Shown here: positions 1-64,000 of the stretch, piece after piece
How positions within the stretch are numbered: the stretch's first letter is position 1
How the letters are laid out: each line of letters opens with the position of its first letter
Source: Acidobacteriota bacterium
GTDB taxonomy: Bacteria > Acidobacteriota > Thermoanaerobaculia > UBA5066 > Gp7-AA6
Direction of reading: 5' to 3'
Assembly (NCBI GenBank): GCA_020199905.1
Contig: JAIVJS010000075.1
Span: 4,521-68,520, forward strand
DNA length: 64,000 nucleotides
Made by a program: the position numbers and the translations under genes
Notes under the pieces: generated by a model
Told to the model about the DNA's origin: nothing
The model's database searches: none
The model's input: the letters and a program-made list of their open reading frames with translations, nothing else

Positions 1-225
1 TACTCCTATGCCGCGCCGGAGCCCAAAGGCTTTCGAGATCTTCCGGTCCGCCCGGCCGCGGCCCGCTTCGACAAGACGCTCGGCGAGTACCTGCTCCCCT
101 ACGAGGCCGTCGCGGCCGCGCCGGAGCCCGAGGCCGACGCCCTGGCTTTTTTTCAATCCACGTACGATGCCGCCGCTCAAACCGGCCGCTGGGACCGCCC
201 GAGCCTCGAACGCGGAAGATCCTGA
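1..225 (+). CDS. C-terminal fragment of a hypothetical protein (5' truncated by window edge)
   Basis: Frame 1 is open from the window start to TGA at 223-225. Translation YSYAAPEPKGFRDLPV...YEAVAAAPEPEADALAFFQSTYDAAAQTGRWDRPSLERGRS has protein-like, non-repetitive composition. No family recognised. Confidence 0.3.
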   Translation, partial: YSYAAPEPKGFRDLPVRPAAARFDKTLGEYLLPYEAVAAAPEPEADALAFFQSTYDAAAQTGRWDRPSLERGRS

Positions 226-247
226 CCGGGAGACTTCTTGGCCTTTT

Positions 248-325
248 CTCGACTCTCGACTCTGAACTCTCAACTTTCTTCTTGAGCGCTCATCGCATAA
301 CGCTCAGCGCTCAACTCTTTTCTTC
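248..325. repeat. Heptamer-periodic intergenic element with GAGCGCTC/AGCGCT palindromes
   Basis: TCGACTCTCGACTCTGAACTCTCAACTTTCTTCTTGAGCGCTCATCGCATAACGCTCAGCGCTCAACTCTTTTCTTC. Lies upstream of the first BNR gene. Confidence 0.5.
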
Positions 326-334
326 GGAGGCCAC

Positions 335-3300
335 GTGATCGGAACGCGCCGCGCCGCCGCGGGACTCATCGCCCTCGCCTGCATCGCCGCCTCGGCTTCG
401 GCGGCGGCTCCGCCGGATCCGCGACTCTTCTCCGAAATGCGTTGGCGGTGCATCGGCCCGTTCCGCGGGGGGCGGACCGTCGGCGCCGCGGGGATTCCCT
501 CGCAGCCGAACGTCTTCTTCATGGGTGTCAACAACGGCGGTGTCTGGAAGACCACCGACGCCGGGCGCACGTGGGCACCGATCTTCGACGATCAGCCGAC
601 CCAGTCGATCGGCGCCATCGCTCTGGCTCCGTCGAACCCCGACATCCTCTACGTCGGGAGCGGCGAGGGGCTCCAGCGGCCGGACCTCTCGACGGGCGAC
701 GGAATCTACAAATCGACCGATGGCGGGAAAAGCTGGATGCATCTCGGCCTCGAGGACGGGCAGCAGATCGGGGCCCTCCTCGTCGATCCCGGGAATCCCA
801 ACCGGGTCTTCGCCGCCGTTCTCGGCCATCCTTACGGGCCCAATCCGGAGCGCGGGGTCTTCCGGTCGACGGACGGCGGGCAGAGCTGGGAAAAGGTGCT
901 CTACAGGGACGAGAACACCGGCGCGATCGCGCTCGCGTTCGACCCGAAGAATCCGCAGGTGGTGTACGCGGACCTTTGGGCGGCCCGGCAGGCGCCCTGG
1001 GAAATCGGCGCCTCGTTCCAGGGGCCGGGAAGCGGGCTCTACAAGTCGACGGACGGCGGAACGACCTGGAAGCCGCTGACGGCCGGTCTCCCGACGCTCG
1101 CGGAGGGCCTCGGCCGCATCGGCATCGCCGTCGCACCGTCGGATCCGTCGCGGCTGTATGCCCAGGTCGACGCCGACGCCGCGCACGGCGGGACGTATCG
1201 GTCCGACGACGCGGGCGCCACGTGGCGGCGCGTCAACGCGGAGAACCGGATCTGGGGGCGTGGAGGAGACTTCGCCGAAATCAAGGTCGACCCGAAGAAT
1301 CCCGACGTCGTCTACGCGGCGAATACGTCCACGTACCGCTCCACCGACGGCGGCCGCACCTTCACGGCGATCAAGGGCGCGCCGGGAGGCGACGACTACC
1401 ACACGATCTGGATCAACCCCGACCACCCCGAGATCATCTTTCTCGCCGCCGACCAGGGCGCGACGATCTCGGTCAACGGGGGAAAGACGTGGAGCTCCTG
1501 GTACAACCAGCCGACGGCCCAGTTCTACCATGTGATCACGGACAACCAGTTTCCGTACCGCGTCTACGGCGGGCAGCAGGAGAGCGGTTCGGCGGGGGTC
1601 TCGAGCCGGAGCGACGACGGGTCGATCCACTTCGGAGACTTCCACCCGGTCGGCGTCGAGGAATACGGCTATGTCGCGCCGGATCCGCTGAACCCCGACA
1701 TCATCTTCGGCGGGAAGATCAGCCGCCACGACATGCGCACGGGCGACACCACCGACATCTCGCCGGCGCCCATCCGGGGCCAGTACCGCTTCGTTCGGAC
1801 CATGCCGGTGCTCTTCTCCCCTCTCGATCCCCACCTTCTCTATCTCGGCGCCAACGTTCTCTTCGCCACGCGCGACGGCGGCAACAGCTGGAGCGTTCTT
1901 TCGCCCGACCTGACGCGCGCCGCCTGGGAAATGCCCGCGAGCGTCGGCGTCTTCGCCCCGATGGATCCGGAGAAGGGGAAGCATCGCGGCGTGATCTACA
2001 CGATCGCGCCGTCCCCCAGGGAAGCCGGCCGGATCTGGGTCGGAACCGACGACGGGCTGATCCATGTGACGACGGACGGCGGTAAGACCTGGAAGGACGT
2101 CACGCCGAAGGCGCTGACGCCGTGGAGCAAGGTCTCCCTGATGGAGGCGTCTCACTCGGATCCCGCCGTGGCGTACGCCGCAATCAACCGCTTCCGACTC
2201 GATGACCTGCGCCCCCACATATACCGGACGCGCGACGGCGGCGCGACCTGGACGGAAATCGTCCGCGGGATCCCCGGCAACGAGGTGGTGAACGCCGTCC
2301 GCGAAGATCCGGAGCGCCGCGGGCTCCTCTTTGCCGGCACGGAGCGGGGCGTGTACGTCTCTTTTGACGACGGGGACGAATGGCGGTCCGTCCGGAACAA
2401 TCTCCCGGCGACCTCGGTCCGCGACCTCGTCGTGCATGGCGACGACCTGGTCGTCGGAACGCACGGGCGCTCCTTCTGGATCCTCGACGACATCACGCCT
2501 CTCCGCCAGATGGCGGCAGAGGCCGTCGCCGCGGAGGTCCATCTCTTCCGTCCGCAGGTGGCGACACGCGTCAAGCGGAGTCAATGGCCCGACACTCCCC
2601 TGCCCCCGGAGGAGCCGGCGGGTCAGAACCCTCCCGACGGGGCCATCGTGAACTACGTCCTGAAGTCGAAGCCGGCGCAGCCGGTCGTGCTCGAGATCCT
2701 CGACCCGGCGGGAAAGCTCGTCCGCCGCTTCACGAGCGCGGACCGTCCCGAGCCCGTGGATCCCGAGTTGAACGTCCCGACCTACTGGATCCGCCGCCCC
2801 GCGGTCCTCTCCGCCGAGCCCGGGATGCACCGGTTCGTGTGGGATCTGCACTATCCGCCTCCCGACGTGCTCGAGCACGAATACCCCATCTCGGCCGTGC
2901 CGGGCGACACGCCGCGGCATCCGGTCGGGCCGGCGGTTCTCCCCGGAACTTACACGGTCCGGCTGACGGCGAACGGGCGCGCCGTCACCGCCCCTCTCAC
3001 CGTGCGCATGGATCCTCGCGTGAAGACGCCGCCGGAGGGTCTCGCGCAGCGGTTCCGGCTGGCGACGGAAATCTCGGCCGCACTGTCACGCGACTCCGGG
3101 GCGCTCACGGAAGTGAAGGCGGCGCGGGCCAGGTTGAAGCCCGCCGCAGAAGCCGGCGCCCGAAAGGGATCTCCTTCGTCGTACGAGGCGGACCTGCTCG
3201 CCCTCGAAGGCTCGGGCGGAGGCCGCCGCGGCGCGAACCGGGACGATCTCTCAGGCCTGAACGGAAAGCTGGCCAGCCTCTACGCGGTCGTCGAAGGCTC

Positions 3301-3415
3301 GGAGACGTCCCCGACGACGCAGGCCGTGGCGGCGTGGAAGGAGCTGTCGGACTCGCTGGAGAAGACGCTGGCGCGCTGGGCCGAGGTGAAGAAGTCGGCA
3401 GGCGGGAGGCGGTAG
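335..3415 (+). CDS. Secreted sortilin/VPS10-like BNR (Asp-box) repeat beta-propeller protein (glycosyl hydrolase BNR / Ycf48-like family)
   Basis: 1026-aa ORF with GTG start preceded by GGAGG. N-terminal signal peptide MIGTRRAAAGLIALACIAASASAAAP. Many S-x-D-x-G-x-T-W Asp-box motifs (STDGGKSW, STDGGQSW, STDGGTTW, SDDAGATW, STDGGRTF, TRDGGNSW, TTDGGKTW, TRDGGATW). Paralog of 17136-20282. Confidence 0.8.
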   Translation: MIGTRRAAAGLIALACIAASASAAAPPDPRLFSEMRWRCIGPFRGGRTVGAAGIPSQPNVFFMGVNNGGVWKTTDAGRTWAPIFDDQPTQSIGAIALAPSNPDILYVGSGEGLQRPDLSTGDGIYKSTDGGKSWMHLGLEDGQQIGALLVDPGNPNRVFAAVLGHPYGPNPERGVFRSTDGGQSWEKVLYRDENTGAIALAFDPKNPQVVYADLWAARQAPWEIGASFQGPGSGLYKSTDGGTTWKPLTAGLPTLAEGLGRIGIAVAPSDPSRLYAQVDADAAHGGTYRSDDAGATWRRVNAENRIWGRGGDFAEIKVDPKNPDVVYAANTSTYRSTDGGRTFTAIKGAPGGDDYHTIWINPDHPEIIFLAADQGATISVNGGKTWSSWYNQPTAQFYHVITDNQFPYRVYGGQQESGSAGVSSRSDDGSIHFGDFHPVGVEEYGYVAPDPLNPDIIFGGKISRHDMRTGDTTDISPAPIRGQYRFVRTMPVLFSPLDPHLLYLGANVLFATRDGGNSWSVLSPDLTRAAWEMPASVGVFAPMDPEKGKHRGVIYTIAPSPREAGRIWVGTDDGLIHVTTDGGKTWKDVTPKALTPWSKVSLMEASHSDPAVAYAAINRFRLDDLRPHIYRTRDGGATWTEIVRGIPGNEVVNAVREDPERRGLLFAGTERGVYVSFDDGDEWRSVRNNLPATSVRDLVVHGDDLVVGTHGRSFWILDDITPLRQMAAEAVAAEVHLFRPQVATRVKRSQWPDTPLPPEEPAGQNPPDGAIVNYVLKSKPAQPVVLEILDPAGKLVRRFTSADRPEPVDPELNVPTYWIRRPAVLSAEPGMHRFVWDLHYPPPDVLEHEYPISAVPGDTPRHPVGPAVLPGTYTVRLTANGRAVTAPLTVRMDPRVKTPPEGLAQRFRLATEISAALSRDSGALTEVKAARARLKPAAEAGARKGSPSSYEADLLALEGSGGGRRGANRDDLSGLNGKLASLYAVVEGSETSPTTQAVAAWKELSDSLEKTLARWAEVKKSAGGRR

Positions 3416-3499
3416 GCGGGAGGCGGACGAAAGCCGGGAATCGGAAATCGGGACTCGAACGACGGAAATTGAAGAGGGGCCCGCCTCCCGCCTACCGCC
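3408..3499. terminator. Long perfect inverted repeat (19-bp GC-rich stem, ~54-nt loop) between convergent genes; candidate bidirectional terminator
   Basis: GGCGGTAGGCGGGAGGCGG at 3408-3426 is the exact reverse complement of CCGCCTCCCGCCTACCGCC at 3481-3499. The left arm overlaps the stop codon of the BNR gene. No U-tract, as is common in high-GC genomes. Confidence 0.35.
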
Positions 3500-3503
3500 C
3501 CGT

Positions 3504-3869
3504 CTAATATGGCATCTCCTCGTCCGACAGCCCCAGGACGTGCCCGATTTCGTGGACGACCGTGTCGCGGATCTCCCGGATCGCTTCTCCCTTCGAGCGG
3601 CAGGTCCGGAGGATCGGGCCCCGGAAGATCGCGATCTGGCCCGGCAAGTGCGAGACCGCGGACTGGCGGTCGAAGACGTCCATGCCGCGGAAGATGCCGA
3701 AGAGCTCGTCGTCGTCCGCGGTGTCGGTCTCCTCGTAGTCTTCGACGGCGGGCTCCTCTTCGACGACGACCACGACGTTCTCGATGTACCGGGCAAATGC
3801 GGGAGGGACCTGAGCCAGCGCTTCCTCGACGCAGGCGTCGAATTCGTCGGGAGAAAGGCGTGGCCTCAC
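3504..3869 (-). CDS. Zincin-like metallopeptidase family protein (DUF1025-like, HExxH)
   Basis: 121-aa ORF with HEIGHVLGLSDEEM motif near the C-terminus and an acidic central stretch, typical of small predicted Zn-metallopeptidases. Start overlaps the tatD stop by 4 nt. Confidence 0.6.
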   Translation of the reverse strand: MRPRLSPDEFDACVEEALAQVPPAFARYIENVVVVVEEEPAVEDYEETDTADDDELFGIFRGMDVFDRQSAVSHLPGQIAIFRGPILRTCRSKGEAIREIRDTVVHEIGHVLGLSDEEMPY

Positions 3870-4657
3870 GGGAGAAAGAGCGCGTCGAAATTCGAGGTGG
3901 TGGCGGAGGCCACCGCGGCGAGGTCCGTGCTCTGAGCCGCGGCCAGCGCCTTCGCGGTCTCGACGACGAACGCGGGCTCCCCGGGTTTCCCGCGATGCGG
4001 CACCGGCGCCAGAAAAGGCGTGTCAGTCTCGATCAGGAGGGCGTCGAGGGGCAGACCCGCCGCCGCGGCCCGGATGTTCTCCGCGGCGCGAAACGTGATC
4101 ATCCCCGAGAACGAAATCCTGTAGCCGAGGTCGATCGCCTTTCGGCCGTATTCCGCCGTCTCCGTGAACGAGTGATGAACCCCGGGCCGCTCGCGCGGTG
4201 GCTGGCGCGAAAGAAGCGCGTACATCTCGCCGCCGCTCTCCCGGTTGTGCAGGATGGCGGGCTTTCCGAGGCGGCGGGCGAGGTCCAGCATCCATTCGAG
4301 GACGGCGATTTGAATTTTTCGAGGGGAGAGGTCGTAGTGGAAGTCGAGGCCGACCTCGCCGATCGCGGCGGCCTTCGGGTCGCGGGCGAGCGCCTCGAGA
4401 AGCGGCCCATCCCGGTCAACGTCGAAGTCCTTCGCTTCGTGCGGATGGACGCCCACCGCCGCGACGACGTCTGAGTGACGACGCGCGATCGCGAGCGCCG
4501 CCTCGGAATCGGCCAGAGTCGTCCCGGGGACCAGAAAGCGCCCGACGCCGGCCGCGCGCGCCCGCGCGAGCAGCACGTCCGTAACGGCGGAGACGCCGTC
4601 CCGTCCCTCGAGCTGCAGGTGGCAATGCGAATCGGCCAGCACGAGACGGTCGCTCAC
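3866..4657 (-). CDS. tatD: TatD family hydrolase (metal-dependent DNase)
   Basis: DSHCHL motif near the N-terminus, plus further His/Asp-containing segments consistent with TatD. The listed ORF extends to 4696, but that N-terminal extension (SSQSRVESRETR) is a translation of the heptamer repeat. The likely true start is GTG at 4655-4657 (VSDRLVLADSHCHL). Confidence 0.75.
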   Translation of the reverse strand: MSDRLVLADSHCHLQLEGRDGVSAVTDVLLARARAAGVGRFLVPGTTLADSEAALAIARRHSDVVAAVGVHPHEAKDFDVDRDGPLLEALARDPKAAAIGEVGLDFHYDLSPRKIQIAVLEWMLDLARRLGKPAILHNRESGGEMYALLSRQPPRERPGVHHSFTETAEYGRKAIDLGYRISFSGMITFRAAENIRAAAAGLPLDALLIETDTPFLAPVPHRGKPGEPAFVVETAKALAAAQSTDLAAVASATTSNFDALFLP

Positions 4658-4666
4658 GCGGGTCTC

Positions 4667-4728
4667 CCTTGACTCAACTCGAGACTGAGAACTCAAGACT
4701 GAAAGCTGAGATCTGACAGCTGACAGCT
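4667..4728. repeat. Heptamer-periodic intergenic repeat element (CTGANAN units)
   Basis: TTGACTCAACTCGAGACTGAGAACTCAAGACTGAAAGCTGAGATCTGACAGCTGACAGCTCTAC. Its 7-nt periodicity and AT-richer composition contrast with the flanking CDS. It lies between the metG stop and the tatD start. Confidence 0.6.
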
Positions 4729-6720
4729 CTACTTCACCCGGCTGCCCGGCGGGACGTCGGACGCCACCTCCAGCAGGGACGGCTCTCCCGCCTCCCCCAC
4801 CGTCGCGGCGAGCACCATCCCGTTCGATTCGACCCCCATGAGCTTCGCGGGCTTCAGGTTCGCGACGATCACGACGTTGCGGCCGACCAGGGCCTCCGGC
4901 TCGTAGCGGGCGGCGATGCCGGCGACGATCTGCCGCTGCTCGGTCCCGAGATCGACCTGAAGCTTCATCAGCTTGTTCGATTTGGGAACCCGCTCGGCCG
5001 TGAGCACCTTTGCGGTGACGAGCCTGACCTTCTGGAACTCCTCGATTCCGATCCGGGCATCGGAGGTCGCGGGCGAGACGGCCTGGGTGGTCTCGACGCG
5101 CGGGGCCTCCGGCGTGGCGGCCGGAGCGGGGACGGAAGCGGCGGGAGGAGGGGTCGGTTTATCTTCCATGGGACTCTGCTCTCCTTTCAGATACGCGGCG
5201 ATGTCGGCGCGGGGGAAGAGGGCCGGCGACTCGGGAAGGGGCGCGCCCAGGACGAGGCCGCCCCAGCGGAGGTCGTGCTCGTCCGGGTCGCGCGGAGGAA
5301 GACCCAGGGTCTCGAAGATCTTCCGGGACGTCGCCGGAAGAAACGGCGAGAGGAGGACGGCCGCGAGCCGCACGCCCTCGGCCGCTCCGTAGAGGATCCT
5401 CTGAAGCCTGTCGGACGCGCCCTCCTCCTTCCGGATCTTCCAGGGCTCCCGGCTGACCACGTAGCCGTTGATCTGCGAGAGGAGCTTCCAGACCGCTTCG
5501 AGCGCGCGGTGGAACGCGAGCTCCTCCATCGCCTCCCGCCACTCCTTGCGGAGCGGCCGGTACGCGGTGTGGATCTCGTTGACGCCGCAGGGCACGGTGG
5601 GCGCAGACCCGAACGACTGCCGGCAGAGAGCGGCGACCCTCGAAACGGTGTTCCCGAGGTCGTTGGCGAGGTCCGCGTTGTACCGCACGAGGAAGGCCTC
5701 GTCGGAAAAGCTCGCGTCCTGTCCGAAGGCCATCTCGCGCAGGAGGAAATAGCGCACCGCGTCGGGGCCGAAGGTCGCGGCGAGCTCATCGGGGCGCACG
5801 ATGCCGCCCACCGACTTCGAGATCTTCTTCCCATCCCGCAGCCACCATCCATGCGCCCACACCGTCGTCGGAAGAGGAAGCCCGGCGGACAGCAGGAACG
5901 CCGGCCAGTAGACGGCGTGAAACCTCAGGATGTCCTTGCCGATCAGGTGGACGCGGCGGGATTCCGGATCGACCCAGAACTCCCGGTAGAGCCGGTCGTC
6001 CTCCGCTCCGAAACCGAGCGCGGTGATGTAGTTCGCCAGCGCGTCCAGCCACACGTAGACGACGTGCCCGGGATGGTTCGGAAACGGGATGCCCCACTGA
6101 AGCTTCGTGCGCGAGACCGAGAGGTCGTTCAATCCTCCGCGGATGAAGGACACGACCTCCGCGCGCCGCGTCTCGGGCCGGATGAACCCGGGGTGCGCTT
6201 CGATGTGGCGCAGGAGAGGCTCCGCGTACTTCGAAAGGCGGAAGAAGACGTTCTCCTCCGACTCCCAGGTGCAGACCGTGCCGTGGATGGGACATCGTTT
6301 CTCGGAGTCGAGCTCCTTCTCCGTGTAGAAGATCTCGCAGCCCGAGCAGTACCACCCTTCATGCCGCGCGGTGTAGAAGTCGCCCGCCGCTTCGATCTTC
6401 GAGATCAGGGCCGTGACGCCCTGCCGGTGCCGGGGCTCGGTCGTGCGAATGAAGTCGTCGTTCGCGATGTCGTACATCTTCCAGAGCTCTCCGTAGCGCG
6501 CCACCACCCGGTCCGCGAGCTCGATCGGGCGAAGGTTCTGCTCCGCGGCCGCCTTTTCGATCTTCTGCCCGTGCTCGTCGGTCCCGGTCAGAAAGCGCGT
6601 CGGGTCGCCGATCAGCCGGTGGAACCGCGTCAGGGCATCGCCGACGACGGTCGAATAGATGTGCCCGATGTGGGGCAGATCGTTGACGTAGTAGATCGGC
6701 GTGGTGGCGTAGAAGCGCAC
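4729..6720 (-). CDS. metG: Methionine--tRNA ligase with C-terminal tRNA-binding (EMAP/Trbp111-like) domain
   Basis: 663 aa. N-terminus MRFYATTPIYYVNDLPHIGHIYSTVVGDAL carries the class I HIGH motif. KISKS-type motif KKISKSVGG. Zinc knuckle CSGCEIF...CPIHG. C-terminal anticodon-binding-like tail (VTAKVLTAERVPKSNKLMKLQVDLGTEQRQIVAGI). Confidence 0.95.
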   Translation of the reverse strand: MRFYATTPIYYVNDLPHIGHIYSTVVGDALTRFHRLIGDPTRFLTGTDEHGQKIEKAAAEQNLRPIELADRVVARYGELWKMYDIANDDFIRTTEPRHRQGVTALISKIEAAGDFYTARHEGWYCSGCEIFYTEKELDSEKRCPIHGTVCTWESEENVFFRLSKYAEPLLRHIEAHPGFIRPETRRAEVVSFIRGGLNDLSVSRTKLQWGIPFPNHPGHVVYVWLDALANYITALGFGAEDDRLYREFWVDPESRRVHLIGKDILRFHAVYWPAFLLSAGLPLPTTVWAHGWWLRDGKKISKSVGGIVRPDELAATFGPDAVRYFLLREMAFGQDASFSDEAFLVRYNADLANDLGNTVSRVAALCRQSFGSAPTVPCGVNEIHTAYRPLRKEWREAMEELAFHRALEAVWKLLSQINGYVVSREPWKIRKEEGASDRLQRILYGAAEGVRLAAVLLSPFLPATSRKIFETLGLPPRDPDEHDLRWGGLVLGAPLPESPALFPRADIAAYLKGEQSPMEDKPTPPPAASVPAPAATPEAPRVETTQAVSPATSDARIGIEEFQKVRLVTAKVLTAERVPKSNKLMKLQVDLGTEQRQIVAGIAARYEPEALVGRNVVIVANLKPAKLMGVESNGMVLAATVGEAGEPSLLEVASDVPPGSRVK

Positions 6721-6735
6721 GGCTGGTTGCTGGGG

Positions 6736-6852
6736 GTTAAGCGTTGAGCGTTAAGCGTTGAGCGTCGAAGAGCCCCGGAACGAGACGCTCAACATACACC
6801 GAGTCGCGTCGACAGATCGACGCTCAACGCTCGTCGCTCGACGCTCAACTCT
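6736..6852. repeat. Heptamer-periodic palindromic intergenic element (GTTRAGC / GACGCTC units)
   Basis: Left arm GTTAAGCGTTGAGCGTTAAGCGTTGAGCGTCGAAG. Right arm GACGCTCAACGCTCGTCGCTCGACGCTCAACTC is its imperfect reverse complement, ~45 nt away. 7-nt phasing throughout. Lies between the metG start and the radC stop. Confidence 0.6.
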
Positions 6853-6853
6853 C

Positions 6854-7564
6854 TTACAGCAATCCTGCCTCGCGGAACGAGATGCAGCCGGAACGGCCGA
6901 CGACGATGTGATCGAGCAGCCGGACGCCGACCGACTCGGCGGCGGTTGCCAGCCGGCGGGTGAACTCGCGGTCTTCCCGCGATGGGGAGGGATCTCCCGA
7001 CGGATGGTTGTGGTACAGGATCACCCCCGCCGCGTTGGCCAGCAGGGCGCGCTTCAAGATCTCGCGCGGTTCGACGACGGCGCGATCGAGCGTGCCCCGG
7101 TAGATGTCCGGATCGTCTTTCAGGAGCCGGTTCCTCGCGTTGACGAACAGCGCGCCGGTCCGCTCCTGCGCGCCGTCTCCGCGGGCCCGGCGGAGATACT
7201 CCTTGACGAGATTCGGCTCGTGAAACAGGTCGCGCGGCGCGATCGCCTCGGTCGAAAGGCGCCGGCCGAGCTCGAGCGAGGCTTCGATGACCGCGGCGCG
7301 CGCGCCCTTGATCCCGCGCTCGCGGCGCAGCTCGGCGCCCGACATTCCGGCGAGCGCCACCAGGCCGCCATGATCGGCGAGGAGACTCCGGGCGCGGTCG
7401 AGAGCGTTCTCGCCGCGGGTGCCGGACCCGAGCAGCAGGGAGAGGAGCTCCTCGTTCGAAAGAGCGGCGGCGCCCACGCGCGCGAGACGCTCTCTGGGAC
7501 GCTCGTCGCAGGGAAGATCGCGGATTCGGAGAACAGGGCGTCGGGGAGACGTGATTTCGGTCAT
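6854..7564 (-). CDS. radC: DNA repair protein RadC (JAB/MPN domain)
   Basis: C-terminal JAMM motif GVILYHNHPSGDPSPSREDREFTRRLATAAESVGVRLLDHIVVG. N-terminal HhH-like segment SNEELLSLLLGSGTRGENAL. The long ORF starts at 7678, but a start at MTEITSP (7564) matches normal RadC length. Confidence 0.8.
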   Translation of the reverse strand: MTEITSPRRPVLRIRDLPCDERPRERLARVGAAALSNEELLSLLLGSGTRGENALDRARSLLADHGGLVALAGMSGAELRRERGIKGARAAVIEASLELGRRLSTEAIAPRDLFHEPNLVKEYLRRARGDGAQERTGALFVNARNRLLKDDPDIYRGTLDRAVVEPREILKRALLANAAGVILYHNHPSGDPSPSREDREFTRRLATAAESVGVRLLDHIVVGRSGCISFREAGLL

Positions 7565-7676
7565 GGCGTGCGGTCGGAGAGCCCGCGCTCGCCCGGTGAG
7601 GAGGAGGCGATCATGGCACGGATCTGGCGAAAGGCGAAGGGAGGACGGAAGGGCGGGACAGCAGGAGGGCGTGACC

Positions 7677-7886
7677 ATGCAGTTTCCGATCCGAGGCTTG
7701 CTGATGGCGGCGGGCGTGCTGCTGGTCGCCGCGGCCGTGCTGTGGCCGGTCCTCTCCCGCTATGTCGGGCGCCTGCCCGGCGACTTGCTGGTGCGCCGGG
7801 GTAGCTGGACGTTCGCCTTCCCTCTCGTCACCTGCCTGCTGCTGTCGCTGCTGTTCTCTCTCGCCCTCTGGCTCTTTCGGAGATGA
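7677..7886 (+). CDS. DUF2905 family small membrane protein
   Basis: MQFPIRGLLMAAGVLLVAAAVLWPVLSRYVGRLPGDLLVRRGSWTFAFPLVTCLLLSLLFSLALWLFRR. Two hydrophobic helices and the conserved LPGD...RRG...F.FP motif. Upstream ORF sequence is low-complexity. Confidence 0.6.
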   Translation: MQFPIRGLLMAAGVLLVAAAVLWPVLSRYVGRLPGDLLVRRGSWTFAFPLVTCLLLSLLFSLALWLFRR

Positions 7887-8997
7887 GGCGCCGGTAGAGG
7901 GCCTCGACCCGGTCGAGTCGCACTTCGGAGGAGAAACCGGCCTCGACCCGCGCGCGGGCACTCCGTCCCAGCGAGGCCGCCAGCGCCGGGTCCGCCAGGA
8001 GGCGCCGGACCGCCGCCGCCATCGCCGGCGGATCTCGCGGGGGGACGAGCAGGCCGGACTCGCCGTCGACGACGAGCTCGGGATTTCCCCCGGCGGCGCT
8101 CCCGAGCACCGGCTTGCCGAGCGCCATGGCCTCGCGCAGCGTCCCCGTCACTCCAAGCCCTTCGTATGAGAGGTCGGCCACCATGTCCGCGGCCGCCAGC
8201 ACGTCGGGCATGTCGGACCGGAAACCGATCGGCCGCACCCGGTCTTCGACGCCCTGCGCGCGGGCAAACGCGAGGACGTCGGCCTTCTTCGCCTCGTCCT
8301 CACACGCCACGATCGCCGTGCGCAACCGGGGAAACTCCGGCGCGAGGAGAGCGGTCGCGGACACCAGGTCTCTCCAGCCTTTCCACTCCCGCGCGCCGAC
8401 CTGGACCAGCAGCGTGTCGCCCGGCGAGACGCCCCACTCGCGGCGGACTCTCGCCCCGTCCGTCTTGCCGGGATCGAACACCGAGAGGTCCACGCCGGCG
8501 TAGATCACGTGGACGATTCCGGGCGCGAGCCGGCCCGACTTCACGATGACACGTTTAATGTCCTCGCAGACCGTGACGACCGCGTCCATCCGAACGTGGA
8601 ACTTGATCCGATTGAAGACGTCGAGAGGGAACGAGACCCCGCGATTCACGACCAGCACGGGCCGGCGGCGCGAGAAGAGAGTCGAGAAGAGCGCGATCGA
8701 GTGGGCGATTCCCTTGTGCACGTGGATGACGTCCACCTCCCGCTCGTCGACCAGAGCCGCGAGCTTCCGCGCGCTCGCGAAGTCGAACTCGTGCTTCAAC
8801 GGAAGGGCGTGAAAGTCCAGCCCCTCCGCTCGCGCCTTTCCCGGAACTTCGCCGGCGTCGCGGGTCACGATCGCGACGCGGTGCCCGCGGCGCGAGAGAC
8901 CCCGCGCCAGCTGGAACATCTGCACGACGCTTCCCGTGGAGAACAGACCCTTCTCGAGGATCTGGAGAATCGAAAGGGGCGGAGCGGCGGGCGGCAT
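7828..8997 (-). CDS. Glycosyltransferase family 4 (GT-B, glycosyl transferase group 1)
   Basis: N-terminal ILQILEKGLFSTGSVVQMFQLARGLSRRGHRVAIVTR (GT4 N-domain). C-terminal EGLGVTGTLREAMALGKPVLGSAAGGNPELV (E-x7-E region). Start could also be 9036. Confidence 0.8.
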   Translation of the reverse strand: MPPAAPPLSILQILEKGLFSTGSVVQMFQLARGLSRRGHRVAIVTRDAGEVPGKARAEGLDFHALPLKHEFDFASARKLAALVDEREVDVIHVHKGIAHSIALFSTLFSRRRPVLVVNRGVSFPLDVFNRIKFHVRMDAVVTVCEDIKRVIVKSGRLAPGIVHVIYAGVDLSVFDPGKTDGARVRREWGVSPGDTLLVQVGAREWKGWRDLVSATALLAPEFPRLRTAIVACEDEAKKADVLAFARAQGVEDRVRPIGFRSDMPDVLAAADMVADLSYEGLGVTGTLREAMALGKPVLGSAAGGNPELVVDGESGLLVPPRDPPAMAAAVRRLLADPALAASLGRSARARVEAGFSSEVRLDRVEALYRRLISERARGRERTAATAAGR

Positions 8998-8998
8998 C

Positions 8999-10033
8999 TC
9001 AGGAGGAGGGATCGGGCACGAGAACGATCTTTCCATGCTGACGACCCTCTTCCAGGCGCTGGTACGCCTCGGCCGCGCGGGAGAACGGAAACACCTGGTC
9101 GAGCCGCGGCGTGAGGCGGCCCGCGGAGACCGCCGAGAGCAGCGCGCGGAACTCGCGGTCGTTCGCCATCGTGGACCCGAGGATGGAGAGCTGCTTCCAG
9201 AAGATCAGGCGGATCTCCTCCTTCGGGTTGGGACCCGACGTCGCTCCGCACGTGACGATCCGCCCGGCCTTCGAAGCCGCCTGAAGCGAGGTCATCCACG
9301 TGGCCTCGCCCACGCAATCGACCACGACGTCGACGCCGCGCTTGCCGGTGCGGGCGCGCACCTCCTTGCCGACGTCGGATTTCTTATAGTCCAGCACGAC
9401 CTCGGCGCCCGAACCCGCGACCTGCCGCATCTTCTCGGCGCCGGACGTCGTCGCCCAGACGCGCCCGCCGCAGAGAAGGGAGATCTCGATGGCGGCGCCG
9501 GCCACGCCCCCGCCCGCCCCGTGGACGAGGACGATCTCGCCGGGGCGGACCGCGGCGCGCGTGACGATCATCCGCCACGCCGTCTGATAGACCAGCGGGA
9601 ACGCCGACGCCTGCTCGAACGAGAGTTTGTCCGGGATCGGGAAGAGGTTGCGCGCGGGAACGACGACTTTTTCGGCGAAAGTGCCGGCGAGATGCTCGCC
9701 CAGGATCCGGTACTTCACGCAGACGCTCTGCTCGCCGGCGCGGCAGAACTCGCAGGCGCCGCAGGAGAGACCCGGCTGGATCAGCACGCGGTCTCCGGGA
9801 TGGAAGCCTTCCACTCCCGGCCCGGCGAGATCGACGGTGCCGGCTCCGTCGGCTCCCGGCACCTGCGGCAGTGGCACATGCGGAATGCCGTTTCGCACGA
9901 AGAGGTCCAGGCGATTCAATGCCGCGGCCCGGATCGCCACCCGAACCTCTCCCGGCCCGGGCTCCGGCTCCTCCCGGTCGCCGTACCGGAGAACCTCGTG
10001 GCCGCCGTGCTGGACGAAATAGACGGCTTTCAT
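8999..10033 (-). CDS. Zn-dependent alcohol dehydrogenase / quinone oxidoreductase (MDR superfamily)
   Basis: 344 aa starting MKAVYFVQHGGHEVL. Catalytic zinc-site-like GLSCGACEFCRAGEQSVC. NAD(P)-binding GxGxxG LVHGAGGGVAGAAIEI. C-terminal GKIVLVP typical of MDR. Confidence 0.85.
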   Translation of the reverse strand: MKAVYFVQHGGHEVLRYGDREEPEPGPGEVRVAIRAAALNRLDLFVRNGIPHVPLPQVPGADGAGTVDLAGPGVEGFHPGDRVLIQPGLSCGACEFCRAGEQSVCVKYRILGEHLAGTFAEKVVVPARNLFPIPDKLSFEQASAFPLVYQTAWRMIVTRAAVRPGEIVLVHGAGGGVAGAAIEISLLCGGRVWATTSGAEKMRQVAGSGAEVVLDYKKSDVGKEVRARTGKRGVDVVVDCVGEATWMTSLQAASKAGRIVTCGATSGPNPKEEIRLIFWKQLSILGSTMANDREFRALLSAVSAGRLTPRLDQVFPFSRAAEAYQRLEEGRQHGKIVLVPDPSS

Positions 10034-10049
10034 GCCGGTATCGTAAGCG

Positions 10050-10162
10050 GGTTGAGCGTTAAGCGTAGGGAAGAAGCGCGGACCTCGGCTCTCCGTATCT
10101 ATTCCTCGTCTTCTTAGAAAACGTTCAACGCTCGACGCTCGACGCTCAATCGACCTCAATTC
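10050..10162. repeat. Heptamer-periodic palindromic intergenic element (GTTGAGC / ACGCTCG units)
   Basis: GGTTGAGCGTTAAGCGTAGGG ... AACGTTCAACGCTCGACGCTCGACGCTCAATCGACCTCAATTCAG. Arms are mutually reverse-complementary with 7-nt phasing. Lies between the ADH start and the phosphatase-family gene stop. Confidence 0.6.
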
Positions 10163-11751
10163 AGATACCCCAGCGCCTTGAGCCTCCTCAGGTACTCCCG
10201 ATCCGTCGTGACGCTCGATCCGGCCGCGGGAGCGATCCTCGCGCCGTAGGTCGCGACGGTCGCTTTCTCGAGCGAGCCCTCCCGGAAGAGGGCCGGAACG
10301 GCGCGGCCCCGCAGATCCTCCGCGGCGGGAATGCCCGCTCGCGCGAGGACGGAGGATGCCACGTCGGCGGCTTCGATGCGCACGAGCGCGGAGGAGCGGC
10401 CGTCGAACACGGTCGCCCGGGCGAGCGACCCCGCCGAAGCGTGGCTGTCTGCCGTCAGCACGACCAGGACGCTCTCTCCCGCGCGGGCGATCCGGATTTC
10501 CGCGGCGAGAAACCGCCCGATGCGCTCGAGCTCGGCGCCGCGGCGCGCCGGGTCGCGCCGCAGGATGTCGGGGCCGGGCAGATAGAGCGCGGCAATCGCC
10601 GCTCCGCGCAGGGCCGGCCAGCGCTCGAGCGCGACCGCGTCCGCCTCCTCGCCGGTCCGGGCGAGAGAAAGAACGTGCCGGTTGTCGACCACGACCGCTC
10701 CGGGCCACGGGCCGGAAGCCCACCAGCCGATCGCTCCCGACGGAAGCCCGGCCGATGCGGCGACTTCCCAGAACGCCAGCGCGCGCCGGTCGGCGGCGGA
10801 CACGGGAGCGCTCGAGACGAGCGACAGCGCGGGGCCGACGACGCGAAGGTACCAGCGGCTCCCGACCGGGGCGCGCAAAGCGGCCGGAGACCCCGCCGGG
10901 CGGACACGCTCGAGAGCGCGCACGCCATGACGAACGGCGTCGACGCCCGTCGCCACGGTCGTCCAGAGCTCCGGAGGAGCGCCCGGCTCCTGACGCCACC
11001 ACCCGGCCGGCGCTCCCTCGAGGAGACCGGCGAGAGCCGGCTCCCCGACCGCCCCGGCGGCCCCTCCCGCCACGCCGTCGATCGCCACGACCACGACGCG
11101 CTCCCGGCGAGGCGCCACGTGGAGACGAGGGGAGACGACGCCTTCCGGGCGCGACGCGAAGACGGCGGCGGCAATGACGAGCCCCGCGGCGGCGATCCCG
11201 AAGAGGGTCCCGTGGCGCCGCGCGCGCGGCAGCACGCCCGAGTGGGCGTAGGCGCGCGCGAGGTAGGCGGCGCGGGCGCTCCGCGCGGCTCCGAGAGCGG
11301 CGACCGCGACCGGAAACCCCCAGAGGAGAGCGGATCCGCGCAGGGCGCGTCCGAGACTCCAGGCGCCTCCGATCCAGAGAAGGAAGACCGCCGCCGCCGC
11401 CAGAAGGCCGCACGCCGCGGCGCCCGGGCCCGCGGCGCGGGACCGGTCCGCGACCGCCGCGCCGGCTGCGGCCGCCAGCGCCGCCGGAAGAAAGAAAGCG
11501 GCCGAGAGGTGCAGCAGCAGCACGAGGGGTCCCGATCCGGACCGGAGAAACTCGGGCTCCGCCGATAGGACGGCCGCCACGCATCCCACCGCGCACGCCG
11601 CCGCCAGGGCGACGGCGACGGGAGCAAGAATCCCTCGCCGCCCCTCGAACACCCGGCTGAAGACGTACCGCTCGACACGGCCGTCCAGGTACCCGAGATC
11701 GCGGAGCTTGTGGCGCGCCTCCTCCAGTTCGAGCGGGTGCCCGCCCGTCAC
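10156..11751 (-). CDS. Alkaline phosphatase/sulfatase-superfamily membrane protein (polytopic N-domain + periplasmic metalloenzyme domain)
   Basis: GTG start overlapping the polyprenyl synthase stop (GTGA). Several N-terminal TM helices (VAVALAAACAVGCVAAVL, LLLHLSAAFFLPAALAAAA, LLAAAAVFLLWIGGAW). Then VVVVAIDGVAGG, typical of the AP-superfamily catalytic start. LGYL motif at both ends (HKLRDLGYLDG, LRRLKALGYLN). Family assignment from general similarity only. The upstream part of the 671-aa ORF is the out-of-frame polyprenyl synthase region. Confidence 0.5.
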   Translation of the reverse strand: MTGGHPLELEEARHKLRDLGYLDGRVERYVFSRVFEGRRGILAPVAVALAAACAVGCVAAVLSAEPEFLRSGSGPLVLLLHLSAAFFLPAALAAAAGAAVADRSRAAGPGAAACGLLAAAAVFLLWIGGAWSLGRALRGSALLWGFPVAVAALGAARSARAAYLARAYAHSGVLPRARRHGTLFGIAAAGLVIAAAVFASRPEGVVSPRLHVAPRRERVVVVAIDGVAGGAAGAVGEPALAGLLEGAPAGWWRQEPGAPPELWTTVATGVDAVRHGVRALERVRPAGSPAALRAPVGSRWYLRVVGPALSLVSSAPVSAADRRALAFWEVAASAGLPSGAIGWWASGPWPGAVVVDNRHVLSLARTGEEADAVALERWPALRGAAIAALYLPGPDILRRDPARRGAELERIGRFLAAEIRIARAGESVLVVLTADSHASAGSLARATVFDGRSSALVRIEAADVASSVLARAGIPAAEDLRGRAVPALFREGSLEKATVATYGARIAPAAGSSVTTDREYLRRLKALGYLN

Positions 11752-12602
11752 GACCGGCGATCCCGCACCACGCGCGCGAGATCCGCGAGCACCGCGGCGC
11801 GGGACCGGAAGGACGACAGCGCGGACACGGCGGCGTCCAGGAGCTCGTCCACCAGGCTGCGGGCGGCGTCCGCTCCGAAGAGAGTGGCGAAGTTGGCCCG
11901 GTGGCCGTCGCGCAGCGTGTCCTTGCCCATGATCTCCGGGCTTCCCTCGAGGTCGAGCAAATCGTCGGTGATCTGAAACGCGAGCCCGAGGTTGCGTGCG
12001 AACACGGTCAGCAGATCGAGGTCCGAGTCGGGAGCCCCGCCGGCGATCGCTCCGCCGCGGACGGCCGCCACGAAGAGGGCGCCGGTCTTGCGCGCGTGGA
12101 TGCTCTCGAGCTCTTCCAGAGTCAGACGGGCCGGATCCGCCGACAGGTCCGCGGCCTGCCCGCCGCAGCACCCGTCGGCTCCGACGGCCTTCGAAAGCTC
12201 GGAGACCAGCCGGGCGCGTCCTCCCGCGGGGACCTCGGGGGCGGACGCGAGGGTTTCGAACGCGCGGCTCAACAGGGCGACCGACGCGAGCTCGGCGGTC
12301 GAGACCCCGTACGTCACGTGGAGGGCGGGCCGGCCGCGGCGCCGCCGGGCGTCGTCCATCGACGGCAGGTCGTCTAAGACGAGAGAGGCCGCGTGAACGA
12401 GCTCGACCGCGACGGCGACCGGCATGACCGCGCGCCGCGGAGCGCGGGCTACCGATCCGGCGGCCAGCGCCACGAGCGGCCGGAGTCTCTTCCCGGGAGA
12501 GAGCGCCGCCTCGAACATCGCGCGCGGGAGCGCCGCACCCGCGGGCGTCCCCTCCGGGACGGCGCGGGCGAGGGCCTCCTCGACAGCCGGCCGCGCCTCC
12601 AC
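11748..12602 (-). CDS. Polyprenyl diphosphate synthase (geranylgeranyl/farnesyl diphosphate synthase family)
   Basis: First and second Asp-rich motifs LVLDDLPSMDD and FQITDDLLD. KxGxLF region HARKTGALF. Length 284 aa. Confidence 0.85.
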   Translation of the reverse strand: MEARPAVEEALARAVPEGTPAGAALPRAMFEAALSPGKRLRPLVALAAGSVARAPRRAVMPVAVAVELVHAASLVLDDLPSMDDARRRRGRPALHVTYGVSTAELASVALLSRAFETLASAPEVPAGGRARLVSELSKAVGADGCCGGQAADLSADPARLTLEELESIHARKTGALFVAAVRGGAIAGGAPDSDLDLLTVFARNLGLAFQITDDLLDLEGSPEIMGKDTLRDGHRANFATLFGADAARSLVDELLDAAVSALSSFRSRAAVLADLARVVRDRRS

Positions 12603-12663
12603 GGCAAAGCGGTCGAAGGCGAATGCGAAGGCGTTCCCGCCTGTCGAGGAGTCGCGCGCCTGC

Positions 12664-13008
12664 TTAACCGGCGAAGCTTCCCACCGCCTCCTCCTCCGAT
12701 TCGTAGACGTCGAACACCGTGATGAGCTGAGTCACCGTGAGAACGTCGTTGATCTTCGGCGGGAGATGCAGGAGCCTCAACTTGCCGCCCTTGTTGGTGA
12801 CGGACGTGTAGCAGCCGACGAGCTCGCCGATCCCGGACGAGTCGATCGTCGTCACATCCTGCATGTTGATGAGGATGTTCTTCTTGCCCTCGTCCACCAG
12901 CTTGTTGATCGTCTCGCGCAGCTGCACGTCGCCCGACCCGATGGTGATCTTGCCTTTGAGGTCGAGGATCTGCACCCCGCCCCGACCCTCTCGCACGCTC
13001 GTTTTCAT
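12664..13008 (-). CDS. STAS-domain anti-sigma-factor antagonist (SpoIIAA/RsbV-like)
   Basis: 114 aa. IDSSGIGELVG with the conserved phosphorylatable Ser region. Overlaps the upstream RsbW-like gene by 4 nt. Confidence 0.8.
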   Translation of the reverse strand: MKTSVREGRGGVQILDLKGKITIGSGDVQLRETINKLVDEGKKNILINMQDVTTIDSSGIGELVGCYTSVTNKGGKLRLLHLPPKINDVLTVTQLITVFDVYESEEEAVGSFAG

Positions 13009-13472
13009 GATCCCTTTTCCTCCTTCTCCTTCCCCCCCGCCAGATTCTTGGTCAGAAACAACTCCATTCCGCCCCCCTCCGCCCTCTGGAAGCGGACTTC
13101 ATCCATGAACGTTTTCATGTAGAAGATGCCGCGTCCAGACGTCTTGAACCGATTTTCGGGCGCCAGCGGGTCCTCGACCTTCTCGGGGTCGAACCCTTCG
13201 CCCTCGTCCCGGACGTGAATCCGCAGGATCCGCGCCGTCACGTCCATCTCGAGGTGGACACGTTTCGCCCGGTCCTGGCCGTTGCCGTGCTTGATCGCGT
13301 TCGCCAGCGCCTCTCGCAGGGCCATCAGAATCCAGTGGCGCGTCTCATCCGAGAGGTTTTCCGGGTCCAGGAGCTTTCCACAGAGGTGCTGAGCCATTTC
13401 GATGTTTTCGAAACGGCTCGACAGAGACATCCGGACCGGGCCGGTCGCGCTGGAGGAGCTTGAAGAACTCAT
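13005..13472 (-). CDS. Anti-sigma regulatory factor, Ser/Thr protein kinase (RsbW/SpoIIAB-like GHKL ATPase)
   Basis: EALANAIKHGN (N-box), DEGEGFD (G1) and GRGIFYMKTFMDEV (G2) motifs. 155 aa. Confidence 0.8.
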   Translation of the reverse strand: MSSSSSSSATGPVRMSLSSRFENIEMAQHLCGKLLDPENLSDETRHWILMALREALANAIKHGNGQDRAKRVHLEMDVTARILRIHVRDEGEGFDPEKVEDPLAPENRFKTSGRGIFYMKTFMDEVRFQRAEGGGMELFLTKNLAGGKEKEEKGS

Positions 13473-13571
13473 TCACTTCGTTCGATAGGGGTTAAAAGCC
13501 CGGCGGATCTTAGCCGAAAGGGTCTGCATAAAGATAGCAGCGGGTCCGAAGGCGCCTGTTACCCTCAGTCC

Positions 13572-14810
13572 ATGAGAATGGAACGGCTGCCGGCGGCCCT
13601 GCTGGCGTGCCTTGCCCTGCTGACGGCCGGCGCGACCGCGCTTCTGCCCGCCCGGGTCGAGGAGGTCGCGCGACAGGTGGAAAGCGTCCGTGGGCGCCGG
13701 TTCGAACGGCAGATCCCCGCGAGCGAGATCGACCCGGTGGAGCTCAAGAAGGTGCTGCGCGCCAAGCTGCTCGAAGGCTTTCCCGCCTCCCCCGAAGACA
13801 CGATGCGCACGATGGTCGCGATCGGATTCTTCGAAGAGACACCGAACCTGGTCGATCGGCTCCTCGATTTCTACGCCAGCCAGGTGATCGCGTTTTACGA
13901 CCCGGAACCGCGGAAGTTTTTTCTCGTGAAGGGGGGCGCGGCGGGCATCCCGGCCCCGGAAGAGCTCTCCTCGGACGCCGGCGAGCGCATGATTTTCGCC
14001 CACGAGCTGACCCACGCGTTGCAGGACGAGTTCATGAAGCTCGACCGCCGCGTGAAGCAGCTGAAGGACAACGGGGACCGCGCTCTCGCTCTCGAGAGCC
14101 TGCTCGAGGGCGAGGCGACGCTCGTCATGGTCCGGGTCGCGCTCTCGCAGCTGCCGGGCGGTCAGAGCTCGGAGGTCGAGGACAGCCTCGCGCCGCTCCT
14201 CTCCGCCGGAACGCTCGAGAGCGCCAACATGCCGAAGGACCTGCCCGACTACTTCGCGCAGCAGCTCTTCTTTCCCTACGTCGAGGGGACCGCCTACGTG
14301 CGCCGTGTCGTGAAGGCCGGGGGCTGGGCGGGGATCGACCGCATGTGGAAGAACCCGCCCGCCACGACGTCCGAGATCCTCCACGAAGGGCCGGCGTTCA
14401 CCCCGGCCGAGGATCTTTTGACCGCGCCCGCGGCCGACCGGCTGGCGCCCGCCGGTTTCCGGACGCTGTACACCGACACGATCGGCGAGTGGGGCGTCCG
14501 CTTCCTCCTCCGGCGGGGACTCGCCGCGGCGCAGGCCGACCCTCTCGCGGCGGGATGGCGGGGAGACCGGATCGCGTTCTACGCCGCCGGCCGGGACATC
14601 GCCTACGTGTGGAAACTGCGGTTCGAATCCCCCGGCGCCGCGGAGCGGTTCGCCAGCGCCTGGACGGCCGCGGCGAAGCTCGGGGGCGCTGTGACCCGCC
14701 GCGGGCCGGATCTGACGATCCTGAAGACGGGGGGCCGGAGCCGGGAAACGGGAAAACGGGAAATGGGAAACGAAGGCCATCAGCGTCAACGGAGCCAGAC
14801 CGGGAACTGA
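13572..14810 (+). CDS. Secreted putative HExxH zinc metallopeptidase (DUF2268-like)
   Basis: Signal peptide MRMERLPAALLACLALLTAGATA. FAHELTHALQDE HExxH motif. The last ~23 aa (RETGKREMGNEGHQRQRSQTGN) are encoded by the heptamer repeat GGGAAAC..AACTGA and may not be native. Confidence 0.55.
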   Translation: MRMERLPAALLACLALLTAGATALLPARVEEVARQVESVRGRRFERQIPASEIDPVELKKVLRAKLLEGFPASPEDTMRTMVAIGFFEETPNLVDRLLDFYASQVIAFYDPEPRKFFLVKGGAAGIPAPEELSSDAGERMIFAHELTHALQDEFMKLDRRVKQLKDNGDRALALESLLEGEATLVMVRVALSQLPGGQSSEVEDSLAPLLSAGTLESANMPKDLPDYFAQQLFFPYVEGTAYVRRVVKAGGWAGIDRMWKNPPATTSEILHEGPAFTPAEDLLTAPAADRLAPAGFRTLYTDTIGEWGVRFLLRRGLAAAQADPLAAGWRGDRIAFYAAGRDIAYVWKLRFESPGAAERFASAWTAAAKLGGAVTRRGPDLTILKTGGRSRETGKREMGNEGHQRQRSQTGN

Positions 14811-14865
14811 AAACTGAGAACTGATGACTGACGACTAACTCCCCATCTGACTCAAACTCATCGGT
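14742..14865. repeat. Heptamer-periodic repeat element (CGGGAAA then AACTGAN units) spanning the ends of two convergent genes
   Basis: CCGGGAAACGGGAAAACGGGAAATGGGAAACG ... GGGAACTGAAAACTGAGAACTGATGACTGACGACTAACTCCCCATCTGACTCAAACTCATC. It supplies the stop codon and C-terminal tail of the HExxH protein and the last codons of the CPBP protease. Confidence 0.55.
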
Positions 14866-15692
14866 ATCAGCACGAACATCTGGATCGCGTCGAACGTGCC
14901 GTGGGCGACGATGCAGGGCAGGACGTTTCCGTAGAGCACGAAGGTCGCGGAGAGCACCGCCGAGATCACCAGGATTCCGACCAGAACCAGAGGCTGCCCG
15001 TACACGCCGTGCGCCGCCGTGAACATGAGCGTCGCCGCGAGCGGCCCGACGCGTGTCTGCAGGAAGGACCGGAAGAAAAGCTCCTCGACCACCATCGCGG
15101 AGCAGACGATGGCGATCCGGATCGCAAGCGGCTGGGAAACGATCCAGCGGATCGTCGGGTTCACGGCGCCCGCGGCCGCGGGTCCGATTCCGCGCTGGCG
15201 CAGCAGGTACCAGACAACCACGACGCTGATCAGCACGACGATCGTGAGAAGCCAGCCCGCCAGGCCGATCCAGAGGCCGGCGCCGAGGTCCGCCGCGGGG
15301 CGCGCGCTCTTCAACCTCAGGAACTCGGAAAGCGAGGTCCGCCGCGAAAGCGAGTAGTACAGGATGAGGAACAGCGTCAGCACGCCGTGCACCGCGAACA
15401 GGGAGACGACGGACAGGTGCTTTGTCTCCGGCCGGCTTCCCGCGAGGCCGCCCGCGAACGGGATGGCGACAGTGAGCAGAAGGACCGAGCCCAGAAGGCC
15501 GACGGCGAGCGCCCGCCGCGAGGGCTCCGTCAGCCCGTCCTGCAGGAGGAGCTCGCGGGAGCGCGCGCGCGCGAACGACACGGCGATGCCCGCGCAGCCG
15601 ATCGCCAGCAGAGCGGCGAAGAGTGAATTGTTCATGTAAGGCCGAGCTCCTCCGCGGGCCGAGGAGGATAGCAGAAAGGAGGGGGCGCTCAA
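14835..15692 (-). CDS. CPBP family intramembrane glutamic endopeptidase (CAAX protease/Abi family)
   Basis: Motif 1 VVEELFFRSFLQ (EExxxR). Motif 2 FTAAHGVYG (FxxxH). Motif 3 IVAHGTFDA (HxxxD). Multiple TM helices. Confidence 0.8.
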   Translation of the reverse strand: MSAPSFLLSSSARGGARPYMNNSLFAALLAIGCAGIAVSFARARSRELLLQDGLTEPSRRALAVGLLGSVLLLTVAIPFAGGLAGSRPETKHLSVVSLFAVHGVLTLFLILYYSLSRRTSLSEFLRLKSARPAADLGAGLWIGLAGWLLTIVVLISVVVVWYLLRQRGIGPAAAGAVNPTIRWIVSQPLAIRIAIVCSAMVVEELFFRSFLQTRVGPLAATLMFTAAHGVYGQPLVLVGILVISAVLSATFVLYGNVLPCIVAHGTFDAIQMFVLIPMSLSQMGS

Positions 15693-15726
15693 CGACCTCG
15701 TCGATCCCCCGGCTTTCGACTAAGTT

Positions 15727-16806
15727 ATGCCGATGAAAACAGCGTTGCTGGCCGCTCTCGCCTCCCTGCTTCCCCTGGCTACGGCATGGGCTCAACCGGA
15801 ACCGGTCCCCGGCGACTTTCACATCCGGAATTTCCGTTTCGCCAGCGGCGAGACGCTGCCGGATCTCGTCCTCCATTACCGGACGATCGGGACGCCCCGG
15901 CGCGACGCTTCCGGGACCGTCCGCAACGCCGTGCTCCTGCTTCACGGGACGACGGGATCCGGGAAGGGGTTCCTGAGCCCCAACTTCGCGGGGACGCTCT
16001 TCGGGCCCGGACAGCTCCTCGATGCTTCGCGGTACTACCTGATCCTTCCGGACGGCATCGGCCACGGTGAGTCGAGCCGCCCGAGCCAGGGTCTCCACGC
16101 CCGCTTCCCGCGCTACACGTACGACGACATGGTGGCCGCCCAGCACGCCCTCGTGACCTCCGGGCTCGGGGTCGATCACCTGAGACTCGTCCTCGGGACT
16201 TCCATGGGGGCGATGCACGCCTGGGTCTGGGCGGAAAGGTATCCAGGGTTTGCGGACGGCCTGGTCCCGCTTGCCGCCGTCCCCGCAGCCATCGCCGGGC
16301 GCAACCGCGTGCTCCGCCGGATGATCTCCGAGGACATCCGCGAAGATCCGGAATGGAAGAACGGGGACTACACCTCCCAGCCGCGGGGACTCCGGGCGGC
16401 GGTGCAGATCCTGCTCGTGATGATCTCCGCCCCGGTGCAGTGGCAGACCCTCGCGCCGACGCGCGACGCCGCCGACCGCCTCCTGTCGGACCAGATGGCC
16501 GCGCGGCTCTCGGGCGCGGACGCGAACGATTTTCTCTACGCCTTCGAGGCCTCCCGCGAATACGACCCCTCGCCGGGACTCGAGAAGATCGACTCCCCCG
16601 TCCTCGCGATCAACTTCGCGGACGACACCATCAATCCTCCCGAGCTCGGGCTCATGGAAAAGTTGATGCCGCGAGTCCCCAGGGGGCGATACGTGCTGAT
16701 CCCGATCGGTCGTGAGACGCGCGGCCACGGGACCCACTCCTGGCCGGCGGTGTGGGGCGAGCACCTGAAGAAGTTCCTGGAGGACCTGCCGGATAGGGGG
16801 CGGTAG
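15727..16806 (+). CDS. Secreted alpha/beta-hydrolase, homoserine O-acetyltransferase (MetX)-like fold
   Basis: Signal peptide MPMKTALLAALASLLPLATAWA. MetX-like N-region NAVLLLHGTTGSG. Nucleophile elbow LGTSMGAM (GxSxG). Length 359 aa. Confidence 0.7.
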   Translation: MPMKTALLAALASLLPLATAWAQPEPVPGDFHIRNFRFASGETLPDLVLHYRTIGTPRRDASGTVRNAVLLLHGTTGSGKGFLSPNFAGTLFGPGQLLDASRYYLILPDGIGHGESSRPSQGLHARFPRYTYDDMVAAQHALVTSGLGVDHLRLVLGTSMGAMHAWVWAERYPGFADGLVPLAAVPAAIAGRNRVLRRMISEDIREDPEWKNGDYTSQPRGLRAAVQILLVMISAPVQWQTLAPTRDAADRLLSDQMAARLSGADANDFLYAFEASREYDPSPGLEKIDSPVLAINFADDTINPPELGLMEKLMPRVPRGRYVLIPIGRETRGHGTHSWPAVWGEHLKKFLEDLPDRGR

Positions 16807-17135
16807 GCGTCAGGAGGCAGACGGGAATGGACCACGCCGCATTTTCATCAGCCGAGCGCAGTGCGCCGAAGTCTTGTAAACGTCGCCGTCGCGCGGGGAC
16901 GGACGAAGGAGGGCGCCCGTGAGCGATTCCTCGGTCGGAAAAGCGATCGATCGCGTGCCGGCGAGGAAAAAGTCTCCGGCGCGCGGCGCGCCGGGGCGGC
17001 ATTTGCCCGTTCCCGCGGCTCAACGCTCATCGGGCCTCCACTTCTGGATTCCACGCGGCGCGAGCCCCGAAGTCTGGCGGTCCTCCAGCTTCCGGCGCGC
17101 TCGGATAACATCCGCGCTTCCAAACAGGAGGCCGC

Positions 17136-20100
17136 GTGCGCAAGACGCTGTGGATTTCGATGCCGCTTTTGGTATGGGCCGCTCTGGCGCCGGCCTTCGC
17201 GAGCGCGGCGGACAGCGCCCCGCTCTCCAGGAACGCCCCGCTCTCCAAGGACGAGGAGCGCCGACGCTTCCATCCGCATCGGGTGGGGACAGACCCCGCC
17301 GTCCGCGCGAAGGCCGCCGCGCAGCGCGAATCGATGGAGAAGGCGTCGCTCTTCGGAGCGCTCAAGTTCCGAAACGTCGGGCCCGAAATCCAGGGAGGAC
17401 GGGTGGTGGATCTGGCCGCGCCCTCCAATCATCCCGACTCGCTGGTCGTCGCCTTCGCCTCGGGAGGGCTCTGGCGCACCGATAACCGCGGGGGCACCTG
17501 GACGGCGCTTTTCGACTCGCAACCCACGCTGACGATCGGCGCGTTCGCCCTTGCGGACGGAGACGCCCGCACGATCTACGTGGGCACGGGCGAAGCGAAC
17601 TCGAGCCGTACGTCCTACGCGGGAACCGGGATGTACAAGACGACGGACGCCGGCCGCTCGTGGCAGAGCCTGGGGCTCGCGGACACGCACCACATCGCGC
17701 GCATCGTGGTCGACCCGCGGAGTCCGGACACGGTGCTCGTGGCGGCGATGGGCCACCTCTACACGGACAACCCGGAGCGCGGGGTGTATCGGAGCGCCGA
17801 CGGCGGACGCACCTGGTCGCGGACGCTCTTCGTCGATGATCGGACGGGCGCGATCGACATCGTAGCGGACCCGCGAAACCCGGACGTGGTGTACGCGGCG
17901 ACGTGGGAGCGCGCGCGGACGGCGGCGAACTTTCTCGAGAGCGGGCCGGGGAGCGGCATCTGGAAGTCGGCCGACGGCGGAAAGACATGGAAGCGCCTTT
18001 CGGGATCGCTTCCGTCCGGCGCGACCCTCGGCCGCATCGGGCTCGCGATCGCCGCGTCGCGGCCCGGCACGGTCTACGCCGTGCTCGATAACCAGGCCTT
18101 GCGCCCCGACACGGAGCCTTTCGACGAGGAAGCGCCTCCGGGCGACCTGACGCCGCGCCGTCTGAAGGCGCTCACTCCGGAAGCCTTCTCGCGGCTGGAC
18201 GACGCGACGGTCTCGCGGTTTCTCCAGCGCAACGATTTCCCGAAGACCGTGAAAGCCGCGAGGCTCAAGAAGGACGTGGCCGCCGGCAAGGTCACCGTCG
18301 CGGACCTGGTGGCGTATCTCAAGGACAGCAACCGCGACCTCTTCGAGAACGAGGTCGTCGGGCTCGAGGTCTATCGCACCGATGATGGCGGCGCGAGCTG
18401 GAAGAAGACGCACGCGGGGCGGATCGAGAAAGTCTTCTACTCCTACGGCTACTACTTCGCGCGCATCGCCGCGGACCCTTCCAATCCCGACCACATCTAC
18501 ATAGGCGGGGTCCCGATGATCGCGTCGACCGACGGCGGAAAGACGTTCAAGGGGATCGACCAGCGCGGGGTCCACGGCGATCACCACGCAATCTTCATCG
18601 ACCCGAAGACCCCGTCGCGTGTCGTGATCGGGAATGACGGTGGCATCAACATGTCCGGCGACGGAGGCGAGACCTGGACGAAGCTGAACAACATCCCCGT
18701 CGGCCAGTTCACAACGCTCGCGGTGGACGACGCGGAGCCGTACAACATCGTGGGAGGTTTGCAGGACAACGGCGTCATGCGCGGGCCGTCGACGTACCGC
18801 CCCGGCAAGACGGATCCGCAGGCGTGGAAATCGATCTGGGGAGGCGACGGAAGCTGCGTCGTCATCGACCCGAAGGACAGCAACATCATCTACGCCGCCG
18901 GACAGTTCGGCGCCTCCGGGCGGATCAACCTGAAGACCGGCGAGCGGCAGCGGCTGCGCCCGCGGCCCGAGCTGTCGGCGGCGAAGAAGGAAAAGCCGCT
19001 CCGCTACAACTGGATCACGCCATTTCTGCTCTCTCCGCACTCCCGCGAAATCCTCTATTACGGAACCAACCGCCTCTATCGCTCCTTCGACCGGGGCGAC
19101 ACGTGGACGGCGATCTCGGAGGAGTTGACCTCGAACCGCGAGCAGGGAGACGTCCCGTTCGGGACCATCACTTCCATCGCGGAATCACCGAAGCGCTTCG
19201 GGGTCCTCTTCGTGGGGACGGACGAAGGCCGGGTCCGGGGCTCGCGCGACGGGGGCAACACGTGGGCGGATCTCTCGAAAGGCCTGGCGCGCGACAAGTG
19301 GGTGACGCGCGTCATCGCTTCCGCGTTCGACGAGGGGACCGTCTACGTCTCGCAGAACGGCTATCGCGACGACGACTTCAGCGCGTACCTCTTCCGCTCG
19401 ACCGATTTCGGGAGGACCTGGCAGTCTCTCTCGGCGGGGCTTCCCGCCGAGCCGATCAACACGGTCCGGGAGGATCCCAAGGCGAGGCACCTCCTCTACG
19501 TCGGGACCGACTCGGGCGTCTTCGCCTCGCTCGACCGCGGCGCGACGTGGACGGCGCTGGCGGGAGGACTGCCGCGGGTGGCCGTGCACGACGTCGCGGT
19601 GCAGCCTCGGGAGGGCGATCTCGTGGTCGCGACCCACGGACGCAGCGTCTATGTCGCCGAGGCCGGGCCGCTGCGCCGCATGAAAGACGGGCCGCCGGCC
19701 GACCCGCTCGTCGCCTTTCCGATCAAGTCGCTCAAGCTGTCCGCCAGGAAGGGCTACGGCGATCACCCGTATTTCACGTGGGGCCGCGAGGACCCGGCCG
19801 TCCGGATCGCGTGGTGGTCGAAGACCGGCCAGCCCGTCTCCCTCTCGATCCAGGACGAGAACGGGAGTCCCTGGAAGGAGCTCACCGGTCCGGCCGCGAC
19901 CGGCTTCAACGTGATCGAGTACGACCTCTCCGCGGACCCGAAGCTCGCCGACGCCGCGGAAGCGAAGGCCCGCGAAAAAGCGCTGGCGGCCGCGAAATCC
20001 GGAGACGCCGCGGCGCCCGCCGCTCCCCATCCGGCGGCGGTCGCCGCCGACGCCGACGACGACGCGGAGCCCGCGAAAGCCGACGACGAAAAGCCCGCTG

Positions 20101-20282
20101 CCGGCCCGAAAAAACCGCTCGATCCGGATCTCTACCGGCTCCTGGAGGACCCGCTCCGGGCGACCCGAAAGCGATACCTGCCGCCCGGAACGTACTCCGT
20201 CCAGATCCGCTCGGGAAGCGCCTCGCAGAAGACGACGCTGCGGATCCTGCCAGAGCCGGAAGGGCGCTTTAGCGAGGACTAG
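17136..20282 (+). CDS. Secreted sortilin/VPS10-like BNR (Asp-box) repeat protein, paralog of 335-3415
   Basis: 1048 aa. GTG start after AGGAGG. Signal peptide MRKTLWISMPLLVWAALAPAFASAA. Asp-boxes TTDAGRSW, SADGGRTW, SADGGKTW, TDDGGASW, STDGGKTF, SGDGGETW, SRDGGNTW, STDFGRTW. Collinear with the first paralog, including the shared motif YDLSADPKLADAAEAKAREKA. Confidence 0.8.
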   Translation: MRKTLWISMPLLVWAALAPAFASAADSAPLSRNAPLSKDEERRRFHPHRVGTDPAVRAKAAAQRESMEKASLFGALKFRNVGPEIQGGRVVDLAAPSNHPDSLVVAFASGGLWRTDNRGGTWTALFDSQPTLTIGAFALADGDARTIYVGTGEANSSRTSYAGTGMYKTTDAGRSWQSLGLADTHHIARIVVDPRSPDTVLVAAMGHLYTDNPERGVYRSADGGRTWSRTLFVDDRTGAIDIVADPRNPDVVYAATWERARTAANFLESGPGSGIWKSADGGKTWKRLSGSLPSGATLGRIGLAIAASRPGTVYAVLDNQALRPDTEPFDEEAPPGDLTPRRLKALTPEAFSRLDDATVSRFLQRNDFPKTVKAARLKKDVAAGKVTVADLVAYLKDSNRDLFENEVVGLEVYRTDDGGASWKKTHAGRIEKVFYSYGYYFARIAADPSNPDHIYIGGVPMIASTDGGKTFKGIDQRGVHGDHHAIFIDPKTPSRVVIGNDGGINMSGDGGETWTKLNNIPVGQFTTLAVDDAEPYNIVGGLQDNGVMRGPSTYRPGKTDPQAWKSIWGGDGSCVVIDPKDSNIIYAAGQFGASGRINLKTGERQRLRPRPELSAAKKEKPLRYNWITPFLLSPHSREILYYGTNRLYRSFDRGDTWTAISEELTSNREQGDVPFGTITSIAESPKRFGVLFVGTDEGRVRGSRDGGNTWADLSKGLARDKWVTRVIASAFDEGTVYVSQNGYRDDDFSAYLFRSTDFGRTWQSLSAGLPAEPINTVREDPKARHLLYVGTDSGVFASLDRGATWTALAGGLPRVAVHDVAVQPREGDLVVATHGRSVYVAEAGPLRRMKDGPPADPLVAFPIKSLKLSARKGYGDHPYFTWGREDPAVRIAWWSKTGQPVSLSIQDENGSPWKELTGPAATGFNVIEYDLSADPKLADAAEAKAREKALAAAKSGDAAAPAAPHPAAVAADADDDAEPAKADDEKPAAGPKKPLDPDLYRLLEDPLRATRKRYLPPGTYSVQIRSGSASQKTTLRILPEPEGRFSED

Positions 20283-20288
20283 GCGACG

Positions 20289-20360
20289 GTTGAGCTTTGA
20301 GCGTCAAACGTTGAGCGTCAAACGGAGGAGAACGAAGTCCCGAGGATAACTGAAAACTCA
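20289..20360. repeat. Heptamer-periodic intergenic element (TTGAGCG/TCAAACG units then AACTGAAAACTCA)
   Basis: GTTGAGCTTTGAGCGTCAAACGTTGAGCGTCAAACGGAGGAG...GATAACTGAAAACTCACG, immediately after the BNR paralog stop. Confidence 0.55.
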
Positions 20361-20672
20361 CGACCCTACGGCGCACTCCAGCGCGCGAGAAATCGCGCGT
20401 GCGACGAGTAGCGGATGACCTCGCGCCGGGGGCTCGGCGGGCCCAGCTGCTCCGCGAAGCCCTTGTTGGATAGCTCCGGAAGCCTTTCGAGGTCGGGAGG
20501 GTCGATCCGGATTCCCCGGGGGCCTCGTACGATCTTGCTCCTTCGTTCCTGCATGGGACCTTTCATTCTAGTCCTAAAACGGGCACGGCGTCCCGCGGCT
20601 TGAGACAGGAGGAAGCAAGAGTCGGGCCGCGGATCCAAGCGGCAAAGTTTTTGCTGTTCGCGGCAAAGGGAA

Positions 20673-22568
20673 ATGAAAGACGCTCGATCGCAACGCCTCG
20701 GAAAGAGTGCGGAACGTCGTCGGCGCCGGCCGCGGTTCTCCGCGCTCCTGTTCCTTTTTCCCGTCACCGCGCTCCTCGCGGCGGCGGCCTGCAAAGGTCC
20801 CGCGCCTCCTGGAGGCGCGGGCGTCCCGGCGGCCGGTCCGGCGTCCGGGTCGGCTGGATCCATCCCCTTCCCGGAGCCCGACGAGTCCTCGTGGATCCGT
20901 CCGGCGAAGGACTTTTCGAGCAGTCGCTACAGCACGCTCGACCAGATCAAGTCCGACAACGTCGCGAATTTGAAGCTCGCGTTCACGTTTTCGACCGGCA
21001 TCAACAAGGGGCACGAAGCGGCGCCCCTCGTGGTCAACGGCACGATGTACATCGTCACGCCCTACCCGAATTACCTCTACGCGCTGGATCTGACCTCGCC
21101 GGGCGCGCCCGCGAAGTGGACCTATAAGCCGAAGACCATCCCGTCGGCCCAGGGGGTGGCATGCTGCGACGTGGTCAACCGCGGCGCCGTCTACGGGAAG
21201 GGGCGCATCTACTACAACACCCTCGACGACCAGACGGTCGCCGTGGACGCCGCGACGGGGCAGGAGGTCTGGCGCACCCGGGTCGGGGACATCAACCACG
21301 GCGAGTCGATCACGATGGCGCCGCTCCTCGTCAAAGGCAAGGTCCTCGTCGGAAACAGCGGCGGCGAGTTCGGCGTGAGAGGCTGGTTGACGGCGCTCGA
21401 CGAAGACACGGGCAAGGTCGCATGGCGCGCCTGGAGCACCGGGCCCGACAAGGACGTCCTGATCGGCTCCCGGTTCAAGCCTTTTTACGCCTCCGACCGC
21501 GGCGCCGACCTCGGAGTCTCGAGCTGGCCCGGCGACATGTGGAAGATCGGCGGAGGGACGGTGTGGGGCTGGATTTCCTATGACCCGCAGCTGAACCTGA
21601 TCTATTACGGAACGTCGAATCCGGGTCCGTGGAACCCGGACCAGCGGCCGGGCGACAACAAGTGGACGGCGGCGATCTTCGCGCGCGACCCCGACGACGG
21701 CCAGGCGGTGTGGGCCTACCAGTGGAGCCCGCACGACCTCTTCGACTACGACGGGGTCAACGAAAACGTGCTGGTCGATCTTCCGATCGGAGGCCGGACC
21801 CGCAAGACTCTCCTGAGGGCCGACCGCGACGGCTTTCTGTACGTGCTCGACCGCGAGACCGGGGAGATCATCTCCGCCACGCCGTTCGCCTACACCACGA
21901 CGCGGACGGGCGTCGATTTGAAGAGCGGCCGCCCGATCGAAGTCGCCGAGAAGACCCCGCACGTCGGCACGACGACGCGCGGGATCTGCCCCGCCGCGCC
22001 CGGGGGGAAGGACTGGCAGCCGTCCGCCTTCTCTCCGCGAACGGGCCTCCTCTACATCCCCCACAACAACCTCTGCCAGGACGAAGAGGGCGTTCAGGCG
22101 AACTACATCGAAGGAACCCCGTACGTCGGAGCGAACGTGAAGATGTACGCGGGGCCGGGCGGGCACCGGGGCGAGTTCACCGCGTGGGACCCGATCGCCG
22201 CGCGGCCCGTCTGGAAGATCAAGGAGAAGTTCCCGGCGTGGAGTGGCGCCCTGGCGACGGCCGGCGACGTCGTCTTCTACGGGACGATGGAGGGCTGGTT
22301 CCAGGCAGTGGACGCGCGGTCGGGCAAGCTCCTGTGGCGATTCAAGTGCGGCTCGGGAATCATCGGCCAGCCGATCACGTATCGCGGGCCGGACGGCAAG
22401 CAGTACGTCGCGATCCTGTCCGGCGTCGGGGGGTGGGCGGGCGCTATCGTCGCGAACAACCTCGACCCGCGCGACGGAACCGCGGCGTTGGGATTCGTCA
22501 ACGCCATGGGCGATCTCCCGACGGCGACGACCGCCGGCGGGATGCTGTACGTCTTCGCCCTGCCATGA
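20673..22568 (+). CDS. xoxF: PQQ-dependent methanol/alcohol dehydrogenase, XoxF-type (lanthanide-dependent signature)
   Basis: 631 aa, 8-bladed PQQ propeller. Vicinal disulfide GVACCDVVNRG. Metal/PQQ-site region PHDLFDYDGVNE has Asp at the position that is Ala in Ca-MxaF (DYAG). This is the known lanthanide-coordinating Asp of XoxF/PedH enzymes. Also carries the W-rich docking motifs. N-terminal export signal with RRRRRPRF. Confidence 0.9.
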   Translation: MKDARSQRLGKSAERRRRRPRFSALLFLFPVTALLAAAACKGPAPPGGAGVPAAGPASGSAGSIPFPEPDESSWIRPAKDFSSSRYSTLDQIKSDNVANLKLAFTFSTGINKGHEAAPLVVNGTMYIVTPYPNYLYALDLTSPGAPAKWTYKPKTIPSAQGVACCDVVNRGAVYGKGRIYYNTLDDQTVAVDAATGQEVWRTRVGDINHGESITMAPLLVKGKVLVGNSGGEFGVRGWLTALDEDTGKVAWRAWSTGPDKDVLIGSRFKPFYASDRGADLGVSSWPGDMWKIGGGTVWGWISYDPQLNLIYYGTSNPGPWNPDQRPGDNKWTAAIFARDPDDGQAVWAYQWSPHDLFDYDGVNENVLVDLPIGGRTRKTLLRADRDGFLYVLDRETGEIISATPFAYTTTRTGVDLKSGRPIEVAEKTPHVGTTTRGICPAAPGGKDWQPSAFSPRTGLLYIPHNNLCQDEEGVQANYIEGTPYVGANVKMYAGPGGHRGEFTAWDPIAARPVWKIKEKFPAWSGALATAGDVVFYGTMEGWFQAVDARSGKLLWRFKCGSGIIGQPITYRGPDGKQYVAILSGVGGWAGAIVANNLDPRDGTAALGFVNAMGDLPTATTAGGMLYVFALP

Positions 22569-23455
22569 CGATCCGTCGCGTCACCCCTCTTCTCTTCGCG
22601 CTCCTCCTCGGAGCCATCGCCACGCCCGCGATCGGATTTGAGCTACGTGTCTGCGCCGACCCGAACAACCTGCCCTTCTCGAACGACCGGCTCCACGGGT
22701 TCGAGAACAGGATTGCGTCCGTGCTCGCCCGCGAGATGGGAACGACCGTCCGATACACGTGGTGGGCGCAGCGACGCGGGTTCGTGCGCAACACGCTGAA
22801 GGCGGGCTTGTGCGACGTCGTCCTCGGGGTCCCGGCGGGGCTCGAGTCGGTGCTGGCCACGCGCCCGTATTACCGGTCGACCTACGTCTGGGTGTCGCGG
22901 CGCTCGCGCGAGGCTCCCGTGACGTCCTTCGACGACCCCCGCCTCGCCCGGAAAAAGATCGGCGTCCAGCTCGTCGGCGACGATTATGCGAACACGCCCC
23001 CGGCGCACGCTCTCATGCGACGGGGCCTCATCGGCAACGTGGTCGGGTTCACGCTGTACGGCGACTACTCGAAGCCCAATCCCCCCGCCCGGATTCTCGA
23101 GGCGGTGGCGGCCGGCGAGGTGGACGTCGCGCTCGTCTGGGGGCCACTCGCGGGCTACTTCGCCAGCCGCAGCGGAGGCGCGCTCCGGATCGTACCGGCT
23201 GCGCCGCCGGCCGATCTCCCGGATTTCCCTTTCGCCTTCGACATCGCGATGGGAGTCCGGCGAGGCGACAAGGACTTCAAGACCCGGCTCGATCTCGCGC
23301 TCCTTCGCCGGCGCGCGGAAATCGACCGGATTCTCGATTCGTACGGGGTTCCGCGCGTCAGGACCGCGCCCGCGCCGCGCGCCGACGTGGCAGGGCGGGC
23401 GGCAGGCGCCGACGTGGCGGCGCGGGGGCTCGCGTCCGCGGAGGCCGGGCGATGA
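22566..23455 (+). CDS. xoxJ: MxaJ/XoxJ-like periplasmic solute-binding protein (quinoprotein dehydrogenase-associated SBP family 3)
   Basis: ATG overlaps the xoxF stop (ATGA). Signal peptide MTIRRVTPLLFALLLGAIATPA. LRVCADPNNLPFSN start is typical of MxaJ/XoxJ. ~296 aa. Confidence 0.75.
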
Positions 23456-23967
23456 GAAGCAAACGGGCAGGCCGGCAGCTTCTCGTTTGCGCTGCCCTGG
23501 CGGTCCTGCCGGTCGGGTGCGACAAGCTCTCGAACTCCCTGCACCAGCCGCCCTCCGCGACCGTGCGCACCGACGCGATCGCCGTGTCCGCGCTCGAGCC
23601 CGGCGCGCGGATGCCCGGGATCGTGCACAAGAACCCGCTCGAGGGAAATCCATTCGCCATCTCCGAGGGGCAGCGGCTCTACGACTGGTACAACTGCTCC
23701 GGCTGCCACTTCCGCGGCGGAGGCGGCATCGGTCCGCCCCTGATGGACGAGTTCTGGATCTACGGCGGCAATCCCGCGAACATCTATACGACGATCGTCG
23801 AGGGGCGCCCGAACGGCATGCCCGCTTTCCGGGGAAAGATCCCCGACTATCAGCTCTGGCAGATCGTCGCCTACGTCCAGAGCATGCGCGCCGACAAGCC
23901 GATCGCGTCTCCGCCGGGTCCGCGGGAGGACCACCTGCAGGCCTCGGAAGGCAAGGAGTCGCGGTGA
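23452..23967 (+). CDS. Mono-heme c-type cytochrome (candidate XoxG-like electron acceptor of XoxF)
   Basis: ATG overlaps the xoxJ stop (ATGA). Signal/lipoprotein-like N-terminus MRSKRAGRQLLVCAALAVLPVGC. Single CxxCH (CSGCH) and downstream Met (NGMPAF) as candidate sixth ligand. 171 aa. Confidence 0.7.
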   Translation: MRSKRAGRQLLVCAALAVLPVGCDKLSNSLHQPPSATVRTDAIAVSALEPGARMPGIVHKNPLEGNPFAISEGQRLYDWYNCSGCHFRGGGGIGPPLMDEFWIYGGNPANIYTTIVEGRPNGMPAFRGKIPDYQLWQIVAYVQSMRADKPIASPPGPREDHLQASEGKESR

Positions 23968-24965
23968 GCCGGCGGAGCGGCCTGCCGGCCGCGGCCGCGG
24001 CCCTCCTCTGCGCGGCTCTCTCCGGGTGCCGGGGAATCCAGTCGTCTCTCGACCCCGCCGGCCGCGAGGCCGCGAAGATTTCCGGGCTCTGGTGGCTCTT
24101 CTTCTACGTCTGCACGGCCGTGTTCGTCCTCGTGCTCGCCTTTCTCTTCTACGGGGTCTTCCGGCGGCGTTCGGAAGACGCGCTTGGGGCGCGGGAGCGC
24201 GGCAAGACCTACGTCGCAATCGGCGCGGGCGCGACCGCGGCGATCCTCCTCCTGTTCCTGGTCGTCAGCGTTTCCGCGGGGCGGGAGATCGCGGAGCCCG
24301 CGGGACCCGACGCGCTCAAGGTGCAGGTGATCGGACACCAATGGTGGTGGGAGGTCCGGTATCCAGCGTCCCCCGCGAACCGGACGGTCGTCACCGCGAA
24401 CGAGATCCACGTGCCGGTTGGACGGCCCGTTTTCCTGGAGCTTCTCTCGGGCGACGTGATCCACAGCTTCTGGGCGCCGAACCTCCACGGGAAAAAGGAC
24501 CTCATCCCCGGGCGGATCAACAGCCACGCGTTCACCGCGAAGAAGGCCGGCGTGTTCCGAGGGCAGTGCGCCGAGTTCTGCGGCCTCCAGCATGCCCACA
24601 TGGCCTTCACGATTTTCGCGGAGACGCCGGAGCGCTACTCGGCGTGGTACGAGAAGCAGCTCGCGCCCGCCGCGGAGCCTTCGACCCCGTCGCAGGAGAG
24701 GGGACGGCAGGTCTTCGTCTCCAATTCCTGCGTCTTCTGCCATGCGATCCAGGGCACGCCCGCGTTCGGGCAGGTCGCGCCTGACCTCACGCACGTCGGC
24801 GGGCGCGGGACGCTCGCCGCCGGCAGCGTCGCGAACAATCCGGGAAACCTGGCCGGCTGGATCGCCGACCCGCAGAGCATCAAGCCCGGCAACCACATGC
24901 CGCCGATGCTGATGGCACCCGAAGACCTGCTCGCGGTGACCGACTACCTGGAGAGCTTGAAGTGA
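23964..24965 (+). CDS. ctaC: Cytochrome c oxidase subunit II with fused C-terminal cytochrome c domain (caa3-type)
   Basis: GTG overlaps the upstream stop (GTGA). Two TM helices. CuA site HSFWAPNLHGKKD...CAEFCGLQHAHM. C-terminal CVFCH heme c motif and MPPM. Confidence 0.9.
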   Translation: MSRRSGLPAAAAALLCAALSGCRGIQSSLDPAGREAAKISGLWWLFFYVCTAVFVLVLAFLFYGVFRRRSEDALGARERGKTYVAIGAGATAAILLLFLVVSVSAGREIAEPAGPDALKVQVIGHQWWWEVRYPASPANRTVVTANEIHVPVGRPVFLELLSGDVIHSFWAPNLHGKKDLIPGRINSHAFTAKKAGVFRGQCAEFCGLQHAHMAFTIFAETPERYSAWYEKQLAPAAEPSTPSQERGRQVFVSNSCVFCHAIQGTPAFGQVAPDLTHVGGRGTLAAGSVANNPGNLAGWIADPQSIKPGNHMPPMLMAPEDLLAVTDYLESLK

Positions 24966-26926
24966 AGACGTCCCGGGAGCCCGTCCGGAAGCCGCCCGCG
25001 GCCCCCGAGCCCGCGCCGCTGCCCGCCGCCCTTCCCGAAGCCGAGCTTCCGGCTCACGAGCGCGAAGAGCTGCGCCGCGCCTTCGAGACCCAGCGCGGTT
25101 TCTTCGGCTCCCTGAAGTCCGTCGACCACAAGGTGATCGGGAAGCGCTACGTGATCACCGCGCTCGTCTTCTTTGTCCTGGGCGGCATCGAAGCGATGAC
25201 GATGCGGCTGCAGCTCGCAAAGCCCGAAAACAGCCTTCTGGGCCCGGACCTGTACAACCAGGTCTTCACGATGCACGGCACGACGATGATGTTTCTGTTT
25301 GCCGTGCCGGTGATGGAAGGGCTCGCCGTCTACTTCGTCCCGCTCATGGTGGGCACCAGGAACGTCGCGTTCCCGAAGCTGAACGCCTTCGGGTACTGGA
25401 TCTATGTCCTCGGCGGCGCGTTCGTCTACGGCGGGTTCTTCTTAAACCGCGGCAACGACACGGGCTGGTTCTCCTACGTCCCGCTCTCCGGCCCGCAGTA
25501 CGCGCCGTCTCATCGCGTCGACATCTGGGCGAACATGATCACCTTCACGGAGGTGTCCGCGCTCGCGGTGGCGATCGAGATCATCGTCACGGCGTTCAAA
25601 CAGCGGGCGCCCGGCATGTCGCTGAATCGCATCCCGCTCTTCGTCTGGTCGGTCATAACGACGAATTTCATGGTCATCTTCGCCATGCCGGCCGTCATGC
25701 TCGCGAGCGGGTACCTCGCTCTCGACCGCCTCGTCGGTACCCACTTCTTCAACCCCGCCGAGGGCGGCGACCCGCTCCTGTATCAGCACCTCTTCTGGTT
25801 CTTCGGCCATCCCGAGGTCTACATCATTTTCATCCCCGCGCTCGGGATGGTCTCGACGATCCTGGCCGCCTCGACGAAGCGCCCGATCTTCGGCTACACC
25901 GCGCTCGTGCTCTCGGTGGTGGCGACGGCGTTCCTGGGCTTCGGCCTGTGGGTTCACCACATGTTCGCGACCGGGCTGCCGCAGCTCGGCGAGAGCTTCT
26001 TCACGGTGGCCAGCATGATGATCGCGATACCGAGCGGGGTGCAGATCTTCTGCTGGATACGATCGCTCTGGGGAAGCCGGCCGCGCATGACGACCCCGTT
26101 CCTGTTCGTGCTCGGCTTCTTCTTCATCTTCATCGCGGGAGGGATGACAGGGGTGATGCTCGCCTCCGTTCCCTTCAACCTCCAGGTGCACGACACGTTT
26201 TTCGTGGTGGCGCACTTCCACTACGTGCTGATCGGCGGCGCGGTCTTCCCGCTCTTTGGCGCGCTCACGTTCTGGTTTCCGAAGCTCACCGGCCGGCTGC
26301 TTTCGGAGACTCTCGGCCGCTGGACGTTTGCGGTGATGTTCGTCGGATTCAACCTAACGTTCGGCCCGATGCACTGGCTTGGCTTCCGCGGGATGCCGCG
26401 ACGCGTCTACACGTACCTGCCCGAGATGGGGTGGGGACCCGCTAATCTCGCGGCGACCATCGGGGCGGGAATGCTCGGAGTCGGCGTGCTCCTCTTCCTG
26501 ATCAACGCGGCCCGGAGCCTCCGGAGCGGCGAGGCGGCCGGCAACAATCCGTGGGGCGCGAGCACGCTCGAATGGGCGACGAGCTCGCCTCCGCCGCCCT
26601 ACAATTTCGAGCGGATCCTGGTTGTCTCGAACCGCGACCCGCTCTGGAAGCCGGAGGAGATGGCCGTTGTCACCGGGATGCGGACGGACCGCCGCGAGGT
26701 TTTGACGACCCGGCCGCTCGATGCGGAGCCGGACCACCGCGCCGTGCTCGTCGGCCCCTCGATCTGGCCGCTCTTCCTCGCGTTCGCCCTGGCGGTCGGC
26801 CTCGTAGGCTCGGTCTTCACCCCCTGGGCAATCCTCCTCAGCGGGTTCCTGTTCTTAGTCGCGATGATCGGGTGGTACTGGCCCAAGGGAGAGCCCTCCG
26901 GCCACAACGCGAGGACGGCGTCATGA
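24962..26926 (+). CDS. ctaD: Cytochrome c oxidase subunit I (heme-copper oxidase catalytic subunit)
   Basis: 654 aa. GTG overlaps the ctaC stop. 12+ TM helices. Canonical WFFGHPEVY with CuB His and Tyr. HHMF. Heme a ligands. Confidence 0.95.
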   Translation: MKTSREPVRKPPAAPEPAPLPAALPEAELPAHEREELRRAFETQRGFFGSLKSVDHKVIGKRYVITALVFFVLGGIEAMTMRLQLAKPENSLLGPDLYNQVFTMHGTTMMFLFAVPVMEGLAVYFVPLMVGTRNVAFPKLNAFGYWIYVLGGAFVYGGFFLNRGNDTGWFSYVPLSGPQYAPSHRVDIWANMITFTEVSALAVAIEIIVTAFKQRAPGMSLNRIPLFVWSVITTNFMVIFAMPAVMLASGYLALDRLVGTHFFNPAEGGDPLLYQHLFWFFGHPEVYIIFIPALGMVSTILAASTKRPIFGYTALVLSVVATAFLGFGLWVHHMFATGLPQLGESFFTVASMMIAIPSGVQIFCWIRSLWGSRPRMTTPFLFVLGFFFIFIAGGMTGVMLASVPFNLQVHDTFFVVAHFHYVLIGGAVFPLFGALTFWFPKLTGRLLSETLGRWTFAVMFVGFNLTFGPMHWLGFRGMPRRVYTYLPEMGWGPANLAATIGAGMLGVGVLLFLINAARSLRSGEAAGNNPWGASTLEWATSSPPPPYNFERILVVSNRDPLWKPEEMAVVTGMRTDRREVLTTRPLDAEPDHRAVLVGPSIWPLFLAFALAVGLVGSVFTPWAILLSGFLFLVAMIGWYWPKGEPSGHNARTAS

Positions 26927-27540
26927 GCTCGCGCCGAACGGTGGACGTCTCGCGCTTGCCCGATATCACGCTCGACTCGGGCGCGCTCTTCTGGTGGGCG
27001 ACGGCCGGACTCATCGCGATCGAGGCGATGAGCTTCGCGATCATCATCGCCACCTTCATCTACCTGCGAATGACGGTGACGGACTGGCCACCCCCGACGC
27101 TCCCGCCGCCGGACCTCAGGTGGGGAATCGCGGGCCTGGTGGTCCTCGTCATCAGCTGCGTGCCCATCCGCATGGCGGAGAAGATCGCCGGACGGGGCCG
27201 GCCGGAAGAGGACAGGCGCCGGATCGCCGCTCTCATCCGAGTGTTCCTCCTCATCGCGGCGGTCGCCGTCGCGATCCGCCTCCTCGAATTTCCGGGCACG
27301 CACTGCAAGTGGAACAACAGCGCGTACGGCTCGGTCATCTGGACCACGCTCGGCATCCACCTGCTCGAAGCTCTCGCGGGATTCGCCGAGTTCGCCGTCG
27401 TGGCAGCGGTCCTCGTCGGCAGCCACGCCGAAGAGAAACACCTCCTAGACGTGCGCGCCTGCGCGCTTTTCTGGTACTTCATCGTCGCCGTCTGGATCCC
27501 GCTCTTCGGAATGATCTACGTCTTTCCGAGGCTCTCGTGA
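26923..27540 (+). CDS. ctaE: Cytochrome c oxidase subunit III
   Basis: ATG overlaps the ctaD stop (ATGA). ~205 aa, 5 TM. ALFWYFIVAVWIPLFGMIYVF resembles the conserved subunit III C-terminal helix. Confidence 0.8.
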   Translation: MSSRRTVDVSRLPDITLDSGALFWWATAGLIAIEAMSFAIIIATFIYLRMTVTDWPPPTLPPPDLRWGIAGLVVLVISCVPIRMAEKIAGRGRPEEDRRRIAALIRVFLLIAAVAVAIRLLEFPGTHCKWNNSAYGSVIWTTLGIHLLEALAGFAEFAVVAAVLVGSHAEEKHLLDVRACALFWYFIVAVWIPLFGMIYVFPRLS

Positions 27541-27920
27541 CCGAGCGCGCGATCGCCGGCGGCGAAGCTCCTCCCGAAGCGTCGGCGGACCGGAGCCTAT
27601 GGTTCGGCATTGTCGCGCCGCCGCTCGCGTGGGCGGCCAACGAGCTCGCCGGGCTCCTCCTTCCCGACTGGGTCTGCAAGAGCGGCCACCGGTGGGTTCT
27701 CCACGCGATCACCGCGGCCGCTCTCGCGATCGCCGTTCTGGCCGGAGCGATGGCGAGCCGGTCGGCCCGGCCTTCCGAGGAGGACGCCGGCGACCCGGAG
27801 GGCCCGATCGCGAAGCGCCGGCGTTTCATGAGCCAGCTGGCCGTCATGAGCGCGCTCTTCTTCTCGCTCGTGATTGTCGCGGGAGCGGTGCCGGGCGCGA
27901 TCCACCGACCCTGCGACTGA
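27537..27920 (+). CDS. Small 3-TM membrane protein in subunit IV position of the caa3 operon (CtaF-like)
   Basis: GTG overlaps the ctaE stop (GTGA). 127 aa, three hydrophobic helices. Positional inference only. Confidence 0.45.
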   Translation: MTERAIAGGEAPPEASADRSLWFGIVAPPLAWAANELAGLLLPDWVCKSGHRWVLHAITAAALAIAVLAGAMASRSARPSEEDAGDPEGPIAKRRRFMSQLAVMSALFFSLVIVAGAVPGAIHRPCD

Positions 27921-27925
27921 CCCCC

Positions 27926-28970
27926 ATGCGCTCATCGGGCCTCGCGGACCTTCTCGCTGCCGGAGGGTGGACGTTCGATCCGGCCGTCGTCGCGCTTCTC
28001 GCGGCCTCGGGGTTCCTTTACGCGCGCGGGCTGCGTCGCCTCTGGGGCCGGGCGGGCGCGGGGGCGGGCATCTCGGTGCGTCAGGCGGCGGCGTTCGTCG
28101 GCGGCTGGGCTGCGCTCGCGGTCGCGCTCGTCTCGCCTCTGCACGCGGCCGGCGAAATCCTGTTCTCCGCCCACATGGTGCAGCACGAGCTGCTTATGCT
28201 GGTCGCCGCGCCCTTGTGCGTGATGGGACGCCCGCTGTCCGTCTTTCTCTGGGCCTTTCCCGCCGGCGCGCGCGAGGCGATCGGGGAAGCGTCGAGGGCC
28301 CGGGGGATCTCCGCCGCCTGGACGGCCGTCACGCGCCCGCTGCCCGCCTTTCTCCTCCAGAGCCTCACTCTCTGGATCTGGCATCTGCCCGCGCTCTACC
28401 AGGCGTCCCTCCGATCGGATTTCGCGCACGCCCTGCAGCACGGCAGCTTCTTCGCCGCGTCCACGGTCTTCTGGTGGGCGCTCCTTCAGGGACGGTTCGG
28501 CCGGCAGGGCTACGGAGCCGCCGCAATCGCCGTTTTCGCGACAACCCTCGAAGGCGGGGTGCTCGGCGCGCTGATCACGTTTGCCCGCTCGCTCTGGTAC
28601 CCGATCTACGAAGCGCGCACCGCGGCATGGGGGCTCTCTCCGCTCGAAGACCAGCAGCTCGCCGGGATCCTGATGTGGGTGCCGGCCGGCCTTCTCCTGG
28701 TGGGGTTCGGCCTCGCACTTTTCGCCGCCTGGCTCGGCGAGGCGGAACGGCGGGAAGGGCGTCCCGGGAGCGGATGCGAACGTCGGACCGCCGCTCGACA
28801 ACATCGCCTCCCGCGTCTACCTCGCCGGAAACCTGACGAACGAGCCCGCGCACATGATCGCGTGGATCCGCGATCCCCAGCATCTGCACGCGCCGACCGC
28901 CATGCCGAATTCCGGAGTGACGGCGCGGGACGCTAGGGACATCGCTGCGTACCTCTACACGCTCAAATGA
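27926..28970 (+). CDS. ctaG: Caa3-type cytochrome oxidase assembly factor CtaG (CopD-like), with a frameshift into a C-terminal cytochrome-c-like tail lacking CxxCH
   Basis: N-terminus MRSSGLADLLAAGGWTFDPAVVALLAASGFLYARG plus 6-7 TM helices, MVQHELLM and WHLPALYQ motifs typical of CtaG. The frame-2 ORF degenerates into low-complexity sequence after ~28760. The frame-0 continuation, with no start codon, encodes GPPLDNIASRVYLAGNLTNEPAHMIAWIRDPQHLHAPTAMPNSGVTARDARDIAAYLYTLK. This is clearly homologous to the C-terminus of ctaC (GNLAGWIADPQSIKPGNHMPP...AVTDYLESLK). Its stop at 28968-70 overlaps the next ATG. Confidence 0.55.
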
Positions 28971-29371
28971 CGGGGGCTCCCCGGCGTCCCGCGCGAGCGG
29001 CGGCCGCCCTCCTGGCTCTTGCCGCCGCCTGCCGGGCTCCGGCGGACCGGGTCCGCGATATCCGGATCTTCGCCGCTTCCTGGGCGGAGACCGTCCGCAC
29101 CACCGCCGCCGCCCGCGCCGCGGGACAGGTCCCCCGGGTGTTCGCCCGCGACACCTTCCGCGCAGCGGTGGAAGAGCTCGAAGACGCGAGGAAGAAGCTG
29201 GCGAAGCTCGCGAAAAAAAGCCCGGAAGCGGCGGAGGCCTCCCGCGCGGCGGGAAGGGCGGCCGCCGCCGTCCGATCGATCGCGGCCGGGTCCGACTCCT
29301 CGGACGTCTCGGCCGCCTCTGCCGCGCTCGCCGCTGACGCCGCTCTCCTGCGCGGAGGAGCGCGCCCGTGA
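28967..29371 (+). CDS. Hypothetical exported alpha-helical protein (possible lipoprotein)
   Basis: ATG overlaps the upstream stop. Signal MTGAPRRPARAAAALLALAAAC. Ala-rich helical 134 aa. Stop overlaps the Nramp GTG start (GTGA). Confidence 0.4.
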   Translation: MTGAPRRPARAAAALLALAAACRAPADRVRDIRIFAASWAETVRTTAAARAAGQVPRVFARDTFRAAVEELEDARKKLAKLAKKSPEAAEASRAAGRAAAAVRSIAAGSDSSDVSAASAALAADAALLRGGARP

Positions 29372-30591
29372 AAGGAGCGTTGAAGTGGCTCCTCGGCATC
29401 GTCACGAGCATCTGCGGCTTCATCGAGGTCGGCTCGATCTCGACGTCGGCGCAGGCGGGATCCGAGTTCGGCTTCCGGCTTCTCTGGGCGGTCGCGATCG
29501 CGACCGTCTGCCTCGTCTTCCTGGTCGAAATGTCCGGAAGGCTGGCGCTCGTCAGCGGCCACACGCTCGTGTCGGCGGTCCGCGAGCGCTTTGGGTTCCG
29601 GTTCCACGCGGTGCCGCTCTCGGCGGAGATCCTCCTCGACGTTCTCGTTCTCTCTGCGGAGATCGGCGGCGCGTGCGTGGCGCTCCAGCTCCTGACGGGT
29701 GTCTCCTTCCGGTGGTTTGCCCTGCCGGTCGGCCTCGCCGTCTGGGCGCTGCTCTGGTACGGCACGTTTTCGGTCATCGAGAACGGGGTCTCCGCGCTCG
29801 GGCTCGTGACGCTCGCGTTCGTGGTCGCGGCGTGGAAGGGGCATCCGGATCCGGCGGCGCTCCTGGCCGGCCTCGTGCCCTCCGCGCCGCCGGACTCCGG
29901 AAGCCTCCCCCGTTACGGGTTTCTCGCCGTCGGCATCCTCGGCGCCACGATCAGCCCGTACCTGCTCAATTTCTACTCGTCGGGAGCCGTCGAGGAGAAG
30001 TGGAGCGAGAAGGACGTGATGCCGAATCGGCTCGTCGCGGCGTTCGGTATGTCTTTCGGCAGCGTGGTGTCCGCGGGCGTCCTCGTGGTGGCCGCCCTCG
30101 TCCTCGCCCCGCGGGGCATCCACGTCGACCGGTTCGAGCAGGCGGCGCTGATGCTCCTTCCGGCGTTCCGATCGTGGGGCGTTCCTCTCTTCGCCGCGTG
30201 CCTCTTCATCGGCTGCTTCGGCGCGGCGCTCGAGATCGCGTTGAACCTCGCCTACGCGATGGCGCAGGCGTTCGGATGGAACTGGGGCGAGGACCAGCGC
30301 CCCGCGGAAGACGCGCGGTTCTGCGTCGTCTACACCGCTGCGGTTCTCGCCGGCTCCGTCATCATGACGGCGGGCCTTTCTCCCTTGAAGCTCACGCTCT
30401 TTTCGATGGCGCTGACGGTCGTCGTGCTCCCGCTGATCGTCATGCCGTTTCTCGTGCTCTTGAACGACCCGCATTACGTAAAGACTCATCGCAACGGCTG
30501 GATCGGCAATTTCGTCGTGACGTTCGTCCTCCTCCTCGGCTGCCTTCTGGCGGTCGTCGTGATTCCGCTGGAGGTGATCGGTGGCGGATGA
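29368..30591 (+). CDS. NRAMP-family divalent metal cation transporter (MntH-like)
   Basis: 407 aa, 11 TM helices. N-terminal LKWLLGIVTSICGFIEVGSISTSAQAGSEFGFRLLWAV and mid-protein GATISPYLLNFYSSG architecture typical of Nramp/MntH. Family call by overall similarity, no strict DPGN motif. Confidence 0.65.
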   Translation: MKGALKWLLGIVTSICGFIEVGSISTSAQAGSEFGFRLLWAVAIATVCLVFLVEMSGRLALVSGHTLVSAVRERFGFRFHAVPLSAEILLDVLVLSAEIGGACVALQLLTGVSFRWFALPVGLAVWALLWYGTFSVIENGVSALGLVTLAFVVAAWKGHPDPAALLAGLVPSAPPDSGSLPRYGFLAVGILGATISPYLLNFYSSGAVEEKWSEKDVMPNRLVAAFGMSFGSVVSAGVLVVAALVLAPRGIHVDRFEQAALMLLPAFRSWGVPLFAACLFIGCFGAALEIALNLAYAMAQAFGWNWGEDQRPAEDARFCVVYTAAVLAGSVIMTAGLSPLKLTLFSMALTVVVLPLIVMPFLVLLNDPHYVKTHRNGWIGNFVVTFVLLLGCLLAVVVIPLEVIGGG

Positions 30592-30955
30592 GGTGCATCT
30601 CGTCCGCGACATTCTCGACAAGCAGCTCGTCGACCGCGATCGCCGGCTCATGGGCAAAGCGGACGGCATCGTCCTGCGGATGCGCGGCAGTGGTCCTCCG
30701 GAGGTGGTCGCCATCGAAGCCGGGCCGGGCGTCCTGGCGGACCGTCTGCATCCGGGGCTCGGGCGGCGGCTCTGCGCGGCGCTCGAACGTCTCGGGAAAG
30801 ACATCGGGCAGCCTCTGCGAATCCCCTTCGCGAAGATCCTTCATCGGGGCCTGGATCTCCAGATCGACACGGACGCGCGGCGGACGAGCGCTTACGCCGC
30901 GGAACGGTGGCTCAAAGAGCGCCTGGTCCGCCGGTTCCCCGGCTCGGGAGAATGA
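30581..30955 (+). CDS. PRC-barrel domain protein
   Basis: GTG start overlapping the Nramp end by 11 nt. 124 aa, LVRDILDKQLVDRDRRLMGKADGIVLRM matches the PRC-barrel core. Confidence 0.45.
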   Translation: MADEVHLVRDILDKQLVDRDRRLMGKADGIVLRMRGSGPPEVVAIEAGPGVLADRLHPGLGRRLCAALERLGKDIGQPLRIPFAKILHRGLDLQIDTDARRTSAYAAERWLKERLVRRFPGSGE

Positions 30956-30959
30956 GACG

Positions 30960-31277
30960 ATGACCGCCGCCCGCGAAATCCGCCTGGAGCGGCTCGTCGG
31001 CCGCGAAGTGAGAGACCAGACGGGACGGGCGGTCGGGCGGCTCGAGGAAGTGCGGGCGCGCAAGAAGGGGAACGAATGGGTGGTGACCGACTGCCACATC
31101 GGCACGGCGGCGCTCGTGGAACGGCTGGCCGCGCACATCCTGAGATTCGGGACCCACGGATACCGCGCCTCGTGGGACCAGATCGACTGGTCGGACCCGG
31201 AAAAGCTGCGCCTGGCCTGTCCCCTCGAGGACCTGCGGCGGCTGACGAGCCGGGCCGCGCGCTCGCGCCGGAAATGA
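30960..31277 (+). CDS. PRC-barrel domain protein
   Basis: 105 aa. LVGREVRDQTGRAVGRLEEVRARKKGNEWVVTDCHIG PRC-barrel core. Stop overlaps the next gene ATG (ATGA). Confidence 0.5.
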   Translation: MTAAREIRLERLVGREVRDQTGRAVGRLEEVRARKKGNEWVVTDCHIGTAALVERLAAHILRFGTHGYRASWDQIDWSDPEKLRLACPLEDLRRLTSRAARSRRK

Positions 31278-32281
31278 CGCGCCGGAGCTTCTTCCATCGG
31301 CGAAGCCTCATGGTGGGCGCCGTTCTGACGGGTGTCTGCGTCGTCTCCCTCGCGGCAGCGCCGTCCGGCGCGCCGGCCGGTTTCTTTCGCGTGTACGTGA
31401 CGAACGAGCGCTCCGGCGACGTGACCGTGATCGACCCGCGAACGCGCGCGGCGATCCGCAACATCGCAGTCGGGGGCCGCCCGCGCGGGATCGCCGCCTC
31501 ACCCGACGGACGGCGCCTCTACGTGGCGATCGCCGCCAGGAATGGGGCTCCCGCCGGCATCGCGGTCATCGATGCCGCTTCCGGCCGGGTCTCGGGGAGG
31601 CTTCCATCGGGCCCCGATCCCGAGAACGTCGCCGTCACTCCGGACGGGCGGACACTGTGGATCTCCAACGAGGACGCGTCACACGCGTCGGCGGTGGATG
31701 TCAGGATCCGCCGCATTCTCGCGACCGTTCCGACGGGAGAGGAGCCGGAAGGGGTGGCCGTCTCCGCGGATGGGCGATGGGTCGCCGTCACCTCCGAGAG
31801 CGCGAGCGCCATCACGGTGATCGACGCGCGCTCGCGCCGGGCGATTCGGAAGATCCGGACGGACGCGCGGCCTCGGGCCGTGCGCTTCTCTCCCGACGGG
31901 AAGAGGGTCTACGCAACCGCGGAGATCGGGGGAAGCGTCTCCTGGATCGACACGGCCACCTGGACCGTCGGCGCGCGGCTCGTGCTTCCCGGACCGGTCA
32001 AGGCGGTCGGCGTGGCGGTCCCCCCCGACGGCCGGCGCCTCTACGTGACCACCAGCCACGCCAACGGAGTCGCCGTCGTCGATACCGAGTCCTTCTCCGT
32101 GGCGGCCACCATCCCGGTGGGCGGGCGGCCGTGGGGCATCGCGCTCTCGCCCGACGGCCGCACTCTGTTCACCGCGAACGGGACCTCGGGAGACGTCTCG
32201 GTGGTCGATCTCGCCTCCGGCCGCGCGGTGGCGGCCGTTCCCGCGGGCGACGGGCCCTGGGGCGTCGCGGTCGCGCGTTGA
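31274..32281 (+). CDS. Exported YVTN-family beta-propeller repeat protein (Tat signal)
   Basis: Twin-arginine signal MTRRSFFHRRSLMVGAV. Seven ~40-aa repeats of the type SPDGRRLYVA...VIDAASGRV (ASPDGRRLY, VTPDGRTLW, VSADGRWVAV, FSPDGKRVYA, VPPDGRRLYV, LSPDGRTLF). Confidence 0.75.
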   Translation: MTRRSFFHRRSLMVGAVLTGVCVVSLAAAPSGAPAGFFRVYVTNERSGDVTVIDPRTRAAIRNIAVGGRPRGIAASPDGRRLYVAIAARNGAPAGIAVIDAASGRVSGRLPSGPDPENVAVTPDGRTLWISNEDASHASAVDVRIRRILATVPTGEEPEGVAVSADGRWVAVTSESASAITVIDARSRRAIRKIRTDARPRAVRFSPDGKRVYATAEIGGSVSWIDTATWTVGARLVLPGPVKAVGVAVPPDGRRLYVTTSHANGVAVVDTESFSVAATIPVGGRPWGIALSPDGRTLFTANGTSGDVSVVDLASGRAVAAVPAGDGPWGVAVAR

Positions 32282-34527
32282 AAACCGCGGCGCTTCTCGC
32301 CGCGCTTCTCTTCGCGGGTCCGCGCTTCGCGCCCGGGGAGGCGGACGACGTCGCCGTCGCGGGCACCGTCCGCTCCTCGGAGGGGGCGCCGATCGAAGGC
32401 GCGCGCGTCGCTTCGCAGCCGGGCGGGCCGTCCAGCAAGACGACGACGGACGCCTCAGGCAGGTTTCTCCTTCGCGACGCCGGCGGCGCCTCCCTGCGCG
32501 TGGAGGCCGATGGATTCGAGCCCGCCCTCGTGCCGGTGCGCCCGAGCGAAGAGATTTCCGTCTGGCTGCGGCCGATTGGCGTGGCCGCAGCCGTGACCGT
32601 CACCGCTTCCCGCACTCCCCGCGAAGTGCGCGACACGCCCGCGAGCGTCGTTGTGCTGTCGTCCGACGACCTCGCCGTCTCCGCGGCCCCCGCTTCCGAC
32701 GATGCCCTGCGGAGCGTCGCGGGATTCAGCCTCTTTCGCCGGTCGGGCAGCCGCACCTCCAATCCGACCACGCAGGGCGTGTCTCTCCGCGGGACGGGAG
32801 CGAGCGGCGCCTCGCGCGCGGCGGTGCTCGAAGACGGCGTCCCGTTGAACGACCCTTTCGGAGGGTGGGTGTACTGGGGCCGCGTGCCCCTCGCGTCGCT
32901 CGACCGCGCGGAGGTCGTCCGGGGCGGCGCGTCGGAGCTCTATGGAAGTCCGGCGCTCGGAGGGGCGATCCAGCTCGTCCGCCGGGCGCCCGCCGATGCC
33001 CCGGCCCTCAGCGCCGACGTCTTCGCCGGATCGGAGAGGGCGCGGGACGCGGGCCTCTTCGCATCGTACCGGCGGGGCCTTTACGGAGCCGCCCTCGCGG
33101 GCGAGGTGTTTTCGACCGAGGGCTACGTTCCGACGGCGCCGCGGGAGAGAGGACCGGTCGACTCGGGCGCCTCTTCACGCCACGGGACGGCGGACCTGAC
33201 AGTCGAGCGGCGCGAGGCCGGGTCGCGGATCTTTCTTCGCGGGTCTCTCTTTGACGAATCGAGAGTGAACGGAACCGATCTGCAGACCAACGACGTCCGG
33301 CTCTCCGAAGGGACCGCGGGAGCGGAAGGCGTGGCGGGCGCGACCGGCGCCGCGACGTGGACGGTGCGCGCTTACGGCAGCACGCAGCGATTTCACCAGA
33401 CGTTCACCTCGATCGCCGCCGACCGGTCCTCCGAGCGCATCCTGCGGTTCCAGACGGTGCCGGCGGACGCCGTCGGGACGAGCGCCCAGCTGGCGCGCAC
33501 GCTCGGCGATCACCTCCTGGTCGCCGGCGCCGAGGCGCGCCGGGTAAAGGGCGAGAGCCGCGAGGAGGTCCCGGGAACCCCGGCCTCGTTCCTCACGGCG
33601 GGCGGCCGCGAATCGTCCGGCGCCCTGTTCGTCGAGGACGTCTTTCGCGCCGGCTCCGAATGGACGCTCACCGCCGGCGTTCGCTGGGACGCCTGGTCGG
33701 ACGACGACGCGCGGCGCGCCACCTCGGGCGGGACGACGGCCGGGACGGTGACTCGCTTTGGGCGGCGGTCGGAAACCGCGTGGAGCCCCCGGATCTCGGC
33801 TCTGTACCGCGCGAGCGGCGTCTTCTCCGTCGCGGCTTCCAGCTACCGCTCCTTCCGGGCGCCGACCTTGAACGAGCTGTACCGCTCGTTTCGCGTCGGC
33901 AACGTCTCGACCGCGGCCAACGAGGACCTGTCGCCGGAGCGTTCAACCGGCGGCGAGCTCGCGATCGCGGCGGACCTTCCCGGATCGCGCTTCCATGGGC
34001 GCGCCGCGGTTTTCTGGATGGAGATCGATGACGCGATCGGCAATCGCACGCTCACCGTGACTCCGACCGTGATCAACCGGCGCCGGGAGAACCTCGGAAC
34101 GGTCCGGGCCCGCGGAGCCGAGGCCGATGTCCAGGCGCGGTTCTATCCATGGAGCATCCGCGCCGGCTACCTCTATGCGGACTCGAGCGTGCTGTCGGCT
34201 CCCTCGGCCCCGGACCTCGCCGGGCTGCGCATTCCGCAGGTTCCGCGGCACCAGGCCACGCTGCGGGTCGAATACCGGCAGGGCGGCGGGGTCGCCGCGC
34301 TCCAGGCACGCGCCGCGGGCCGCCAATTCGAGGATGACGAGAATCGCCTGCCGTTGCGATCCTTCTGGACGGCCGATCTCTTTTTCTCCCTCGCGTTGTC
34401 CCGGGTGATCGAGCCCTACGTTGCCGTGGAAAACGTATTCGATCGCGACGTCGAGACCGGACGGACGCCCGTGACGACGCTCGGCGCGCCGCGGCAGCTG
34501 CGCATCGGAGTGAGGGTGAGAAGGTAG
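32278..34527 (+). CDS. TonB-dependent outer-membrane receptor with N-terminal carboxypeptidase-regulatory-like domain
   Basis: TTG start overlapping the YVTN stop. Signal LKTAALLAALLFAGPRFAPGEA. CarbD-like VAGTVRSSEGAPIEGARV...ASGRFLL. Plug-domain motifs (AAVLEDGVPLNDPFGGWVYW, AEVVRGGASELYGSPALGGAIQLV). Long beta-barrel with alternating hydrophobic strands to the C-terminus. Confidence 0.8.
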   Translation: MKTAALLAALLFAGPRFAPGEADDVAVAGTVRSSEGAPIEGARVASQPGGPSSKTTTDASGRFLLRDAGGASLRVEADGFEPALVPVRPSEEISVWLRPIGVAAAVTVTASRTPREVRDTPASVVVLSSDDLAVSAAPASDDALRSVAGFSLFRRSGSRTSNPTTQGVSLRGTGASGASRAAVLEDGVPLNDPFGGWVYWGRVPLASLDRAEVVRGGASELYGSPALGGAIQLVRRAPADAPALSADVFAGSERARDAGLFASYRRGLYGAALAGEVFSTEGYVPTAPRERGPVDSGASSRHGTADLTVERREAGSRIFLRGSLFDESRVNGTDLQTNDVRLSEGTAGAEGVAGATGAATWTVRAYGSTQRFHQTFTSIAADRSSERILRFQTVPADAVGTSAQLARTLGDHLLVAGAEARRVKGESREEVPGTPASFLTAGGRESSGALFVEDVFRAGSEWTLTAGVRWDAWSDDDARRATSGGTTAGTVTRFGRRSETAWSPRISALYRASGVFSVAASSYRSFRAPTLNELYRSFRVGNVSTAANEDLSPERSTGGELAIAADLPGSRFHGRAAVFWMEIDDAIGNRTLTVTPTVINRRRENLGTVRARGAEADVQARFYPWSIRAGYLYADSSVLSAPSAPDLAGLRIPQVPRHQATLRVEYRQGGGVAALQARAAGRQFEDDENRLPLRSFWTADLFFSLALSRVIEPYVAVENVFDRDVETGRTPVTTLGAPRQLRIGVRVRR

Positions 34528-34628
34528 CTGTCGGTTCGAAGCGGAAGGGCAGGCGGAACAGTGACGCCCTTCGCCATTCGCCGTTCGCTTCCAGCGCCCG
34601 GCGCCTGCACCTCGACACCGCCTGATCG

Positions 34629-35294
34629 GTGGTTTATCGTCGCCCCGTGAGCGCAACCGTGGTGGAAGGCGTCGAACGGGTCTCGAGCGCCCGCTCCTTC
34701 TGGGCTAGACGGATCTTTTCGTTCTGCGGCATCGTTCCCCTCGCCATCTACGTCGTCTGGCACCTCTTCAACAACATCTACGCGATCAACGGCCGCGCTG
34801 CCTTCGACGCGCGGTTGAAGGAGGCGACCGGCTCGCCGCTCTATGCGCCGGCCATCTGGCTGTTCGTCTATCTCCCGTTCGTCATCCACGCGATCGTGGG
34901 GCTCGTGATCACGTTCAAGTCCCGCCCGAACGCGCTGGCTATGCCCCGGTTCCGCAACTGGAAGTACGTGCTTCAGAGAATTTCGGCCATCGGCGTCCTC
35001 CTGTTCGTCCCCGCGCACGTGTACAAGACGAAGATCGAGCCCTGGCGCGCGGGGTTTGACGTCGACTTCGCCCACATGCAGGAGGGGATGCGCGAGCCGA
35101 TCACATTCGCGGTTTATGCGCTCGGGATGCTGGGAGTCGTCTTCCACCTCGCGAACGGGCTCTGGCTCGCCGGAATCACCTGGGGGATCTTCACCGGCCC
35201 GCGGGGACAGCGCCTCGGCGAGTGGCTGTCGGTCGCATTCGGCATCGCCCTCATGGCGCTCGCATTCGCCGCGATTTTCGCCCTCCGGTGGTAG
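34629..35294 (+). CDS. sdhC: Succinate dehydrogenase/fumarate reductase cytochrome b558 subunit (Bacillus-type SdhC)
   Basis: 221 aa, 5 TM. Colinear similarity to B. subtilis SdhC (SFCGIVPLAIYVVWHLFNN, HAIVGL, RNWKYVLQRISAIGVL, VFHLANGLWLAGITWGIFTGPRGQR). No sdhA/sdhB adjacent. Confidence 0.7.
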   Translation: MVYRRPVSATVVEGVERVSSARSFWARRIFSFCGIVPLAIYVVWHLFNNIYAINGRAAFDARLKEATGSPLYAPAIWLFVYLPFVIHAIVGLVITFKSRPNALAMPRFRNWKYVLQRISAIGVLLFVPAHVYKTKIEPWRAGFDVDFAHMQEGMREPITFAVYALGMLGVVFHLANGLWLAGITWGIFTGPRGQRLGEWLSVAFGIALMALAFAAIFALRW

Positions 35295-35420
35295 CTCCGT
35301 GCCGGCTCTGCCGCTTCCGCCGCCCCGGCATGGATCCTGCTCCTTTCGGACGCCAGTGATCCCGACTTTCCCTCTCTCCGGAAACGGAACGGCCGCGTCG
35401 CACGAGCGGACGGCCCTCTG

Positions 35421-36926
35421 ATGGGCTGGCTCGCCAACATCGCGGGGAGAAAGAGCGACTCGCACACCGGCGAGCGGAACTCGGGCACGCTCGACCCCTT
35501 CCCCGGTCCGGCAACGGGGGCCGAGAGCGCCATCGGGCGCAAGATCGGCAAGTACGACATCGTCTCCAAGATCGGCGCGGGGGGGTTCGGGACGGTCTAC
35601 GAGGCCTTCGACCCGCTCATCCAGCGCAAGGTCGCCATCAAGACGTGCGAGGTCGGCTCGCCCGAAATCCGGGCGAGGACCTTTCAGGAGGCGCAGCTCG
35701 CCGGCCGCCTCCAGCATCCCAACATCACGACCGTCTACGAGTTCGGCGTCGAAGACGACGTGCCGTACATCGTCCAGGAATTTCTTCCGGGCGAAGACCT
35801 CGACCGGCTGATCGCGCGGGGCGAGCCCCTCCTCCTGTCGGACAAGTTGAAGATCCTGGTCGGGGTCGCGATCGGGCTCGAGTACGCGCACAAAGCCGGG
35901 GTGATTCATCGCGACATCAAGCCGGCCAACATCCGCGTGCTCGACGGGCACGCGATCAAGATCATGGACTTCGGGATCGCGAAGGCGCAGAACCAGGAGA
36001 CCGAGATCACCAAGGCGGGGGTCGCGGTCGGTTCGGCGGGCTACATGTCCCCCGAACAGATCTGCGGCGATCCGGTCGACCACCGGACCGACATCTTTTC
36101 CTTCGGGCTCCTCGCCTACGAGCTCCTGACGCGGCAGAAGGCATTTCGCAACGAAAACCTCTTCAAGCTCCTGGAAACGATCGTCAAGGAAGAGCCGCCG
36201 CCGCTCGAAGAACAGGCTCCCGACACGCCGCAGCCGCTGGTGGACATCGTCCGCCGATGCATGCGAAAGGAGCCGGCGGACCGGTTTCAGACCGCGCGGG
36301 AGCTCCGCGATGCCCTCCTCGAAGTGCACGAGCAGATTCCGTCGACACCCCTCTCCGGGGTGCATCCCCTCATGCCGCCCGACGAAACGACGCGGCTCGC
36401 CGCGCTCGGCCGCTTCGAGATCCTCGATTCGGAGCCCGAGCCCGAGTTCGACGACCTCGCCCATCTTGCCGCGCAGATATGCGGCACGCCCATCGCTCTC
36501 GTCACCTTCGTCGACCGCGACCGGCAGTGGTTCAAGGCCCGCGTCGGCGTCGAGGCGACCGAAACGCCCCGCGACCACGCGCTCTGCGCGCATGCGATCC
36601 TGGGCCGGAACCCCCTCGTCCTGCGCGATCTCTCGGCCGACGAACGGTTCGCCCGCAACCCGATGGTCACCGGACCGATGAAGCTGCGGTTCTATGCCGG
36701 GGCGCCCCTCGTCACGACCGACGGTCACGCAATCGGCACGGTCTGCGTGCTCGACCGGGTTCCCCGCGAGCTCTCGGAGGCTCAGCTGGAAGGGCTGCGC
36801 GCGCTCGCGCGGCAGGCGCTTTCGCTTCTGGAGCTCCGCCGCCGGGTTCGCTTCGACCGCGGCCGTTCCGGAGAGGCGCTCGTCCGGGAGGCTTCCGGAA
36901 TCACGGGATCGGAGCGGCGGACGTGA
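35421..36926 (+). CDS. Serine/threonine protein kinase with C-terminal GAF domain
   Basis: Hanks kinase motifs GAGGFGTVYEA, VAIK, HRDIKPANI, DFGIAKA, SPE. C-terminal ~160 aa GAF-like (LAALGRFEILDSEPEPEFDDLAHLAAQICGTPIALVTFVDRDRQWFKAR...GTVCVLDRVPRELSEAQL). Confidence 0.85.
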   Translation: MGWLANIAGRKSDSHTGERNSGTLDPFPGPATGAESAIGRKIGKYDIVSKIGAGGFGTVYEAFDPLIQRKVAIKTCEVGSPEIRARTFQEAQLAGRLQHPNITTVYEFGVEDDVPYIVQEFLPGEDLDRLIARGEPLLLSDKLKILVGVAIGLEYAHKAGVIHRDIKPANIRVLDGHAIKIMDFGIAKAQNQETEITKAGVAVGSAGYMSPEQICGDPVDHRTDIFSFGLLAYELLTRQKAFRNENLFKLLETIVKEEPPPLEEQAPDTPQPLVDIVRRCMRKEPADRFQTARELRDALLEVHEQIPSTPLSGVHPLMPPDETTRLAALGRFEILDSEPEPEFDDLAHLAAQICGTPIALVTFVDRDRQWFKARVGVEATETPRDHALCAHAILGRNPLVLRDLSADERFARNPMVTGPMKLRFYAGAPLVTTDGHAIGTVCVLDRVPRELSEAQLEGLRALARQALSLLELRRRVRFDRGRSGEALVREASGITGSERRT

Positions 36927-37279
36927 GCGGCGAGCCCCGCATCCTGGTGGTGGACGACGACGCCAGCGTCCGGGAAGCGCTCCGCGATCTCCTCTCGGGA
37001 GAAGGGTACGCGGTCGTCACCGCCGACGACGGGCAGGACGCCCTGGATCGCCTCGGCTCGATGGATCCTCCCTGCCTGATCCTCCTCGACCTTCGGATGC
37101 CGCGCATCGACGGATGGGAGTTTCTCGCCCGTCGCGACGGGCCCGGCAAGAAGACGCCCGTCGTCCTGCTGTCGGGAATGGCCTTCATCCGCGACGCTCC
37201 CGGCGTCGCCGACTTCCTGGCCAAGCCGATTCGGCCGGATAAGCTCCTCGACTGCGTCCGGCGATTCTGCAAGCGCTGA
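36923..37279 (+). CDS. Single-domain response regulator (CheY-like receiver)
   Basis: GTG overlaps the kinase stop (GTGA). ILVVDDD, conserved Asp in LILLDLRMP, terminal K in FLAKP. Confidence 0.8.
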   Translation: MSGEPRILVVDDDASVREALRDLLSGEGYAVVTADDGQDALDRLGSMDPPCLILLDLRMPRIDGWEFLARRDGPGKKTPVVLLSGMAFIRDAPGVADFLAKPIRPDKLLDCVRRFCKR

Positions 37280-37593
37280 GCCCGGGTCTGGGAACCGAAA
37301 CGGCCAGCTTCGCGTCGGCGGATGATCGAGCCGTTCCTCTCTCCAACTTTCGGGCCATGCCTCAGAGTTTCCGTCTTCTCCGCGCGGACGCCGCGCGGAC
37401 CGATCCCCAGAAAGCCGGCGCGGGCGACACGCGCGGACGCTCCAACCGGGAGACTCCGTCCTGCACACGGAGCGGTGGTCGCTCCACCACTCCGTGATCG
37501 CGGAGGAGCCCCGAGTCTCGGGGCCCGACGAGATCGAGGCCGCTGTCGAGCGCGCGGTCCCGGGAATCTTCGAAGCCGACCTGTGAGGAAAGG

Positions 37594-38025
37594 TCAGCGG
37601 TTCAGCCGGCGCGCGAGCCGGCTCACCCAGCCGAGAAATTCCTCCACGCGGATCGGCTTCTGAAGCGCCACTTCGACGTCTTTCGGACCGGTGTGCGTCT
37701 CGTCGTGGACGTAGGCGCTCAGCAGCAGGACCGGAACGTGAGCGAGCCGCGGATTCGCCTTCAACCTCGCGTGGAAGTCCCACCCGTTCATGACCGGCAT
37801 CATGAGATCCAGGATGATGAGGTCTGGCCTCGCGAGAGTTTCGAGCTGCGCCAGCGCGTGAAGTCCGTTGATGGCCTCCATCGCCTGGAAGCCCTCGTCC
37901 TCCAAAATCCGGCAGATCTCGCGCCGCAGGTCATCGTCATCTTCCACGACGAGAATCAGCGGGCGGTCGACAGGGCTGGCCGGCCCGTCCGCCGGAGAGC
38001 GCCGGCCGTCGCGGTTGAAAGACAA
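37594..38025 (-). CDS. Single-domain response regulator (CheY-like receiver)
   Basis: LILVVEDDDDLRREI, LIILDLMMPVMNGWDF, LLLSAY, LQKPI receiver signature. 143 aa. Confidence 0.8.
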   Translation of the reverse strand: MSFNRDGRRSPADGPASPVDRPLILVVEDDDDLRREICRILEDEGFQAMEAINGLHALAQLETLARPDLIILDLMMPVMNGWDFHARLKANPRLAHVPVLLLSAYVHDETHTGPKDVEVALQKPIRVEEFLGWVSRLARRLNR

Positions 38026-38029
38026 CGGA

Positions 38030-38491
38030 CTAGCTGGCGCGCTGTTGCGGGTCGATTCGGATCTGTCGCCAGCCGCAGAGATTGCAGTAGCGCACGCCGC
38101 TCGGAGAGCTGCGGGCGGTCTTCAACTCGATTCCGCACCCGGCGCAGTCGCGGATCGCGGTCCGGACTCTCCGGTTCTTCGCGGGCGGATTCGGCTGGGC
38201 AATAGCCCGGCGCCGCCCCGGGATCACGTCCGCGTGGACCACGGCGCGCGCGATGGCGAGGGCCCGCGTCTCCGCGCTGGCCGACGAGACTCTTCCCGAC
38301 CGGATGGAGAGCTCGCATTCCCACGTCCCGCCCGCGAGCCGGATTCGCGCCGTCACCGAGCGTCTCTTCAGAAAGCGCACGAGGTAATCCGCCGCCGAAT
38401 CCCGGGTGGAAAACTCCGGAATGTCGTCCGTCCAGGCGTCGAAGAGCGTCTGCACGACCCGTCGGTCGAGAGCGGCTCCGGCTTCTTCCAT
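38030..38491 (-). CDS. Hypothetical protein with C-terminal C4 zinc-ribbon
   Basis: 153 aa from MEEAGAALDRRVVQTLFDAW. CAGCG...YCNLCGW Cys pairs. 4 nt upstream of the response regulator on the same strand. The long antisense ORF upstream of it was rejected. Confidence 0.45.
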   Translation of the reverse strand: MEEAGAALDRRVVQTLFDAWTDDIPEFSTRDSAADYLVRFLKRRSVTARIRLAGGTWECELSIRSGRVSSASAETRALAIARAVVHADVIPGRRRAIAQPNPPAKNRRVRTAIRDCAGCGIELKTARSSPSGVRYCNLCGWRQIRIDPQQRAS

Positions 38492-38641
38492 AAAACAGCG
38501 ATCACAGGCAATCCACGTGCCAGTGTACCGCCCGTTTCCCGCCGGCAGGCCCGTTCGGCCCGCTTCTTGCGCTCGTTTTTCCTTTGCGCAGGCCTCGACG
38601 GCCGGAGAGACGGGACACGACCATAAGCACGAGGAGGACAC

Positions 38642-39292
38642 GTGGAACAGGAAGACTCCGTCAGGGACAGGAATCGGAGCCCGGAAGACATCGCCCGGAG
38701 AAAGCCCCGCGGGGCAAAGGCGCCCGCGAAATCGAACCGGTCGGAGCCTCCGGCCCAGGGCGAGGGGCTCCTCTCGCGGATCGTCGACGTCGTGACGGGC
38801 CGCGCCTCGGAGACCGAGGACAAGGCCCCCGAGGACGACCCGGTCAAGATGCTCGAGCGGGACCATCGCAAGGTGGAGGCGCTGTTCGAGGCGTACGAAA
38901 ACGCGGGCGAAGGCGCTAGGGCCAGGCGAAAGGAAATCGTCGAACAGATCGCGAACGAGCTCGAGATCCACGCGCAGCTCGAGGAGCGGATCTTCTACCA
39001 GGCGTTCAAGAGTGTTCGCCCGGAGGAGCCGAAGAAGCTCGTCCGCGAGTCCTTCGAGGAGCACAAGATCGTCAAGACGCTCCTGGCTGAGCTCTCCGCC
39101 CTCGAGCCGACCGACGAGCAGTTCGACGCCAAAGTCACGGTCTTGAAGGAGTCTGTCGAGCACCACGTCGAGGAAGAGGAAGACGATCTCTTTCCGGAAG
39201 CGAAAAAGCTTCTCGGCGACGAGGGGCTACGGGAGATCGCCGGACGCATGCGTGAACTCAAGGTGAAACTCCAGGCGAAAAAACGGGATTGA
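38642..39292 (+). CDS. Hemerythrin HHE cation-binding domain protein
   Basis: Repeated H/E metal-ligand helices MLERDHRKVEALFE, HAQLEERIFYQAF, EEHKIVKTLL, EHHVEEEEDDLFPEA. 216 aa. Confidence 0.75.
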   Translation: MEQEDSVRDRNRSPEDIARRKPRGAKAPAKSNRSEPPAQGEGLLSRIVDVVTGRASETEDKAPEDDPVKMLERDHRKVEALFEAYENAGEGARARRKEIVEQIANELEIHAQLEERIFYQAFKSVRPEEPKKLVRESFEEHKIVKTLLAELSALEPTDEQFDAKVTVLKESVEHHVEEEEDDLFPEAKKLLGDEGLREIAGRMRELKVKLQAKKRD

Positions 39293-39322
39293 CCCGCGAC
39301 GATCCTTCGCTCGGGGGAGCCC

Positions 39323-41077
39323 TCACCGGGAGCCCCCTCCGAGCCCTCGCCGCCGTCCCGGGCGAAGCCCGTGAAACGACGAACCGGGGAGCGCTCCGCG
39401 AATAACGCCTCTCGCTCCTCCCGCATCAAAAGTCATGAGGGACAGCGACCTCGCCGTGACCGTGTCCGGGCGCAGGAGGATGCGCGCCCAGTTCTCGTCC
39501 AGGACCGGCTGCCGATCGACCACTCGGACGGAGCCGAGGCGTCCGAGGGCGGTCTCGTCCGAGGAGTCGGCGATCACCCATCCTCGCGAGAGCACGCGCG
39601 GGACGTCCTGAATGGTCTTCGAGTCGTGCCATTCGAAGCGCGAGTAGAAGTCGAGGCTCGTGTACGTCACGGCGATCCGGAATCCTGCGCAGCCGGCGCC
39701 GCATCTCCCCCTGACGAAGTGCCCCCAGCGCGGCATCGGGTCCCAGCGCCCGAGGCGGGACTCCAGAAGGAGAAAGGCCCCGAAGACGACGGCGAGTCCG
39801 AGAGACGCGACGCCCGCCGACCGGGCCCTGTCGGAGCTCGCCCCCGCGATCAGAAAGGCGGCCGCGACGGCCGCGAATGCGGCTTCAAAGACGAGAGCCG
39901 GCGTCTCCCCCGCGAGCCTCGCAAGCGCGGGACCCGCCCGGAGCGACAGAAGAAAGAGGCAACCCGCCACGATCGCCGCTCCCTTCCAGATCCAGCGCGT
40001 GCTCGAGCGCGAAGCCCCCTGGCTCCCGAGATGTTCTCCGACGATCGCCGCCAGCGCCGGTAGCACCGGCATCAGGTAAACCTCGCGCTTCAACGCGAGA
40101 CAGGACAGAAAGAGAAACCCGAAGAGGAGCCAGCCATACGCGGCGGCTCTCTTCCGGCTCTTCCAGGCTTCCGGAAGAAAAGAGAACCAGGGGAACGTCG
40201 CGGCGCCGAGGATTCCAATGTAGTAGGTCGGAGGCCGGATGCGGGCGCAGAACGCGCGGGTCGATCCGCGCAGGACCTGGTGCTTCCAGTAGAACGACTC
40301 CCAGAAAGCGGCCCCGAATCGCACTGTCATGGCCCAGTGCCACGGCGCCAGCAGGAAGACGAAAATGAGCAAGGCCGGCGTTCCGCGCGCGAGTGGCCGC
40401 ATGGGCCGCGTCCTATCGATCGCCAGACCGGTCAGAACCGCCCCGACGGGAAGAATCACACCGATCGGTCCCTTGACCCCGAAGGAAAGCGCGAGAGCGA
40501 ATCCGGCGGCGAGACCGCTTCCGACGTCATTTGCGGTATCGCTTCGAGCGCATCGGTCGAGCAGGATGACGCTCGACGTCACGAAGAGCGTCAGAAGCGT
40601 ATCCGCGGGCGACGTCCGGGCGAATGTGGCGAACTTGAAGCTGAAGAGGAGGACGAGCGCCGTGATCGCTCCGGCCGCGTCTCCCGACCTCCGACGCACC
40701 CACAGACCGAGGATCGCCGCCGTGAGAAGAGCGGCCAGCGCGCCCGGGATCCTCTCGGCCCATAGCGATTCCCCGAACAGCCGATAGCTCGCCGCGAGAA
40801 CCCACCAGGTGATCGGCGGCTTCTCGAGAAAGGCACCGTGTTCGTATTGCGGAACCAGGAAGTCGCCAGTCCGGAGCATCTCGAGGGCAGGGTACGCATA
40901 CATCGCTTCGTTGCCGGGTTGCATCGGGGTCGCCGAGAGCCCGGCCAGATAGAGGCCCGCCGCGAGGAGCAGCCCGCTCCAGATCAGCCCTTTCGAGGAT
41001 CCCGCAGGAAGAGCGACGGCGCCCAGATTGACTCCCCCCCGACTCCGGTGGTGCCTTCGGGCGCGGCAGGAGAACAT
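39323..41077 (-). CDS. Glycosyltransferase family 39/83 (ArnT / PMT-like dolichyl-phosphate-mannose-protein mannosyltransferase fold)
   Basis: 584 aa polytopic membrane protein. N-terminal loop motif EAMYAYPALEMLRTGDFLVPQYEHGAFLEKPPITWW with the DE-like catalytic region typical of GT-C ArnT/PMT enzymes. Confidence 0.75.
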   Translation of the reverse strand: MFSCRARRHHRSRGGVNLGAVALPAGSSKGLIWSGLLLAAGLYLAGLSATPMQPGNEAMYAYPALEMLRTGDFLVPQYEHGAFLEKPPITWWVLAASYRLFGESLWAERIPGALAALLTAAILGLWVRRRSGDAAGAITALVLLFSFKFATFARTSPADTLLTLFVTSSVILLDRCARSDTANDVGSGLAAGFALALSFGVKGPIGVILPVGAVLTGLAIDRTRPMRPLARGTPALLIFVFLLAPWHWAMTVRFGAAFWESFYWKHQVLRGSTRAFCARIRPPTYYIGILGAATFPWFSFLPEAWKSRKRAAAYGWLLFGFLFLSCLALKREVYLMPVLPALAAIVGEHLGSQGASRSSTRWIWKGAAIVAGCLFLLSLRAGPALARLAGETPALVFEAAFAAVAAAFLIAGASSDRARSAGVASLGLAVVFGAFLLLESRLGRWDPMPRWGHFVRGRCGAGCAGFRIAVTYTSLDFYSRFEWHDSKTIQDVPRVLSRGWVIADSSDETALGRLGSVRVVDRQPVLDENWARILLRPDTVTARSLSLMTFDAGGARGVIRGALPGSSFHGLRPGRRRGLGGGSR

Positions 41078-41162
41078 GGACCTCTCCCATGCAGTGCCGC
41101 ACCGAAGTGCACCGCGTTGGCGACGCGCGGCGACCGGCCGTCGAGACCGGTACGAACCGGGC

Positions 41163-41549
41163 CTACGCGAGCGCGGGAGGAGCGCGGGACGGGCGGTCCC
41201 GGGGAGGTCCGCATTCGGCGGACCGGGAGGGAAGCTCGGGAGACGCGACCACCGGCGTCAGCGCGACCTGGAAAGCAGCCGCCGGGGCGGGAGCCGAAAC
41301 GAAATCCGCGTTGAAGCAGGCGAGACAGGGATGGTCCTGGACGATGTCGAAAGCCGTCAGGCCGGCCGGCTCACCGGCATCCCAGGGCCCGTCGTTTTCG
41401 AAAAGAGTGCCGGAATCACTCGGTTCGTCGAGCAGCAGATCTTCCAGGCCGTTCACATGCTGGTGGGGCGCACCCGCAACGGCCAGGAGAAAGGAGACGA
41501 GATAGGTACCGACGAGCCGCCGAAACCGGGTTGGGGACATCAGATCCAC
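41163..41549 (-). CDS. Hypothetical secreted protein
   Basis: Signal-like RFRRLVGTYLVSFLLAVAGAPHQH followed by an acidic region and CLACFN. 128 aa. Between the efflux MFP gene and the GT39 gene on the same strand. Composition is only moderately protein-like. Confidence 0.35.
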   Translation of the reverse strand: MDLMSPTRFRRLVGTYLVSFLLAVAGAPHQHVNGLEDLLLDEPSDSGTLFENDGPWDAGEPAGLTAFDIVQDHPCLACFNADFVSAPAPAAAFQVALTPVVASPELPSRSAECGPPRDRPSRAPPALA

Positions 41550-41635
41550 TATACGGCGATATCCATCGGGAGATGGTTGGGAAAAGGCGGCGGCCGGACC
41601 CCTGCGATCAGGAAGCCTCCGAAACTGGCGAACGC

Positions 41636-42616
41636 CTACTTCTCGACCGCCACCGATTTCCCCTCGGGCAGTCCGACCATGCCCGAGACGGCCACCGTGA
41701 GACCGGGCGCGATTCCTTCTCCGGCGATCTCCGTCGAGCCGTTCGACGTGAGGCCCGTCCGCACGTCGATCCAGTGGACGTGGCCGTTCTCGACCGCCGC
41801 GACCCGGGCGGTGCCGCTGACGTCGTCGCGCAGGATCGCCGCGGCGGGCAGGATCGCCGCGGCGCGCCTCTCGCCCACGGTGATCCGGGCGGTTCCGAAG
41901 AGGTTCAGCGTGAGGCGCTCCGCCGAGCCCGGCAGGTCGATGCGCACCGAGCCCGAAAAATCGGCCGCATTCGCGCCGGGAAGAATCGAGTGGACGCGCC
42001 CCGGAATCGCCGCCGGACGGCCGGTGATCTCGATAGCCGCCGGCTGACCGGGACGGATGCGCGGGAGATCGTTCTGCGGCACGTCGGCGAGAAAGACGAC
42101 GGACCCTGTATCCGCGATGGTCAGGATCTCCTGGTCTTCCGCCAGCTTGTCGCCGCTCGCCGCGGCGTGGGAGAGGACCGGCCCGTCGGCGGTCGCCGAG
42201 ATCGACTTCCGAACCAGGTTTCGCTCGGCGAGAGCCACCGCCCGCCGGGCGTCCGCCCGCTGGGACTCGGACTGAGCCTCGCGCGTCATTTCGCGCGCCC
42301 CCGAGAGCGCCGCTTCGCTCTCACGGGCGACGATGGTCGCAATCGGCTGGCCCCGCCGGACGAAGTCGCCGTCCGAGACGCGCAGATCGAGCAGAGTTCC
42401 CGCGAAGGGAGCGCGGACCTTCTGCTGAGAGAGGGCCGCGGTATGGCCCGGACCGGACACCGTCTCCGCGAGCGTCATCGACACGACGGACGCCACACGC
42501 ACCGGGGTCGGCGCGTCGGCGGCCGGCGCCGCCGGCTTCGCCGCCTCGGCGTCTTTGCGCTCCCCGCATGCCGGAACGAGAGTCAACGTCAGCGCGAGTG
42601 CGGCGATCCGCCTCAC
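41636..42616 (-). CDS. Efflux RND transporter periplasmic adaptor subunit (membrane fusion protein, HlyD family)
   Basis: GTG start overlapping the OMP stop (GTGA). Lipoprotein signal VRRIAALALTLTLVPACG. Biotinyl/lipoyl-like motif VRAPFAGTLLDLRVSDGDFVRRGQPIATI and beta-barrel domains. The upstream part of the listed 440-aa ORF is out of frame with the OMP gene. Confidence 0.8.
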   Translation of the reverse strand: MRRIAALALTLTLVPACGERKDAEAAKPAAPAADAPTPVRVASVVSMTLAETVSGPGHTAALSQQKVRAPFAGTLLDLRVSDGDFVRRGQPIATIVARESEAALSGAREMTREAQSESQRADARRAVALAERNLVRKSISATADGPVLSHAAASGDKLAEDQEILTIADTGSVVFLADVPQNDLPRIRPGQPAAIEITGRPAAIPGRVHSILPGANAADFSGSVRIDLPGSAERLTLNLFGTARITVGERRAAAILPAAAILRDDVSGTARVAAVENGHVHWIDVRTGLTSNGSTEIAGEGIAPGLTVAVSGMVGLPEGKSVAVEK

Positions 42617-43929
42617 GGCTCGCTCCAGCGCGCCGCCACGGCTTCCGCGATCCGATAGCGCGAGATGGCGTCCGACAGGCGAACCGCGGCGTCGACCGAT
42701 GCGGTATACGCGTCCAGGACCTCGAACGCTGTCGCCGCGCCCCCGCGATATCGGCTCTCCGCCTCGAGGTACGAATCGCGCGCGGAGGGCGCCGCCTCCG
42801 AGAGAATCCGGATCTGCTCGTACGTGCTCTGGAGGGTGGCCTGCGCCTGCGCGCGCTGGCGCGCCACTTCGCGTTGTTGCCGCTGGATGTTCCGCCGCGC
42901 GCTTTCGAGCCGCAGCTCGGCCTGGCGGATTCGCGAGCGGATCGCGCCGAAGTCCCACACCGGCCAGGCGAGAGAAAGGGAGAGCGAGTAGCCCGCGTCG
43001 CGGCGCACCCGGTCGCCAAAGGTCGCGTTGCGATTGACGACGAGCAGATCCGCCGGAACCAGGCGCGACGTGTCGGAGCCCAGAAAACCCACGTCCCCGC
43101 TCAGGTTCAGGTGCGGCCGGCGCTCGGCTCGCGCGGTGTCGACGTCCGCGCCGGCCGACCGCGCCTCCGAGACGGCGGCTATGACTTCCGGCGCGCGGTC
43201 GTACGGCGCGCGGAGGTCGAGGCCCGCGGGCGGAGGGGGCGCCGGCAGCGGCGCCAGAGCGAGCGGGGCGGCAGGCTCGCGCCCCAGGAGGTCATTCAGG
43301 ATCAGCCGGGCGGCATTGCGGCGAGCCTCCGCGTCCACGAAGCTGGATCGCTCGGTCGCGAGCCTCACGTCGATCTTCAGGAGGTCCGCGGCGACGCCCT
43401 GTCCGGAGGCGCGCCGGCTCTCGAGCGAGGTCCGGTACCGCGAGAGGCGATCGAGCCCGTCGCGCCTCGCCGCGGCTTCCCGCTCCGCCTGCAGGAACTC
43501 GCTGAACCGGCTGCGGACCTCGAGATCCAGATCCTTCTCGGCGATCCGGTACCGCGCGGTGGCCGCCGCGACGTCGGCTTCGCTCTTCTCGATCGCGGCG
43601 CGGCGCGCTCCTCCGTCGAAGAGGATCTGGCGGCCCACGGCCTGGAGGCGGAATTCCCCCGCGTTCGTGATCGCGGGATCGTAGCCGTTCGGCGGCGCGT
43701 AGATGAAGTCGCCCTCGACGGCGACCTTGAGCCACCGCTCCGCCCGGGCCTCGCTCACCCGTTCGCGGGCGGCCGCGACATCCAGGGCCGGAATCGGAAG
43801 GCGGACGTTGGCGGCTCGGCTCAGGGCGAGCGCCTCGTCCAGGGTGAGCGCCTCCTGCGCGGGCGCGGTCCGCGTGAGCAGCACCGCGGCCACCGCTGCC
43901 GCCAGCCGGGAGGCGGCCATCGCCCTCAC
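42613..43929 (-). CDS. TolC-family outer membrane efflux protein
   Basis: 438 aa. Signal MRAMAASRLAAAVAAVLLTRTAPAQ. Tandem OEP repeats with coiled-coil helices (LTLDEALALSRAANVRLP, ARYRIAEKDLDLEVR, two Arg/Gln-rich helical hairpins). Confidence 0.8.
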   Translation of the reverse strand: MRAMAASRLAAAVAAVLLTRTAPAQEALTLDEALALSRAANVRLPIPALDVAAARERVSEARAERWLKVAVEGDFIYAPPNGYDPAITNAGEFRLQAVGRQILFDGGARRAAIEKSEADVAAATARYRIAEKDLDLEVRSRFSEFLQAEREAAARRDGLDRLSRYRTSLESRRASGQGVAADLLKIDVRLATERSSFVDAEARRNAARLILNDLLGREPAAPLALAPLPAPPPPAGLDLRAPYDRAPEVIAAVSEARSAGADVDTARAERRPHLNLSGDVGFLGSDTSRLVPADLLVVNRNATFGDRVRRDAGYSLSLSLAWPVWDFGAIRSRIRQAELRLESARRNIQRQQREVARQRAQAQATLQSTYEQIRILSEAAPSARDSYLEAESRYRGGAATAFEVLDAYTASVDAAVRLSDAISRYRIAEAVAARWSEP

Positions 43930-46793
43930 GGCCGCGCTTCAGGAAGGGCGGCGGAACGGCGGGTGTGATCGCCCCCTGCGAGCCGGCCGTGAGGGTCGAG
44001 CCAGCAGTAGAGGGAGGGAAGGATCAGGAGAATGAGCGGGCTCGAGAGAAACACGGCCTTTTCCCCCACGATGCCGACCATCATGATCGCGCCCACGAAG
44101 CTCGAGATATTGAGAGTCATTCCCGTCACGATGAGTGAGCCGAGAACGCTCGTCAGCACGGTGAGCGCCATGATGACTGTCAGGAGAGGCGCGCGCCAGT
44201 CGCCGAACTCGAACAGCAGGACCACGGCGACGAGGAGCAGGCCGCCGAAGAGAACGCCGAGCAGGCCCTTGAAGGAGCTTTGCTGCTGTTCGTACAGGCC
44301 TCCGAACCCGAGCGACATGCCCGCCGGAAGGTTCAGGCTCCGCGACAGCTTCCCCTGGATCTCGCTCATCGCGCTTCCGAGGCTGCGGCCGGACAGCCGC
44401 GCGGTGACGCCCAGATACGTGCGGAGATTCTCGCGCTGAATCTCGACTTCCGGAGATCCCGTCGAGATCGTGGCGAGCTGCGAGAGCGGCACGAGAGCGC
44501 CGGACCCGGTCTGGATCGGCAGGAGCGAAAGCCCCGACACATCGGAGGTCCGGCGGGAAAACACGCGGATGCCGTAGAGACGCTCCCGGATCCGCAGGCT
44601 CCCCGCCAGCGTACCTCCCAGCGCGGGTTCGACCTCGTTGTGCAGGCTCTCGGCGGTGACGCCGAACCGCGGGAGAGCCTCGGGAATGACGCGCACCGTC
44701 ACCTTCGGTCCCGCGACGGTCACGCCGTCGAAGACGTCCTCGACCCCGGTGACCGTCTGCAGGATCGCCGCGGCGGCCCTGGCCCGATCCTGCAGAGCCG
44801 TCTGGTCCTCTCCGTAGAGCTTGATGTCGATCGGCTGGGGAACGCCGCCGGCGAGGTCGCCGATGTTGTCCTCGAGCAGCTGCCCGAAATCGATGTGCAC
44901 GGCCGGCTGCGCGGCGGAGATTTTCCCGCGCAGGTCGTCGATCACCTCCTCGACCCCGCGCCTTCCCCCCTTCGGCTTCAAACGGATCACGTAGTCGCCC
45001 CGGTTCGGTTCCGTGATGAAGAAGCCGAGTTGCTCACCGGTCCGGCGGGAATAGCCGGCGACGTCGGGAAGCGAAACGATGATCTTCTCGACCTGGTTGA
45101 GCATCTGGTCGGTTTCCGTGAGCGACGTACCCGCCGGGGTCCAGTAGTCGAGGATGATCGAGCCCTCGTCCATGCCGGGCAGGAAATCCGAGCCGATCAC
45201 GGCGTAGAGAAGCCAGCCGCCTCCGAGCAGGACCACGGTCACCGCGATCGCGATCGAAGGATGGCGGATGAAAAAGCGGGCGATCCGCGGAGGCTTTTTT
45301 TCCTTCTTCGCCCGGACCCCGGACGCGACGCGCAGTTTCTCCGCCGCCGCCGGCACGGCGAGCCCGGAGAGGAAATAGGACACGGCGAGCGCCACCGCCA
45401 TCGTGAAGGCGAGCGGCTTGAAGAAGGCGCCGGCCACGCCGGAGAGCAGCGCGAAGGGGAAGAAGATGATGACCGTCGAGAGGCTCGAGCCCGTCAGCGG
45501 CGGAAGCACCTCCGCGAGCCCCGACCGGACGGGATTCGCAGAGACGCGCTCCTCCGCGTGCCGTGCGATGTTCTCGACCACGACGATCGCGTCGTCCACG
45601 ACGAGCCCGATCGCCGCCGCGATCCCGCCGAGCGTCATGAGGTTGATGGTCTGGCCGGAGACTCCGAGCGCGAGGAGAACGATCGCCACGGTTACCGGAA
45701 TGGTCGCGACCGCGATGGCGGTGATCCGGAAGTTCCGAAGGTAGAGAAAGAGAACGATCGCGGCAAGAGCCACACCGATCAGGATCGCGTCCCGGACGCC
45801 GCGGACCGAATGCCGGATGAACTCCGCCTGATCGTAGAACGTGGACCAGCGCGCCCCTTTTGGAAGGAGGTCCGGGTGCTGCTTCAAAAGAGATTCCACC
45901 CCCGTCGCGATGGCGAGAGTGCTCGCGTCGGGCTGGCGGACGATGTTCACGAGGACGGCCGGCCGGCGCTCGGCTGTCGTGCGGACGTAAGACACGGCGT
46001 CGGCGGCAACGACTTCGCCGAGCTGGGAGAGAGGCGCCGCGACGCCGCCCCTGGGGGAGGCCACCGCGATGCGGCCGAGCTCGGCGATTCCGGCGGGCTT
46101 TCCCGTGACGAGCGAGAGATAGAGCTCGTGGTTGGATTCGACGAGCCCCGCCGAGACCAGCACGTTGTTCTTCCGGATCGCGTCGACCACATCGCTCGCC
46201 GACAGCCGCCGCGCGCCGAGGCGTTCCGGATTCAGGCGAACCTGAAACTCCCGGACGGCACCGCCCTGCACCTGGACCTGCGAAACGCCCGGGATCTGGA
46301 TGAGCGCGGGACGCAGCTGGAAATCCGCCAGCTCCCGCAGGGCCGCCGGAGACAGCGTGTCGGAGGTCAGGGCATACCCCAGAATCGGGAAGACGGCGGT
46401 GTTCATCCACTCGGCATCGATCCGCGTGTCGGAAGGGAGATCCGGCCGCACGCGCGCGATCTCGGCCTGCACCCGCTGGAGCGCGAGCTGCATGTCGGTG
46501 CCCCACGCAAACTCGCCGCTGATCTCGACCGAGCCCCGGGTCGACGTGGACACCACACGCACGATGCCCGGCACCCTCAGGATTCCCTCCTCGAGCGGTC
46601 GCGTCACGGCGGGAATCATCTGGGCGGCGGGCTCTTCCGCCCCTTCCGCGATCACCTTGACGCGGGGAAAGGTCACCGTCGGAAAGATTGCGGAAGGAAG
46701 GCGGCTCGCGTACCAGACGCCCGCCGCACAGAGCACGAGCAGAAGAAGAAAGAGCGCCTGGGGACGGTTCGAGAGGCGTTCCGAAATGCTCAT
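43926..46793 (-). CDS. RND superfamily efflux pump (AcrB/CzcA-like, possibly heavy-metal or HAE type)
   Basis: 955 aa. N-terminus MSISERLSNRPQALFLLLLVLCAAGVWYASRLPSAIFPTVTFP typical of RND. 12 TM in two bundles with large periplasmic loops. Stop overlaps the OMP GTG start (GTGA). Confidence 0.85.
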   Translation of the reverse strand: MSISERLSNRPQALFLLLLVLCAAGVWYASRLPSAIFPTVTFPRVKVIAEGAEEPAAQMIPAVTRPLEEGILRVPGIVRVVSTSTRGSVEISGEFAWGTDMQLALQRVQAEIARVRPDLPSDTRIDAEWMNTAVFPILGYALTSDTLSPAALRELADFQLRPALIQIPGVSQVQVQGGAVREFQVRLNPERLGARRLSASDVVDAIRKNNVLVSAGLVESNHELYLSLVTGKPAGIAELGRIAVASPRGGVAAPLSQLGEVVAADAVSYVRTTAERRPAVLVNIVRQPDASTLAIATGVESLLKQHPDLLPKGARWSTFYDQAEFIRHSVRGVRDAILIGVALAAIVLFLYLRNFRITAIAVATIPVTVAIVLLALGVSGQTINLMTLGGIAAAIGLVVDDAIVVVENIARHAEERVSANPVRSGLAEVLPPLTGSSLSTVIIFFPFALLSGVAGAFFKPLAFTMAVALAVSYFLSGLAVPAAAEKLRVASGVRAKKEKKPPRIARFFIRHPSIAIAVTVVLLGGGWLLYAVIGSDFLPGMDEGSIILDYWTPAGTSLTETDQMLNQVEKIIVSLPDVAGYSRRTGEQLGFFITEPNRGDYVIRLKPKGGRRGVEEVIDDLRGKISAAQPAVHIDFGQLLEDNIGDLAGGVPQPIDIKLYGEDQTALQDRARAAAAILQTVTGVEDVFDGVTVAGPKVTVRVIPEALPRFGVTAESLHNEVEPALGGTLAGSLRIRERLYGIRVFSRRTSDVSGLSLLPIQTGSGALVPLSQLATISTGSPEVEIQRENLRTYLGVTARLSGRSLGSAMSEIQGKLSRSLNLPAGMSLGFGGLYEQQQSSFKGLLGVLFGGLLLVAVVLLFEFGDWRAPLLTVIMALTVLTSVLGSLIVTGMTLNISSFVGAIMMVGIVGEKAVFLSSPLILLILPSLYCWLDPHGRLAGGDHTRRSAALPEARP

Positions 46794-46887
46794 GCGTGCC
46801 GGGACGGCCGCGCAAGGGTATCAGGGGCTCGAGAGGCGCCGGGCGCCGGACGCGAGCGGAAGGGAGAAGCGGATCAGGTCTCTTCGA

Positions 46888-47502
46888 TTACCGATCGAGC
46901 CGACCGCGGAGTACCGCGGCCGTCTCGCTCCCGTTGGCCGGTCGGCTCCCGATCTCCGATTCCCGGCTCTGGCTCTGTCCCCCCGGCTCCTGCCTGGCGG
47001 CCGCGCGCCGCCGCGCGAGGCCGCGCGTCTCCGCGTGGTGGCAGGGAATGCACAGCGTGCGCAGGTTGTCCAGACCGCATCCCCCGCCGCCCTCGACGAC
47101 AGGCACGACGTGATCCGCTTCCCACAGAGCACGGCGGATGGCGATCCAGGGACGCCGCGCGCGGAGGAGCACCGCCCGCTCGAACCCCGACGACAGGCGC
47201 CGCGCCTCCTCGAGGGCGTCGGGTACCGGGTTCCTGCGGCGCATCGCGGCGAGCCTCCCCTTGAGGTCCTCCGTGTCGAGCCCGCATCGCGCGCAGACCC
47301 CGCGGTCCCTCTCGAAGACGCGCTCCCGGGCGGCGGAGGGGGACGTGCGCACGAGAAGCGCGTCGACGCAGGCCTCGGAGCAGAAGGTGCGCCGCGGCCG
47401 GCGGACCGGACCTCCGCATTCGCGGCAGAGGGCATTACCGCTCCCGTCCCGCCGTACGGGACGGTCACGGCCTCTCAACGCGCGCGCGAAGTGCGGCTTC
47501 AC
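46888..47502 (-). CDS. HNH endonuclease family protein with N-terminal zinc ribbon
   Basis: CRECGG...CSEAC zinc ribbon, ARCG, then HNH core HVVPVVEGGGGCGLDNLRTLCIPCHHAET. 204 aa. Confidence 0.7.
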   Translation of the reverse strand: MKPHFARALRGRDRPVRRDGSGNALCRECGGPVRRPRRTFCSEACVDALLVRTSPSAARERVFERDRGVCARCGLDTEDLKGRLAAMRRRNPVPDALEEARRLSSGFERAVLLRARRPWIAIRRALWEADHVVPVVEGGGGCGLDNLRTLCIPCHHAETRGLARRRAAARQEPGGQSQSRESEIGSRPANGSETAAVLRGRLDR

Positions 47503-47603
47503 TCGGTGTGCCGCCAGAATACCCTTGTACGGCTCCGCACATCATCGCGAGGGCCTCGCGTGACAATCTCGCTCCCGGGTATCGCGGTCAGACGGAGGTG
47601 GGT

Positions 47604-47804
47604 ATGACATCGCTCGGATGCTGTCACTCGGGATGCGCCAGCCACGTCATTCTGTCGGCGAAGCTCTCGGCCAGGAAGCAGGCAGCCTATTGCGGGCACG
47701 GCCACGCCGTGTGGGCCTGGAAGAACAAAGAGGGCCGCTGGGCGGCCGAGCCGCGCGCCGTCGAGCCGTCCGAGTCCGGCGTGCGTGCGAACGGGCACCC
47801 GTAA
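47604..47804 (+). CDS. Small Cys/His-rich hypothetical protein (66 aa)
   Basis: ATG at 47604 preceded by GGAGGTGGGT. MTSLGCCHSGCASHVILSAKLSARKQAAYCGHGHAVWAWKNKEGRW. Divergent from the HNH gene and upstream of the M16 peptidase. Could be non-coding. Confidence 0.3.
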   Translation: MTSLGCCHSGCASHVILSAKLSARKQAAYCGHGHAVWAWKNKEGRWAAEPRAVEPSESGVRANGHP

Positions 47805-47870
47805 GGGCGCCGTCGCGCCGTAGAGGCGTCGCGCCGTAGAGGCGTCGCCGTCGTCCCGTCCCTCGCGGCC

Positions 47871-49286
47871 GTGCGGAAGAATCTCGCCGCGGGTCGTCGC
47901 GAATGTTTCCTCGTGCGATGCTCCGTCGGAATGACGCCTCGCGCGGCAGGATGGACCCTGGTCTTTCTTTCCCTGCACTGCCTCGCCTCGGGCGTGGCGG
48001 CCGACGCCAGGACCGTCGTCCACGAGGACCGGCTCGGCAACGGACTGCGCATCGCGCTCGCGCCGGATCCGGCCGCTTCGGTGGTCGCGGTCAGCGCGTC
48101 ATTCGACGCCGGATCGCGCAACGAGGCGGCGGCCGCGCTCGGATCGGCCGGCAGAACGGCGAGAGCCGTCGCCGCGCGGGTCCCGGGGCTCGAAGCGTCC
48201 GCCAACCAGGAGAGAGCCGTCCTGTCCGGAAGCTTCGCGCCGCGGGATCTGCCCCGCGCTCTCGAGAGCCTGGCCGCGGTCATGCGCCTGGCATGCCGCC
48301 CGGAGGCGGCCGAGCTCGCCGCCCCGCCGGCGGGATCAGGACCCCTGGCATCGGAGGCCGACGTCGCGCTCCTGCGTCTGTCGTACGCCTCTTTTTCCTA
48401 CGCGCACCCGGCGGGCGGCGCGGGGCCCGACCGCGGCGCAATCGCACCGTTCTTCTGCCGTCACTACGCGCCGAACACGCTCGTGCTCGCGATTGCCGGA
48501 CGGTTCGAGACGAAGACGGCCCTGCGGCTCGCGAGGACCGTTTTTACGAGCCTTCGCCGGCGCCGTTCGCCTCCTCCTGTCGCCACTGGCGCGCGTCCGC
48601 CATCCGCCGAGCGCCGCTTGACCCTGAACGACCCGGGTCTGCAGGCGCCGCGGATCTATGTCAGCTACGTGACCGTTCGGGCGGACCAACCGGACTGGTA
48701 TGCCCTCAATATCCTCGCCGACGCGCTCGGAAACGGCGAGGGCTCCCGGATGCAGCGCGCCCTCGTTGCCGCGGGGCTCGCGAGCAGGTTCCTCGAGGGC
48801 ATGACGGAGAACCGGGCGCCGTCCCTCCTCCGGATGCGGGTTGACCTTTCCGGACCGACGGCCGATCCCGCCCCCGTCGAAGAGGCGATGGACCGGGAGC
48901 TCGCCCGCCTTCGGGAGGAACCGATCACGCCGGCGGAGCTCGAATCGGCCCGGGAGTCCGAGCGCAGCGCCGCGGCCGAGAGCCGAAAGACGTCTCTCGA
49001 CGTTGCGAACACGCTGTCCCGGTTCGTCACGTACTTCGACGACGCGAAGCGCCTCGACGGAGAGCTTCCGCGCCTTCTCGCGGTCACGGCGGAAGACGTG
49101 CGGAGGGTCGCTCGACGGTACCTGGTGAAAGAGAACCGGGCGGTCGTCGTCGCCAGGCCCTGGCCCGGCTCGGGCCCGGCCGCACGCGGCCTGTGTTGTG
49201 AAGATCCCGGCCGTTGCCGGGAAAGTGTCGTGAAAGCACCGCCCGGCCGATCGCGGCGAGGCGCTAGACTGCGGGTATGGCCATAG
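47871..49286 (+). CDS. M16 (pitrilysin/insulinase) family peptidase-like protein, probably non-catalytic subunit type
   Basis: N-terminal signal then VVHEDRLGNGLRIALAPDPAASVVAVSASFDAGSRNE M16 N-domain pattern without a clear HxxEH. C-terminal M16_C-like ITPAELESARE. 471 aa. Confidence 0.6.
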   Translation: MRKNLAAGRRECFLVRCSVGMTPRAAGWTLVFLSLHCLASGVAADARTVVHEDRLGNGLRIALAPDPAASVVAVSASFDAGSRNEAAAALGSAGRTARAVAARVPGLEASANQERAVLSGSFAPRDLPRALESLAAVMRLACRPEAAELAAPPAGSGPLASEADVALLRLSYASFSYAHPAGGAGPDRGAIAPFFCRHYAPNTLVLAIAGRFETKTALRLARTVFTSLRRRRSPPPVATGARPPSAERRLTLNDPGLQAPRIYVSYVTVRADQPDWYALNILADALGNGEGSRMQRALVAAGLASRFLEGMTENRAPSLLRMRVDLSGPTADPAPVEEAMDRELARLREEPITPAELESARESERSAAAESRKTSLDVANTLSRFVTYFDDAKRLDGELPRLLAVTAEDVRRVARRYLVKENRAVVVARPWPGSGPAARGLCCEDPGRCRESVVKAPPGRSRRGARLRVWP

Positions 49287-50380
49287 ACGGCAAAACCACC
49301 GAACTGGAGCGCGAAAAGACCGACCAGAGCCTCCGGACCGAGCGCGCGAAGGCGGACCAGGCCCTGGCGCAACGGCGGACGGCCATCGAACGGGACGCCG
49401 ATGCGGTGATTCAGCGCGCGCGAGAGAATGCGGACGCCGTCCTGACCGCGGCGCGCGACAAGGCGGACGAGCGGCTCGAGGAAGCGCCTCCCCGGGCCGC
49501 TGCCGTCTCGGCCGTCACCGAAGGTCGCGTGATCGAGGACGAGAGTCTGCGAGATGAGCGGGCGTCCGCGGATGCGAGGCTCCGGCGCGAACGCGCCGAA
49601 AGCGTTCGCGCCCTGTCGATGATGGCGCTGTTTGAAAGAGACAAGACCGACAGATCCCTCTTGACCGAGCGGATTCGTTCTGACGAAGCGGTCTCGCACC
49701 GGGACGACTTCCTGGGGATCGTCAGCCACGACCTGCGGAATCTCCTCAATGGAATCGTGATAAGCGCGGAGCAACTGTCGCGCACCGAGACCGGGAACGA
49801 TCGTGAGCAGACTCTCGCTCAGACCACGCGCATTCAACGGTATGCGGCGCGCATGGACCGCCTTATCGGAGACCTGATGGATGTGGCGACTCTCGATGCC
49901 GGAAAGCTCGCCATTGCTCCGGTTTCCGGCGATTGGGAGGCGCTGATCGCCGAGGCCCTGGATGCTTTTCACGCCTCCGCGACCGCGAAGGGCCTGTCCC
50001 TGCGGACGGAGATCGGCGAGGGCCCGCTCATAACGGAGTTCGATCACGATCGGATGCTCCAGGTGCTCGCCAACCTCGTCGCGAACGCGATGAAGTTCAC
50101 CTCTTCGGGCGGCATAATCCGCGTCGGGGCCGAACGCTCCGAGGACGGGATCCGCGTCTGGGTCAGTGACACCGGCTCCGGGATACCAGCCGGCATGCTG
50201 GAGGCGGTTTTCGAGCGGTTCTGGCAGGTCGGAAAGAATGATCGCCGAGGCATGGGTCTCGGCCTCTACATTTCCAGGTCCATCGTGGAAGCGCACGGCG
50301 GAGCGATCCGGGCGGAGAGCCGGGAGGGCGAGGGAAGCACATTCAGCTTCACGGTTCCCCGCAAGTTGCCGGCCGCGTGA
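49277..50380 (+). CDS. Cytoplasmic sensor histidine kinase (HisKA + HATPase_c) with coiled-coil N-terminal repeats
   Basis: H-box FLGIVSHDLRNLLNGI. N-box LANLVANAMKFT. G1 DTGSGIP. G2 GMGLGLYISRSIVEAHGG. The N-terminus has two copies of an ER(E/D)KTDxSL(R/L)TER(A/I)(K/R)xD(Q/E)A ~20-aa repeat. Confidence 0.85.
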   Translation: MAIDGKTTELEREKTDQSLRTERAKADQALAQRRTAIERDADAVIQRARENADAVLTAARDKADERLEEAPPRAAAVSAVTEGRVIEDESLRDERASADARLRRERAESVRALSMMALFERDKTDRSLLTERIRSDEAVSHRDDFLGIVSHDLRNLLNGIVISAEQLSRTETGNDREQTLAQTTRIQRYAARMDRLIGDLMDVATLDAGKLAIAPVSGDWEALIAEALDAFHASATAKGLSLRTEIGEGPLITEFDHDRMLQVLANLVANAMKFTSSGGIIRVGAERSEDGIRVWVSDTGSGIPAGMLEAVFERFWQVGKNDRRGMGLGLYISRSIVEAHGGAIRAESREGEGSTFSFTVPRKLPAA

Positions 50381-50466
50381 TGCGCAAAAGCTTCGACGTG
50401 AGGGAGGGGCGCACTCCGGCTCCTGTTCCGCTTTCGCATGGGGTTTCCAAAACACGGGGGTAACCT

Positions 50467-51350
50467 TGATCCTCAAAGACGTGTACCGCACGGTCGGCGA
50501 CCAGACCTCGCTCGACACGCTTTCCGACGCGCTCCAGCCCGCAGTCCGCGGATTTTTCGACGGCCTCGGGCCCGCGCGGCGGCTCGTGAAAAACGCCCTG
50601 CACGGCACGTGGCTCGGCCATCCCCTGCATCCGGTGCTGACCGACATCCCGATCGGCGCCTGGACCGCGACCGTGCTGCTCGACGCCCTTGACGACGGAC
50701 GGGATCGGCGCGGGCTTCACCGCGCGGCGGACGCCACCGCCGCCCTGGGACTCGCCGGCGCGATCGGGTCCGCCGTCACGGGACTGACGGACTGGTCGGA
50801 GACGGATGGACGGCCGCGCCGGATCGGCGCCGCCCACGCGCTGCTGACCTCCACGGGAACGCTTCTCTTTGCCGCGTCTCTCTTCTCGCGTTCCCGCGGG
50901 TCCCGGGGCGTCGGCAGCGGACTCGCGCTAGCCGGTTTGTTCCTCGTGGCCGCCGCGGGATTCCTCGGGGGCGAGCTCGTCTCGCACGAGCAGATCGGCG
51001 TCGACCACACCGCCGGCCGCGAGATGCCCGAGGACTTCGTCGAGGCCCTGGACGACGGCGAGCTTCCGGAAGGCACGCTGAAACGCATCCTCTACAAAGG
51101 CACCCCCCTCCTCCTGGTCCGCCGCGGCGGCCGCCTCCACGCGCTCGCCGAAACCTGCGCGCATCTGGGCGGCCCGCTTTCCGAGGGCAGGCTGGACGGC
51201 GACTGCGTCGTCTGCCCCTGGCACGGATCGACCTTCGAGCTCGCGACCGGCGACGTCGTGGCCGGACCGTCCGCGTTCCCGCAGCCCCTTTTCGAGACCC
51301 GCGTGCGCGACGGCAGGATCGAGTTGCGGCTGGCCCGCTCCGCCTCGTAG
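50467..51350 (+). CDS. DUF2231-like membrane domain fused to a Rieske [2Fe-2S] domain
   Basis: TTG start inferred (no in-frame ATG). N-terminal 4 TM helices (HPLHPVLTDIPIGAWTATVLL...). C-terminal Rieske motifs CAHLGGPL and CPWHGSTF. The upstream portion of the listed ORF overlaps the kinase gene and was rejected. Confidence 0.55.
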
Positions 51351-51743
51351 CGCGCCTTCTCGCGGCCGCGAAGGACGAGCGGAAAAATTCTTCCGCCGTC
51401 CGCGCCATCGTTCATCGCCATACGGGTGCCGCCTCGTGGGATCTCGTGCCGTGCATTCCGAACGAGGAGGCCTGTTGCGAGCGGAAGTTGGCAGCACGAG
51501 CGCCGCTTCGGATGTGACGAAGAGCGCGGCGGCCGGCGAGACCGCGGCAGCAAGGCGGCGGCGGTGGAGTTTTCCCTCGGAGGCGCCCGGCGTTGACACT
51601 CCTCGCCGTTCGGCTCATGGCGGTTTTCGCGGCCACCCTGTTGCCCGGCGCAGGGACTCCCTCGCGGACGAAGCGCCTCGCGAGCCTTCCCGACGCGAGC
51701 GCCCTCGGGTCGCCGTCCGCTTCCGCCGTCCCGACCGGAATCG

Positions 51744-53132
51744 TTACCGTTGATCCGGCACCGCACTGGATACGGAAGAGGGGTCGTGGACCGAGCGGCG
51801 GGGCAGGTCGATGGTGAAGACGCAACCCCGGCCAGGTCTGTTGCGGACGGTCAGAGTCCCCTCGTTGGCCATGACGCTGTTTCGAGAGATGGACAGGCCG
51901 AGGCCGAGGCCGGTGTTGTCCGCGCTCCCCCGCTTGAATGGGAGAAAGAGATCTTGCGGATCGCCCGGGGGAAGTCCGCCGCAGTTGTCCTCGACGTCGA
52001 TATGGATGCGGTCGTCGGCGCCGTAGGCGTTCAGTCTGACTTCGGTCTGTGGACGAGTGAACTTGAACGCGTTCTGCAACAGGTTCCCCACGGCCGCGAA
52101 CAGCAGGTCGCGGTCGGCATCGACGGCAAGTTCCGGCGCAACATCCGAGACCTTCAGCACGCAGTCCTTGACCTGCGCTTCCAGCGACGCGGAAAGCCTC
52201 ACTTCCGCGATGAAGCCGGCAAGGGAGAATAGCCGCTGCTGCGCGGGCTCGCCGGCCGCCAGTCGAACCTCGGTAAAGGTGCGGTCGATGAGATTGGACA
52301 GTGCCACGAGGCTCCGGTCCAACACGGCTCCCGTCGCGCCGGCCAGCCCAACCTTGCCGGCTTTGATGGCGGCGAGCGCGAGGTTAGCCGTTGAGAGGCG
52401 GTTACGCAGCTCGTGGGCAAAAAATCCCAACCGTTCATTCAAAGCGCTGGTCTCTGTGTCTGCCACCGCAGAATCGCGCCGGTAATTGAACTCGGTGACG
52501 GCAACGGCGATCCCATTGTCGAGACAGCGGTTCAAGGTTCGGAACTCGTCGATCGTGATCGGCGCGTTGTGTTCGAAGGCCAGATCCGTGATCGCTTGAC
52601 AGAGATCGCCGTAGTCGTGAACGACCTGCTCGACCGTGAAGCCGTGCCGTTGTAACTCGCGGCCATGAAGCACCGCCGTCTCGCCAATTTCGGACCGGGT
52701 GGACTCCGCCTTTTGACCGCTGGAGGGACCGGAGACCTCGCGACTCTGCATCGGGTCCGTCGTCTGCTCCATCTGGAGCGTCTTGATGAGTTGATCGAGG
52801 AAGAGGGGAATTCCATGCCGCAGTTCGCCTTCGGTCACTCCGGGGTCGGGCCGTTGCGCGACCTTCAGCCTGCAGCGCTCGATCAGCTCGGCCCGGTTGG
52901 CGATGAGGAACTCGTTCAGCACTCCACCAGCATACGCTCGACCGGTACCGGAGGCGTAAGCAAAGTGCGCCCTCCGCCGCTCGAGCTCGGCCCTCGCCGA
53001 GCCGAGAAGAAGCGTTAACCGGTCATGTTCTGAGCCGCTAACGCGGGAGAGTGCCGGGGGAATGACTCGGACGAAAAGCGCCAGTACCCGGTCAGGGATT
53101 CCCCGGATGGGTGGCTGCTCGCGCTCAGTCAT
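51744..53132 (-). CDS. Sensor histidine kinase with N-terminal cytoplasmic sensing domain
   Basis: H-box FAHELRNRLSTANLAL. N-box NLLQNAFKFT. G1/G2 DNCGGLPPGD, GLGLGLSISRNSV. Start at MTEREQPP chosen because the upstream 66 aa are Arg-rich low-complexity sequence. Confidence 0.8.
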   Translation of the reverse strand: MTEREQPPIRGIPDRVLALFVRVIPPALSRVSGSEHDRLTLLLGSARAELERRRAHFAYASGTGRAYAGGVLNEFLIANRAELIERCRLKVAQRPDPGVTEGELRHGIPLFLDQLIKTLQMEQTTDPMQSREVSGPSSGQKAESTRSEIGETAVLHGRELQRHGFTVEQVVHDYGDLCQAITDLAFEHNAPITIDEFRTLNRCLDNGIAVAVTEFNYRRDSAVADTETSALNERLGFFAHELRNRLSTANLALAAIKAGKVGLAGATGAVLDRSLVALSNLIDRTFTEVRLAAGEPAQQRLFSLAGFIAEVRLSASLEAQVKDCVLKVSDVAPELAVDADRDLLFAAVGNLLQNAFKFTRPQTEVRLNAYGADDRIHIDVEDNCGGLPPGDPQDLFLPFKRGSADNTGLGLGLSISRNSVMANEGTLTVRNRPGRGCVFTIDLPRRSVHDPSSVSSAVPDQR

Positions 53133-53409
53133 GGAAGACACAGTGCAAGAAAGTCGCCACACGGAAAAGATCCGGGAGGGACGCACGCATTCGACGAGGA
53201 TCCGTCGAGGCGTCCGAATCCGACGAACAGTTCCGAGGTTGCGTCGGACACCGAACCATTTTCTTTTTCTACGTCGTCCTTGAAGAGGCCCGAGGTCATC
53301 CGGTCTGGATCGTGACCGCGAGCTCGCCATCGAAGGAAGGGGTTGATCATGGCGCGGCCGACGGCGCGTCGCTAATCGTTTGTTGTAATCCTTGTGATTC
53401 TCCGAAGTT

Positions 53410-53430
53410 ATCGACGGATCACCGGTCGAT
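53410..53430. promoter_or_regulatory. Candidate LysR-type operator (ATCGAC-N9-GTCGAT, fits T-N11-A) in the divergent promoter region
   Basis: TTATCGACGGATCACCGGTCGATGC lies 64 bp upstream of the LysR start and within the intergenic region shared with the divergent histidine kinase. Confidence 0.25.
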
Positions 53431-53493
53431 GCCTGGCGAGGTTTCGGTCTGCTGTGCTGTCAGACGTAGGATTGGCAGAAAGGGGTAGACCGA

Positions 53494-54459
53494 TTGGAGC
53501 TTCGTCATCTGCGCTATTTCGTAGCTGTCGCCGAAGAAACACACTTCGGTCGTGCCGCTGTTCGGCTAAACACGTCGCAGCCGTCTGTCAGCCAGCAGAT
53601 CAAGATTCTGGAAAGAGAGCTCAACGTCTCGCTCCTGGTCCGCACGCGGCCGCGCGTGCAGCTGACCCCCGCCGGTCGGCGCTTCCTGGAAGTAGCGCAG
53701 GGCATTCTGGCGTCGGCGGAGCAAGCGGGGGCCGTCGCGCGAGAGACTGCCCGGGGCGACTCGCGGAAGATCGTGCTGGGGATCTCGGTGACGTCGGATT
53801 GGGATCTGATTGGCAAGACGCGCCGGCGCTTCGTCGAACGTGCTCCGGACGTGAAAATTCTGTTTCAAAACTTGAGTGAAGAATCTCAGGTCGCCGCGCT
53901 CCACGCCGGAGAGATCGACATCGGGTTCTGCTGTTTTCCGACACTCTCTCAAGGCTTGACGACGGAAATCACCGGTCGCGAGAGAATGATGGTCGCCCTC
54001 CCGGCGGGCCACCGTTTTGCCCGGCGGCGCACTGTGCGGCTCGAGGACCTGGTCGACGAACCGTACAGTCTCTGGCCGAGGCACTTCTCCCCCGGATGCT
54101 ACGATCACCTGCTCAATGTCTTTCGCAACGCTGGTTTCGGGCCGCCCCTCGACGTCGCAGGTGACCTTCCGCCCGCCCGAACCATCCTCGGGATGGTCGC
54201 GGCGGGCCTCATCATCGCGCTTGTGATTCCTGAGGGCGACCGGGCACGTACGCGCGGATTCGTTCTCAAGCAGACCACGGAACCCGGCATCTTTCATGAA
54301 ACCGCGGTCATCTACCGGCGCGGCGTGGAGTCGGAGACGTTGATTCCCTTTTTGCAACAGCTGCGCCTGGTCCTGGCAGAGCGTGATCCAAACCGAACGG
54401 GCCGCGTTCCCTCGCGTCCAGGGATCTCGCGGCCTCGGACGGCGAACCGCGCACGCTAG
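53494..54459 (+). CDS. LysR family transcriptional regulator
   Basis: N-terminal wHTH MELRHLRYFVAVAEETHFGRAAVRLNTSQPSVSQQIKILERELNVSLLVRTRPRVQLTPAGRRF. C-terminal substrate-binding domain. 321 aa. Confidence 0.9.
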   Translation: MELRHLRYFVAVAEETHFGRAAVRLNTSQPSVSQQIKILERELNVSLLVRTRPRVQLTPAGRRFLEVAQGILASAEQAGAVARETARGDSRKIVLGISVTSDWDLIGKTRRRFVERAPDVKILFQNLSEESQVAALHAGEIDIGFCCFPTLSQGLTTEITGRERMMVALPAGHRFARRRTVRLEDLVDEPYSLWPRHFSPGCYDHLLNVFRNAGFGPPLDVAGDLPPARTILGMVAAGLIIALVIPEGDRARTRGFVLKQTTEPGIFHETAVIYRRGVESETLIPFLQQLRLVLAERDPNRTGRVPSRPGISRPRTANRAR

Positions 54460-54760
54460 GGCGGGAAGAGAGTCTCGATCGCGGAGATCGTGACCAGGAA
54501 GAGGGCCCCGGTCGGCGCAGCCGACGCGGCAGCCGGAGGGTGAACGGGGACGAATGGTGGCGACTCCCGAGAAGGCGGGCTGCCTCGCTGCAAAGGAAAT
54601 GAACGAACCCACGGCGAAGCTCGGGTGGTGGCGGACCACTCTGTCCGAAGATTGTCCGGGAGTTGTCCGCGAACTGACGCGGAACGTCGCGGAAGCGGAG
54701 AGTGAGAAAACCGAAAAACTTCCGAAAGCCTCGTGGTTTTCCTCTCGTAAGCATCGTGAG

Positions 54761-54839
<79 letters not shown>

Positions 54840-54973
54840 AGTCGAAGAGCGCGAATCATACACAGGTCCGGCGGTCCCTGCTACACTCGCGGGCTTCGGA
54901 AAACCCGGCCGCATTCGCCGCCCGCCCGGCCAGAGGGCGGAGCCGATGACGCCGACATCGGGGGCCTCGACGC

Positions 54974-55774
54974 ATGAATCCAGGGCGCGCGCGGACATCG
55001 GCCGGAGGACGCCTCCTCGTGTCGTGCTCCGGGCTCGTGATGCTCCTCGTTCTCTGGAGCGCGGCGATCGCGCTCGCCGGAAATACGCTTCTTCCGAGCC
55101 CGTGGAGCGTCGCGGCCGCGATCGCGGAGCTCGCGCAGAAAGGGTTTCTCGTCAAACACGTCGTCGCCTCGCTCTTCCGCGTCACGTGGGGATACCTGAT
55201 GGCCGTCGTCGTCGGAGTGCCCCTGGGGATCTTCCTCGGCTGGCGCCGCCGCGCGGAGATGGCGCTCGCGCCGCTGCTCGAGCTGCTGCGGCCGATCTCT
55301 CCCCTCGCCTGGATCCCCATCGCGATACTCTGGTTCGGTGTGGGAGATCTCGCCGCGATCTTCATCATCTTCCTCGCCTCGATTCTTCCTCTGATTCTCA
55401 CGGCCATGAACGCCGTCGGAAGCGTCACGGCGACGCACTGGAACGCCGGGCGCAACTTCGGGCTCTCTCCGGTCGATCTGGCGCGAAAGGTCCTCGCTCC
55501 CGCGATCCTCCCGCAACTCATCGTCGGCCTCCGGTTGACGCTCGGAATCGCGTGGCTCGTGGTCGTCGCCGCGGAGATGATCGCCGTCAACTCGGGGCTG
55601 GGGTTTTTGATCATCGACGCGCGCAACGCCGGCAACCGATATGACCTGGTCGTGGCCGGCATGGTCCTGATCGGGTTGATCGGCGTCGGCCTCGACTCCG
55701 CGATGCGCCGTCTCGAGCGCCTGCCCGCGGCGAGCTGGGGCTACCAGACTCCCGTCGAAGCGGAGGCGGCGTGA
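54974..55774 (+). CDS. ABC transporter permease (NitT/TauT family, SsuC/TauC-like)
   Basis: 6 TM. EAA-like loop and characteristic LELLRPISPLAWIPIAILWFG and AVNSGLGFLIIDARNAGNRYDLV motifs. Confidence 0.85.
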   Translation: MNPGRARTSAGGRLLVSCSGLVMLLVLWSAAIALAGNTLLPSPWSVAAAIAELAQKGFLVKHVVASLFRVTWGYLMAVVVGVPLGIFLGWRRRAEMALAPLLELLRPISPLAWIPIAILWFGVGDLAAIFIIFLASILPLILTAMNAVGSVTATHWNAGRNFGLSPVDLARKVLAPAILPQLIVGLRLTLGIAWLVVVAAEMIAVNSGLGFLIIDARNAGNRYDLVVAGMVLIGLIGVGLDSAMRRLERLPAASWGYQTPVEAEAA

Positions 55775-56550
55775 AGCCGGCGGCGGAGCTCGTGCCCGAC
55801 CGCGCGAAGCTCTCGATCCGAGGGCTCGAGATGACATTCCGCGCCGAGGGTAAGGAAACGCGTGTTCTTCACGACATCGACCTGGACGTCCGCGAGGGAG
55901 AGCTCGTCTGCATCCTCGGGCCGTCCGGCTGCGGCAAGTCGACGCTCTTGAACATCGTCGGGGGTTTCCTGACGCCGACGGCGGGATCCGTCACGATCGA
56001 CGGGGAGCCGGTGTCCGGCCCCGATCCGCGGCGGATCTTCGTGTTCCAGGAGCGCGGGGTCTTCCCCTGGTTGACGGTCGAGGGAAACATCGGCTTCGGG
56101 CTTGGGCGGCTCCCCGAGGCGGAGCGGGCGAAGCGCATCGCCCATTACGTCGGCCTCGTCGGGCTCACCGGGTTCGAGAAGGCTTATCCCCAGGAGCTCT
56201 CGGGCGGAATGAAGCAGCGTGTCGAAGTCGCGCGCGCCCTCGCGGTCAACCCCGACATGCTCTATCTCGACGAGCCGTTCGGCGCGCTCGACTCGATCAC
56301 GCGGCTCGTCATGCGGTCCGAGCTCCTGCGGATCTGGGGCGCCGAGAGGAAGACGATTCTCTTCGTGACCCACGACATCGACGAATCCGTTCAGCTCGCC
56401 GATCGCGTGATCGTGATGTCCGCGAGGCCCGCAACGATCCGCCGGGTCGTCACGATCGATCTGCCTCATCCCCGCGACCTCTCGTCCCGGCGATATCTCG
56501 AGCTGCGCGACGGCATCTTCGAAGAGATCGGCCTGGCGCACCGCATCTGA
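55771..56550 (+). CDS. ABC transporter ATP-binding protein (NitT/TauT family)
   Basis: GTG overlaps the permease stop (GTGA). Walker A GPSGCGKST. Signature LSGGMKQR. Walker B LYLDEPFGALD. H-loop FVTHD. Confidence 0.9.
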   Translation: MKPAAELVPDRAKLSIRGLEMTFRAEGKETRVLHDIDLDVREGELVCILGPSGCGKSTLLNIVGGFLTPTAGSVTIDGEPVSGPDPRRIFVFQERGVFPWLTVEGNIGFGLGRLPEAERAKRIAHYVGLVGLTGFEKAYPQELSGGMKQRVEVARALAVNPDMLYLDEPFGALDSITRLVMRSELLRIWGAERKTILFVTHDIDESVQLADRVIVMSARPATIRRVVTIDLPHPRDLSSRRYLELRDGIFEEIGLAHRI

Positions 56551-56565
56551 CGGACCTCACGAACC

Positions 56566-57333
56566 GTGGTGTCGCGCTCGTTCGAAAGGATCCTCTGGCC
56601 CGCGCTCACGGCGGTCCTCGCTCTCGTGGTCTGGCACTTCGCGGTCCGGTGGACGAAAACGTCGGTCTTTCCCCCTCCTCTGGCCGTCGCGGCGGGCTTC
56701 GCCGAGCTCGCGCGCCGCGGCGTGCTCTTCCGCTATGCGGCCGACTCCCTCTTCCGCGTGGTCTCGGGCTACGGGCTGGCGCTGGCGCTCGGGATTCCGA
56801 CCGGACTGCTTCTCGGCTGGTCTCCCACCGGCGCCCGGGCCGCCAATCCGGTGATCCAGCTGCTGCGGCCCATCAGCCCGCTCGCGTGGATCCCGGTCTC
56901 GATCGTCCTCTTCGGCATCTCGAACTTCGCGACGATCTTCCTGATCTTTCTGGCGTCGTTCTTCCCGATCGTCGTGGCCACCATGAACGGCGTTCGGGCG
57001 ATCCCGGTGATGTATCTGCTCGCGGGTCAGAACTTCGACCTCTCGCCGGCCGAGCGTCTCTGGCGCGTGATGCTTCCGGCGGCCCTCCCGCAGGTGCTGA
57101 CCGGACTCCGGATCGCGCTCGGGATCGCCTGGCTCGTGGTCGTCGCCGCCGAAATGATCGCCGTGGACTCCGGCCTCGGCTACCTGGTGATCGACTCGCG
57201 CAATGCCGGAAAGCGCTATGACCTCGTCGTCGCGGCGATGATCCTGATCGGCGTGATCGGGGTCGGCCTGAACGTCCTCATGCGCCGGGTCGAGCGGCTG
57301 CGCTCGGTCCGGTGGGGCTTCCGCGCGGCATGA
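56566..57333 (+). CDS. ABC transporter permease (NitT/TauT family), second copy
   Basis: Paralogous to 54974-55774 (IQLLRPISPLAWIPVSIVLFG, AVDSGLGYLVIDSRNAGKRYDLV). Confidence 0.85.
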   Translation: MVSRSFERILWPALTAVLALVVWHFAVRWTKTSVFPPPLAVAAGFAELARRGVLFRYAADSLFRVVSGYGLALALGIPTGLLLGWSPTGARAANPVIQLLRPISPLAWIPVSIVLFGISNFATIFLIFLASFFPIVVATMNGVRAIPVMYLLAGQNFDLSPAERLWRVMLPAALPQVLTGLRIALGIAWLVVVAAEMIAVDSGLGYLVIDSRNAGKRYDLVVAAMILIGVIGVGLNVLMRRVERLRSVRWGFRAA

Positions 57334-58436
57334 GCGCGGCCCCGCGCCCCCCGGAAGTTCCCCGCGAGCGGCGGCCGGTCCGCATCGGACGGCGTCTGGC
57401 CGTCGGAGCCCTCCTCTGGACGGCCGCGCTGACCGGAGCGCACATGGCGCTGAACGTCGACTGGTCTTCCATCGTGAACCAGCGGCTGCCCCCTTCTCAG
57501 CGGAAGTTGAACGTGGCGTACATCCCGGTGACCTGCCACCTCGCGTGCCCCGTGACGGATTTCATCTCGCGATATTCCCTCGCGGGGAATCTCTTCATCC
57601 CCCGCATGTTCCAGGGATTTCCGGAGATCAAGGAGGCGCTGATCTCCAACCGCATGCAGGTGGGATTCATGGTCGCTCCGATGGCGATCGCGCTCCGCGC
57701 GCAGGGCGTGCCGATCAGGATCGTCTATCTCGGTCACCGGTACGGCAGCGCCGTCGTCGTGCAGAAGGACGGACCCATCCAATCCGTGAAGGACCTGCGG
57801 GGACGCATCATCGCGATTCCCAGCCGGTTCTCCGACGAACGGCTCATCGTCTTCAAGGCCCTGAAGGCCAACGGCATCCCGCCCGGGAACGTGCGGCTGA
57901 TCGAGATGGCGCCGCCCGACGTCGCGGGAGCGCTCGCGGCGAAGGCCATCGACGCCTTCTCCATGGGCGAGCCGTATCCCGCGCAGGCGGAGATCGGCGG
58001 CTTCGGCCGCATCCTCTTTCCGGCCCGCGAGTACTGGCCCGACTACATGTCCTGTGTCGTCGTCGTGCGGCAGGACGTCATCGACACGCGCCCGGACGCC
58101 GTGCAGGTGCTCGTCGACGGGATCGCGCGCTCGGGCCTCTGGCTGGACGAAGGCAAGCCCCACCGCGAGCACGCCGCGGACTTCGTCGGCCGCTACTATT
58201 ACCGTCAGCCCCCCGCCCTGCTTCGCCACGCGCTGACGATGCCGCTCGACCGCGTCACATACACTAGCCTCTCGCCGCGGAAGCCGGACTTCGACATGGT
58301 CCGGGACCTGATGATCGAGACGGGCGTCCTCGACTGGAAGATCCCGTTCTCGGAGTACGTCGACACCCGCTTCGCCGACGCGGCCGGGCGCCAGACGGCG
58401 TGGAAGTACGAGCCCGGCAGCGGAAAGGCGGAATAG
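57330..58436 (+). CDS. ABC transporter periplasmic substrate-binding protein (NMT1/SsuA/TauA-like)
   Basis: ATG overlaps the permease stop (ATGA). Signal then KLNVAYIPVTCHLA, VGFMVAPMAIALRAQGVPIRIV and GRIIAIPSRFSDERL motifs typical of NitT/TauT SBPs. Confidence 0.75.
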   Translation: MSAAPRPPEVPRERRPVRIGRRLAVGALLWTAALTGAHMALNVDWSSIVNQRLPPSQRKLNVAYIPVTCHLACPVTDFISRYSLAGNLFIPRMFQGFPEIKEALISNRMQVGFMVAPMAIALRAQGVPIRIVYLGHRYGSAVVVQKDGPIQSVKDLRGRIIAIPSRFSDERLIVFKALKANGIPPGNVRLIEMAPPDVAGALAAKAIDAFSMGEPYPAQAEIGGFGRILFPAREYWPDYMSCVVVVRQDVIDTRPDAVQVLVDGIARSGLWLDEGKPHREHAADFVGRYYYRQPPALLRHALTMPLDRVTYTSLSPRKPDFDMVRDLMIETGVLDWKIPFSEYVDTRFADAAGRQTAWKYEPGSGKAE

Positions 58437-58503
58437 TTCTCAGTTGTCAGTTCTCAGTCCTCAGTTCGGTCCCACATGAACTGAAAACTGATGACTGACA
58501 GCT
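58436..58503. repeat. Heptamer-built palindromic intergenic element (TCAGTTN arm, loop, AACTGAN arm)
   Basis: GTTGTCAGTTCTCAGTCCTCAGTTC - GGTCCCACAT - GAACTGAAAACTGATGACTGACAGC. The arms are near-exact reverse complements (~25 bp). Confidence 0.6.
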
Positions 58504-58509
58504 TTCACC

Positions 58510-59898
58510 ATGCGCGACACGACGTTCGGAGAGGAGCCCCGCCTCGAGCGGGCGCTTTCGACGACGGACTCCGTTCTCGTCACGGTCGGTGCGACCCTCG
58601 GGACCGGCATCTTCCTCACGACTTCGGAGATCGCGAAGGCCGTTCCGGACCCGCGCGGCATTCTCCTTCTGTGGCTCGGGGGCGGCATCCTCGCGCTGGC
58701 GGGCGCGCTGACGTATGCGGAGCTCGGCGCGATGTTTCCCCGCGCGGGCGGGCAGTATCACTACGTCAAAGAGGCCTACGGCCCGCTCTTCGGGTTTCTG
58801 TACGGCTGGGGCGCCTTCTTCGTGATGATGACGGGCGGGATCGCCGTGCTCGCCGTCGGGTTCGGCGAGTACCTCGGCGCGTTCCTCCCGTTTTTTTCGA
58901 GCGCGCACCGGCTCTGGAGCGTTCCCCTCGGATCCTTCGTCTGGACCGCGACCGGCGCCCAGCTCGCGGGGGCGATCGCGATCGCCGGTCTGACCGCGAT
59001 CAACTACGCCGGCGTTCGTGCGGGAACGCGGTTTCAGAACGCCATCACCGCCGCGAAGATTCTGTCCCTCCTCCTCCTCGGCGTCCTGGGACTCTTCCTT
59101 CCGGCGCGGCCGGGCGCGTTCGCGACCACGGGTTCGCTCTTTCCGACGGGCTTCGCCGCGGCAGGCGTCGGCATGATCGCCGTGCTGTGGACATACGACG
59201 GCTGGTACGGCGCCACGTTTCTCGCCGGTGAGATGAGAAACCCGGAGAAGTCGCTCCCGATCGGTCTGATCGTCGGGACCGCGGCCGTCACTGGCATCTA
59301 CCTTCTCGTCAACGTCGTGTACCTCCGCGCGCTGCCTGTTCCCGTGCTGGCGAAGACGCCGCGGGTCGCCGAGGCGAGCGCGCTCGCCCTCTTCGGCCCC
59401 GGAGGCGGTCGGCTCATCACGACCCTCGTGCTCATCTCGATCTTCGGGTGCCTGGCAACGACGGTCCTCTACTGCGCCCGGATCTACCTGCCGATGTCGC
59501 GCGACGGCCTGTTCTTCGAAGCGCTCGGGCGCGTCCATCCGCAGCATCACACCCCGGGCGCGAGCCTGATCGCTCAGGGCGCGTGGGGCATCGCCCTGAC
59601 GTTCTCGGGGACATACGAGCAGCTCTACACGTACGTGATCTTCGCTATCTTCCTCTTCCACGCCGTGACGGGCGTCGCGGTCATCGTGCTCCGCCGCAGC
59701 CGGCCGGGCGAGCCGCGGCCCTTCCGGGTCCCTGGATATCCCTGGATCCCGCTCGTCTTCGTGGCCGTGTGCCTCGTCTTCGTGGGAAACACGCTGCTCG
59801 AGAAACCGGTCGAGTCCGTCATCGGCCTCGCCATCCTCGTCGCCGGCCTTCCAGCGTACGTCTGGTGGCGCCGGAGCGGCGCCGCGCGGGCGGCCTGA
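58510..59898 (+). CDS. APC superfamily amino acid permease
   Basis: 462 aa, 12 TM. N-terminal LSTTDSVLVTVGATLGTGIFLT and GGILALAGALTYAELGAMFP consensus of amino acid/polyamine transporters. Confidence 0.85.
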   Translation: MRDTTFGEEPRLERALSTTDSVLVTVGATLGTGIFLTTSEIAKAVPDPRGILLLWLGGGILALAGALTYAELGAMFPRAGGQYHYVKEAYGPLFGFLYGWGAFFVMMTGGIAVLAVGFGEYLGAFLPFFSSAHRLWSVPLGSFVWTATGAQLAGAIAIAGLTAINYAGVRAGTRFQNAITAAKILSLLLLGVLGLFLPARPGAFATTGSLFPTGFAAAGVGMIAVLWTYDGWYGATFLAGEMRNPEKSLPIGLIVGTAAVTGIYLLVNVVYLRALPVPVLAKTPRVAEASALALFGPGGGRLITTLVLISIFGCLATTVLYCARIYLPMSRDGLFFEALGRVHPQHHTPGASLIAQGAWGIALTFSGTYEQLYTYVIFAIFLFHAVTGVAVIVLRRSRPGEPRPFRVPGYPWIPLVFVAVCLVFVGNTLLEKPVESVIGLAILVAGLPAYVWWRRSGAARAA

Positions 59899-59900
59899 GC

Positions 59901-60968
59901 GTGGACGGCACTGCGCTCGTCCTCTGCGGCACCCAATTTCGGACCGACAACGGGAAGACGGCGCACGGGCTGGTCCGCGGGACGGAGCGCTATCGCATCG
60001 TCGGGATCGTCGACTCCTCCTGCCCCGGCGAGGACGCCGGCCGCCTGCTCGATGGCGTCCCGCGCGGCATTCCCGTATTCGCCTCGATCCCCGACGCTCT
60101 GGACGCTTTACCCGACCGTCCCGATTTCGCGGTCGTCGGGATCGCCACGTCCGGCGGGCGCATCCCGCCGGAGATCAAAGCCGCCATCGCCGAGGCGATC
60201 GACTCCGGCCTCTCGATCGTCAACGGCCTGCACGATCCGGTCTCCGACGACCCCGCCCTGGCGGAAGCCGCGCGCCGCCGCGGGGTCTCGATCACCGACG
60301 TTCGCCGGCCGCGCCCGATCTCGGAGCTGCACTTCTGGACGGGCGAGATCCGCAAACTGGCAACTCCGCGGATCGCGGTTCTCGGAACCGACTGCGCCGT
60401 CGGAAAGCGCACGACCGCTCGCCTGCTGACCGAGGCGTGCCGGCGATCGGGCCTGCGCGCCGAGATGGTCTTCACGGGACAGACCGGGTGGCTCCAGGGC
60501 GGCCGGTGGGGATTCCTGCTCGACGCCACGCCGAACGACTTCGTGTCGGGCGAGCTCGAGCGAGCCGTCCTCGCCTGCGCCCGCGAGGCGCGGCCCGACG
60601 TCATCTTCCTCGAAGGCCAGTCTTCGCTGCGCAACCCCTCCGGCCCCTGCGGCTCCGAGCTTCTGCTCTCCGGGGGGGCGCGCGCCGCCGTTCTGCAGCA
60701 TGCGCCGGCCCGAGTCGAGTTCGAAGGCTTCGAGGGCATGGGATTTCCCATTCCTGCCGTCGAGGACGAGATCGCGCTGATCGAGTCGTACGGCGCCCGC
60801 ACCGTCGGCGTGGCGCTCAACACGCACGGCCTCGAGGGCGACCGGCGCGAGGAGGTCCGGGACGCCCTCGCCGCCCGGCTCGGCATTCCCGTCGTCTGCC
60901 CGCTCGAGGACGGCGTCGAGCCGCTCGTCGCCGCGGTCCGCAAGTTCGTCGTGGAAGAGAACGCGTGA
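59901..60968 (+). CDS. DUF1611 domain protein (commonly encoded next to dipeptide epimerases)
   Basis: GTG start 3 nt after the permease stop. Rossmann-like N-domain and P-loop-like AVLGTDCAVGKRTTA. 355 aa. Confidence 0.65.
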   Translation: MDGTALVLCGTQFRTDNGKTAHGLVRGTERYRIVGIVDSSCPGEDAGRLLDGVPRGIPVFASIPDALDALPDRPDFAVVGIATSGGRIPPEIKAAIAEAIDSGLSIVNGLHDPVSDDPALAEAARRRGVSITDVRRPRPISELHFWTGEIRKLATPRIAVLGTDCAVGKRTTARLLTEACRRSGLRAEMVFTGQTGWLQGGRWGFLLDATPNDFVSGELERAVLACAREARPDVIFLEGQSSLRNPSGPCGSELLLSGGARAAVLQHAPARVEFEGFEGMGFPIPAVEDEIALIESYGARTVGVALNTHGLEGDRREEVRDALAARLGIPVVCPLEDGVEPLVAAVRKFVVEENA

Positions 60969-62026
60969 AGATCCTGGGCACGCGGGCTCGCCGGGAACGC
61001 GTGCCTCTGCGGCTGCCGTACCGCGTCGCGGGAAGGACCACCGAGGCGGTCGAGATGTTTCTCCTCGAGGTCGAGACCGACGACCGCGGCGCCGGCCTCG
61101 GCGCCGCGACTCCGGAAGCCGCGATCACGGGCGAGACGGTGGAGGCGTGCTCGGAGGCCCTCTCCGAGAGCTCCCTCGACTGGCTGAGCGGACAGGACGT
61201 CCTCCGCCTCGGCGCTCTCTGCCAGGAGGCGGGACGGCGCATGCGCTCGACCCCAGGTGCGCTGGCGGCCGTCGACATGGCGCTTCACGACCTTTACGCG
61301 CGCCGGCTCGGGGTTCCGCTGGCCGACGCGCTCGGGCGCGTGCACGCCAGCCTGCCCACCTCCGTCACGATCGGCATCCAGGCCCGTGACGAGGCGGTCG
61401 CGCTTGCCGAGGAGCTCGTCGGGCGCGGCTTCCGTATCCTGAAGGTGAAGGTCGGGGAAGCGCTCGAAGAGGACACCGCGCTGATCCGCCGCCTGCACGA
61501 GCGCTTCGGCTCGTCGGTGCGGCTGCGCGCCGACGCGAACGTCGGGTACACACCCGCCGAAGCCGTCCGGTTCCTGGAAGCCGCTGGCGACGCCGTCGAA
61601 TTTCTGGAACAGCCCGTGCCCCGCGAGAACGACGGACTGAGGCGGATGCCGGAGCGCTGGCGCTCCCGCATCGCGGCCGACGAGAGCCTCCTGGACGAGC
61701 GGGACGCGCTGACGCTGGCCGCCGGTGTCCCCGCGTGCGGCATTTTCAACATCAAGCTGATGAAGAGCGGCGGGATCCGCCCCGCTCTCAGGATCGCGGC
61801 GATCGCCGACGCGGCCGGGATCGAGCTGATGTGGGGGTGCATGGACGAGAGCGTGATCGGAATCGCGGCGGCGCTTCACGCGGCCCTCGCCTGCCCCGCG
61901 ACCCGGTATCTCGATCTCGACGGCAGCTTCGATCTGGCGGAAGACCCGGCTCGCGGCGGGTTCACGGTCTCGGACGGCGAGATGACGGTGACGTCCGCGC
62001 CCGGCCTCGGAGTCGACCTGGTATGA
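60965..62026 (+). CDS. Dipeptide epimerase (L-Ala-D/L-Glu epimerase-like, enolase superfamily MR/MLE)
   Basis: GTG overlaps the upstream stop (GTGA). Metal/catalytic residues in KVKVG, RADANVGYT, EQPV, IKLMKSGG, CMDES context typical of MLE-subgroup enolases. Confidence 0.8.
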   Translation: MKILGTRARRERVPLRLPYRVAGRTTEAVEMFLLEVETDDRGAGLGAATPEAAITGETVEACSEALSESSLDWLSGQDVLRLGALCQEAGRRMRSTPGALAAVDMALHDLYARRLGVPLADALGRVHASLPTSVTIGIQARDEAVALAEELVGRGFRILKVKVGEALEEDTALIRRLHERFGSSVRLRADANVGYTPAEAVRFLEAAGDAVEFLEQPVPRENDGLRRMPERWRSRIAADESLLDERDALTLAAGVPACGIFNIKLMKSGGIRPALRIAAIADAAGIELMWGCMDESVIGIAAALHAALACPATRYLDLDGSFDLAEDPARGGFTVSDGEMTVTSAPGLGVDLV

Positions 62027-62086
62027 CAAAACGTTTCTCGAGAGTCCGCACCGAGTCGTCTCCGGTTCCATCGTCCGGGAGGTCTC

Positions 62087-62811
62087 ATGAAAAGGCCCCG
62101 CCTCGTATCCCTGCTCGCGGCCGCCGCTCTCGCCGCCGCGTCCTCCGCCGGAGCCTCGGAGTGTCTGGTCATCACCGGGGCCTTTGTCTCGGACGGCTCC
62201 GGCAGACCGCTGCGGCGCGGGAGCATCCGCGTCTGCGGCGAGGAGATCCAGGCGGTCGGAACGTTCCGCCCGGGGCGCGAAGACCGCGTCGTCTCCGGGC
62301 GCGGCCTCGTCGCCGCGCCAGGATTCATCGACATCCACAATCACTCGACGGATGGCCTCGCCGAGGACCCTCTCGCCGAGAGCCAGATCTCGCAGCGCAT
62401 CACGACACTGGTCGTCGGCGCGGACGGAGAGTCGCCGTGGCCGCTCTCCGAGTACCTCGACGCGCGCCGCCAGCTTTCTCCTCCGTCAACGTGATGGCGG
62501 TCGTGGGTCACGCGGCGGTGCGCAGCCGCGTGATGGGAGAGAACTACAAGCGGGCCATGCCCGCGCTGCGGCTGAAGCTGGCCGACCGCGGGGTCCTGCG
62601 GCCCGGCGCGAAGGCGGACCTCGTCCTGTTCGACCCCGCGCGGATCGTCGACCGCTCCACCTTCGCGGCTCCGAAGGCCCTGTCCGAGGGGATCCGGCTC
62701 GTTCTCGTCAACGGCGAAGCCGTCTGGGAGGACGGAAAGGCGACCGGCCGCCGGCCCGGCCGCGTCCTCGTCTCAGCGGGAACGGCGGACGCGGCCCCTT
62801 CCCCCCGTTGA
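62087..62811 (+). pseudogene. Degraded N-acyl-D-amino-acid deacylase (D-aminoacylase, amidohydrolase family): frameshift plus ~250-codon internal deletion
   Basis: N-terminal signal and beta-sandwich with metal-site start GLVAAPGFIDIHNHSTDG...ITTLVVGADGES. ORF terminates at 62494. The +2 frame continues SVNVMAVVGHAAVRSRVMGENY, then jumps directly to the C-terminal motif KRAMPALRLKLADRGVLRPGAKADLVLFDP...GIRLVLVNGEAVWEDGKATGRRPGRVL. The TIM-barrel middle is missing. Confidence 0.55.
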
Positions 62812-62958
62812 AAAAGCTCTCAAAACGGCCCTCTGCGGGCGGTTTCCGCGGGCCTCTTGCCTCGCGGGTCGCGTGATATTCTGTGTTTCTACGATCCGTA
62901 CCGGGGAGCGGGCCGCTTCTGGTCATCTCCGCCGGTCTTCGGCGAGAAAGCGGGGCAC

Positions 62959-63154
62959 CATGGTCGAATACTTTATGAGGACCTGGTTCTGCAGGCACTG
63001 CGGTCGGTCGAACACGACCCCCGTGGCTCTCGACGGACGAGTCACGTGCGAGTTCTGCAAAGACGTCATCCGCATCCAGCCCAGCCGCGACCGCGGCGGC
63101 GAGACCGCGAGCCAGCTGTCGCGGGTCGGACCGACGAACCCGACCGGCGCCTGA
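62959..63154 (+). CDS. Small zinc-ribbon protein (64 aa)
   Basis: MVEYFMRTWFCRHCGRSNTTPVALDGRVTCEFCKDVIRIQPS with CxxC...CxxC. The listed ORF starts further upstream at 62873. Confidence 0.35.
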
Positions 63155-63196
63155 GGCGACTCGGCGCCCGATCCGCGGGATCGGGCGCCTGGTCGT

Positions 63197-63243
63197 AGCT
63201 GTCGGCTCTCGGCTCTCAGTTATCAGTTCTCAAGCGACGCTCG
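63197..63243. repeat. Heptamer-periodic intergenic element (TCGGCTC/TCAGTTN/CGACGCTC units)
   Basis: GTAGCTGTCGGCTCTCGGCTCTCAGTTATCAGTTCTCAAGCGACGCTCG. Same unit family as the other loci. Confidence 0.5.
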
Positions 63244-63439
63244 TGCGCCGTGGTCCTTCCTGATCCCTTTCTTTCGATTTCCTCCTCAGGCCTGCAGCAG
63301 CCTCCGCGACTTGATCTCCTCTAAGAGCGCCTCGATCCGGCGCTCCTAGGCGCCGGGCGACAGGTCGAAGTTGCGGGAAAGGGCACGACCTGGGATCATC
63401 GGTCGAGCGTCCCAGCCGGCGGCCCCTTAAGATGTGCCG

Positions 63440-64000
63440 ATGATACGAGCCCTCTTAGCCGTTTGTCTCCTGATCCAAAGCATCGACCCGCCGTCTTCCG
63501 AGAGGTCGAGCTGGCAGGACGTGGATCGGGTGATGGGGCAGGCCGGAAAAGATCAGCCGGGAGGCGTGCACCGTTTCGCCTGGCCCCGGACGGATCTCGC
63601 CGTTCAGATCGACGGCGTTGCGATCGAGCCGGAGCTCGCGCTCGGATCCTGGGGAGCGTTTCAGCGAATGGGCGCAGAGGCCGAGGTCATGGGCGACCTC
63701 GTGCTGACCGGTACCGAGGCCGGCCCCGTCATGGCGGCGCTCGCGGACGGAGGGTTTGAGATCCTCGCCATCCACAATCATCTGATCAACGAGACGCCGC
63801 GCCTGATCTACGTTCACTACGACGGTCGCGGCGACGCGGCGAAGCTCGCGCGCGCTCTCAAGGCGGCGCTCGGCCGGTCCGCCACGCCGCTCGCGCCCCC
63901 GGCCGGAAGCCTCCCCCGCAAGCCGTCAGCCGAGCAGGAGAAGACTCTTTCCATCCTCAGTGAGGCCGTCGGCCGCAAGGGAACGATGGCCGGGCGCGTC
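63440..64000 (+). CDS. DUF1259 (LpqO-like) domain protein, 3' truncated by window edge
   Basis: ATG at 63440, open to the window end (not in the ORF list because there is no stop). Signal MIRALLAVCLLIQS. Motifs DLVLTGTEAGPVMAALADGGFEILAIHNHLINETPRLIYVHY match the duplicated HNHM-type module of DUF1259. Confidence 0.55.
   Translation, partial: MIRALLAVCLLIQSIDPPSSERSSWQDVDRVMGQAGKDQPGGVHRFAWPRTDLAVQIDGVAIEPELALGSWGAFQRMGAEAEVMGDLVLTGTEAGPVMAALADGGFEILAIHNHLINETPRLIYVHYDGRGDAAKLARALKAALGRSATPLAPPAGSLPRKPSAEQEKTLSILSEAVGRKGTMAGRV

Follow-up and report, generated by a model that had tools for sequence, protein, structure and literature searches.

Tandem arrays of heptanucleotide units have been described in several bacterial lineages, as the cyanobacterial STRR and the GGGNATC repeats of Xanthomonas and Nostoc (Rehm et al. 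2015, PMC4692102), as TAACTGA repeats in Beggiatoaceae (PMC4679880), and as paired tandem repeats in Geobacter (PMC2700814). Among long simple repeats, heptamers show the strongest over-representation in many large bacterial genomes, and their role has been called unsettled (PMC4692102, PMC4679880). An origin by slippage was proposed by Mrazek (2007; LSSR 5-11), as summarised in PMC4679880 and PMC4692102. The Beggiatoaceae repeats are overwhelmingly head-to-tail, with 169 direct TAACTGA sets and only one indirect (MacGregor 2015, PMC4679880). The paired repeats of Geobacter metallireducens (GTTGCTYN, TCTCCGTS, and MTYCTGA; a GGGACCG x4 array was also reported; Aklujkar et al. 2009, PMC2700814) were read, without test, as binding sites of the global regulators IHF/HU.

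Here, we show that a 64,000-nt stretch of DNA from a soil acidobacterium (hereafter, the window) carries heptanucleotide simple-sequence repeats that are degenerate and 3-8 units long and belong to a class already known elsewhere. A known but little-studied kind of repeat is thereby placed in a new lineage, with evidence of preserved hairpin shape.

Heptamer arrays in the window and their placement

With a self-match of at least 17/21 at lag p as threshold, the window contains 10 period-7 runs, against 0-1 runs at each other lag between 4 and 15, except for the double unit (p=14, 4 runs); first-order Markov simulation gave 0.12 expected runs per window and a maximum of 1. TRF recovered the same arrays, with period 7 at every locus. 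Eight of the ten runs are non-coding, and non-coding DNA makes up only ~11% of the window according to our gene calls. The first-pass annotation had reported recurrent, phased intergenic heptamers at eight loci, all of which proved 7-periodic, while its list had missed three further arrays, located at 3396-3499 (GGNAGGC arms and an inner CGGRAAT array) and 34565-34588 (GCCNTTC). Its two complementary unit families, GTTRAGC/GAGCG-type and ACTGA/CAGTT-type, were too narrow a description, since GGNAGGC, CGGGAAW, and GCCNTTC units are also present (Table 1). It had further called the arrays AT-richer. This is correct overall (54.6% GC in arrays versus 68.4% in the window), but two arms, 3396-3427 and 3480-3499, have 81-85% GC, which makes AT-richness a tendency and not a rule. 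We agree with it that the arrays are not CRISPR, the units being 7 nt long and contiguous.

Table 1. Heptamer arrays, arms, and associated elements in the window.
Positions	Strand	Feature	Context
242..283	+	CTCRACT x4-5 (CTCGACT CTCGACT CTGAACT CTCAACT TTCTTCT)	5' of BNR/sortilin gene start, GTG 335
284..318	+	GAGCG/CGCTC quasi-palindrome TTGAGCGCTCA...TCAGCGCTCAAC	9-bp local hairpin, immediately 5' of GGAGG ribosome-binding site
3396..3427	+	G-rich arm GGNAGGC x4	reverse-complement partner 18/21
3433..3467	+	inner array CGGGAAT CGGAAAT CGGGACT...	in loop between GGNAGGC arms
3480..3499	+	C-rich arm GCCTNCC x3	reverse complement of 3396-3427
4667..4728	-	~8 units of CTGTCAG / CTCAGNN type (minus = sense strand)	occupies entire metG stop-tatD start spacer
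6736..6768	-	metG-start-proximal arm, plus strand GTTAAGC GTTGAGC GTTAAGC GTTGAGC GTCGA	sense = GCTYAAC x4
6769..6812	-	loop/core between radC-metG arms	holds CGGTGTATGTTGAGCGTC (6784-6801, minus strand)
6813..6853	-	radC-stop-proximal arm, sense GTTGAGC GTCGAGC GACGAGC GTTGAGC GTCGA	pairs with 6736-6768
10050..10070	-	short arm GTTGAGC GTTAAGC (plus strand)	16 nt before alcohol-dehydrogenase-family gene start, ATG 10033
10119..10160	-	longer arm CGTTCAA CGCTCGA CGCTCGA CGCTCAA (plus strand)	overlaps stop of gene 10156-11751
14742..14772	+	CGGGAAA x4 (four GGG tracts, 4-5-nt loops)	
14805..14840	+	AACTGAA AACTGAG AACTGAT GACTGAC GACTAAC	between convergent genes
20289..20325	+	GTTGAGC TTTGAGC GTCAAAC GTTGAGC GTCAAAC (exact 14-nt double unit)	7 nt past stop of BNR gene 17136-20282
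34565..34588	+	weak array GCCCTTC GCCATTC GCCGTTC	between co-directional genes
58435..58467	+	arm GTTCTCA GTTGTCA GTTCTCA GTCCTCA GTTC	begins at stop of gene 57312-58436
58475..58503	+	arm GAACTGA AAACTGA TGACTGA CAGCT	reverse complement of 58435-58467; ends 6 nt before ATG 58510
63198..63234	+	GGCTCTC GGCTCTC AGTTATC AGTTCTC	after ORF ending 63198

Comparison with an independent NCBI assembly, GCA_020200255.1 (locus L001; 99.93% identity across window positions 1554-9720), revealed that the arrays 4667-4728 and 6736-6852 are unchanged, copy number included, which rules out an assembly or adaptor artefact. Similar arrays also occur in isolate genomes, e.g., in Prevotella koreensis, Limnohabitans, and Caballeronia. 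That the elements represent a mobile family (MITE, REP/BIME) or an artefact appears nearly out of the question, with the MITE and artefact variants already refuted. The inverted arms superficially resemble terminal inverted repeats and, like REPs, the arrays are extragenic; however, arms differ by locus, orthologous sites carry different arms, copies share no conserved palindromic unit, and the longest substring common to any two inter-arm spacers does not exceed 8 nt on either strand. The loci are therefore not copies of one element, and neither the MITE-like nor the REP/BIME-like affiliation proposed at first could be upheld. At the gathering threshold, Rfam 15 matched tRNA-Asp alone in the whole window, and the region 6650-6900 gave no Rfam match at E <= 1. 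Pfam annotation of ten proteins encoded in the first 22.6 kb of the window detected no transposase and identified the array-adjacent genes metG, tatD, and radC as housekeeping genes.

Arrays occupy 7 of 17 co-directional, 2 of 5 convergent, and none of 6 divergent gaps in the window (Fisher p 0.07), and a matching gap-orientation bias has been found for GGGNATC repeats (PMC4692102). Of the two radC-metG arms, one starts 4 nt past the radC TAA (6854-6856) and the other ends 15 nt ahead of the metG GTG at 6720. The C-rich arm at 3480 adjoins the stop codon of gene 3504-3869, which lies on the minus strand and belongs to a convergent gene pair. In two window genes, an array provides the stop codon or the C-terminal tail. 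The stop TAG (3413-3415) of gene 335-3415 is supplied by a GGTAGGC unit of the G-rich arm, and in gene 13578-14810 the CGGGAAA array is translated within a 26-residue C-terminal extension, with the first TGA of the following AACTGA array acting as stop. A function as a three-frame stop cassette, conceivable given that 7 mod 3 = 1 and each unit could bring a TGA or TAA, was considered but discarded, since stops on either strand are present in 17 of the 36 unit classes, compared with 48% expected. Application of the "closer to 5' neighbour" rule (Rehm et al.) to cross-phylum GTTRAGC arrays gave 42 versus 27 arrays (p 0.09), which is not significant and is based on rough gene calls.

Complementary arms and their maintenance at radC-metG

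In 360 kb of DNA from the same clade, 49 period-7 arrays were detected, as opposed to 0-13 for periods 5, 6, and 8-12, and these 49 fall into 36 unit classes. A reverse-complement partner (at least 16/21 matches within 150 nt) accompanies 22 of them (45%) and just 1 of 328 control segments. For five further data sets, the paired fraction of arrays was 4-30% (14-30% in four of the five; controls, 0-2%). Among cross-phylum GTTRAGC arrays, 26 of 126 are paired. A model based purely on structure does not account for the recurrence of two unit families in one genome.

The first-pass annotation had described reverse-complementary arms around a spacer, with the potential to form long hairpins. Such arms exist at 6736-6853, 10050-10160, 58435-58503, and 3396-3499, while the remaining loci are solitary or mixed. 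Two of the predicted folds stand out from shuffled sequences: 6721-6856 (-64 kcal/mol, z -5.1) and 58434-58512 (-33.4 kcal/mol, z -6.6, 39% of the ensemble), the latter with a 24-bp stem and an 8-nt loop. The GGNAGGC arms form a 14-bp outer stem, with a z of just -1.0 across 3413-3506, and the arm 10119-10160 is only loosely paired with 10050-10070 (10034-10158, z -0.8). At 242-283, a partner arm is missing (reverse-complement score 11/21) and the fold of 242-337 reaches z -2.3. Five of the listed loci fold no better than shuffles, namely, 10034-10158, 4667-4728 (4658-4731, z 0.06), 14735-14870 (z > 0), 20280-20365 (z 0.4), and 63198-63234, which lacks a partner arm (63190-63250, z 0.4); solitary arrays make up about half of the total. 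In relatives, seven of eight hairpins have z values of -4.1 to -8.4, and the eighth (L367) has -2.1. Stems of paired arrays comprise 24-48 pairs in MFE folds.

These stems are imperfect, with ~74% Watson-Crick pairs in self-alignments, and their mismatches are asymmetric. On the sense strand, 58 G·T oppose 29 A·C mismatches (p 0.0025), or 40 and 22 after removal of related loci (p 0.03). This excess of G·U over A·C is the sole strand evidence favouring action at the RNA level, and we regard it as a hint. Transcription-coupled C-to-T mutation could also yield such an asymmetry. Folding energies of the sense and antisense strands did not differ and gave no indication of the strand of action. Some hairpins of relatives terminate in TTCTTT (L345, L367). 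In positions 1-20000 of the window, a scan for intrinsic terminators returned 4 candidate sites (10.5 expected from shuffles), none at an array locus, and the canonical combination of a short GC-rich stem and a U-tract was not found at the arrays in this interval. A Sigma-70 promoter scan of the same 20 kb found none.

The radC-metG spacer could be compared across relatives. Its arms are built from GTTGAGC/GCTCAAC in the window, L121, and L120, from ACTGAGG/CCTCAGT in L123, L341, and L402, from GTCRGGN/NCCYGAC in L125, and from GTCTCAG/CTGAGAC in L351. Thus, the unit sequence has been replaced between relatives and complementarity of the arms retained. Among five orthologues, 84% of cells were paired, versus 74±1.8% in shuffles and 32-42% with partners slid, and compensatory changes affected 19 pairs versus 9±2 in shuffles (0 of 500 shuffles reached 19), in a covariation test that comprises five related sequences and a structure derived from the same alignment. 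The arms also expand together, with 8+8 units in L341 and 4+5 in L402 at a flank identity of 93%, and the metG-proximal arm has 4 units in the window and 5 in L121. Spacer identities of 0.84 and 0.68 compare with four-fold-site identities in metG of 0.64 and 0.48, for which saturation lies at ~0.41. At this one locus, the spacer is therefore conserved above the synonymous rate. The CGGTGTATGTTGAGCGTC core between the arms is conserved in relatives and resembles an extended -10 promoter element. CTGTCGA arrays (L358/L360/L398/L399) include a -10-like TAGACT that is found in array-less relatives, in line with seeding of arrays from local sequence. At the metG-tatD position, L120 carries CTGTCAG x3.

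Close relatives can lack arrays at the corresponding sites: L122 and L124 have no array at radC-metG, and in L126 the spacer upstream of the dehydrogenase gene is 23 nt long and lacks the array. Absence from these sites implies that the elements are dispensable.

Variation in copy number, as seen between L341 and L402 and between the window and L121, could underlie contingency (phase-variation) switches, in which the number of units would alter promoter-start spacing or C-termini and so tune expression, and some arrays do lie between a -10-like motif and a start codon or supply stop codons. Nevertheless, we consider such switches very improbable. The neighbours metG, tatD, and radC are housekeeping genes, units are interrupted, which stabilises repeats, array length is unchanged between the two near-identical assemblies, and published work on heptamers was likewise negative (PMC4692102).

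The arms might instead be recognised by a protein. Contiguous WATCACW heptads are read by the omega repressor. By analogy, a nucleoid-associated or ribbon-helix-helix-type protein could recognise contiguous 7-bp units, whether direct or inverted. GAGCG-type and CTGA-type families recur at unlinked loci here and in the closest relatives L120 and L121, a promoter-like core lies between the radC-metG arms, neither the sense nor the antisense strand folds better than the other, and Geobacter offers a precedent of paired 7-9-nt tandem units (PMC2700814). However, several unrelated unit families coexist in one genome, and unrelated heptamers replace one another at the same site with the arms still complementary, which would require a different reader after every replacement. 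Unit turnover with retained complementarity points to base pairing over a sequence-specific reader, and we judge the protein-binding explanation quite unlikely.

Origin and role of the arrays

Related arrays in relatives and in many phyla demonstrate that the elements extend beyond the window, clearly against the confinement to it that the first-pass annotation had named as a refutation. GTTRAGC stretches numbered at least 118 in a genome scan and came from more than 10 phyla, and 95 of 126 cross-phylum GTTRAGC arrays lie outside rough gene calls. Tandem GTTGAGC arrays were not described in the literature covered by a full-text search with GTTGAGCGTTGAGC-type strings. In IMG/VR, three-fold GTTRAGC repeats occur in 13 stretches, scrambled heptamers in 15 and 7, with ~0.2 expected by our own estimate, and any three-fold heptamer is far above chance. 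We therefore rejected GTTRAGC as a conserved cross-phylum element, since scrambles of the same composition are about as frequent, and its spread across phyla stems from a surplus of tandem heptamers in general. A further scramble, TTGRCAG (57 stretches), falls in the CAGTT/ACTGA family and is not an independent control. AACTGAN x3 was found in at least 120 stretches of IMG/VR contigs.

The abundance of scrambled three-fold heptamers is what would be expected if the arrays were a neutral by-product, generated by slippage with a 7-nt preference and copied from arm to arm by quasi-palindrome template switching, with no function. The 36 unit classes among 49 arrays, the seeding of arrays from local sequence, the fast turnover with absence at the L122, L124, and L126 sites, and the extension of arrays into coding ends with altered C-termini fit this explanation, as does the slippage hypothesis of Mrazek (2007) in the form given in PMC4679880 and PMC4692102. 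Template switching could, without selection, even maintain complementarity and co-expansion. On the other hand, conservation of the radC-metG spacer exceeds that of four-fold sites, sense-strand G·T mismatches outnumber A·C, and the arrays are imperfect and show no copy-number change between assemblies of 99.93% identity; moreover, 45% of the clade arrays are paired, and none of the six divergent gaps carries an array. Taken together, we regard a purely neutral origin as possible, if on the unlikely side.

We favour, with moderate confidence, the view that these are slippage-born heptamer repeats which have been recruited, most likely as transcript stem-loops, at gene boundaries; our best guess is that they act at transcript ends or between cistrons. 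Local duplication or slippage of a 7-mer would generate the arrays within non-coding spacers. In this lineage, roughly half of them have a reverse-complementary counterpart 10-60 nt away, which enables the entire spacer from the stop codon to the next start or stop to fold as a long stem-loop; the unit sequence can drift, and complementarity between the arms is maintained. Transcribed with the flanking genes, paired arrays would form stem-loops between cistrons or at 3' ends, which might stop the upstream message or define where it ends, block 3' exonucleases, or offer a site for a double-strand-specific RNase. A downstream promoter or start codon could thereby be insulated, and the arrays would act like REPs without belonging to them. 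Arrays that stand alone probably feed this same process or are remnants of its decay, and they may lack function.

One could go further and speculate that expandable heptad hairpins are a gene-boundary device common to many phyla, in which arms resize in step and the stem, not the sequence, is selected. The 7-nt register might then be set by a replisome or repair-polymerase footprint, or by a dsRNA- or DNA-binding protein with a 7-bp repeat (three units correspond to two helical turns), and STRR, GGGNATC, TAACTGA, and the Geobacter sites would be one phenomenon with one mechanism. We consider this generalisation unlikely as it stands.

Our results provide three handles beyond the analyses of PMC4692102 and PMC4679880, namely, the high level of reverse-complement pairing, unit replacement with complementarity, and co-expansion of arms. 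Should the stems act in transcripts, gene ends in this lineage, with its deficit of canonical terminator-like hairpins relative to shuffles in the first 20 kb of the window, would be marked by fast-evolving, self-renewing hairpins. This would bear on how operons are predicted, terminators located, and gene ends annotated in metagenome-assembled genomes. If they are neutral, they constitute a clean natural record of 7-nt slippage and arm-to-arm template switching.

Relation to described repeat classes

REP/BIME elements, which serve as 3' mRNA stabilisers or terminator-like elements, are the best functional analogy. Like these, the arrays are extragenic, located in co-directional and convergent gaps, and able in principle to form stem-loops in transcripts, but they lack a conserved palindrome of 20-40 nt and consist of tandem-heptamer arms that differ by locus.

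In contrast to the initial assessment that they are not a simple microsatellite, the elements belong with the degenerate heptanucleotide simple-sequence repeats described in other phyla (PMC4692102, PMC4679880, PMC2700814). They exhibit the head-to-tail 7-nt excess, the non-coding bias, and the copy-number variation between relatives that characterise LSSR 5-11 and STRR. With the heptanucleotide repeats of PMC4692102 they share 7-nt units with one degenerate position, typically in ~4 copies, a non-coding bias in large high-GC genomes, and a location within ~50 nt of start or stop codons, with few arrays between divergent genes. The same intergenic sites are occupied in relatives with varying length and sequence, and inverted repeats were noted there, too. 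CGGGAAT-type units at 3433-3467, a rotation of the Xanthomonas GGGAATC unit (PMC4692102), and CGGGAAA x4 at 14742-14772 are of the same unit type as the GGGNATC repeats. Most window arrays, however, have no G-tracts, so that G-quadruplex formation is not the general explanation. The present arrays differ from the GGGNATC repeats of the cited work in their phylum, Acidobacteriota (Thermoanaerobaculia), and in the 45% pairing with covariation and co-expansion, an analysis absent there.

The TAACTGA repeats (MacGregor 2015, PMC4679880) resemble our second family in the AACTGA core, the intergenic location, and an occasional position directly before a start codon (58478-58503). Unlike these, the arrays here can have any of the four bases at the seventh position, occur in both orientations, often form paired inverted arms, and are not consistently positioned relative to ribosome-binding sites. 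The unit is accordingly NAACTGA, and only 58478-58503 lies forward directly before a start, all other AACTGA arrays being reversed, located past stops, or paired; we do not assign them to the TAACTGA repeats.

A structural match is found in Geobacter, where 3-5 short tandem units per strand are likewise paired at variable distance in intergenic regions (e.g., proB-proA) at many loci per genome. The same arrangement is present in the window at 6736/6813, 10050/10119, 58435/58475, and 3396/3480, with different consensus sequences. Whereas the Geobacter classes are set by a conserved consensus, the acidobacterial units turn over and the complementarity of their arms is kept.

Period-7 arrays in the window

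Comparison of s[i] with s[i+p] over sliding 21-nt segments, at a minimum of 17 matches, yielded 10 runs at lag 7, 4 at lag 14 (a double unit), and 0 or 1 at each remaining lag from 4 to 15. First-order Markov simulation of the window produced a mean of 0.12 lag-7 runs and a maximum of one, and Tandem Repeats Finder reported period 7 at the same sites. The period-7 signal in the window is real, and the recurrent heptamer structure proposed in the first-pass annotation was borne out, with phased heptamers at all eight loci named there. Its list missed 3396-3499 and 34565-34588, and its two unit pairs fall short of the at least five unit types found in the window. Eight of the 10 lag-7 runs lay in non-coding DNA, taken as the 11% of the window left over by GC3-based gene calls. 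The window has a GC content of 68%; the arrays were AT-richer on average, as claimed (54.6% versus 68.4% GC), but not the GGNAGGC arms (81-85% GC).

Genes and recurring unit families of the window
Feature	Coordinates	Strand
BNR/sortilin protein gene	335-3415	+
tatD	3866-4657	-
metG	4729-6720	-
radC	6854-7477	-
zinc alcohol-dehydrogenase family gene	8999-10033	-
GAGCG-type units	284-318, 6736-6853, 10050-10160, 20289-20325	
CTGA/CAGTT-type units	4667-4728, 14805-14840, 58435-58503, 63198-63234	

The GAGCG-type and CTGA/CAGTT-type families recur at unlinked loci of the window and in the closest relatives (L120, L121); more distant relatives carry other unit sequences. This lineage-specific preference is explained neither by pure slippage nor by pure structural selection. 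Arrays of protein-binding heptads would account for the two families recurring in this genome, which are otherwise unexplained, but replacement of units at orthologous sites argues against this improbable reading.

Contig JAIVJB010000120.1 (L001) of the independent assembly GCA_020200255.1 matched window 1554-9720 at 99.93% identity, by which measure the window and GCA_020200255.1 represent the same organism. Named MetRS homologues assign it to class Thermoanaerobaculia of the Acidobacteriota. The arrays at 4667-4728 and 6736-6852 are unchanged in L001, similar arrays occur in isolate genomes, and related arrays in relatives and many phyla, ruling out both an assembly artefact and a restriction to this window, two of the outcomes that the first-pass annotation had set against its proposal. 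Sequences between arms had at most 8 consecutive bases in common on either strand, and relatives carry different arms at one orthologous site, which excludes a MITE-like family; without a shared palindromic unit, the REP definition fails as well. Thus, what stands of the proposed element class is its hairpin-forming capacity and its position at gene boundaries, and a mobile element or artefact is hardly credible as an explanation.

Despite the high identity elsewhere, window 3475-3649 (175 bp) is missing from L001. A C-rich arm (3480-3499) lies within this segment, as does the 3' end of a minus-strand gene (3504-3869); either variation in the population or a discrepancy between assemblies next to a repeat hairpin may account for the absence. 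Rfam matched no family at the arrays; a tRNA-Asp (GTC) at 54761-54837 on the minus strand is the sole Rfam or ARAGORN match in the window.

Paired arms and the radC-metG stem

Pairing of arrays is the main structural finding. In a clade set of 360 kb, which combined the window with seven syntenic loci and with metagenomic metG loci after de-duplication, we detected 49 strong period-7 arrays in 36 unit classes, 22 of which (22/49 arrays) had a reverse-complement partner (at least 16/21 within 150 nt), compared with 1/328 control segments. The paired share in the cross-phylum and IMG/VR sets was 4-30% (14-30% in four of five sets), against 0-2% in controls. Folding sustained the long hairpins expected of arm pairs for the radC-metG spacer (-64 kcal/mol, z -5.1) and 58434-58512 (-33.4 kcal/mol, z -6.6), but not for 10034-10158 and 3413-3506 (z about -1, not significant) or solitary window arrays (z > 0). 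Among hairpins formed in relatives by the radC-metG and metG-tatD spacers, 7/8 had z scores of -4.1 to -8.4, each with a distinct heptamer (GGATTTT, GATTGAA, GTGAATT, GAGAATT, GGACTGA, GTCTCAG, TAACTGA); the hairpin of metG locus L367 (CGGAATG/CCGAAAT) reached -2.1. In another such locus, L349 (2168-2253), the second arm is duplicated together with its flank, GGTCAATCGTCAATCGACAATCTTCAAT occurring twice, 48 nt apart, so that one left arm faces two alternative right arms.

The segment 6736-6852 is the entire spacer from the radC stop to the metG start. The window, L121 and L120 have GTTGAGC/GCTCAAC as its arms, and L123, L341 and L402 have ACTGAGG/CCTCAGT; L125 carries GTCRGGN/NCCYGAC and L351 GTCTCAG/CTGAGAC, whereas L126 has a single arm, and L122 and L124 have none. 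Such replacement of units at a single site is among several observations suggesting that the stem is maintained. L341 and L402 contain 8+8 and 4+5 units, respectively, between flanks that are 93% identical, indicating co-expansion of the arms. An RNAalifold consensus of five orthologues comprised 37 pairs, with 84% of consensus cells paired, versus 74±1.8% in shuffles and 32-42% for slid partners. Compensatory change affected 19 pairs versus 9±2 in shuffles, of which 0/500 reached 19, in a test on five related sequences whose structure came from the same alignment and whose repeats give register freedom.

Spacer identity with the window was 0.84 for L121 and 0.68 for L120, whereas metG four-fold degenerate sites gave 0.64 and 0.48, with saturation near 0.41. 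This higher conservation is supportive of constraint, not conclusive, as repeats align easily. In the sense orientation of the flanking genes, 15 stems carried 58 G·T and 29 A·C mismatches (p 0.0025), or 40 and 22 with related loci removed (p 0.03). Selection on an RNA stem predicts this excess, but C-to-T mutation coupled to transcription could yield it too. Fold energies did not distinguish the strands.

Array origin, gene ends and the metG promoter region

The motif GTTRAGC x3 was found in at least 118 stretches of a species-representative genome collection, the matches listed including Verrucomicrobiota, Bacteroidota, Burkholderiales, Acidobacteriota, Gemmatimonadota, Planctomycetota, cyanobacteria, Campylobacterota and others. 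Loci listed contained 253 period-7 runs, compared with 2-22 for periods 5, 6 and 8-12. In IMG/VR, same-composition scrambles matched 15 and 7 stretches and GTTRAGC 13, all far above our chance estimate of about 0.2. A conserved GTTRAGC element is therefore ruled out, and the general excess is one of tandem heptamers of any sequence. The ACTGA/CAGTT core was markedly commoner in IMG/VR (57 and at least 120 stretches). The 353 strong period-7 arrays on the contigs listed for AACTGAN x3 (at least 120 stretches) amount to about three per contig, and 25% of them have a reverse-complement partner.

Spacers with arrays are longer: 105-143 nt versus 42-68 nt between radC and metG, 122 nt in the window versus 23 nt in L126 upstream of the dehydrogenase gene, and up to 64-71 nt between metG and tatD, where genes otherwise overlap or lie 31 nt apart. 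Four metG loci (L358 1452-1483, L360 1441-1489, L398 866-897, L399) carry CTGTCGA x4-5 immediately upstream of the metG ATG, each with one variant unit, CTGTAGA, whose TAGACT matches the -10-like hexamer at the corresponding position in array-less relatives (L364, L378). Amplification of the promoter region itself thus seems to have generated the CTGTCGA array, and such local seeding, together with the sequence-independent excess of heptamers, supports an origin of arrays by local duplication or slippage. The second arm might arise by compensatory slippage under selection or by template switching between arms.

Extended -10-like motifs (GGTATCTT, TGTATGTT, TACAAT, TAGACT, TAGGAT, often after TG) were seen upstream of metG at window 6784-6801 (minus strand) and in many of 71 relatives (L339-L418), there 10-20 nt before the start, which suggests a very short metG leader in relatives. 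In the window, the motif lies about 75 nt upstream of the GTG because the metG-proximal arm intervenes. Between the end of the stem and the metG start lie 15 nt; the stem encloses the motif in the window, L121, L125 and L351 but precedes it in L341, L402 and L123; this arrangement fits an element separating radC and metG.

Arrays occupied 7/17 co-directional, 2/5 convergent and 0/6 divergent gaps of the window (Fisher p 0.07), and GTTRAGC arrays across phyla 44, 15 and 10, respectively; the latter tended, though not significantly, towards the 5' neighbour (42 versus 27, p 0.09). Gene ends adjoin or run into arrays in two cases. Gene 335-3415 takes its TAG stop from a GGTAGGC unit. Gene 13578-14810 ends in a 26-residue C-terminal tail (14735-14810, GGRSRETGKREMGNEGHQRQRSQTGN), which is translated from a CGGGAAA array and lacking in the L126 orthologue, and its stop is the first TGA of an AACTGAN array; repeat arrays hence reshape gene ends. 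Selection of units for stops in all three frames was rejected (17/36 classes versus 48% expected). Window 1-20000 contained 4 canonical terminator-like hairpins with a T-run, fewer than in shuffles (10.5±3.4), and a sigma-70 consensus promoter scan of the same region found none. The lineage may use other transcript-end signals.

We favor, at roughly even odds, slippage-born heptamer arrays whose paired forms would function in transcripts, as stem-loops marking gene boundaries. Such pairs would be REP-like in function, defining or protecting 3' ends or insulating the next promoter or start codon; the radC-metG stem would close the radC message and separate it from metG expression. A neutral by-product of slippage and template switching, a rather unlikely alternative, is favored by the scrambled-heptamer controls, array turnover and dispensability in relatives, and disfavored by spacer conservation, the excess of G·U mismatches and the array-free divergent gaps. 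Phase variation seems very unlikely.

Relation to described heptanucleotide repeats

Tandem heptamers are a class already described and poorly understood. According to Mrazek (2007), as cited in PMC4679880 and PMC4692102, heptanucleotides outnumber all other long simple repeats in many large genomes, with polymerase slippage as suggested cause. Our full-text literature search retrieved no account of tandem GTTGAGC arrays. The GGGNATC repeats of Xanthomonas and Nostoc (Rehm et al., PMC4692102) are non-coding, prefer four units, lie at most 50 nt from ORF ends, occupy the same sites in relatives with varying length and sequence, and have no known function. Their depletion between divergent ORFs agrees with array positions in the window, where CGGGAAT (3433-3467) and CGGGAAA (14742-14772) are similar unit types. 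The latter, CGGGAAACGGGAAAACGGGAAATGGGAAA, has four GGG tracts with loops of 4-5 nt, matching the usual G-quadruplex sequence motif, as GGGNATC repeats likewise do; a comparable CGGGAAA run adjoins CGTGAGG x4 in L123 (3339-3418). NAACTGA units (14805-14840, 58478-58503) resemble the TAACTGA direct repeats that precede start codons (MacGregor, PMC4679880). In Geobacter metallireducens, paired opposite-strand sites consist of 3-5 tandem 7-9-nt units, for which IHF/HU binding was guessed without a test (Aklujkar et al., PMC2700814). The kind of element is already known; new here are its occurrence in this lineage, how commonly arms are paired, and the evidence for concerted evolution of arms with free unit sequence.

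Follow-up and report, generated by a model that had tools for sequence, protein, structure and literature searches.

The window, a stretch of 64,000 nucleotides from a soil Acidobacteriota genome, carries a XoxF-type dehydrogenase that, judged by its gene content, is joined with its own cytochrome c oxidase genes in a single uninterrupted array on the + strand (20673-34527; GC3 frame analysis). The array belongs to the published 'XoxF3 system'. It probably forms one operon-like unit of four pieces, encoding a path from XoxF to O2 via a non-standard oxidase. The first piece would be XoxF, a methanol dehydrogenase of the lanthanide/PQQ kind that is lipid-anchored in the window organism, with a XoxJ-like partner. 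The second would be a portable oxidase cassette comprising the lipoprotein cytochrome c g03, CtaC, CtaD, a short subunit III, the two-Cys protein g07, CtaG and a second lipoprotein cytochrome c. The third would be an inserted, autonomous four-gene module with a Nramp-related transporter, and the fourth a Tat-exported TIGR03866 propeller with a TonB-dependent receptor (TBDR), of the type that accompanies PQQ dehydrogenases. The features are listed in Table 1.

Table 1. Features of the array, with supporting matches and the junction to the following gene
Feature	Position	Strand	Evidence	Junction to next gene
Presumed promoter and 5' leader	20283..20672	.	390-nt intergenic region, only sizeable gap 5' of the array	
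g01, XoxF-type PQQ methanol/ethanol dehydrogenase, 631 aa	20673..22568	+	TIGR03075, 652.9 bits (cut-off 480)	ATGA overlap
g02, XoxJ-like periplasmic binding protein	22565..23455	+	TIGR03871 MoxJ_2, 308 bits (cut-off 212)	ATGA overlap
g03, monohaem c-type cytochrome (CSGCH), lipoprotein	23452..23967	+	Pfam Cytochrome_CBB3, 52 bits; occupies XoxG position	GTGA overlap
g04, CtaC, subunit II with C-terminal cytochrome c domain (caa3 architecture)	23964..24965	+	TIGR02866, 175.7 vs 147.7; Pfam Cytochrom_C	GTGA overlap
g05, CtaD, subunit I, A-family	24962..26926	+	TIGR02891, 694.5 vs 670.75	ATGA overlap
g06, CtaE, short subunit III, 205 aa	26923..27540	+	Pfam COX3, 33.3 bits, profile positions 151-256 of 258 only	GTGA overlap
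g07, small membrane protein, three hydrophobic segments (by eye)	27537..27920	+	Invariant Cys C47 and C126	5-nt gap
g08, CtaG, Caa3_CtaG oxidase assembly factor	27926..28750	+	Pfam PF09678, 193.6 bits, residues 31-270	To g09: frame stop at 28936, 30 nt 5' of g09
CytC, 3' two thirds of second cytochrome c	28752..28970	+	Pfam Cytochrom_C, profile positions 20-90 only	ATGA overlap
g09, Ala-rich lipoprotein	28967..29371	+	Lipobox LAAAC; first gene of Nramp module	GTGA overlap
g10, Nramp-related transporter, non-canonical metal site	29368..30591	+	Pfam Nramp, 202.6 bits	1-nt gap, or 11-nt overlap if GTG 30581 (NCBI start) is used
g11, small protein	30581..30955	+	Start 30593 or 30581; no signal peptide by eye	4-nt gap
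g12, small protein	30960..31277	+	No signal peptide by eye	ATGA overlap
g13, YVTN/YncE-type beta-propeller (TIGR03866)	31274..32281	+	Tat-like signal TRRSFF	TTGA overlap
g14, TBDR with N-terminal CarboxypepD_reg	32278..34527	+	Pfam Plug, TonB_dep_Rec_b-barrel and CarboxypepD_reg	

Array organization and conserved gene order

The first-pass annotation described near-universal 4-nt overlaps or gaps of at most 5 nt, and this was confirmed: nine of the 13 junctions are exact 4-nt overlaps, with ctaG/g09 as the sole exception. The tight packing is not a matter of chance, because the equivalent junctions overlap in relatives, by 4 or 1 nt between the cytochrome c gene and ctaC (53 of 66 loci) and by 4 nt between ctaD and ctaE (48 of 53 loci). 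Scans for sigma-70 sites and terminators detected no promoter-like sites and only weak hairpins inside the array, which is weak evidence for an Acidobacteriota genome. The upstream region contains a weak hairpin and T-tract at 20626-20643, but neither a sigma-70-like site nor a match to Rfam families. We infer an operon-like unit that would be co-transcribed on one mRNA. Pfam and NCBIfam support the gene identities proposed earlier, namely XoxF-type PQQ-ADH, MoxJ_2, cytochrome c, COX2 with cytochrome c, COX1, short COX3, Caa3_CtaG, Nramp, TIGR03866 propeller and TBDR.

The order xoxF-xoxJ-cyt c-ctaC-ctaD-ctaE-small protein-ctaG-cyt c is shared by 55 of the 57 genome loci that were informative, which span several phyla, and the synteny sought in relatives is thus present. 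Carriers include Acidobacteriota, Gemmatimonadota, Methylococcaceae, a betaproteobacterium, Mesorhizobium, Sphingomonas and Myxococcales. Candidate carriers at strain or species level are Azospirillum argentinense Az39 (plasmid p1), Mesorhizobium ciceri CC1192 (pMc1192) and Sphingomonas tabacisoli. Reciprocally, xoxF lies upstream in 31 of 32 metagenome loci chosen via CtaD, and the single exception has a divergent PQQ propeller.

The arrangement had been presented as unusual, but it is already on record. XoxF3 systems of Acidobacteria, Gemmatimonadetes and Verrucomicrobia were described by Voutsinos et al. 2024 (BMC Biol 22:41, PMC10875860; preprint 2022), with the same content and order (XoxF3, XoxJ, 'XoxG', CoxII/I/III, a '~110-aa hypothetical' equivalent to g07, CtaG, CytC) and the same tail (three small hypotheticals around NRAMP, YncE propeller, TonB receptor); no architectural differences from the window were found. 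The NRAMP was read there as a candidate lanthanide transporter, and a 2014 mini-review, as quoted there (ref. 11), reports cox and ctaG in a few xoxF3 operons. That paper does not take up electron flow, the changes in the proton channels, the pairing of the cassette with YdeP or the autonomy of the Nramp module. The explanation of the ctaG frameshift by an assembly deletion of ~250 nt is also added here. Reference 11 of Voutsinos et al. 2024 is presumably Keltjens et al. 2014.

Dehydrogenase, cytochrome and oxidase

XoxF (g01) is 100% identical to a protein from a Thermoanaerobaculia MAG. Its top PDB match is XoxF2 4MAE (685 bits), with which 'DYDG', the vicinal CC and the remaining Ln/PQQ ligands align. 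It is a predicted lipoprotein with the lipobox LLAAAAC followed by a Pro/Gly/Ala tether, and lipoboxes are found on many XoxF proteins. The partner protein g02 scored 151 bits against TIGR03870 MoxJ, below the cut-off of 258. The name XoxG suits g03 by position only; g03 falls short of the cytochrome cL/XoxG family model (TIGR03872, 34.8 bits vs cut-off 147.8), and the resemblance is instead to CcoP haem domains, the nearest PDB matches (65 bits; cytochrome cL only 32 bits). A lipobox is present in 105 of 126 g03 homologues, and the gene invariably lies immediately 5' of ctaC in the loci compared.

Canonical xoxFGJ/mxaFJGI clusters of Proteobacteria (e.g. Methylorubrum extorquens) resemble the array in combining a PQQ dehydrogenase that has the Ln-binding Asp with a MoxJ-family protein and a neighbouring c-type cytochrome. 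In contrast to these, g03 is outside the cL/XoxG family, the terminal oxidase genes stand within the array itself, and the window has neither a lut-type ABC transporter nor lanmodulin. A separate cytochrome cH step would be unneeded, because subunit II has its own haem c.

CtaC carries the lipobox LSGC, and its top PDB match is the Thermus caa3 subunit II (2YEV_B, full-length alignment, 178 bits). Across 135 CtaC homologues there is no or almost no variation in the CuA ligands, the Mg-site Glu, CxxCH and the Met (Cys2 and Met are kept in 134). The K-channel entry Glu (E101 position) is Val in g04 and in 122 of these homologues, and non-acidic in all 135. CtaD retains each of the six His ligands together with E285 and Y287, but has Q361 for the K-channel Lys, N134 for the D-channel Asp and V123 for N121. 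All 132 CtaD homologues have Gln at the K362 position, and 93 of them have Asn at the D132 position; the N121 position is hydrophobic, while the equivalents of E286, Y288 and N139 and all haem/CuB ligands are kept; in canonical A-family subunit I sequences the K-channel Lys is present. These substitutions mark a broad clade, to which ~840-aa I+III fusions from Pseudomonas mendocina, Martelella, Hoeflea, Actinomycetota and Gemmatimonadota also belong.

By these alignments the oxidase is a distinct A-family lineage, with the K-channel Lys and Glu missing and the D-channel Asp mostly missing. The earlier label of a caa3 oxidase holds in so far as the genes encode a complete cytochrome c oxidase of A-type that has a cytochrome c domain fused to it; since the proton-input channels are altered, the enzyme is not a textbook caa3. 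The Thermus thermophilus caa3 (2YEV) shares the fused cytochrome c on subunit II and the A-family subunit I, but its subunit II keeps the K-channel entry Glu ('LEVVWT') where g04 has Val, and its subunits I and III are fused, whereas in the window they are separate and III is short. With these channel residues missing, proton uptake and pumping probably differ from those of a standard caa3. Replacement of the K-channel Lys by Gln inactivates canonical enzymes (bo3 and aa3 mutagenesis), and normal oxidase turnover is therefore not to be assumed.

The same substitutions, and the breadth of the clade that they mark, would also suit an O2 reductase that turns over slowly, does not pump or is gated in another way, in place of an energy-conserving proton pump. 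Such an enzyme would be an electron sink, serving for instance in detoxification or in the redox balance of alcohol or formaldehyde oxidation in the periplasm. This is a serious but unlikely alternative, as E286, Y288, N139 and all metal ligands have kept equivalents, and B-family oxidases are functional without a Lys in the K-analogue channel.

The small protein g07 gave no family matches in Pfam and NCBIfam profile searches. In 67 loci it is conserved with subunit III on one side and CtaG on the other; both Cys are invariant, and the protein is a candidate for an additional oxidase subunit or assembly factor.

In the preferred reading of a XoxF-to-O2 path, XoxF, on the outer side of the cytoplasmic membrane, would oxidise methanol or else a similar alcohol or aldehyde. 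Electrons would pass from XoxF to the tethered g03 and on to CtaC (first its haem c, then CuA), and from there through the low-spin haem and the haem-CuB centre to O2, bypassing the quinone pool and the bc1 complex. The electron partners, the substrate and the metal are inferred. XoxF3 of Methylocella silvestris is barely expressed and has no lanthanide response, which counts against this mechanism. A similar case is the rus operon of Acidithiobacillus ferrooxidans (cyc2-cyc1-cup-coxBACD-rus), in which a substrate-specific periplasmic electron path is encoded with its own aa3-type oxidase and for which co-transcription and induction are proven (PMC2754497). It differs in its Fe2+ substrate, its carriers (outer-membrane cytochrome and rusticyanin) and its oxidase lineage.

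Modularity of the cassette and of the downstream genes

The cassette is not dedicated to XoxF, as had been assumed. On rhizobial plasmids (Mesorhizobium japonicum, Rhizobium sp. NXC24, R. leguminosarum) it follows a signal-less FdhF/YdeP molybdoenzyme, and its CtaD is 61-63% identical and shares the GTRN and Q motifs. The cassette is thus modular rather than XoxF-exclusive, and, as FdhF/YdeP is a cytoplasmic enzyme, linkage need not imply direct electron transfer. The plasmid neighbourhoods contain Hsp20, ferritin-like, Mn-catalase, Ku/LigD and PrkA/SpoVR genes. Both observations favour co-regulation over a private wire: the cassette would be an auxiliary terminal oxidase, possibly of stress or stationary phase, fed by the general cytochrome c pool and recruited beside various dehydrogenases, XoxF being one of several co-expressed genes. 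A Methylocystis preprint points the same way, with one XoxF, caa3 subunits and an Nramp up under pH stress (co-location not shown). Co-regulation in place of a direct path is nevertheless rather improbable, as the cassette is almost never seen without a PQQ dehydrogenase in soil Acidobacteriota and Gemmatimonadota, and g03 is codon-overlapped with ctaC directly after xoxF/xoxJ. Co-regulation and direct electron transfer can also both hold.

The proposed metal-uptake tail turned out to be composite: the Nramp module is autonomous, and only the TIGR03866 propeller and the TBDR resemble PQQ-dehydrogenase accessories. The lipoprotein-Nramp-g11-g12 unit occurs in cyanobacteria without XoxF or oxidase, where weak homologues of g09 (no family matches in profile searches) hold the equivalent position. 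It thus appears as an autonomous four-gene module inserted in the array, and its standing alone in cyanobacteria weakens the lanthanide-uptake reading. The closest structure to g10 is the Mg2+ transporter EleNRMT of Eggerthella lenta (7QIA, 117 bits), which, like g10, has neither the DPGN nor the MPH motif of Mn2+/Fe2+ Nramps. In their place g10 has GF(L/I/V)E(V/I/A)GS and GA(T/S)x(S/T)PY, both kept in nearly all of 16 cluster-linked homologues; the most divergent of these (L048) departs from both. The g10 site reads Glu-x-Gly-Ser and Ser-Pro-Tyr, vs Asp-Ala-Gly-Gly and Ala-Pro-Trp in EleNRMT, and g10, unlike EleNRMT, is always accompanied by the lipoprotein and the two small proteins.

The PRC-barrel assignment of these small proteins is unproven, but both are possibly PRC-barrel-like. 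Pfam PRC is sub-threshold for g12 (16 bits vs 21.2) and matches five of 12 members of its family (best E-value 7.6e-4). Pfam gave no match for g11, a distant paralogue of g12 (hhalign probability 92.6%); two of its homologues bear the JGI name 'YlmC with PRC-barrel domain', and its AF2 model (pLDDT 59) has no significant fold matches. As signal peptides were not seen, g11 and g12 are probably cytoplasmic.

Of 80 genome loci, 41 have a g13-type propeller close to xoxF, downstream or divergently upstream. The receptor g14 did not reach equivalog cut-offs (PqqU, 66 vs 1200). In the lut cluster of M. extorquens AM1 (LutH TBDR, ABC transporter LutAEF, periplasmic LutB/C/D/G; PMC7391723) a TonB-dependent receptor and exported accessory proteins are also found near a PQQ/Ln dehydrogenase system, but the window array has no ABC transporter.

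Second cytochrome c and local assembly deletion

The first-pass annotation counted 14 genes; they are co-directional and tightly packed as claimed, but the true number is 15, the second cytochrome c gene having been damaged by an assembly deletion. The coding signal changes frame at about 28740-28755 (GC3 frame analysis), the true 3' end of ctaG is missing, and its ORF continues out of frame. That the whole array is a chimeric assembly joining unrelated regions is extremely improbable, and for the gene order this reading is taken as already refuted by comparison: the local defect at about 28750 is real, and the contigs of two further public assemblies from this population (L170, L171) stop there, but the order across this junction recurs in independent relatives (L001, L009, L028, L030, L090, L092, L094, L101, L111, L139), composition is uniform across the region, and the conserved linkage therefore rules out chimerism as well as missing synteny.

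From 28752 onward L170 and L171 are identical to the window, and both encode, just 3' of their contig ends, an intact 137-aa lipoprotein cytochrome c ('SAAGC...YGCGSCHHIKGVPGADANVGPPL...') with CGSCH. The apparent ctaG frameshift therefore reflects a deletion of ~250 nt in the window assembly, which accounts for the missing signal/lipobox and CxxCH haem site of the second cytochrome c. In L001 the second cytochrome c is fused to CtaG.

Layout of the array and an assembly defect

The G+C content of the window is approximately 68%, which makes raw ORF lists useless, and the array was delimited by third-position GC frame analysis together with a check of every stop codon. It runs without break on the plus strand, from xoxF (g01), an xoxJ-like gene (g02) and a cytochrome c gene (g03) through ctaC (g04), ctaD (g05), ctaE (subunit III, g06), a two-Cys membrane protein (g07) and ctaG (g08) to a lipoprotein (g09), an Nramp-related transporter (g10), two small proteins (g11, g12), a propeller protein (g13) and a TonB-dependent receptor (TBDR, g14). 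Nine of the 13 junctions are 4-nt ATGA, GTGA or TTGA overlaps, and three are gaps of 1-5 nt. The remaining one, ctaG/g09, differs: the ctaG frame is open to 28936, 30 nt short of g09, while coding signal in another frame from about 28752 represents the C-terminal part of a second cytochrome c, whose frame stops at 28970 in an ATGA overlap with g09.

Downstream of 28752 the window sequence is identical to that of two further public assemblies from the same population (L170 and L171), in which the lipoprotein cytochrome c of 137 aa is intact and has a CGSCH motif. The window therefore carries an assembly deletion of about 250 nt, which takes away the signal/lipobox and the CxxCH of the 137-aa protein and gives the apparent frameshift; the true array holds 15 genes. 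Both contigs terminate just upstream of the second cytochrome c, which marks the ctaG/cytochrome c junction as a hard-to-assemble spot. A frameshift or pseudogene at the 3' end of ctaG was dropped in view of the intact gene and these contig ends. In the closest relative (L001) the second cytochrome c is fused to CtaG. The co-directional, tightly packed array described in the first-pass annotation is accurate apart from this junction, which it missed.

Overlaps recur at the same junctions in the compared loci of relatives. A scan for consensus promoters and terminators, of a kind uninformative for this phylum, found nothing convincing within the array. Because of the junction overlaps and the absence of convincing internal signals, the array is probably co-transcribed. 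Upstream of the array and of the Nramp modules, no riboswitch was found by an Rfam scan. The sole sigma-70-like site of the scanned region lies just before the cytochrome b gene that follows the array.

Coordinates of features in the window and in the compared loci (L-numbers)
Feature	Position	Strand	Remark
BNR/Sortilin-Vps10 repeat protein	266-3415		~1050 aa
BNR/Sortilin-Vps10 repeat protein	17136-20282		~1050 aa; directly upstream of the xox array
Possible ~62-aa ORF (MQERRSKIVRGPRGIRIDPPDLERLPELS...)	20366-20555	minus	in the gap upstream of xoxF; could be spurious
Array, xoxF to TBDR	20673-34527	plus
Subunit II (CtaC)	23964-24965	plus	channel residue V84
Subunit I (CtaD)	24962-26926	plus	channel residues Q361, N134, V123
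g07, two-Cys membrane protein	27537-27920	plus
~250-nt assembly deletion	28740-28755		against L170:1-458 and L171:1-458
Sigma-70-like site	34612-34640
Succinate-dehydrogenase-type cytochrome b (b558 family, below cut-off), then Ser/Thr kinase with GAF domain	34629-36926		~100 nt after TBDR
tRNA gene	54764-54837	minus	Rfam RF00005, 75 bits
Metagenome locus without xoxF; divergent PQQ-propeller and Gfa-like genes upstream of the cassette	L158:2099-4615
~235-aa 'heme-binding protein' gene	L164:3892-4596		directly upstream of PQQ dehydrogenase
~235-aa 'heme-binding protein' gene	L165:12752-13543		directly upstream of PQQ dehydrogenase
Stand-alone lipoprotein-Nramp-g11-g12, Fischerella sp. JS2	L167:8564-10918
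Stand-alone lipoprotein-Nramp-g11-g12, Gloeothece verrucosa	L168:8582-10938

Conservation, precedent and portability of the gene cluster

Genomes were scanned with XoxF, using one genome per GTDB species, which gave 80 loci; the 57 with at least 4.5 kb downstream of xoxF were counted for synteny. In 55 of these ctaD follows on the same strand, and the full conserved order is xoxF-(xoxJ)-cyt c-ctaC-ctaD-ctaE-(g07)-ctaG-cyt c. Carriers belong to Thermoanaerobaculia, Blastocatellia/Pyrinomonadaceae, Bryobacteraceae, Acidobacteriaceae, Gemmatimonadaceae and Longimicrobium, and further include a Methylococcaceae genome, a betaproteobacterium, Mesorhizobium, Sphingomonas tabacisoli and a Myxococcales MAG. 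When metagenomes were scanned reciprocally, with CtaD, xoxF lay upstream in 31 of the 32 loci having enough upstream DNA, one of the 31 being a distant PQQ dehydrogenase. The exception (L158) carries, upstream of the cassette, a divergent PQQ-propeller gene and a Gfa-like (glutathione-dependent formaldehyde-activating) gene. The first-pass annotation had called for a synteny search and allowed for assembly chimerism should relatives lack the order; the counts from both scans exclude this. A gene for a ~235-aa 'heme-binding protein', absent from the window, occurs in rhizobial xoxF-linked clusters and an Acidobacteriaceae cluster (L164, L165, L074, L079, L044); it stands directly upstream of the PQQ dehydrogenase, except in L044, where it follows the second cytochrome c.

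The arrangement of xoxF and oxidase genes is already published as the XoxF3 system, and the finding is a rediscovery. The cluster of Voutsinos et al. comprises XoxF3, XoxJ, XoxG, CoxI/II/III, a hypothetical protein of ~110 aa between CoxIII and CtaG, CtaG and CytC, as well as three small hypotheticals around NRAMP, a YncE propeller and a TonB receptor (PMC10875860). The window contains all of these elements in that order. What had been put forward as an unusual, self-contained respiratory module was observed correctly and is partly supported in its interpretation, but it is not new. A passage in the same paper credits an earlier mini-review with the identification of cox and ctaG within xoxF3 operons; electron flow is not discussed (PMC10875860). 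By then no XoxF3 enzyme had been biochemically characterised and no XoxF3 system studied experimentally, and in the weathered granite and soil studied XoxF3 was more abundant than any other type of methanol dehydrogenase (PMC10875860). Expression data for XoxF3 are sparse: it is nearly silent in Methylocella silvestris and induced by Ce in Methylosinus trichosporium OB3b.

The oxidase cassette (the g03-like cytochrome c, ctaC, ctaD, ctaE, g07, ctaG and the second cytochrome c) also occurs on plasmids: a protein search of these gave 83 records whose CtaD is 60-66% identical. It is linked to xoxF on p1 of Azospirillum argentinense Az39, on pMc1192 of Mesorhizobium ciceri CC1192 and, in rearranged order, on a plasmid of Bradyrhizobium sp. 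195. The same overlapping cassette stands behind an FdhF/YdeP gene in M. japonicum MAFF303099 (pMLb, L161), Rhizobium sp. NXC24 (L162) and R. leguminosarum CB782 (L166); the FdhF/YdeP-family molybdoenzyme of these rhizobial plasmids has 800 aa and lacks a signal peptide. These YdeP-linked copies show that the cassette is portable and not exclusive to XoxF. They overturned the exclusive association of this oxidase clade with xoxF suggested by the metagenome scan, the sample of which was biased to soil taxa; no YdeP was seen among the soil loci. A literature search for the YdeP-oxidase linkage gave nothing pertinent, which does not prove that it is undescribed. The plasmid surroundings of the YdeP cassettes are rich in stress-type genes (Hsp20, ferritin-like, Ku/LigD, PrkA/SpoVR), and in M. 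ciceri (L164) the cassette linked to xoxF is adjoined by a Mn-catalase gene.

The dehydrogenase and the oxidase

The product of g01 is predicted to be an XoxF-type lanthanide PQQ dehydrogenase. It scores 652.9 bits against the PQQ methanol/ethanol dehydrogenase model TIGR03075 (cut-off 480) and 207.8 bits against Pfam PQQ. Alignment with XoxF2 (4MAE) shows that the lanthanide-coordinating Asp is kept (D-Y-D, not D-Y-A; 'FDYDGVNE'), as are 'VACCDVVNRG' with its vicinal Cys-Cys, 'GESIT' and 'GTSNPG' (Glu/Asn/Asp ligands). An exact-sequence lookup of g01 gave no match, despite the NCBI protein of the same length and 100% identity that the homologue search found in a Thermoanaerobaculia (Acidobacteriota) MAG. 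The nearest solved structure is XoxF2 (685 bits), with XoxF5 at 584 and 562 bits. Identities of 65-80% to Acidobacteriota and Gemmatimonadota proteins in XoxF3-defining gene context suggest, together with that context, placement in XoxF clade 3. The g02 product reaches the quinoprotein dehydrogenase-associated MoxJ_2 model TIGR03871 (308 vs 212) and falls below the strict MoxJ equivalog TIGR03870 (151 vs 258). The g03 product is a monohaem cytochrome c well under the cytochrome cL/XoxG model TIGR03872 (34.8 vs 147.8), and in the PDB it matches CcoP haem domains (65 bits) and cytochrome cL (32 bits); it would be named XoxG by position only.

By Pfam and NCBIfam, g04, g05 and g06 encode subunit II with a fused cytochrome c domain, subunit I and a short subunit III. 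Scores are 175.7 vs 147.7 for g04 (TIGR02866; best PDB match Thermus caa3, 2YEV_B) and 694.5 vs 670.75 for g05 (TIGR02891), and the ligands and the fused CxxCH identify an A-family haem-copper oxidase of caa3 architecture. Across 132 CtaD homologues there is no variation in the haem and CuB ligands (six His), the GHPEVY Glu or the cross-link Tyr; across 135 CtaC homologues there is none, or next to none (134/135 at two positions), in the CuA ligands, the Mg-site Glu or the haem c ligands. The caa3 oxidase named in the first-pass annotation is therefore present with its CuA, haem ligands and fused cytochrome c domain, but its K- and D-channels are non-canonical. Gln occupies the helix VIII Lys position in all 132 CtaD homologues, and the K-channel entry Glu of subunit II is replaced by Val in 122/135 CtaC homologues and by non-acidic residues in the rest. 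At the D-channel entrance, the Asp position, which follows an almost invariant Arg, holds Asn in 93/132 and Asp in only 15/132; the N121 position is L, I or V in 125/132 and Thr in the rest, while the N139 position is kept in 114/132.

A whole-library search showed that the Lys-to-Gln change and the hydrophobic N121 position mark a broad clade at 42-60% identity, mostly of ~840-aa I+III fusions and including Pseudomonas mendocina, Martelella, Hoeflea, Actinomycetota and Gemmatimonadota; at 46% identity or less the canonical pattern reappears. A literature search for this lineage likewise gave nothing pertinent and is no proof of its being undescribed. The g08 product is Caa3_CtaG (PF09678, 193.6 bits vs 27.7) and reaches only 64 vs 279 against the Bacillus-type equivalog TIGR02737. 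No family match was found for g07 in Pfam or NCBIfam; its two Cys, C47 and the C-terminal C126, are invariant in 67 homologues, which suggests a metal or redox role. The array showed neither ctaA nor ctaB.

A lipobox is present on the g03 cytochrome in 105/126 loci, and also on CtaC, the second cytochrome c and XoxF (in the window organism and many others). The best-supported arrangement is a membrane-tethered chain in which electrons would pass from XoxF to the g03 cytochrome, the haem c of CtaC, CuA, the binuclear centre and O2; the electron partners and substrate of this chain, as well as its energy yield, are our deductions. The rus operon of A. ferrooxidans is analogous in logic. If the dehydrogenase is wired to its own oxidase, soil Acidobacteriota and Gemmatimonadota would respire methanol or related volatiles with the quinone pool bypassed, and so short a methanol chain would bear on soil methanol sinks and on the energy yield of such oxidations.

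Two other explanations stay alive in view of the altered channels and the YdeP-linked cassettes. The oxidase may be a non-pumping sink, which we consider fairly unlikely. That xoxF and the oxidase are co-regulated, with no private wire between them, appears unlikely beside the tethered chain.

Metal-related genes and surroundings

The g10 product belongs to the SLC11 fold family (Pfam PF01566, 202.6 bits) and is far under the MntH models (93.5 vs 430). In place of the canonical Nramp motifs DPGN (TM1) and A-x-x-MPH (TM6) it has IEVGS and ISPY; Glu-x-Gly-Ser and Ser-Pro-Tyr are kept almost throughout the 16 cluster-linked homologues, one (L048) departing from both. The nearest solved structure is the Mg2+ transporter EleNRMT, and the predicted all-oxygen ligand set fits a hard cation without identifying which. 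Homologues of 60-62% identity are abundant in Nostocales and other cyanobacteria, where Fischerella sp. JS2 and Gloeothece verrucosa carry the four genes lipoprotein-Nramp-g11-g12 on their own, with the order and overlaps of the window and without XoxF or oxidase. In Rhizobium sp. NXC24 they adjoin the YdeP-linked cassette, and they occur in only 6 of the 80 XoxF loci of the genome scan. The four genes are an autonomous module, whose presence alone in cyanobacteria and beside a YdeP cassette weakens a lanthanide-specific reading of the transporter. Of the metal-uptake tail proposed at first, the Nramp-family gene and the TBDR are present, but the module is autonomous and its link to lanthanides is unsupported; caution is advised with the published suggestion of NRAMP lanthanide import.

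The g11 and g12 products are distant paralogues (hhalign 92.6%). Against PRC-barrel PF05239, g12 scores a sub-threshold 16 bits vs 21.2 and five of its 12 homologues match weakly (best E-value 7.6e-4); g11 has no match, and two of its homologues bear a JGI PRC-barrel name. Low-confidence AF2 models (g11 pLDDT 59, from a 20-sequence alignment; g12 pLDDT 53, from a single sequence) gave no significant fold in Foldseek, the top match being the reaction-centre H subunit (E=0.94). PRC-barrel is thus a candidate assignment, drawn only from the sub-threshold matches, the two JGI names and the insignificant fold match. The propeller (g13) marginally exceeds the curated cut-off of TIGR03866 (288.7 vs 287.3). 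In the genome scan a propeller gene lies downstream or divergent in 41/80 XoxF loci and a TBDR gene in 13/80, and both are parts more typical of PQQ-dehydrogenase neighbourhoods. The TBDR (g14) has Plug and barrel domains (Pfam) and reaches no substrate-specific equivalog (PqqU, 66 vs 1200). Candidate cargoes are a lanthanide chelate, as imported by LutH (PMC7391723), or PQQ.

Read jointly, these results tentatively place the real novelty in the oxidase half: a widespread, apparently uncharacterised A-family lineage, lacking the K-channel Lys/Glu and, in the subclade found here, the D-channel Asp, would form a portable cassette behind XoxF3-type PQQ or FdhF/YdeP enzymes, often joined by the autonomous Nramp module. 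If this is true, the private electron sink of XoxF3 systems would be an oxidase of unusual mechanism, its proton uptake or pumping being altered, and the Nramp module would serve the oxidase or the cell and not lanthanide supply. It is this atypical and portable oxidase lineage that deserves to be followed, and its unusual proton channels merit biochemical study. Cultured, genetically tractable carriers are Azospirillum argentinense Az39, Mesorhizobium ciceri CC1192, Bradyrhizobium sp. 195, Sphingomonas tabacisoli and Mesorhizobium spp.

No PQQ-biosynthesis or formaldehyde-oxidation genes were found among the other window genes scanned. Housekeeping genes elsewhere in the window encode MetRS, a glycosyltransferase, an RND efflux system, ABC permeases and an amino-acid permease.

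Follow-up and report, generated by a model that had tools for sequence, protein, structure and literature searches.

Redox carriers held at a membrane beside their oxidases are known from several bacteria: cytochrome cy of Rhodobacter and the lipoprotein cytochromes c of Bacillus are membrane-tethered and feed terminal oxidases. The XoxF of Methylacidiphilum fumariolicum SolV is a soluble periplasmic protein. A mini-review by Keltjens et al. from 2014 reportedly defines XoxF1-5 and is said to have noted XoxF3 systems already.

The closest described counterparts of the locus analysed here are the XoxF3 systems of Acidobacteria and Gemmatimonadetes (Voutsinos et al. 2024, BMC Biol, PMC10875860). 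In that paper XoxF3 is the commonest type of XoxF in metagenomes from soil and weathered rock, with 340 of 411 sequences, no XoxF3 enzyme is given as biochemically characterised, and the gene neighbourhood includes xoxJ, a cytochrome c, CoxI/II/III, CtaG, hypothetical proteins of 110-130 aa, an NRAMP transporter and a TonB receptor. Methylocaldum and Methylocella are among the genera reported to carry xoxF3, and the XoxF3 of M. trichosporium OB3b is induced by Ce (log2FC 7.66; PMC12482762).

The window, by which we mean the whole 64-kb stretch of DNA analysed, comes from a bacterium of the Thermoanaerobaculia (Acidobacteriota), a class that the available part of PMC10875860 does not name. With the systems described there it shares the phyla, the extra Asp of the active site and the gene neighbourhood just listed. 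Its xoxF gene appears to be an ordinary member of this already described XoxF3 group, and its lanthanide signature is expected and already annotated. What has been little reported is its conserved signal of lipoprotein type, which probably tethers the enzyme to a membrane next to the cytochrome c and oxidase of its own cluster.

An XoxF3-type dehydrogenase gene

20673-22568, + strand: xoxF, encoding an XoxF3-type PQQ methanol/ethanol-family dehydrogenase of 631 aa (TIGR03075; 4MAE)

The ATG at 20673, with a Shine-Dalgarno-like AAGGGA immediately 5' of it, is the only in-frame ATG, GTG or TTG between the upstream stop and the hydrophobic segment, and in both the DNA and the ORF translation the coordinates of all features within the gene are in frame with it. 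The product matches TIGR03075 at 652.9 bits (cutoff 480.05), covering profile positions 17-530 of 530. By sequence search its top solved relative is the 4MAE XoxF (685 bits), with homology starting at window residue 69. An AF2 model (pLDDT 82.9, pTM 0.86) has the eight-bladed beta-propeller fold, and 4MAE is also the best match by fold in Foldseek (TM 0.94, rmsd 2.0 A over 568 columns, 54% identity). The solved enzymes closest to the window protein are all methanol dehydrogenases (685-468 bits), against 355 bits for PedH and 321 bits for ExaA, both ethanol dehydrogenases.

To place the protein among the XoxF types we aligned it with 87 orthologue copies from 80 genomes. In neighbour-joining (NJ) trees whose references were five solved structures (XoxF1, XoxF2, XoxF5 and the MxaF 4TQO), with sequences taken from the search alignments and their block lengths checked, the 88 sequences were monophyletic in 50/50 bootstraps. 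They were sister to 4MAE plus 7O6Z (XoxF2 plus XoxF1), again in 50/50, and stood apart from XoxF5 and MxaF in every bootstrap; the clade of the SolV enzyme is a sister of the window clade and does not contain it. Methylocaldum, Methylocella and Mesorhizobium have homologues at 63-70% identity, and the gene order of the window locus (xoxF-xoxJ-cytochrome c-coxBAC-ctaG-Nramp) is the XoxF3 order published in PMC10875860. The initial annotation overlooked that this clade and its cox/ctaG/Nramp cluster had been published, and also that an identical protein had been deposited and annotated: NCBI protein P0001, from a Thermoanaerobaculia MAG (Acidobacteriota), is 100% identical to the window XoxF.

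An intact lanthanide-type active site

21162-21167, + strand: vicinal Cys164-Cys165 (TGC-TGC, within GVACCDVV), present in 88/88 clade members and the five solved references
21366-21368, + strand: Glu232, metal ligand, equivalent to Glu172 of 4MAE; invariant
21618-21620, + strand: Asn316, metal ligand, equivalent to Asn256 of 4MAE; invariant
21744-21752, + strand: D358-Y359-D360 (GAC-TAC-GAC), with D358 and D360 equivalent to Asp299 and Asp301 of 4MAE

The initial annotation had called the D-Y-D motif and the Cys-Cys pair from the letters of the sequence, and both are confirmed in the DNA and the translation, D358-Y359-D360 lying within ...WSPHDLFDYDGVNE.... D358 is the predicted catalytic base and a metal ligand, and D360 the predicted lanthanide-specific ligand. 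Across the window protein and its orthologues C164, C165, E232, N316, D358 and D360 are invariant (88/88), so these features are not due to chance. At the D360 column, 88/88 clade members and the four solved XoxF references have Asp, and the Ca-dependent MxaF 4TQO has Ala; the earlier assignment to an XoxF-type enzyme with the lanthanide-type Asp, rather than an MxaF-type enzyme, is upheld. The full set of residues that contact PQQ or metal in 4MAE is also intact: E115, R170, T214, S229, E232, N316, D358, D360, R385, D447, W523 and W588 are each kept in at least 87 of the 88 clade members.

The SolV enzyme (XoxF2 clade; 4MAE/6FKW) has the same Glu, Asn, Asp and Asp ligands, the same Cys-Cys pair and the same PQQ contacts. 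MxaF (4TQO, from Methylococcus capsulatus Bath; 1W6S) shares the eight-bladed fold, the Cys-Cys pair, the catalytic Asp and the Glu/Asn ligands at 46-47% identity, but has DYA where the window XoxF has DYD and forms a separate clade. From the intact metal site, the Cys pair and the PQQ residues, it therefore follows that the window XoxF should bind PQQ and a light lanthanide. Dependence on a lanthanide is thus a prediction from sequence, and metal specificity and substrate are assigned by homology at 54% identity.

A conserved lipoprotein-type signal and a predicted tether

20673-20792, + strand: predicted lipoprotein signal peptide, with n-region aa 1-21, h-region aa 22-35 and lipobox A36-A-A-A-C40
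20793-20891, + strand: flexible tether, aa 41-73 (KGPAPPGGAGVPAAGPASGSAGSIPFPEPDESS), 33 residues, 79% Pro/Gly/Ala/Ser

The N-terminus (MKDARSQRLGKSAERRRRRPRFSALLFLFPVTALLAAAAC40KG) becomes strongly basic at R15-R21, continues through the hydrophobic stretch F22-L35 and ends in A-A-A-A-C40 followed by K-G, the Cys40 codon being 20790-20792. Checked by hand, it satisfies the residue pattern of PROSITE PS51257; Cys40 lies beyond the accompanying position rule (Cys within 15-35) because the n-region is unusually long, at 21 residues with no shorter in-frame start. The AF2 model has a helix at residues 28-39 and leaves the tether (aa 41-73) without secondary structure at a pLDDT of about 57-73.

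Conservation points to a lipobox. In alignment A1 at least 90% of the sequences keep the signal Cys, and an SPII-type Cys is present in 70 of the 88 orthologue copies. The position before it (-1) is occupied by G (33), A (32) or S (4) and by nothing else in 69/69 sequences. SPII-type copies come from all classifiable Thermoanaerobaculia, from nearly all Gemmatimonadota and from Blastocatellia, and plain signals without the Cys are found in the orthologues of Proteobacteria, with Methylocella tundrae and Mesorhizobium among the carriers of this SPI form, and of Acidobacteriaceae/Bryobacteraceae. Lipobox-bearing orthologues place the Cys a median of 38 aa from a conserved Trp (interquartile range 35-39); in the SPI-type orthologues no Cys stands at that point and the lead-in is shorter, its median length counted from the h-region end being 23.5 aa. 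The SolV enzyme has no counterpart of Cys40 and the tether, its homology with the window protein beginning only at window residue 69.

The initial annotation had proposed a Tat or lipobox-type signal and had called membrane tethering unusual for XoxF. The lipobox half of this proposal stands, on the AAAC after the h-region and the Cys in the orthologues. The Tat half does not: the five Arg are followed by P-R-F and match neither the loose twin-arginine pattern (RR-x-hydrophobic-hydrophobic) nor the strict one (the S/T-R-R-x-F-L-K consensus). Tethering is indeed unusual when set against the characterised soluble XoxF enzymes, but within its own clade it appears to be the rule in Acidobacteriota and Gemmatimonadota. 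A search of part of the literature found no paper on a lipidated XoxF. PMC10875860 contains no occurrence of signal peptides or lipoproteins, and the conserved lipobox and tether on XoxF3 and its cytochromes come from the present analysis.

A probable operon with genes for a caa3-type oxidase

22565-23455, + strand: xoxJ-like periplasmic binding protein (TIGR03871, 308 bits against a cutoff of 212), overlapping xoxF by 4 bp
23452-23967, + strand: monohaem class I cytochrome c (Pfam Cytochrome_CBB3, Cytochrom_C)
23964-24965, + strand: coxB, caa3-type subunit II with a fused C-terminal cytochrome c domain (Pfam COX2 and Cytochrom_C)
24962-26926, + strand: coxA, subunit I (COX1, 504 bits), in 54/56 loci
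26923-27540, + strand: coxC, subunit III (COX3), in 53/55 loci
27537-27920 (5' end tentative), + strand: small membrane protein with three predicted helices in the coxC-ctaG gap, from translation
27923-28736, + strand: ctaG, caa3 assembly factor (Pfam Caa3_CtaG, 192 bits), likely start Met 27923

Overlaps of 4 bp join xoxF to xoxJ, xoxJ to the cytochrome gene, and so on through coxB and coxA to coxC. Downstream of xoxF, xoxJ is found in 63/71 loci, the cytochrome c gene in 67/68 and coxB in 61/62. The neighbourhood is of the XoxF type, with xoxJ and a c-type cytochrome adjoining and no MxaI gene: xoxJ overlaps xoxF directly, no mxaI small-subunit gene lies in the operon, and the locus differs in this from MxaF systems, in which a small-subunit gene would follow the dehydrogenase gene.

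The cytochrome c, the presumed electron acceptor of XoxF, resembles cytochrome cL/MoxG weakly (34.5 bits in NCBIfam, where the cutoff is 147.8; about 30 bits in the PDB). Its signal is also lipobox-like (LPVG-C23-DK), and its counterparts are lipobox-type in 67/70 loci, with about 45 aa of linker after the lipobox. The coxB product aligns over its full length to the caa3 subunit II 2YEV_B (178 bits) and has LSGC in its N-terminus. In E. coli the residue after the lipobox Cys decides between inner and outer membrane (the +2 rule). By this rule XoxF, with its Lys at +2, would go to the outer membrane, and the operon cytochrome, with its Asp at +2, would stay in the inner one; a placement in different membranes would complicate a simple picture of a tethered chain.

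The small membrane protein between coxC and ctaG had no match in the family search, yet is conserved in 34 loci, and it matches a hypothetical protein of 110-130 aa described in PMC10875860. We rejected a reading of ORF 27599-28936 as a single CtaG of 445 aa: its first 108 codons are Arg-rich and non-coding-like, and the small membrane protein is encoded in another frame over the first part of this ORF. The 3' end of ctaG is uncertain because the high-GC3 frame switches near 28737. A scan of 20000-31500 found no sigma-70-like promoter, and terminator-like sites in that interval were no commoner than in shuffled sequence. An Rfam scan of the whole window returned one tRNA only (54764-54837) and nothing near the operon.

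Genes further downstream

29380-30591, + strand: Nramp-family transporter, NRMT-like (Pfam Nramp, 203 bits)
31274-32281, + strand: PQQ-dependent-catabolism-associated beta-propeller protein (TIGR03866, 288.7 bits against a cutoff of 287.3)
32278-34527, + strand: TonB-dependent receptor (Pfam Plug and TonB barrel), overlapping the beta-propeller gene by 4 bp

Among solved structures the Nramp protein is closest to 7QIA (117 bits; MntH reaches about 64), and an Nramp gene adjoins the cluster in five loci (L001, L009, L028, L030 and L032). The beta-propeller gene lies within 10 kb of xoxF in 42/80 loci, and a TonB receptor gene is near xoxF in at least 15. We considered calling this receptor PqqU and decided against it: its nearest solved proteins are YncD/PqqU, but the match reaches 63 bits, and its score with the PqqU model of NCBIfam is 66 where 1200 is the cutoff. 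The 64-kb window contains no PQQ-biosynthesis genes.

Proposed mechanism and alternatives

Our overall explanation, to which we assign a probability of roughly 60%, is that ORF 20673-22568 encodes a Sec-exported, lipidated XoxF3-clade enzyme that feeds the operon cytochrome c and the caa3-type oxidase. The product would be a PQQ methanol/alcohol dehydrogenase of this Thermoanaerobaculia bacterium that binds PQQ and a light lanthanide and, by homology, carries out the periplasmic oxidation of methanol or a small alcohol like it. After Sec export, the sequence and its conservation suggest, Cys40 would receive a lipid and signal peptidase II would cleave the precursor, so that a flexible tether of about 33 residues would connect the propeller to a membrane. 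Electrons would pass from XoxF to the predicted lipid-anchored cytochrome c, encoded two genes downstream, and from there, by way of the haem c domain fused to its subunit II, into the presumably co-transcribed caa3-type oxidase and so to O2; this path is read from gene order, the 4-bp gene overlaps and conserved synteny. More speculatively, the products of the NRMT-like Nramp, beta-propeller and TonB-receptor genes may supply metal or cofactor. The logic is that of cytochrome cy and the Bacillus lipoprotein cytochromes c, in which a redox carrier is held by a flexible linker beside the oxidase; unlike those systems, the window's primary dehydrogenase also appears to be tethered.

The same XoxF3-type enzyme might instead be free and soluble in the periplasm, with signal peptidase I removing the signal, perhaps behind A-A-A, and Cys40 bearing no lipid. 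AAA-C can indeed be read as an AxA site for that peptidase, Cys40 falls outside the PROSITE position window, the proteobacterial and Acidobacteriaceae/Bryobacteraceae orthologues carry plain signals, and to our knowledge every XoxF or MxaF enzyme characterised so far is soluble in the periplasm. We nevertheless consider this unlikely, as the corresponding orthologue motifs ISGC, LAGC, PAC and LVGC are lipoboxes and not AxA sites, the -1 residue is confined to G, A or S throughout, and the Cys is kept while neighbouring signal and tether sequences diverge freely and is absent precisely from the orthologues without the long tether. Folded export through the Tat pathway would account for the long and very basic n-region with its five consecutive Arg; it is extremely improbable, since the window protein has no RR-x-hydrophobic-hydrophobic motif and among 100 homologues the loose pattern occurs in 14 and the strict one in none (0/100). 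PQQ dehydrogenases are, moreover, Sec substrates that gain PQQ and metal in the periplasm.

Other readings concern the chemistry rather than the anchor. The lanthanide-type site might serve a substrate other than methanol (ethanol or small alcohols, aldehydes, formaldehyde), which would make the locus a general alcohol:O2 respiratory unit. In favour of this are the statement in PMC10875860 that XoxF3 enzymes await biochemical characterisation, a TIGR03866 beta-propeller protein encoded nearby, and the gene annotation of the window, in which no gene for C1 assimilation or formaldehyde oxidation was seen. Against it, the closest solved enzymes are methanol dehydrogenases without exception, PedH and ExaA scoring far less, and the locus encodes XoxJ, a partner in methanol systems; we regard the idea as improbable. 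That the protein could be a Ca-dependent or cofactor-less ('empty') quinoprotein despite its Asp is very unlikely. A secondary NCBIfam match to acido-empty-quinoprotein group A (TIGR04528, 334.2 bits) and the lack of pqq genes in the window point that way, but this score is far under the family's cutoff of 650, and we rejected that family for the window protein, whose TIGR03075 score is well over its own cutoff. Every PQQ- and metal-binding residue is retained and the clade is apart from MxaF in all bootstraps; the initial annotation had named loss of these ligands, or placement in a Ca-dependent clade, as what would overturn its lanthanide reading, and neither was found.

Implications

Returning to the lipidated, oxidase-linked enzyme, we tentatively extend the proposal to the family, at slightly less than even odds. 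The XoxF3 of Acidobacteriota and Gemmatimonadota would not be free in the periplasm but would hang from a lipid anchor by a tether of about 38 residues. The enzyme, one or two c-type cytochromes that are likewise lipid-anchored, and a caa3 oxidase dedicated to them would make up a self-contained respiratory cassette for alcohol:O2, held at the membrane. This cassette would move between phyla, being plasmid-borne in Proteobacteria, and would bring its own candidate importer of hard cations (an NRMT-like Nramp without the soft Met ligand) and a TonB receptor.

If XoxF3 is tethered and wired to its own oxidase, purification and heterologous expression should drop or replace the lipobox and use membrane fractions. 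Methanol oxidation in these phyla, which are not classical methylotrophs, would then more likely represent respiration than assimilation. The cassette would also be a defined genetic unit, with cultured carriers such as Methylocella tundrae, Mesorhizobium ciceri and Sinorhizobium.

Active site and family of the dehydrogenase

The xoxF gene and the features read in and 5' of it are:

20288-20295, GGTTGAGC, third, partial copy of the 13-mer, just past the stop of the upstream gene
20297-20309 and 20311-20323 (+), 13-mer TTGAGCGTCAAAC, twice in tandem
20673-22568 (+), xoxF, 631 aa, GC3 0.89 (GC by codon position)
21162-21167, TGC-TGC, C164-C165, inside GVACCDVV
21744-21752, GAC-TAC-GAC, D358-Y359-D360, inside PHDLFDYDGVNE

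The codon-position GC pattern marks the ORF as a real gene, and an AAGGGA motif lies directly 5' of its ATG; the tandem 13-mer sits in the 390-bp gap that separates it from a BNR/sortilin-like gene. Its product belongs to the methanol/ethanol family of PQQ dehydrogenases (TIGR03075, 652.9 bits; NCBIfam cutoff 480). A secondary match to the acido-empty-quinoprotein family, at 334 bits, falls far under that family's cutoff of 650 and was set aside.

Solved relatives of the window protein (bit score)
4MAE, XoxF of M. fumariolicum SolV: 685
6OC5, XoxF of M. extorquens: 583
6DAM, XoxF: 562
7O6Z, XoxF1-type: 552
4TQO and others, MxaF enzymes: 550-468
6ZCW, PedH: 355
1FLG, ExaA: 321

The initial annotation had proposed a rare-earth-dependent enzyme from a lanthanide-type Asp, and had noted vicinal cysteines; both features are present in the DNA and its translation. 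By alignment, E232, N316, D358 and D360 correspond to the 4MAE metal ligands Glu172, Asn256, Asp299 and Asp301, and the PQQ-contact positions E115, R170, T214, S229, R385, D447, W523 and W588 are kept, whereas the MxaF enzyme 4TQO has DYA where the window protein has DYD. An AlphaFold2 model built from 68 sequences (mean pLDDT 82.9, pTM 0.86) superposes on 4MAE with a TM of 0.94 and an rmsd of 2.0 A. The proposal stood on both points that could have undone it: no PQQ or metal ligand is lost on alignment, and the tree sets the window clade apart from MxaF rather than in a Ca-dependent clade. Lanthanide use by the enzyme, like its substrate, is predicted from sequence.

Placement among XoxF enzymes

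An NCBI protein identical to the window's (100%) is named 'methanol/ethanol family PQQ-dependent dehydrogenase [Thermoanaerobaculia bacterium]'. Behind it are listed 119 matches at 68-84% identity, whose sources are Thermoanaerobaculia, other Acidobacteriota, Gemmatimonadales and Methylocaldum; many are labelled 'lanthanide-dependent methanol dehydrogenase' by JGI. For the alignment and tree, we combined the window protein with 87 orthologue copies from 80 loci, found in a scan of species-representative genomes, and five solved references. The window protein shares 54% identity with 4MAE (XoxF2), 49% with both XoxF5 structures, 47% with 7O6Z (XoxF1-type) and with MxaF, and 68-86% within its own clade. 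That clade is monophyletic in 100% of replicates (neighbour-joining, 50 bootstraps) and, also in 100%, sister to 4MAE plus 7O6Z, apart from XoxF5 and MxaF.

Voutsinos et al. 2024 (PMC10875860) place XoxF3 systems in Acidobacteria and Gemmatimonadetes, co-localized with CoxI/II/III, CtaG, cytochrome c, XoxG, XoxJ, small hypothetical proteins and NRAMP, and report the extra Asp and no biochemical data for XoxF3; this gene set and the Asp agree with the window. Several xoxF3 copies are reported for Methylocaldum, and cerium strongly induces XoxF3 of M. trichosporium OB3b (PMC12482762). Because that description and these reports fit, the gene is filed here as XoxF3, on a tree whose references hold no accession-level XoxF3 or XoxF4 sequence. 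Neither the lanthanide signature nor the clade nor the gene cluster is new: metagenomics has described all three, and they already carry annotation.

Members of the same clade, at 63-69% identity, occur on large plasmids or megaplasmids of Mesorhizobium ciceri, Methylocella tundrae, Sinorhizobium and Azospirillum (NZ_CP139088.1, NZ_CP015065.1, NC_009622.1 and others). As these hosts are cultured, test systems exist. On Methylocella tundrae p1, xoxF again lies beside xoxJ, cytochrome c, ctaG and coxBAC, with the cox genes inverted relative to xoxF.

Ten related loci, from Longimicrobium and relatives, carry two tandem xoxF copies (L043, L045, L046, L051, L053, L057, L064, L066, L068 and L076). 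The copies fall into separate subclades, and both are lipobox-type wherever both 5' ends are present. After the Cys, copy 1 consistently reads Cys-S/G/A-R/G-G/E and copy 2 Cys-M/I/V/T-D/E-K/H/S.

A lipobox-type signal and proposed tether

The N-terminus, MKDARSQRLGKSAERRRRRPRFSALLFLFPVTALLAAAAC40KG, had been described as a Tat/lipobox-type signal, and these two parts fared differently. RRRRR is followed by P-R-F and hence lacks the RR-x-hydrophobic-hydrophobic motif of a Tat signal; across 100 full-length homologues, this loose pattern occurs in 14 and the strict one in none, and we rejected Tat export of XoxF. The lipobox was borne out: the uncharged stretch F22-L35 leads into A-A-A-A-C40, which satisfies the PROSITE lipoprotein residue pattern, with C40 five residues past its position limit (15-35). 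The long basic n-region is not a start-codon artefact, since from the upstream stop as far as the hydrophobic segment the frame has no further ATG, GTG or TTG. A helix is modelled at residues 28-39.

In the alignment of 68 sequences, Cys40 is conserved to at least 90%, and a hydrophobic stretch, small residue and Cys recur in 70 of 88 genome copies. At position -1, 69 of those 70 copies show no residue other than Gly (33), Ala (32) or Ser (4); Leu predominates at -4. Between the Cys and a conserved Trp runs a low-complexity stretch (median 38 residues, interquartile range 35-39), which in the window is K41-S73, 79% Pro, Gly, Ala or Ser and devoid of secondary structure in the model. At +2 most copies have Ser or Arg, and the window protein has Lys; sorting rules are known for Enterobacteria only. 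The conserved pattern suggests that the window enzyme would be lipidated at Cys40.

The signal is an ordinary one in orthologues of Methylocaldum, Methylococcaceae, Mesorhizobium, Sphingomonas, Acidobacteriaceae and Bryobacteraceae, which have no Cys there and a shorter lead-in (median 23.5 aa, counted from where the hydrophobic stretch ends). On the neighbour-joining tree these orthologues appear at no fewer than four places among lipobox-bearing lineages; signal type thus follows the host and not the gene tree, with the reservation that the internal branches are poorly resolved.

Conserved operon partners

Each of xoxF, xoxJ, cytochrome c, coxB, coxA and coxC overlaps the next by 4 bp. XoxJ matches TIGR03871 (308 bits), CoxB aligns over its full length, fused cytochrome c domain included, with the caa3-type subunit II of 2YEV, and CoxA, CoxC and CtaG have clear Pfam matches.

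Loci with each gene, out of the related loci whose sequence extends far enough downstream
cytochrome c: 67/68
coxB: 61/62
coxA: 54/56
coxC: 53/55
ctaG: 47/52
xoxJ: 63/71

Other features of the region are:

335-3415 (+), Sortilin/BNR-repeat protein, large and secreted, 1026 aa
17136-20282 (+), second such protein, 1048 aa, directly upstream of xoxF
23452-23967 (+), cytochrome c, lipobox LPVG-C-DK
27537-27920 (+), ~120-aa protein with three predicted membrane helices, between coxC and ctaG
28737-28970 (+), second cytochrome c, open over its last ~78 codons only
29380-30591 (+), Nramp gene
31274-34527 (+), beta-propeller gene overlapping a TonB-dependent receptor gene by 4 bp

A lipobox-type signal marks the operon cytochrome c in 67 of 70 loci, proteobacterial ones included. 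Its Cys typically opens a strongly conserved, charged motif, C-[E/K/Q]-R-E-[E/Q]-R-x-F, common to Acidobacteriota, Gemmatimonadota and Proteobacteria, from which the window's C-D-K-L-S-N deviates. The window's copy of this cytochrome is closest to CcoP haem domains (65 bits) and weakly similar to cytochrome cL (about 30 bits).

The ~120-aa protein occupies the same place in 34 loci, in a frame different from that of the long ORF 27599-28936, and gave no family match; ctaG itself probably begins with the Met at 27923. Of 20 related loci examined, 19 have a second small cytochrome c behind ctaG (L001 7745-9022, L003 11465-11890, L007 18468-18884 and others); this protein has its own signal peptide, with a Cys past the hydrophobic part, as well as a CxxCH haem motif. 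The window counterpart lacks CxxCH in all frames and appears to have lost its 5' part, or to be frameshifted, where it meets the end of ctaG; a pseudogene or an error of assembly could account for this.

Neighbouring genes

The Nramp protein is nearest, among solved structures, to the NRMT-type 7QIA (117 bits; MntH about 64). Its first and second metal-site motifs read E-V-G-S and S-P-Y, where canonical Nramps have D-P-G-N and M-P-H. With S-P-Y replacing M-P-H it is without the soft Met ligand, which would favour a hard cation, Mg2+ or a lanthanide being candidates.

The beta-propeller belongs to the 'PQQ-dependent catabolism-associated' family (TIGR03866, 288.7 bits; cutoff 287.3). In 42 of 80 loci its gene is found no more than 10 kb from xoxF, and in at least 15 that of the TonB receptor is. 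The best solved relatives of the receptor are YncD/PqqU, a weak match (63 bits); its identification as PqqU was rejected (model score 66 versus a cutoff of 1200). Both Sortilin/BNR genes are probably outside the conserved cluster; of the two, that at 17136-20282 was compared with related loci and has no counterpart there.

Discussion

The most economical reading of the cluster is a short, membrane-held electron path. XoxF3 would hand electrons to the tethered cytochrome c, which would pass them to the haem c domain of CoxB and on through CuA and haem a/a3 to O2. We infer this path from homologies, gene order and conservation, all of which are observed directly.

In the part of the searchable literature covered, we found no mention of a lipoprotein-type signal on XoxF3 or the cluster cytochromes, although any routine SignalP run would make it visible. 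At somewhat under even odds (about 0.45), we propose that these genes may form an alcohol:O2 respiratory cassette that is mobile, tethered to the membrane and provided with its own metal supply.
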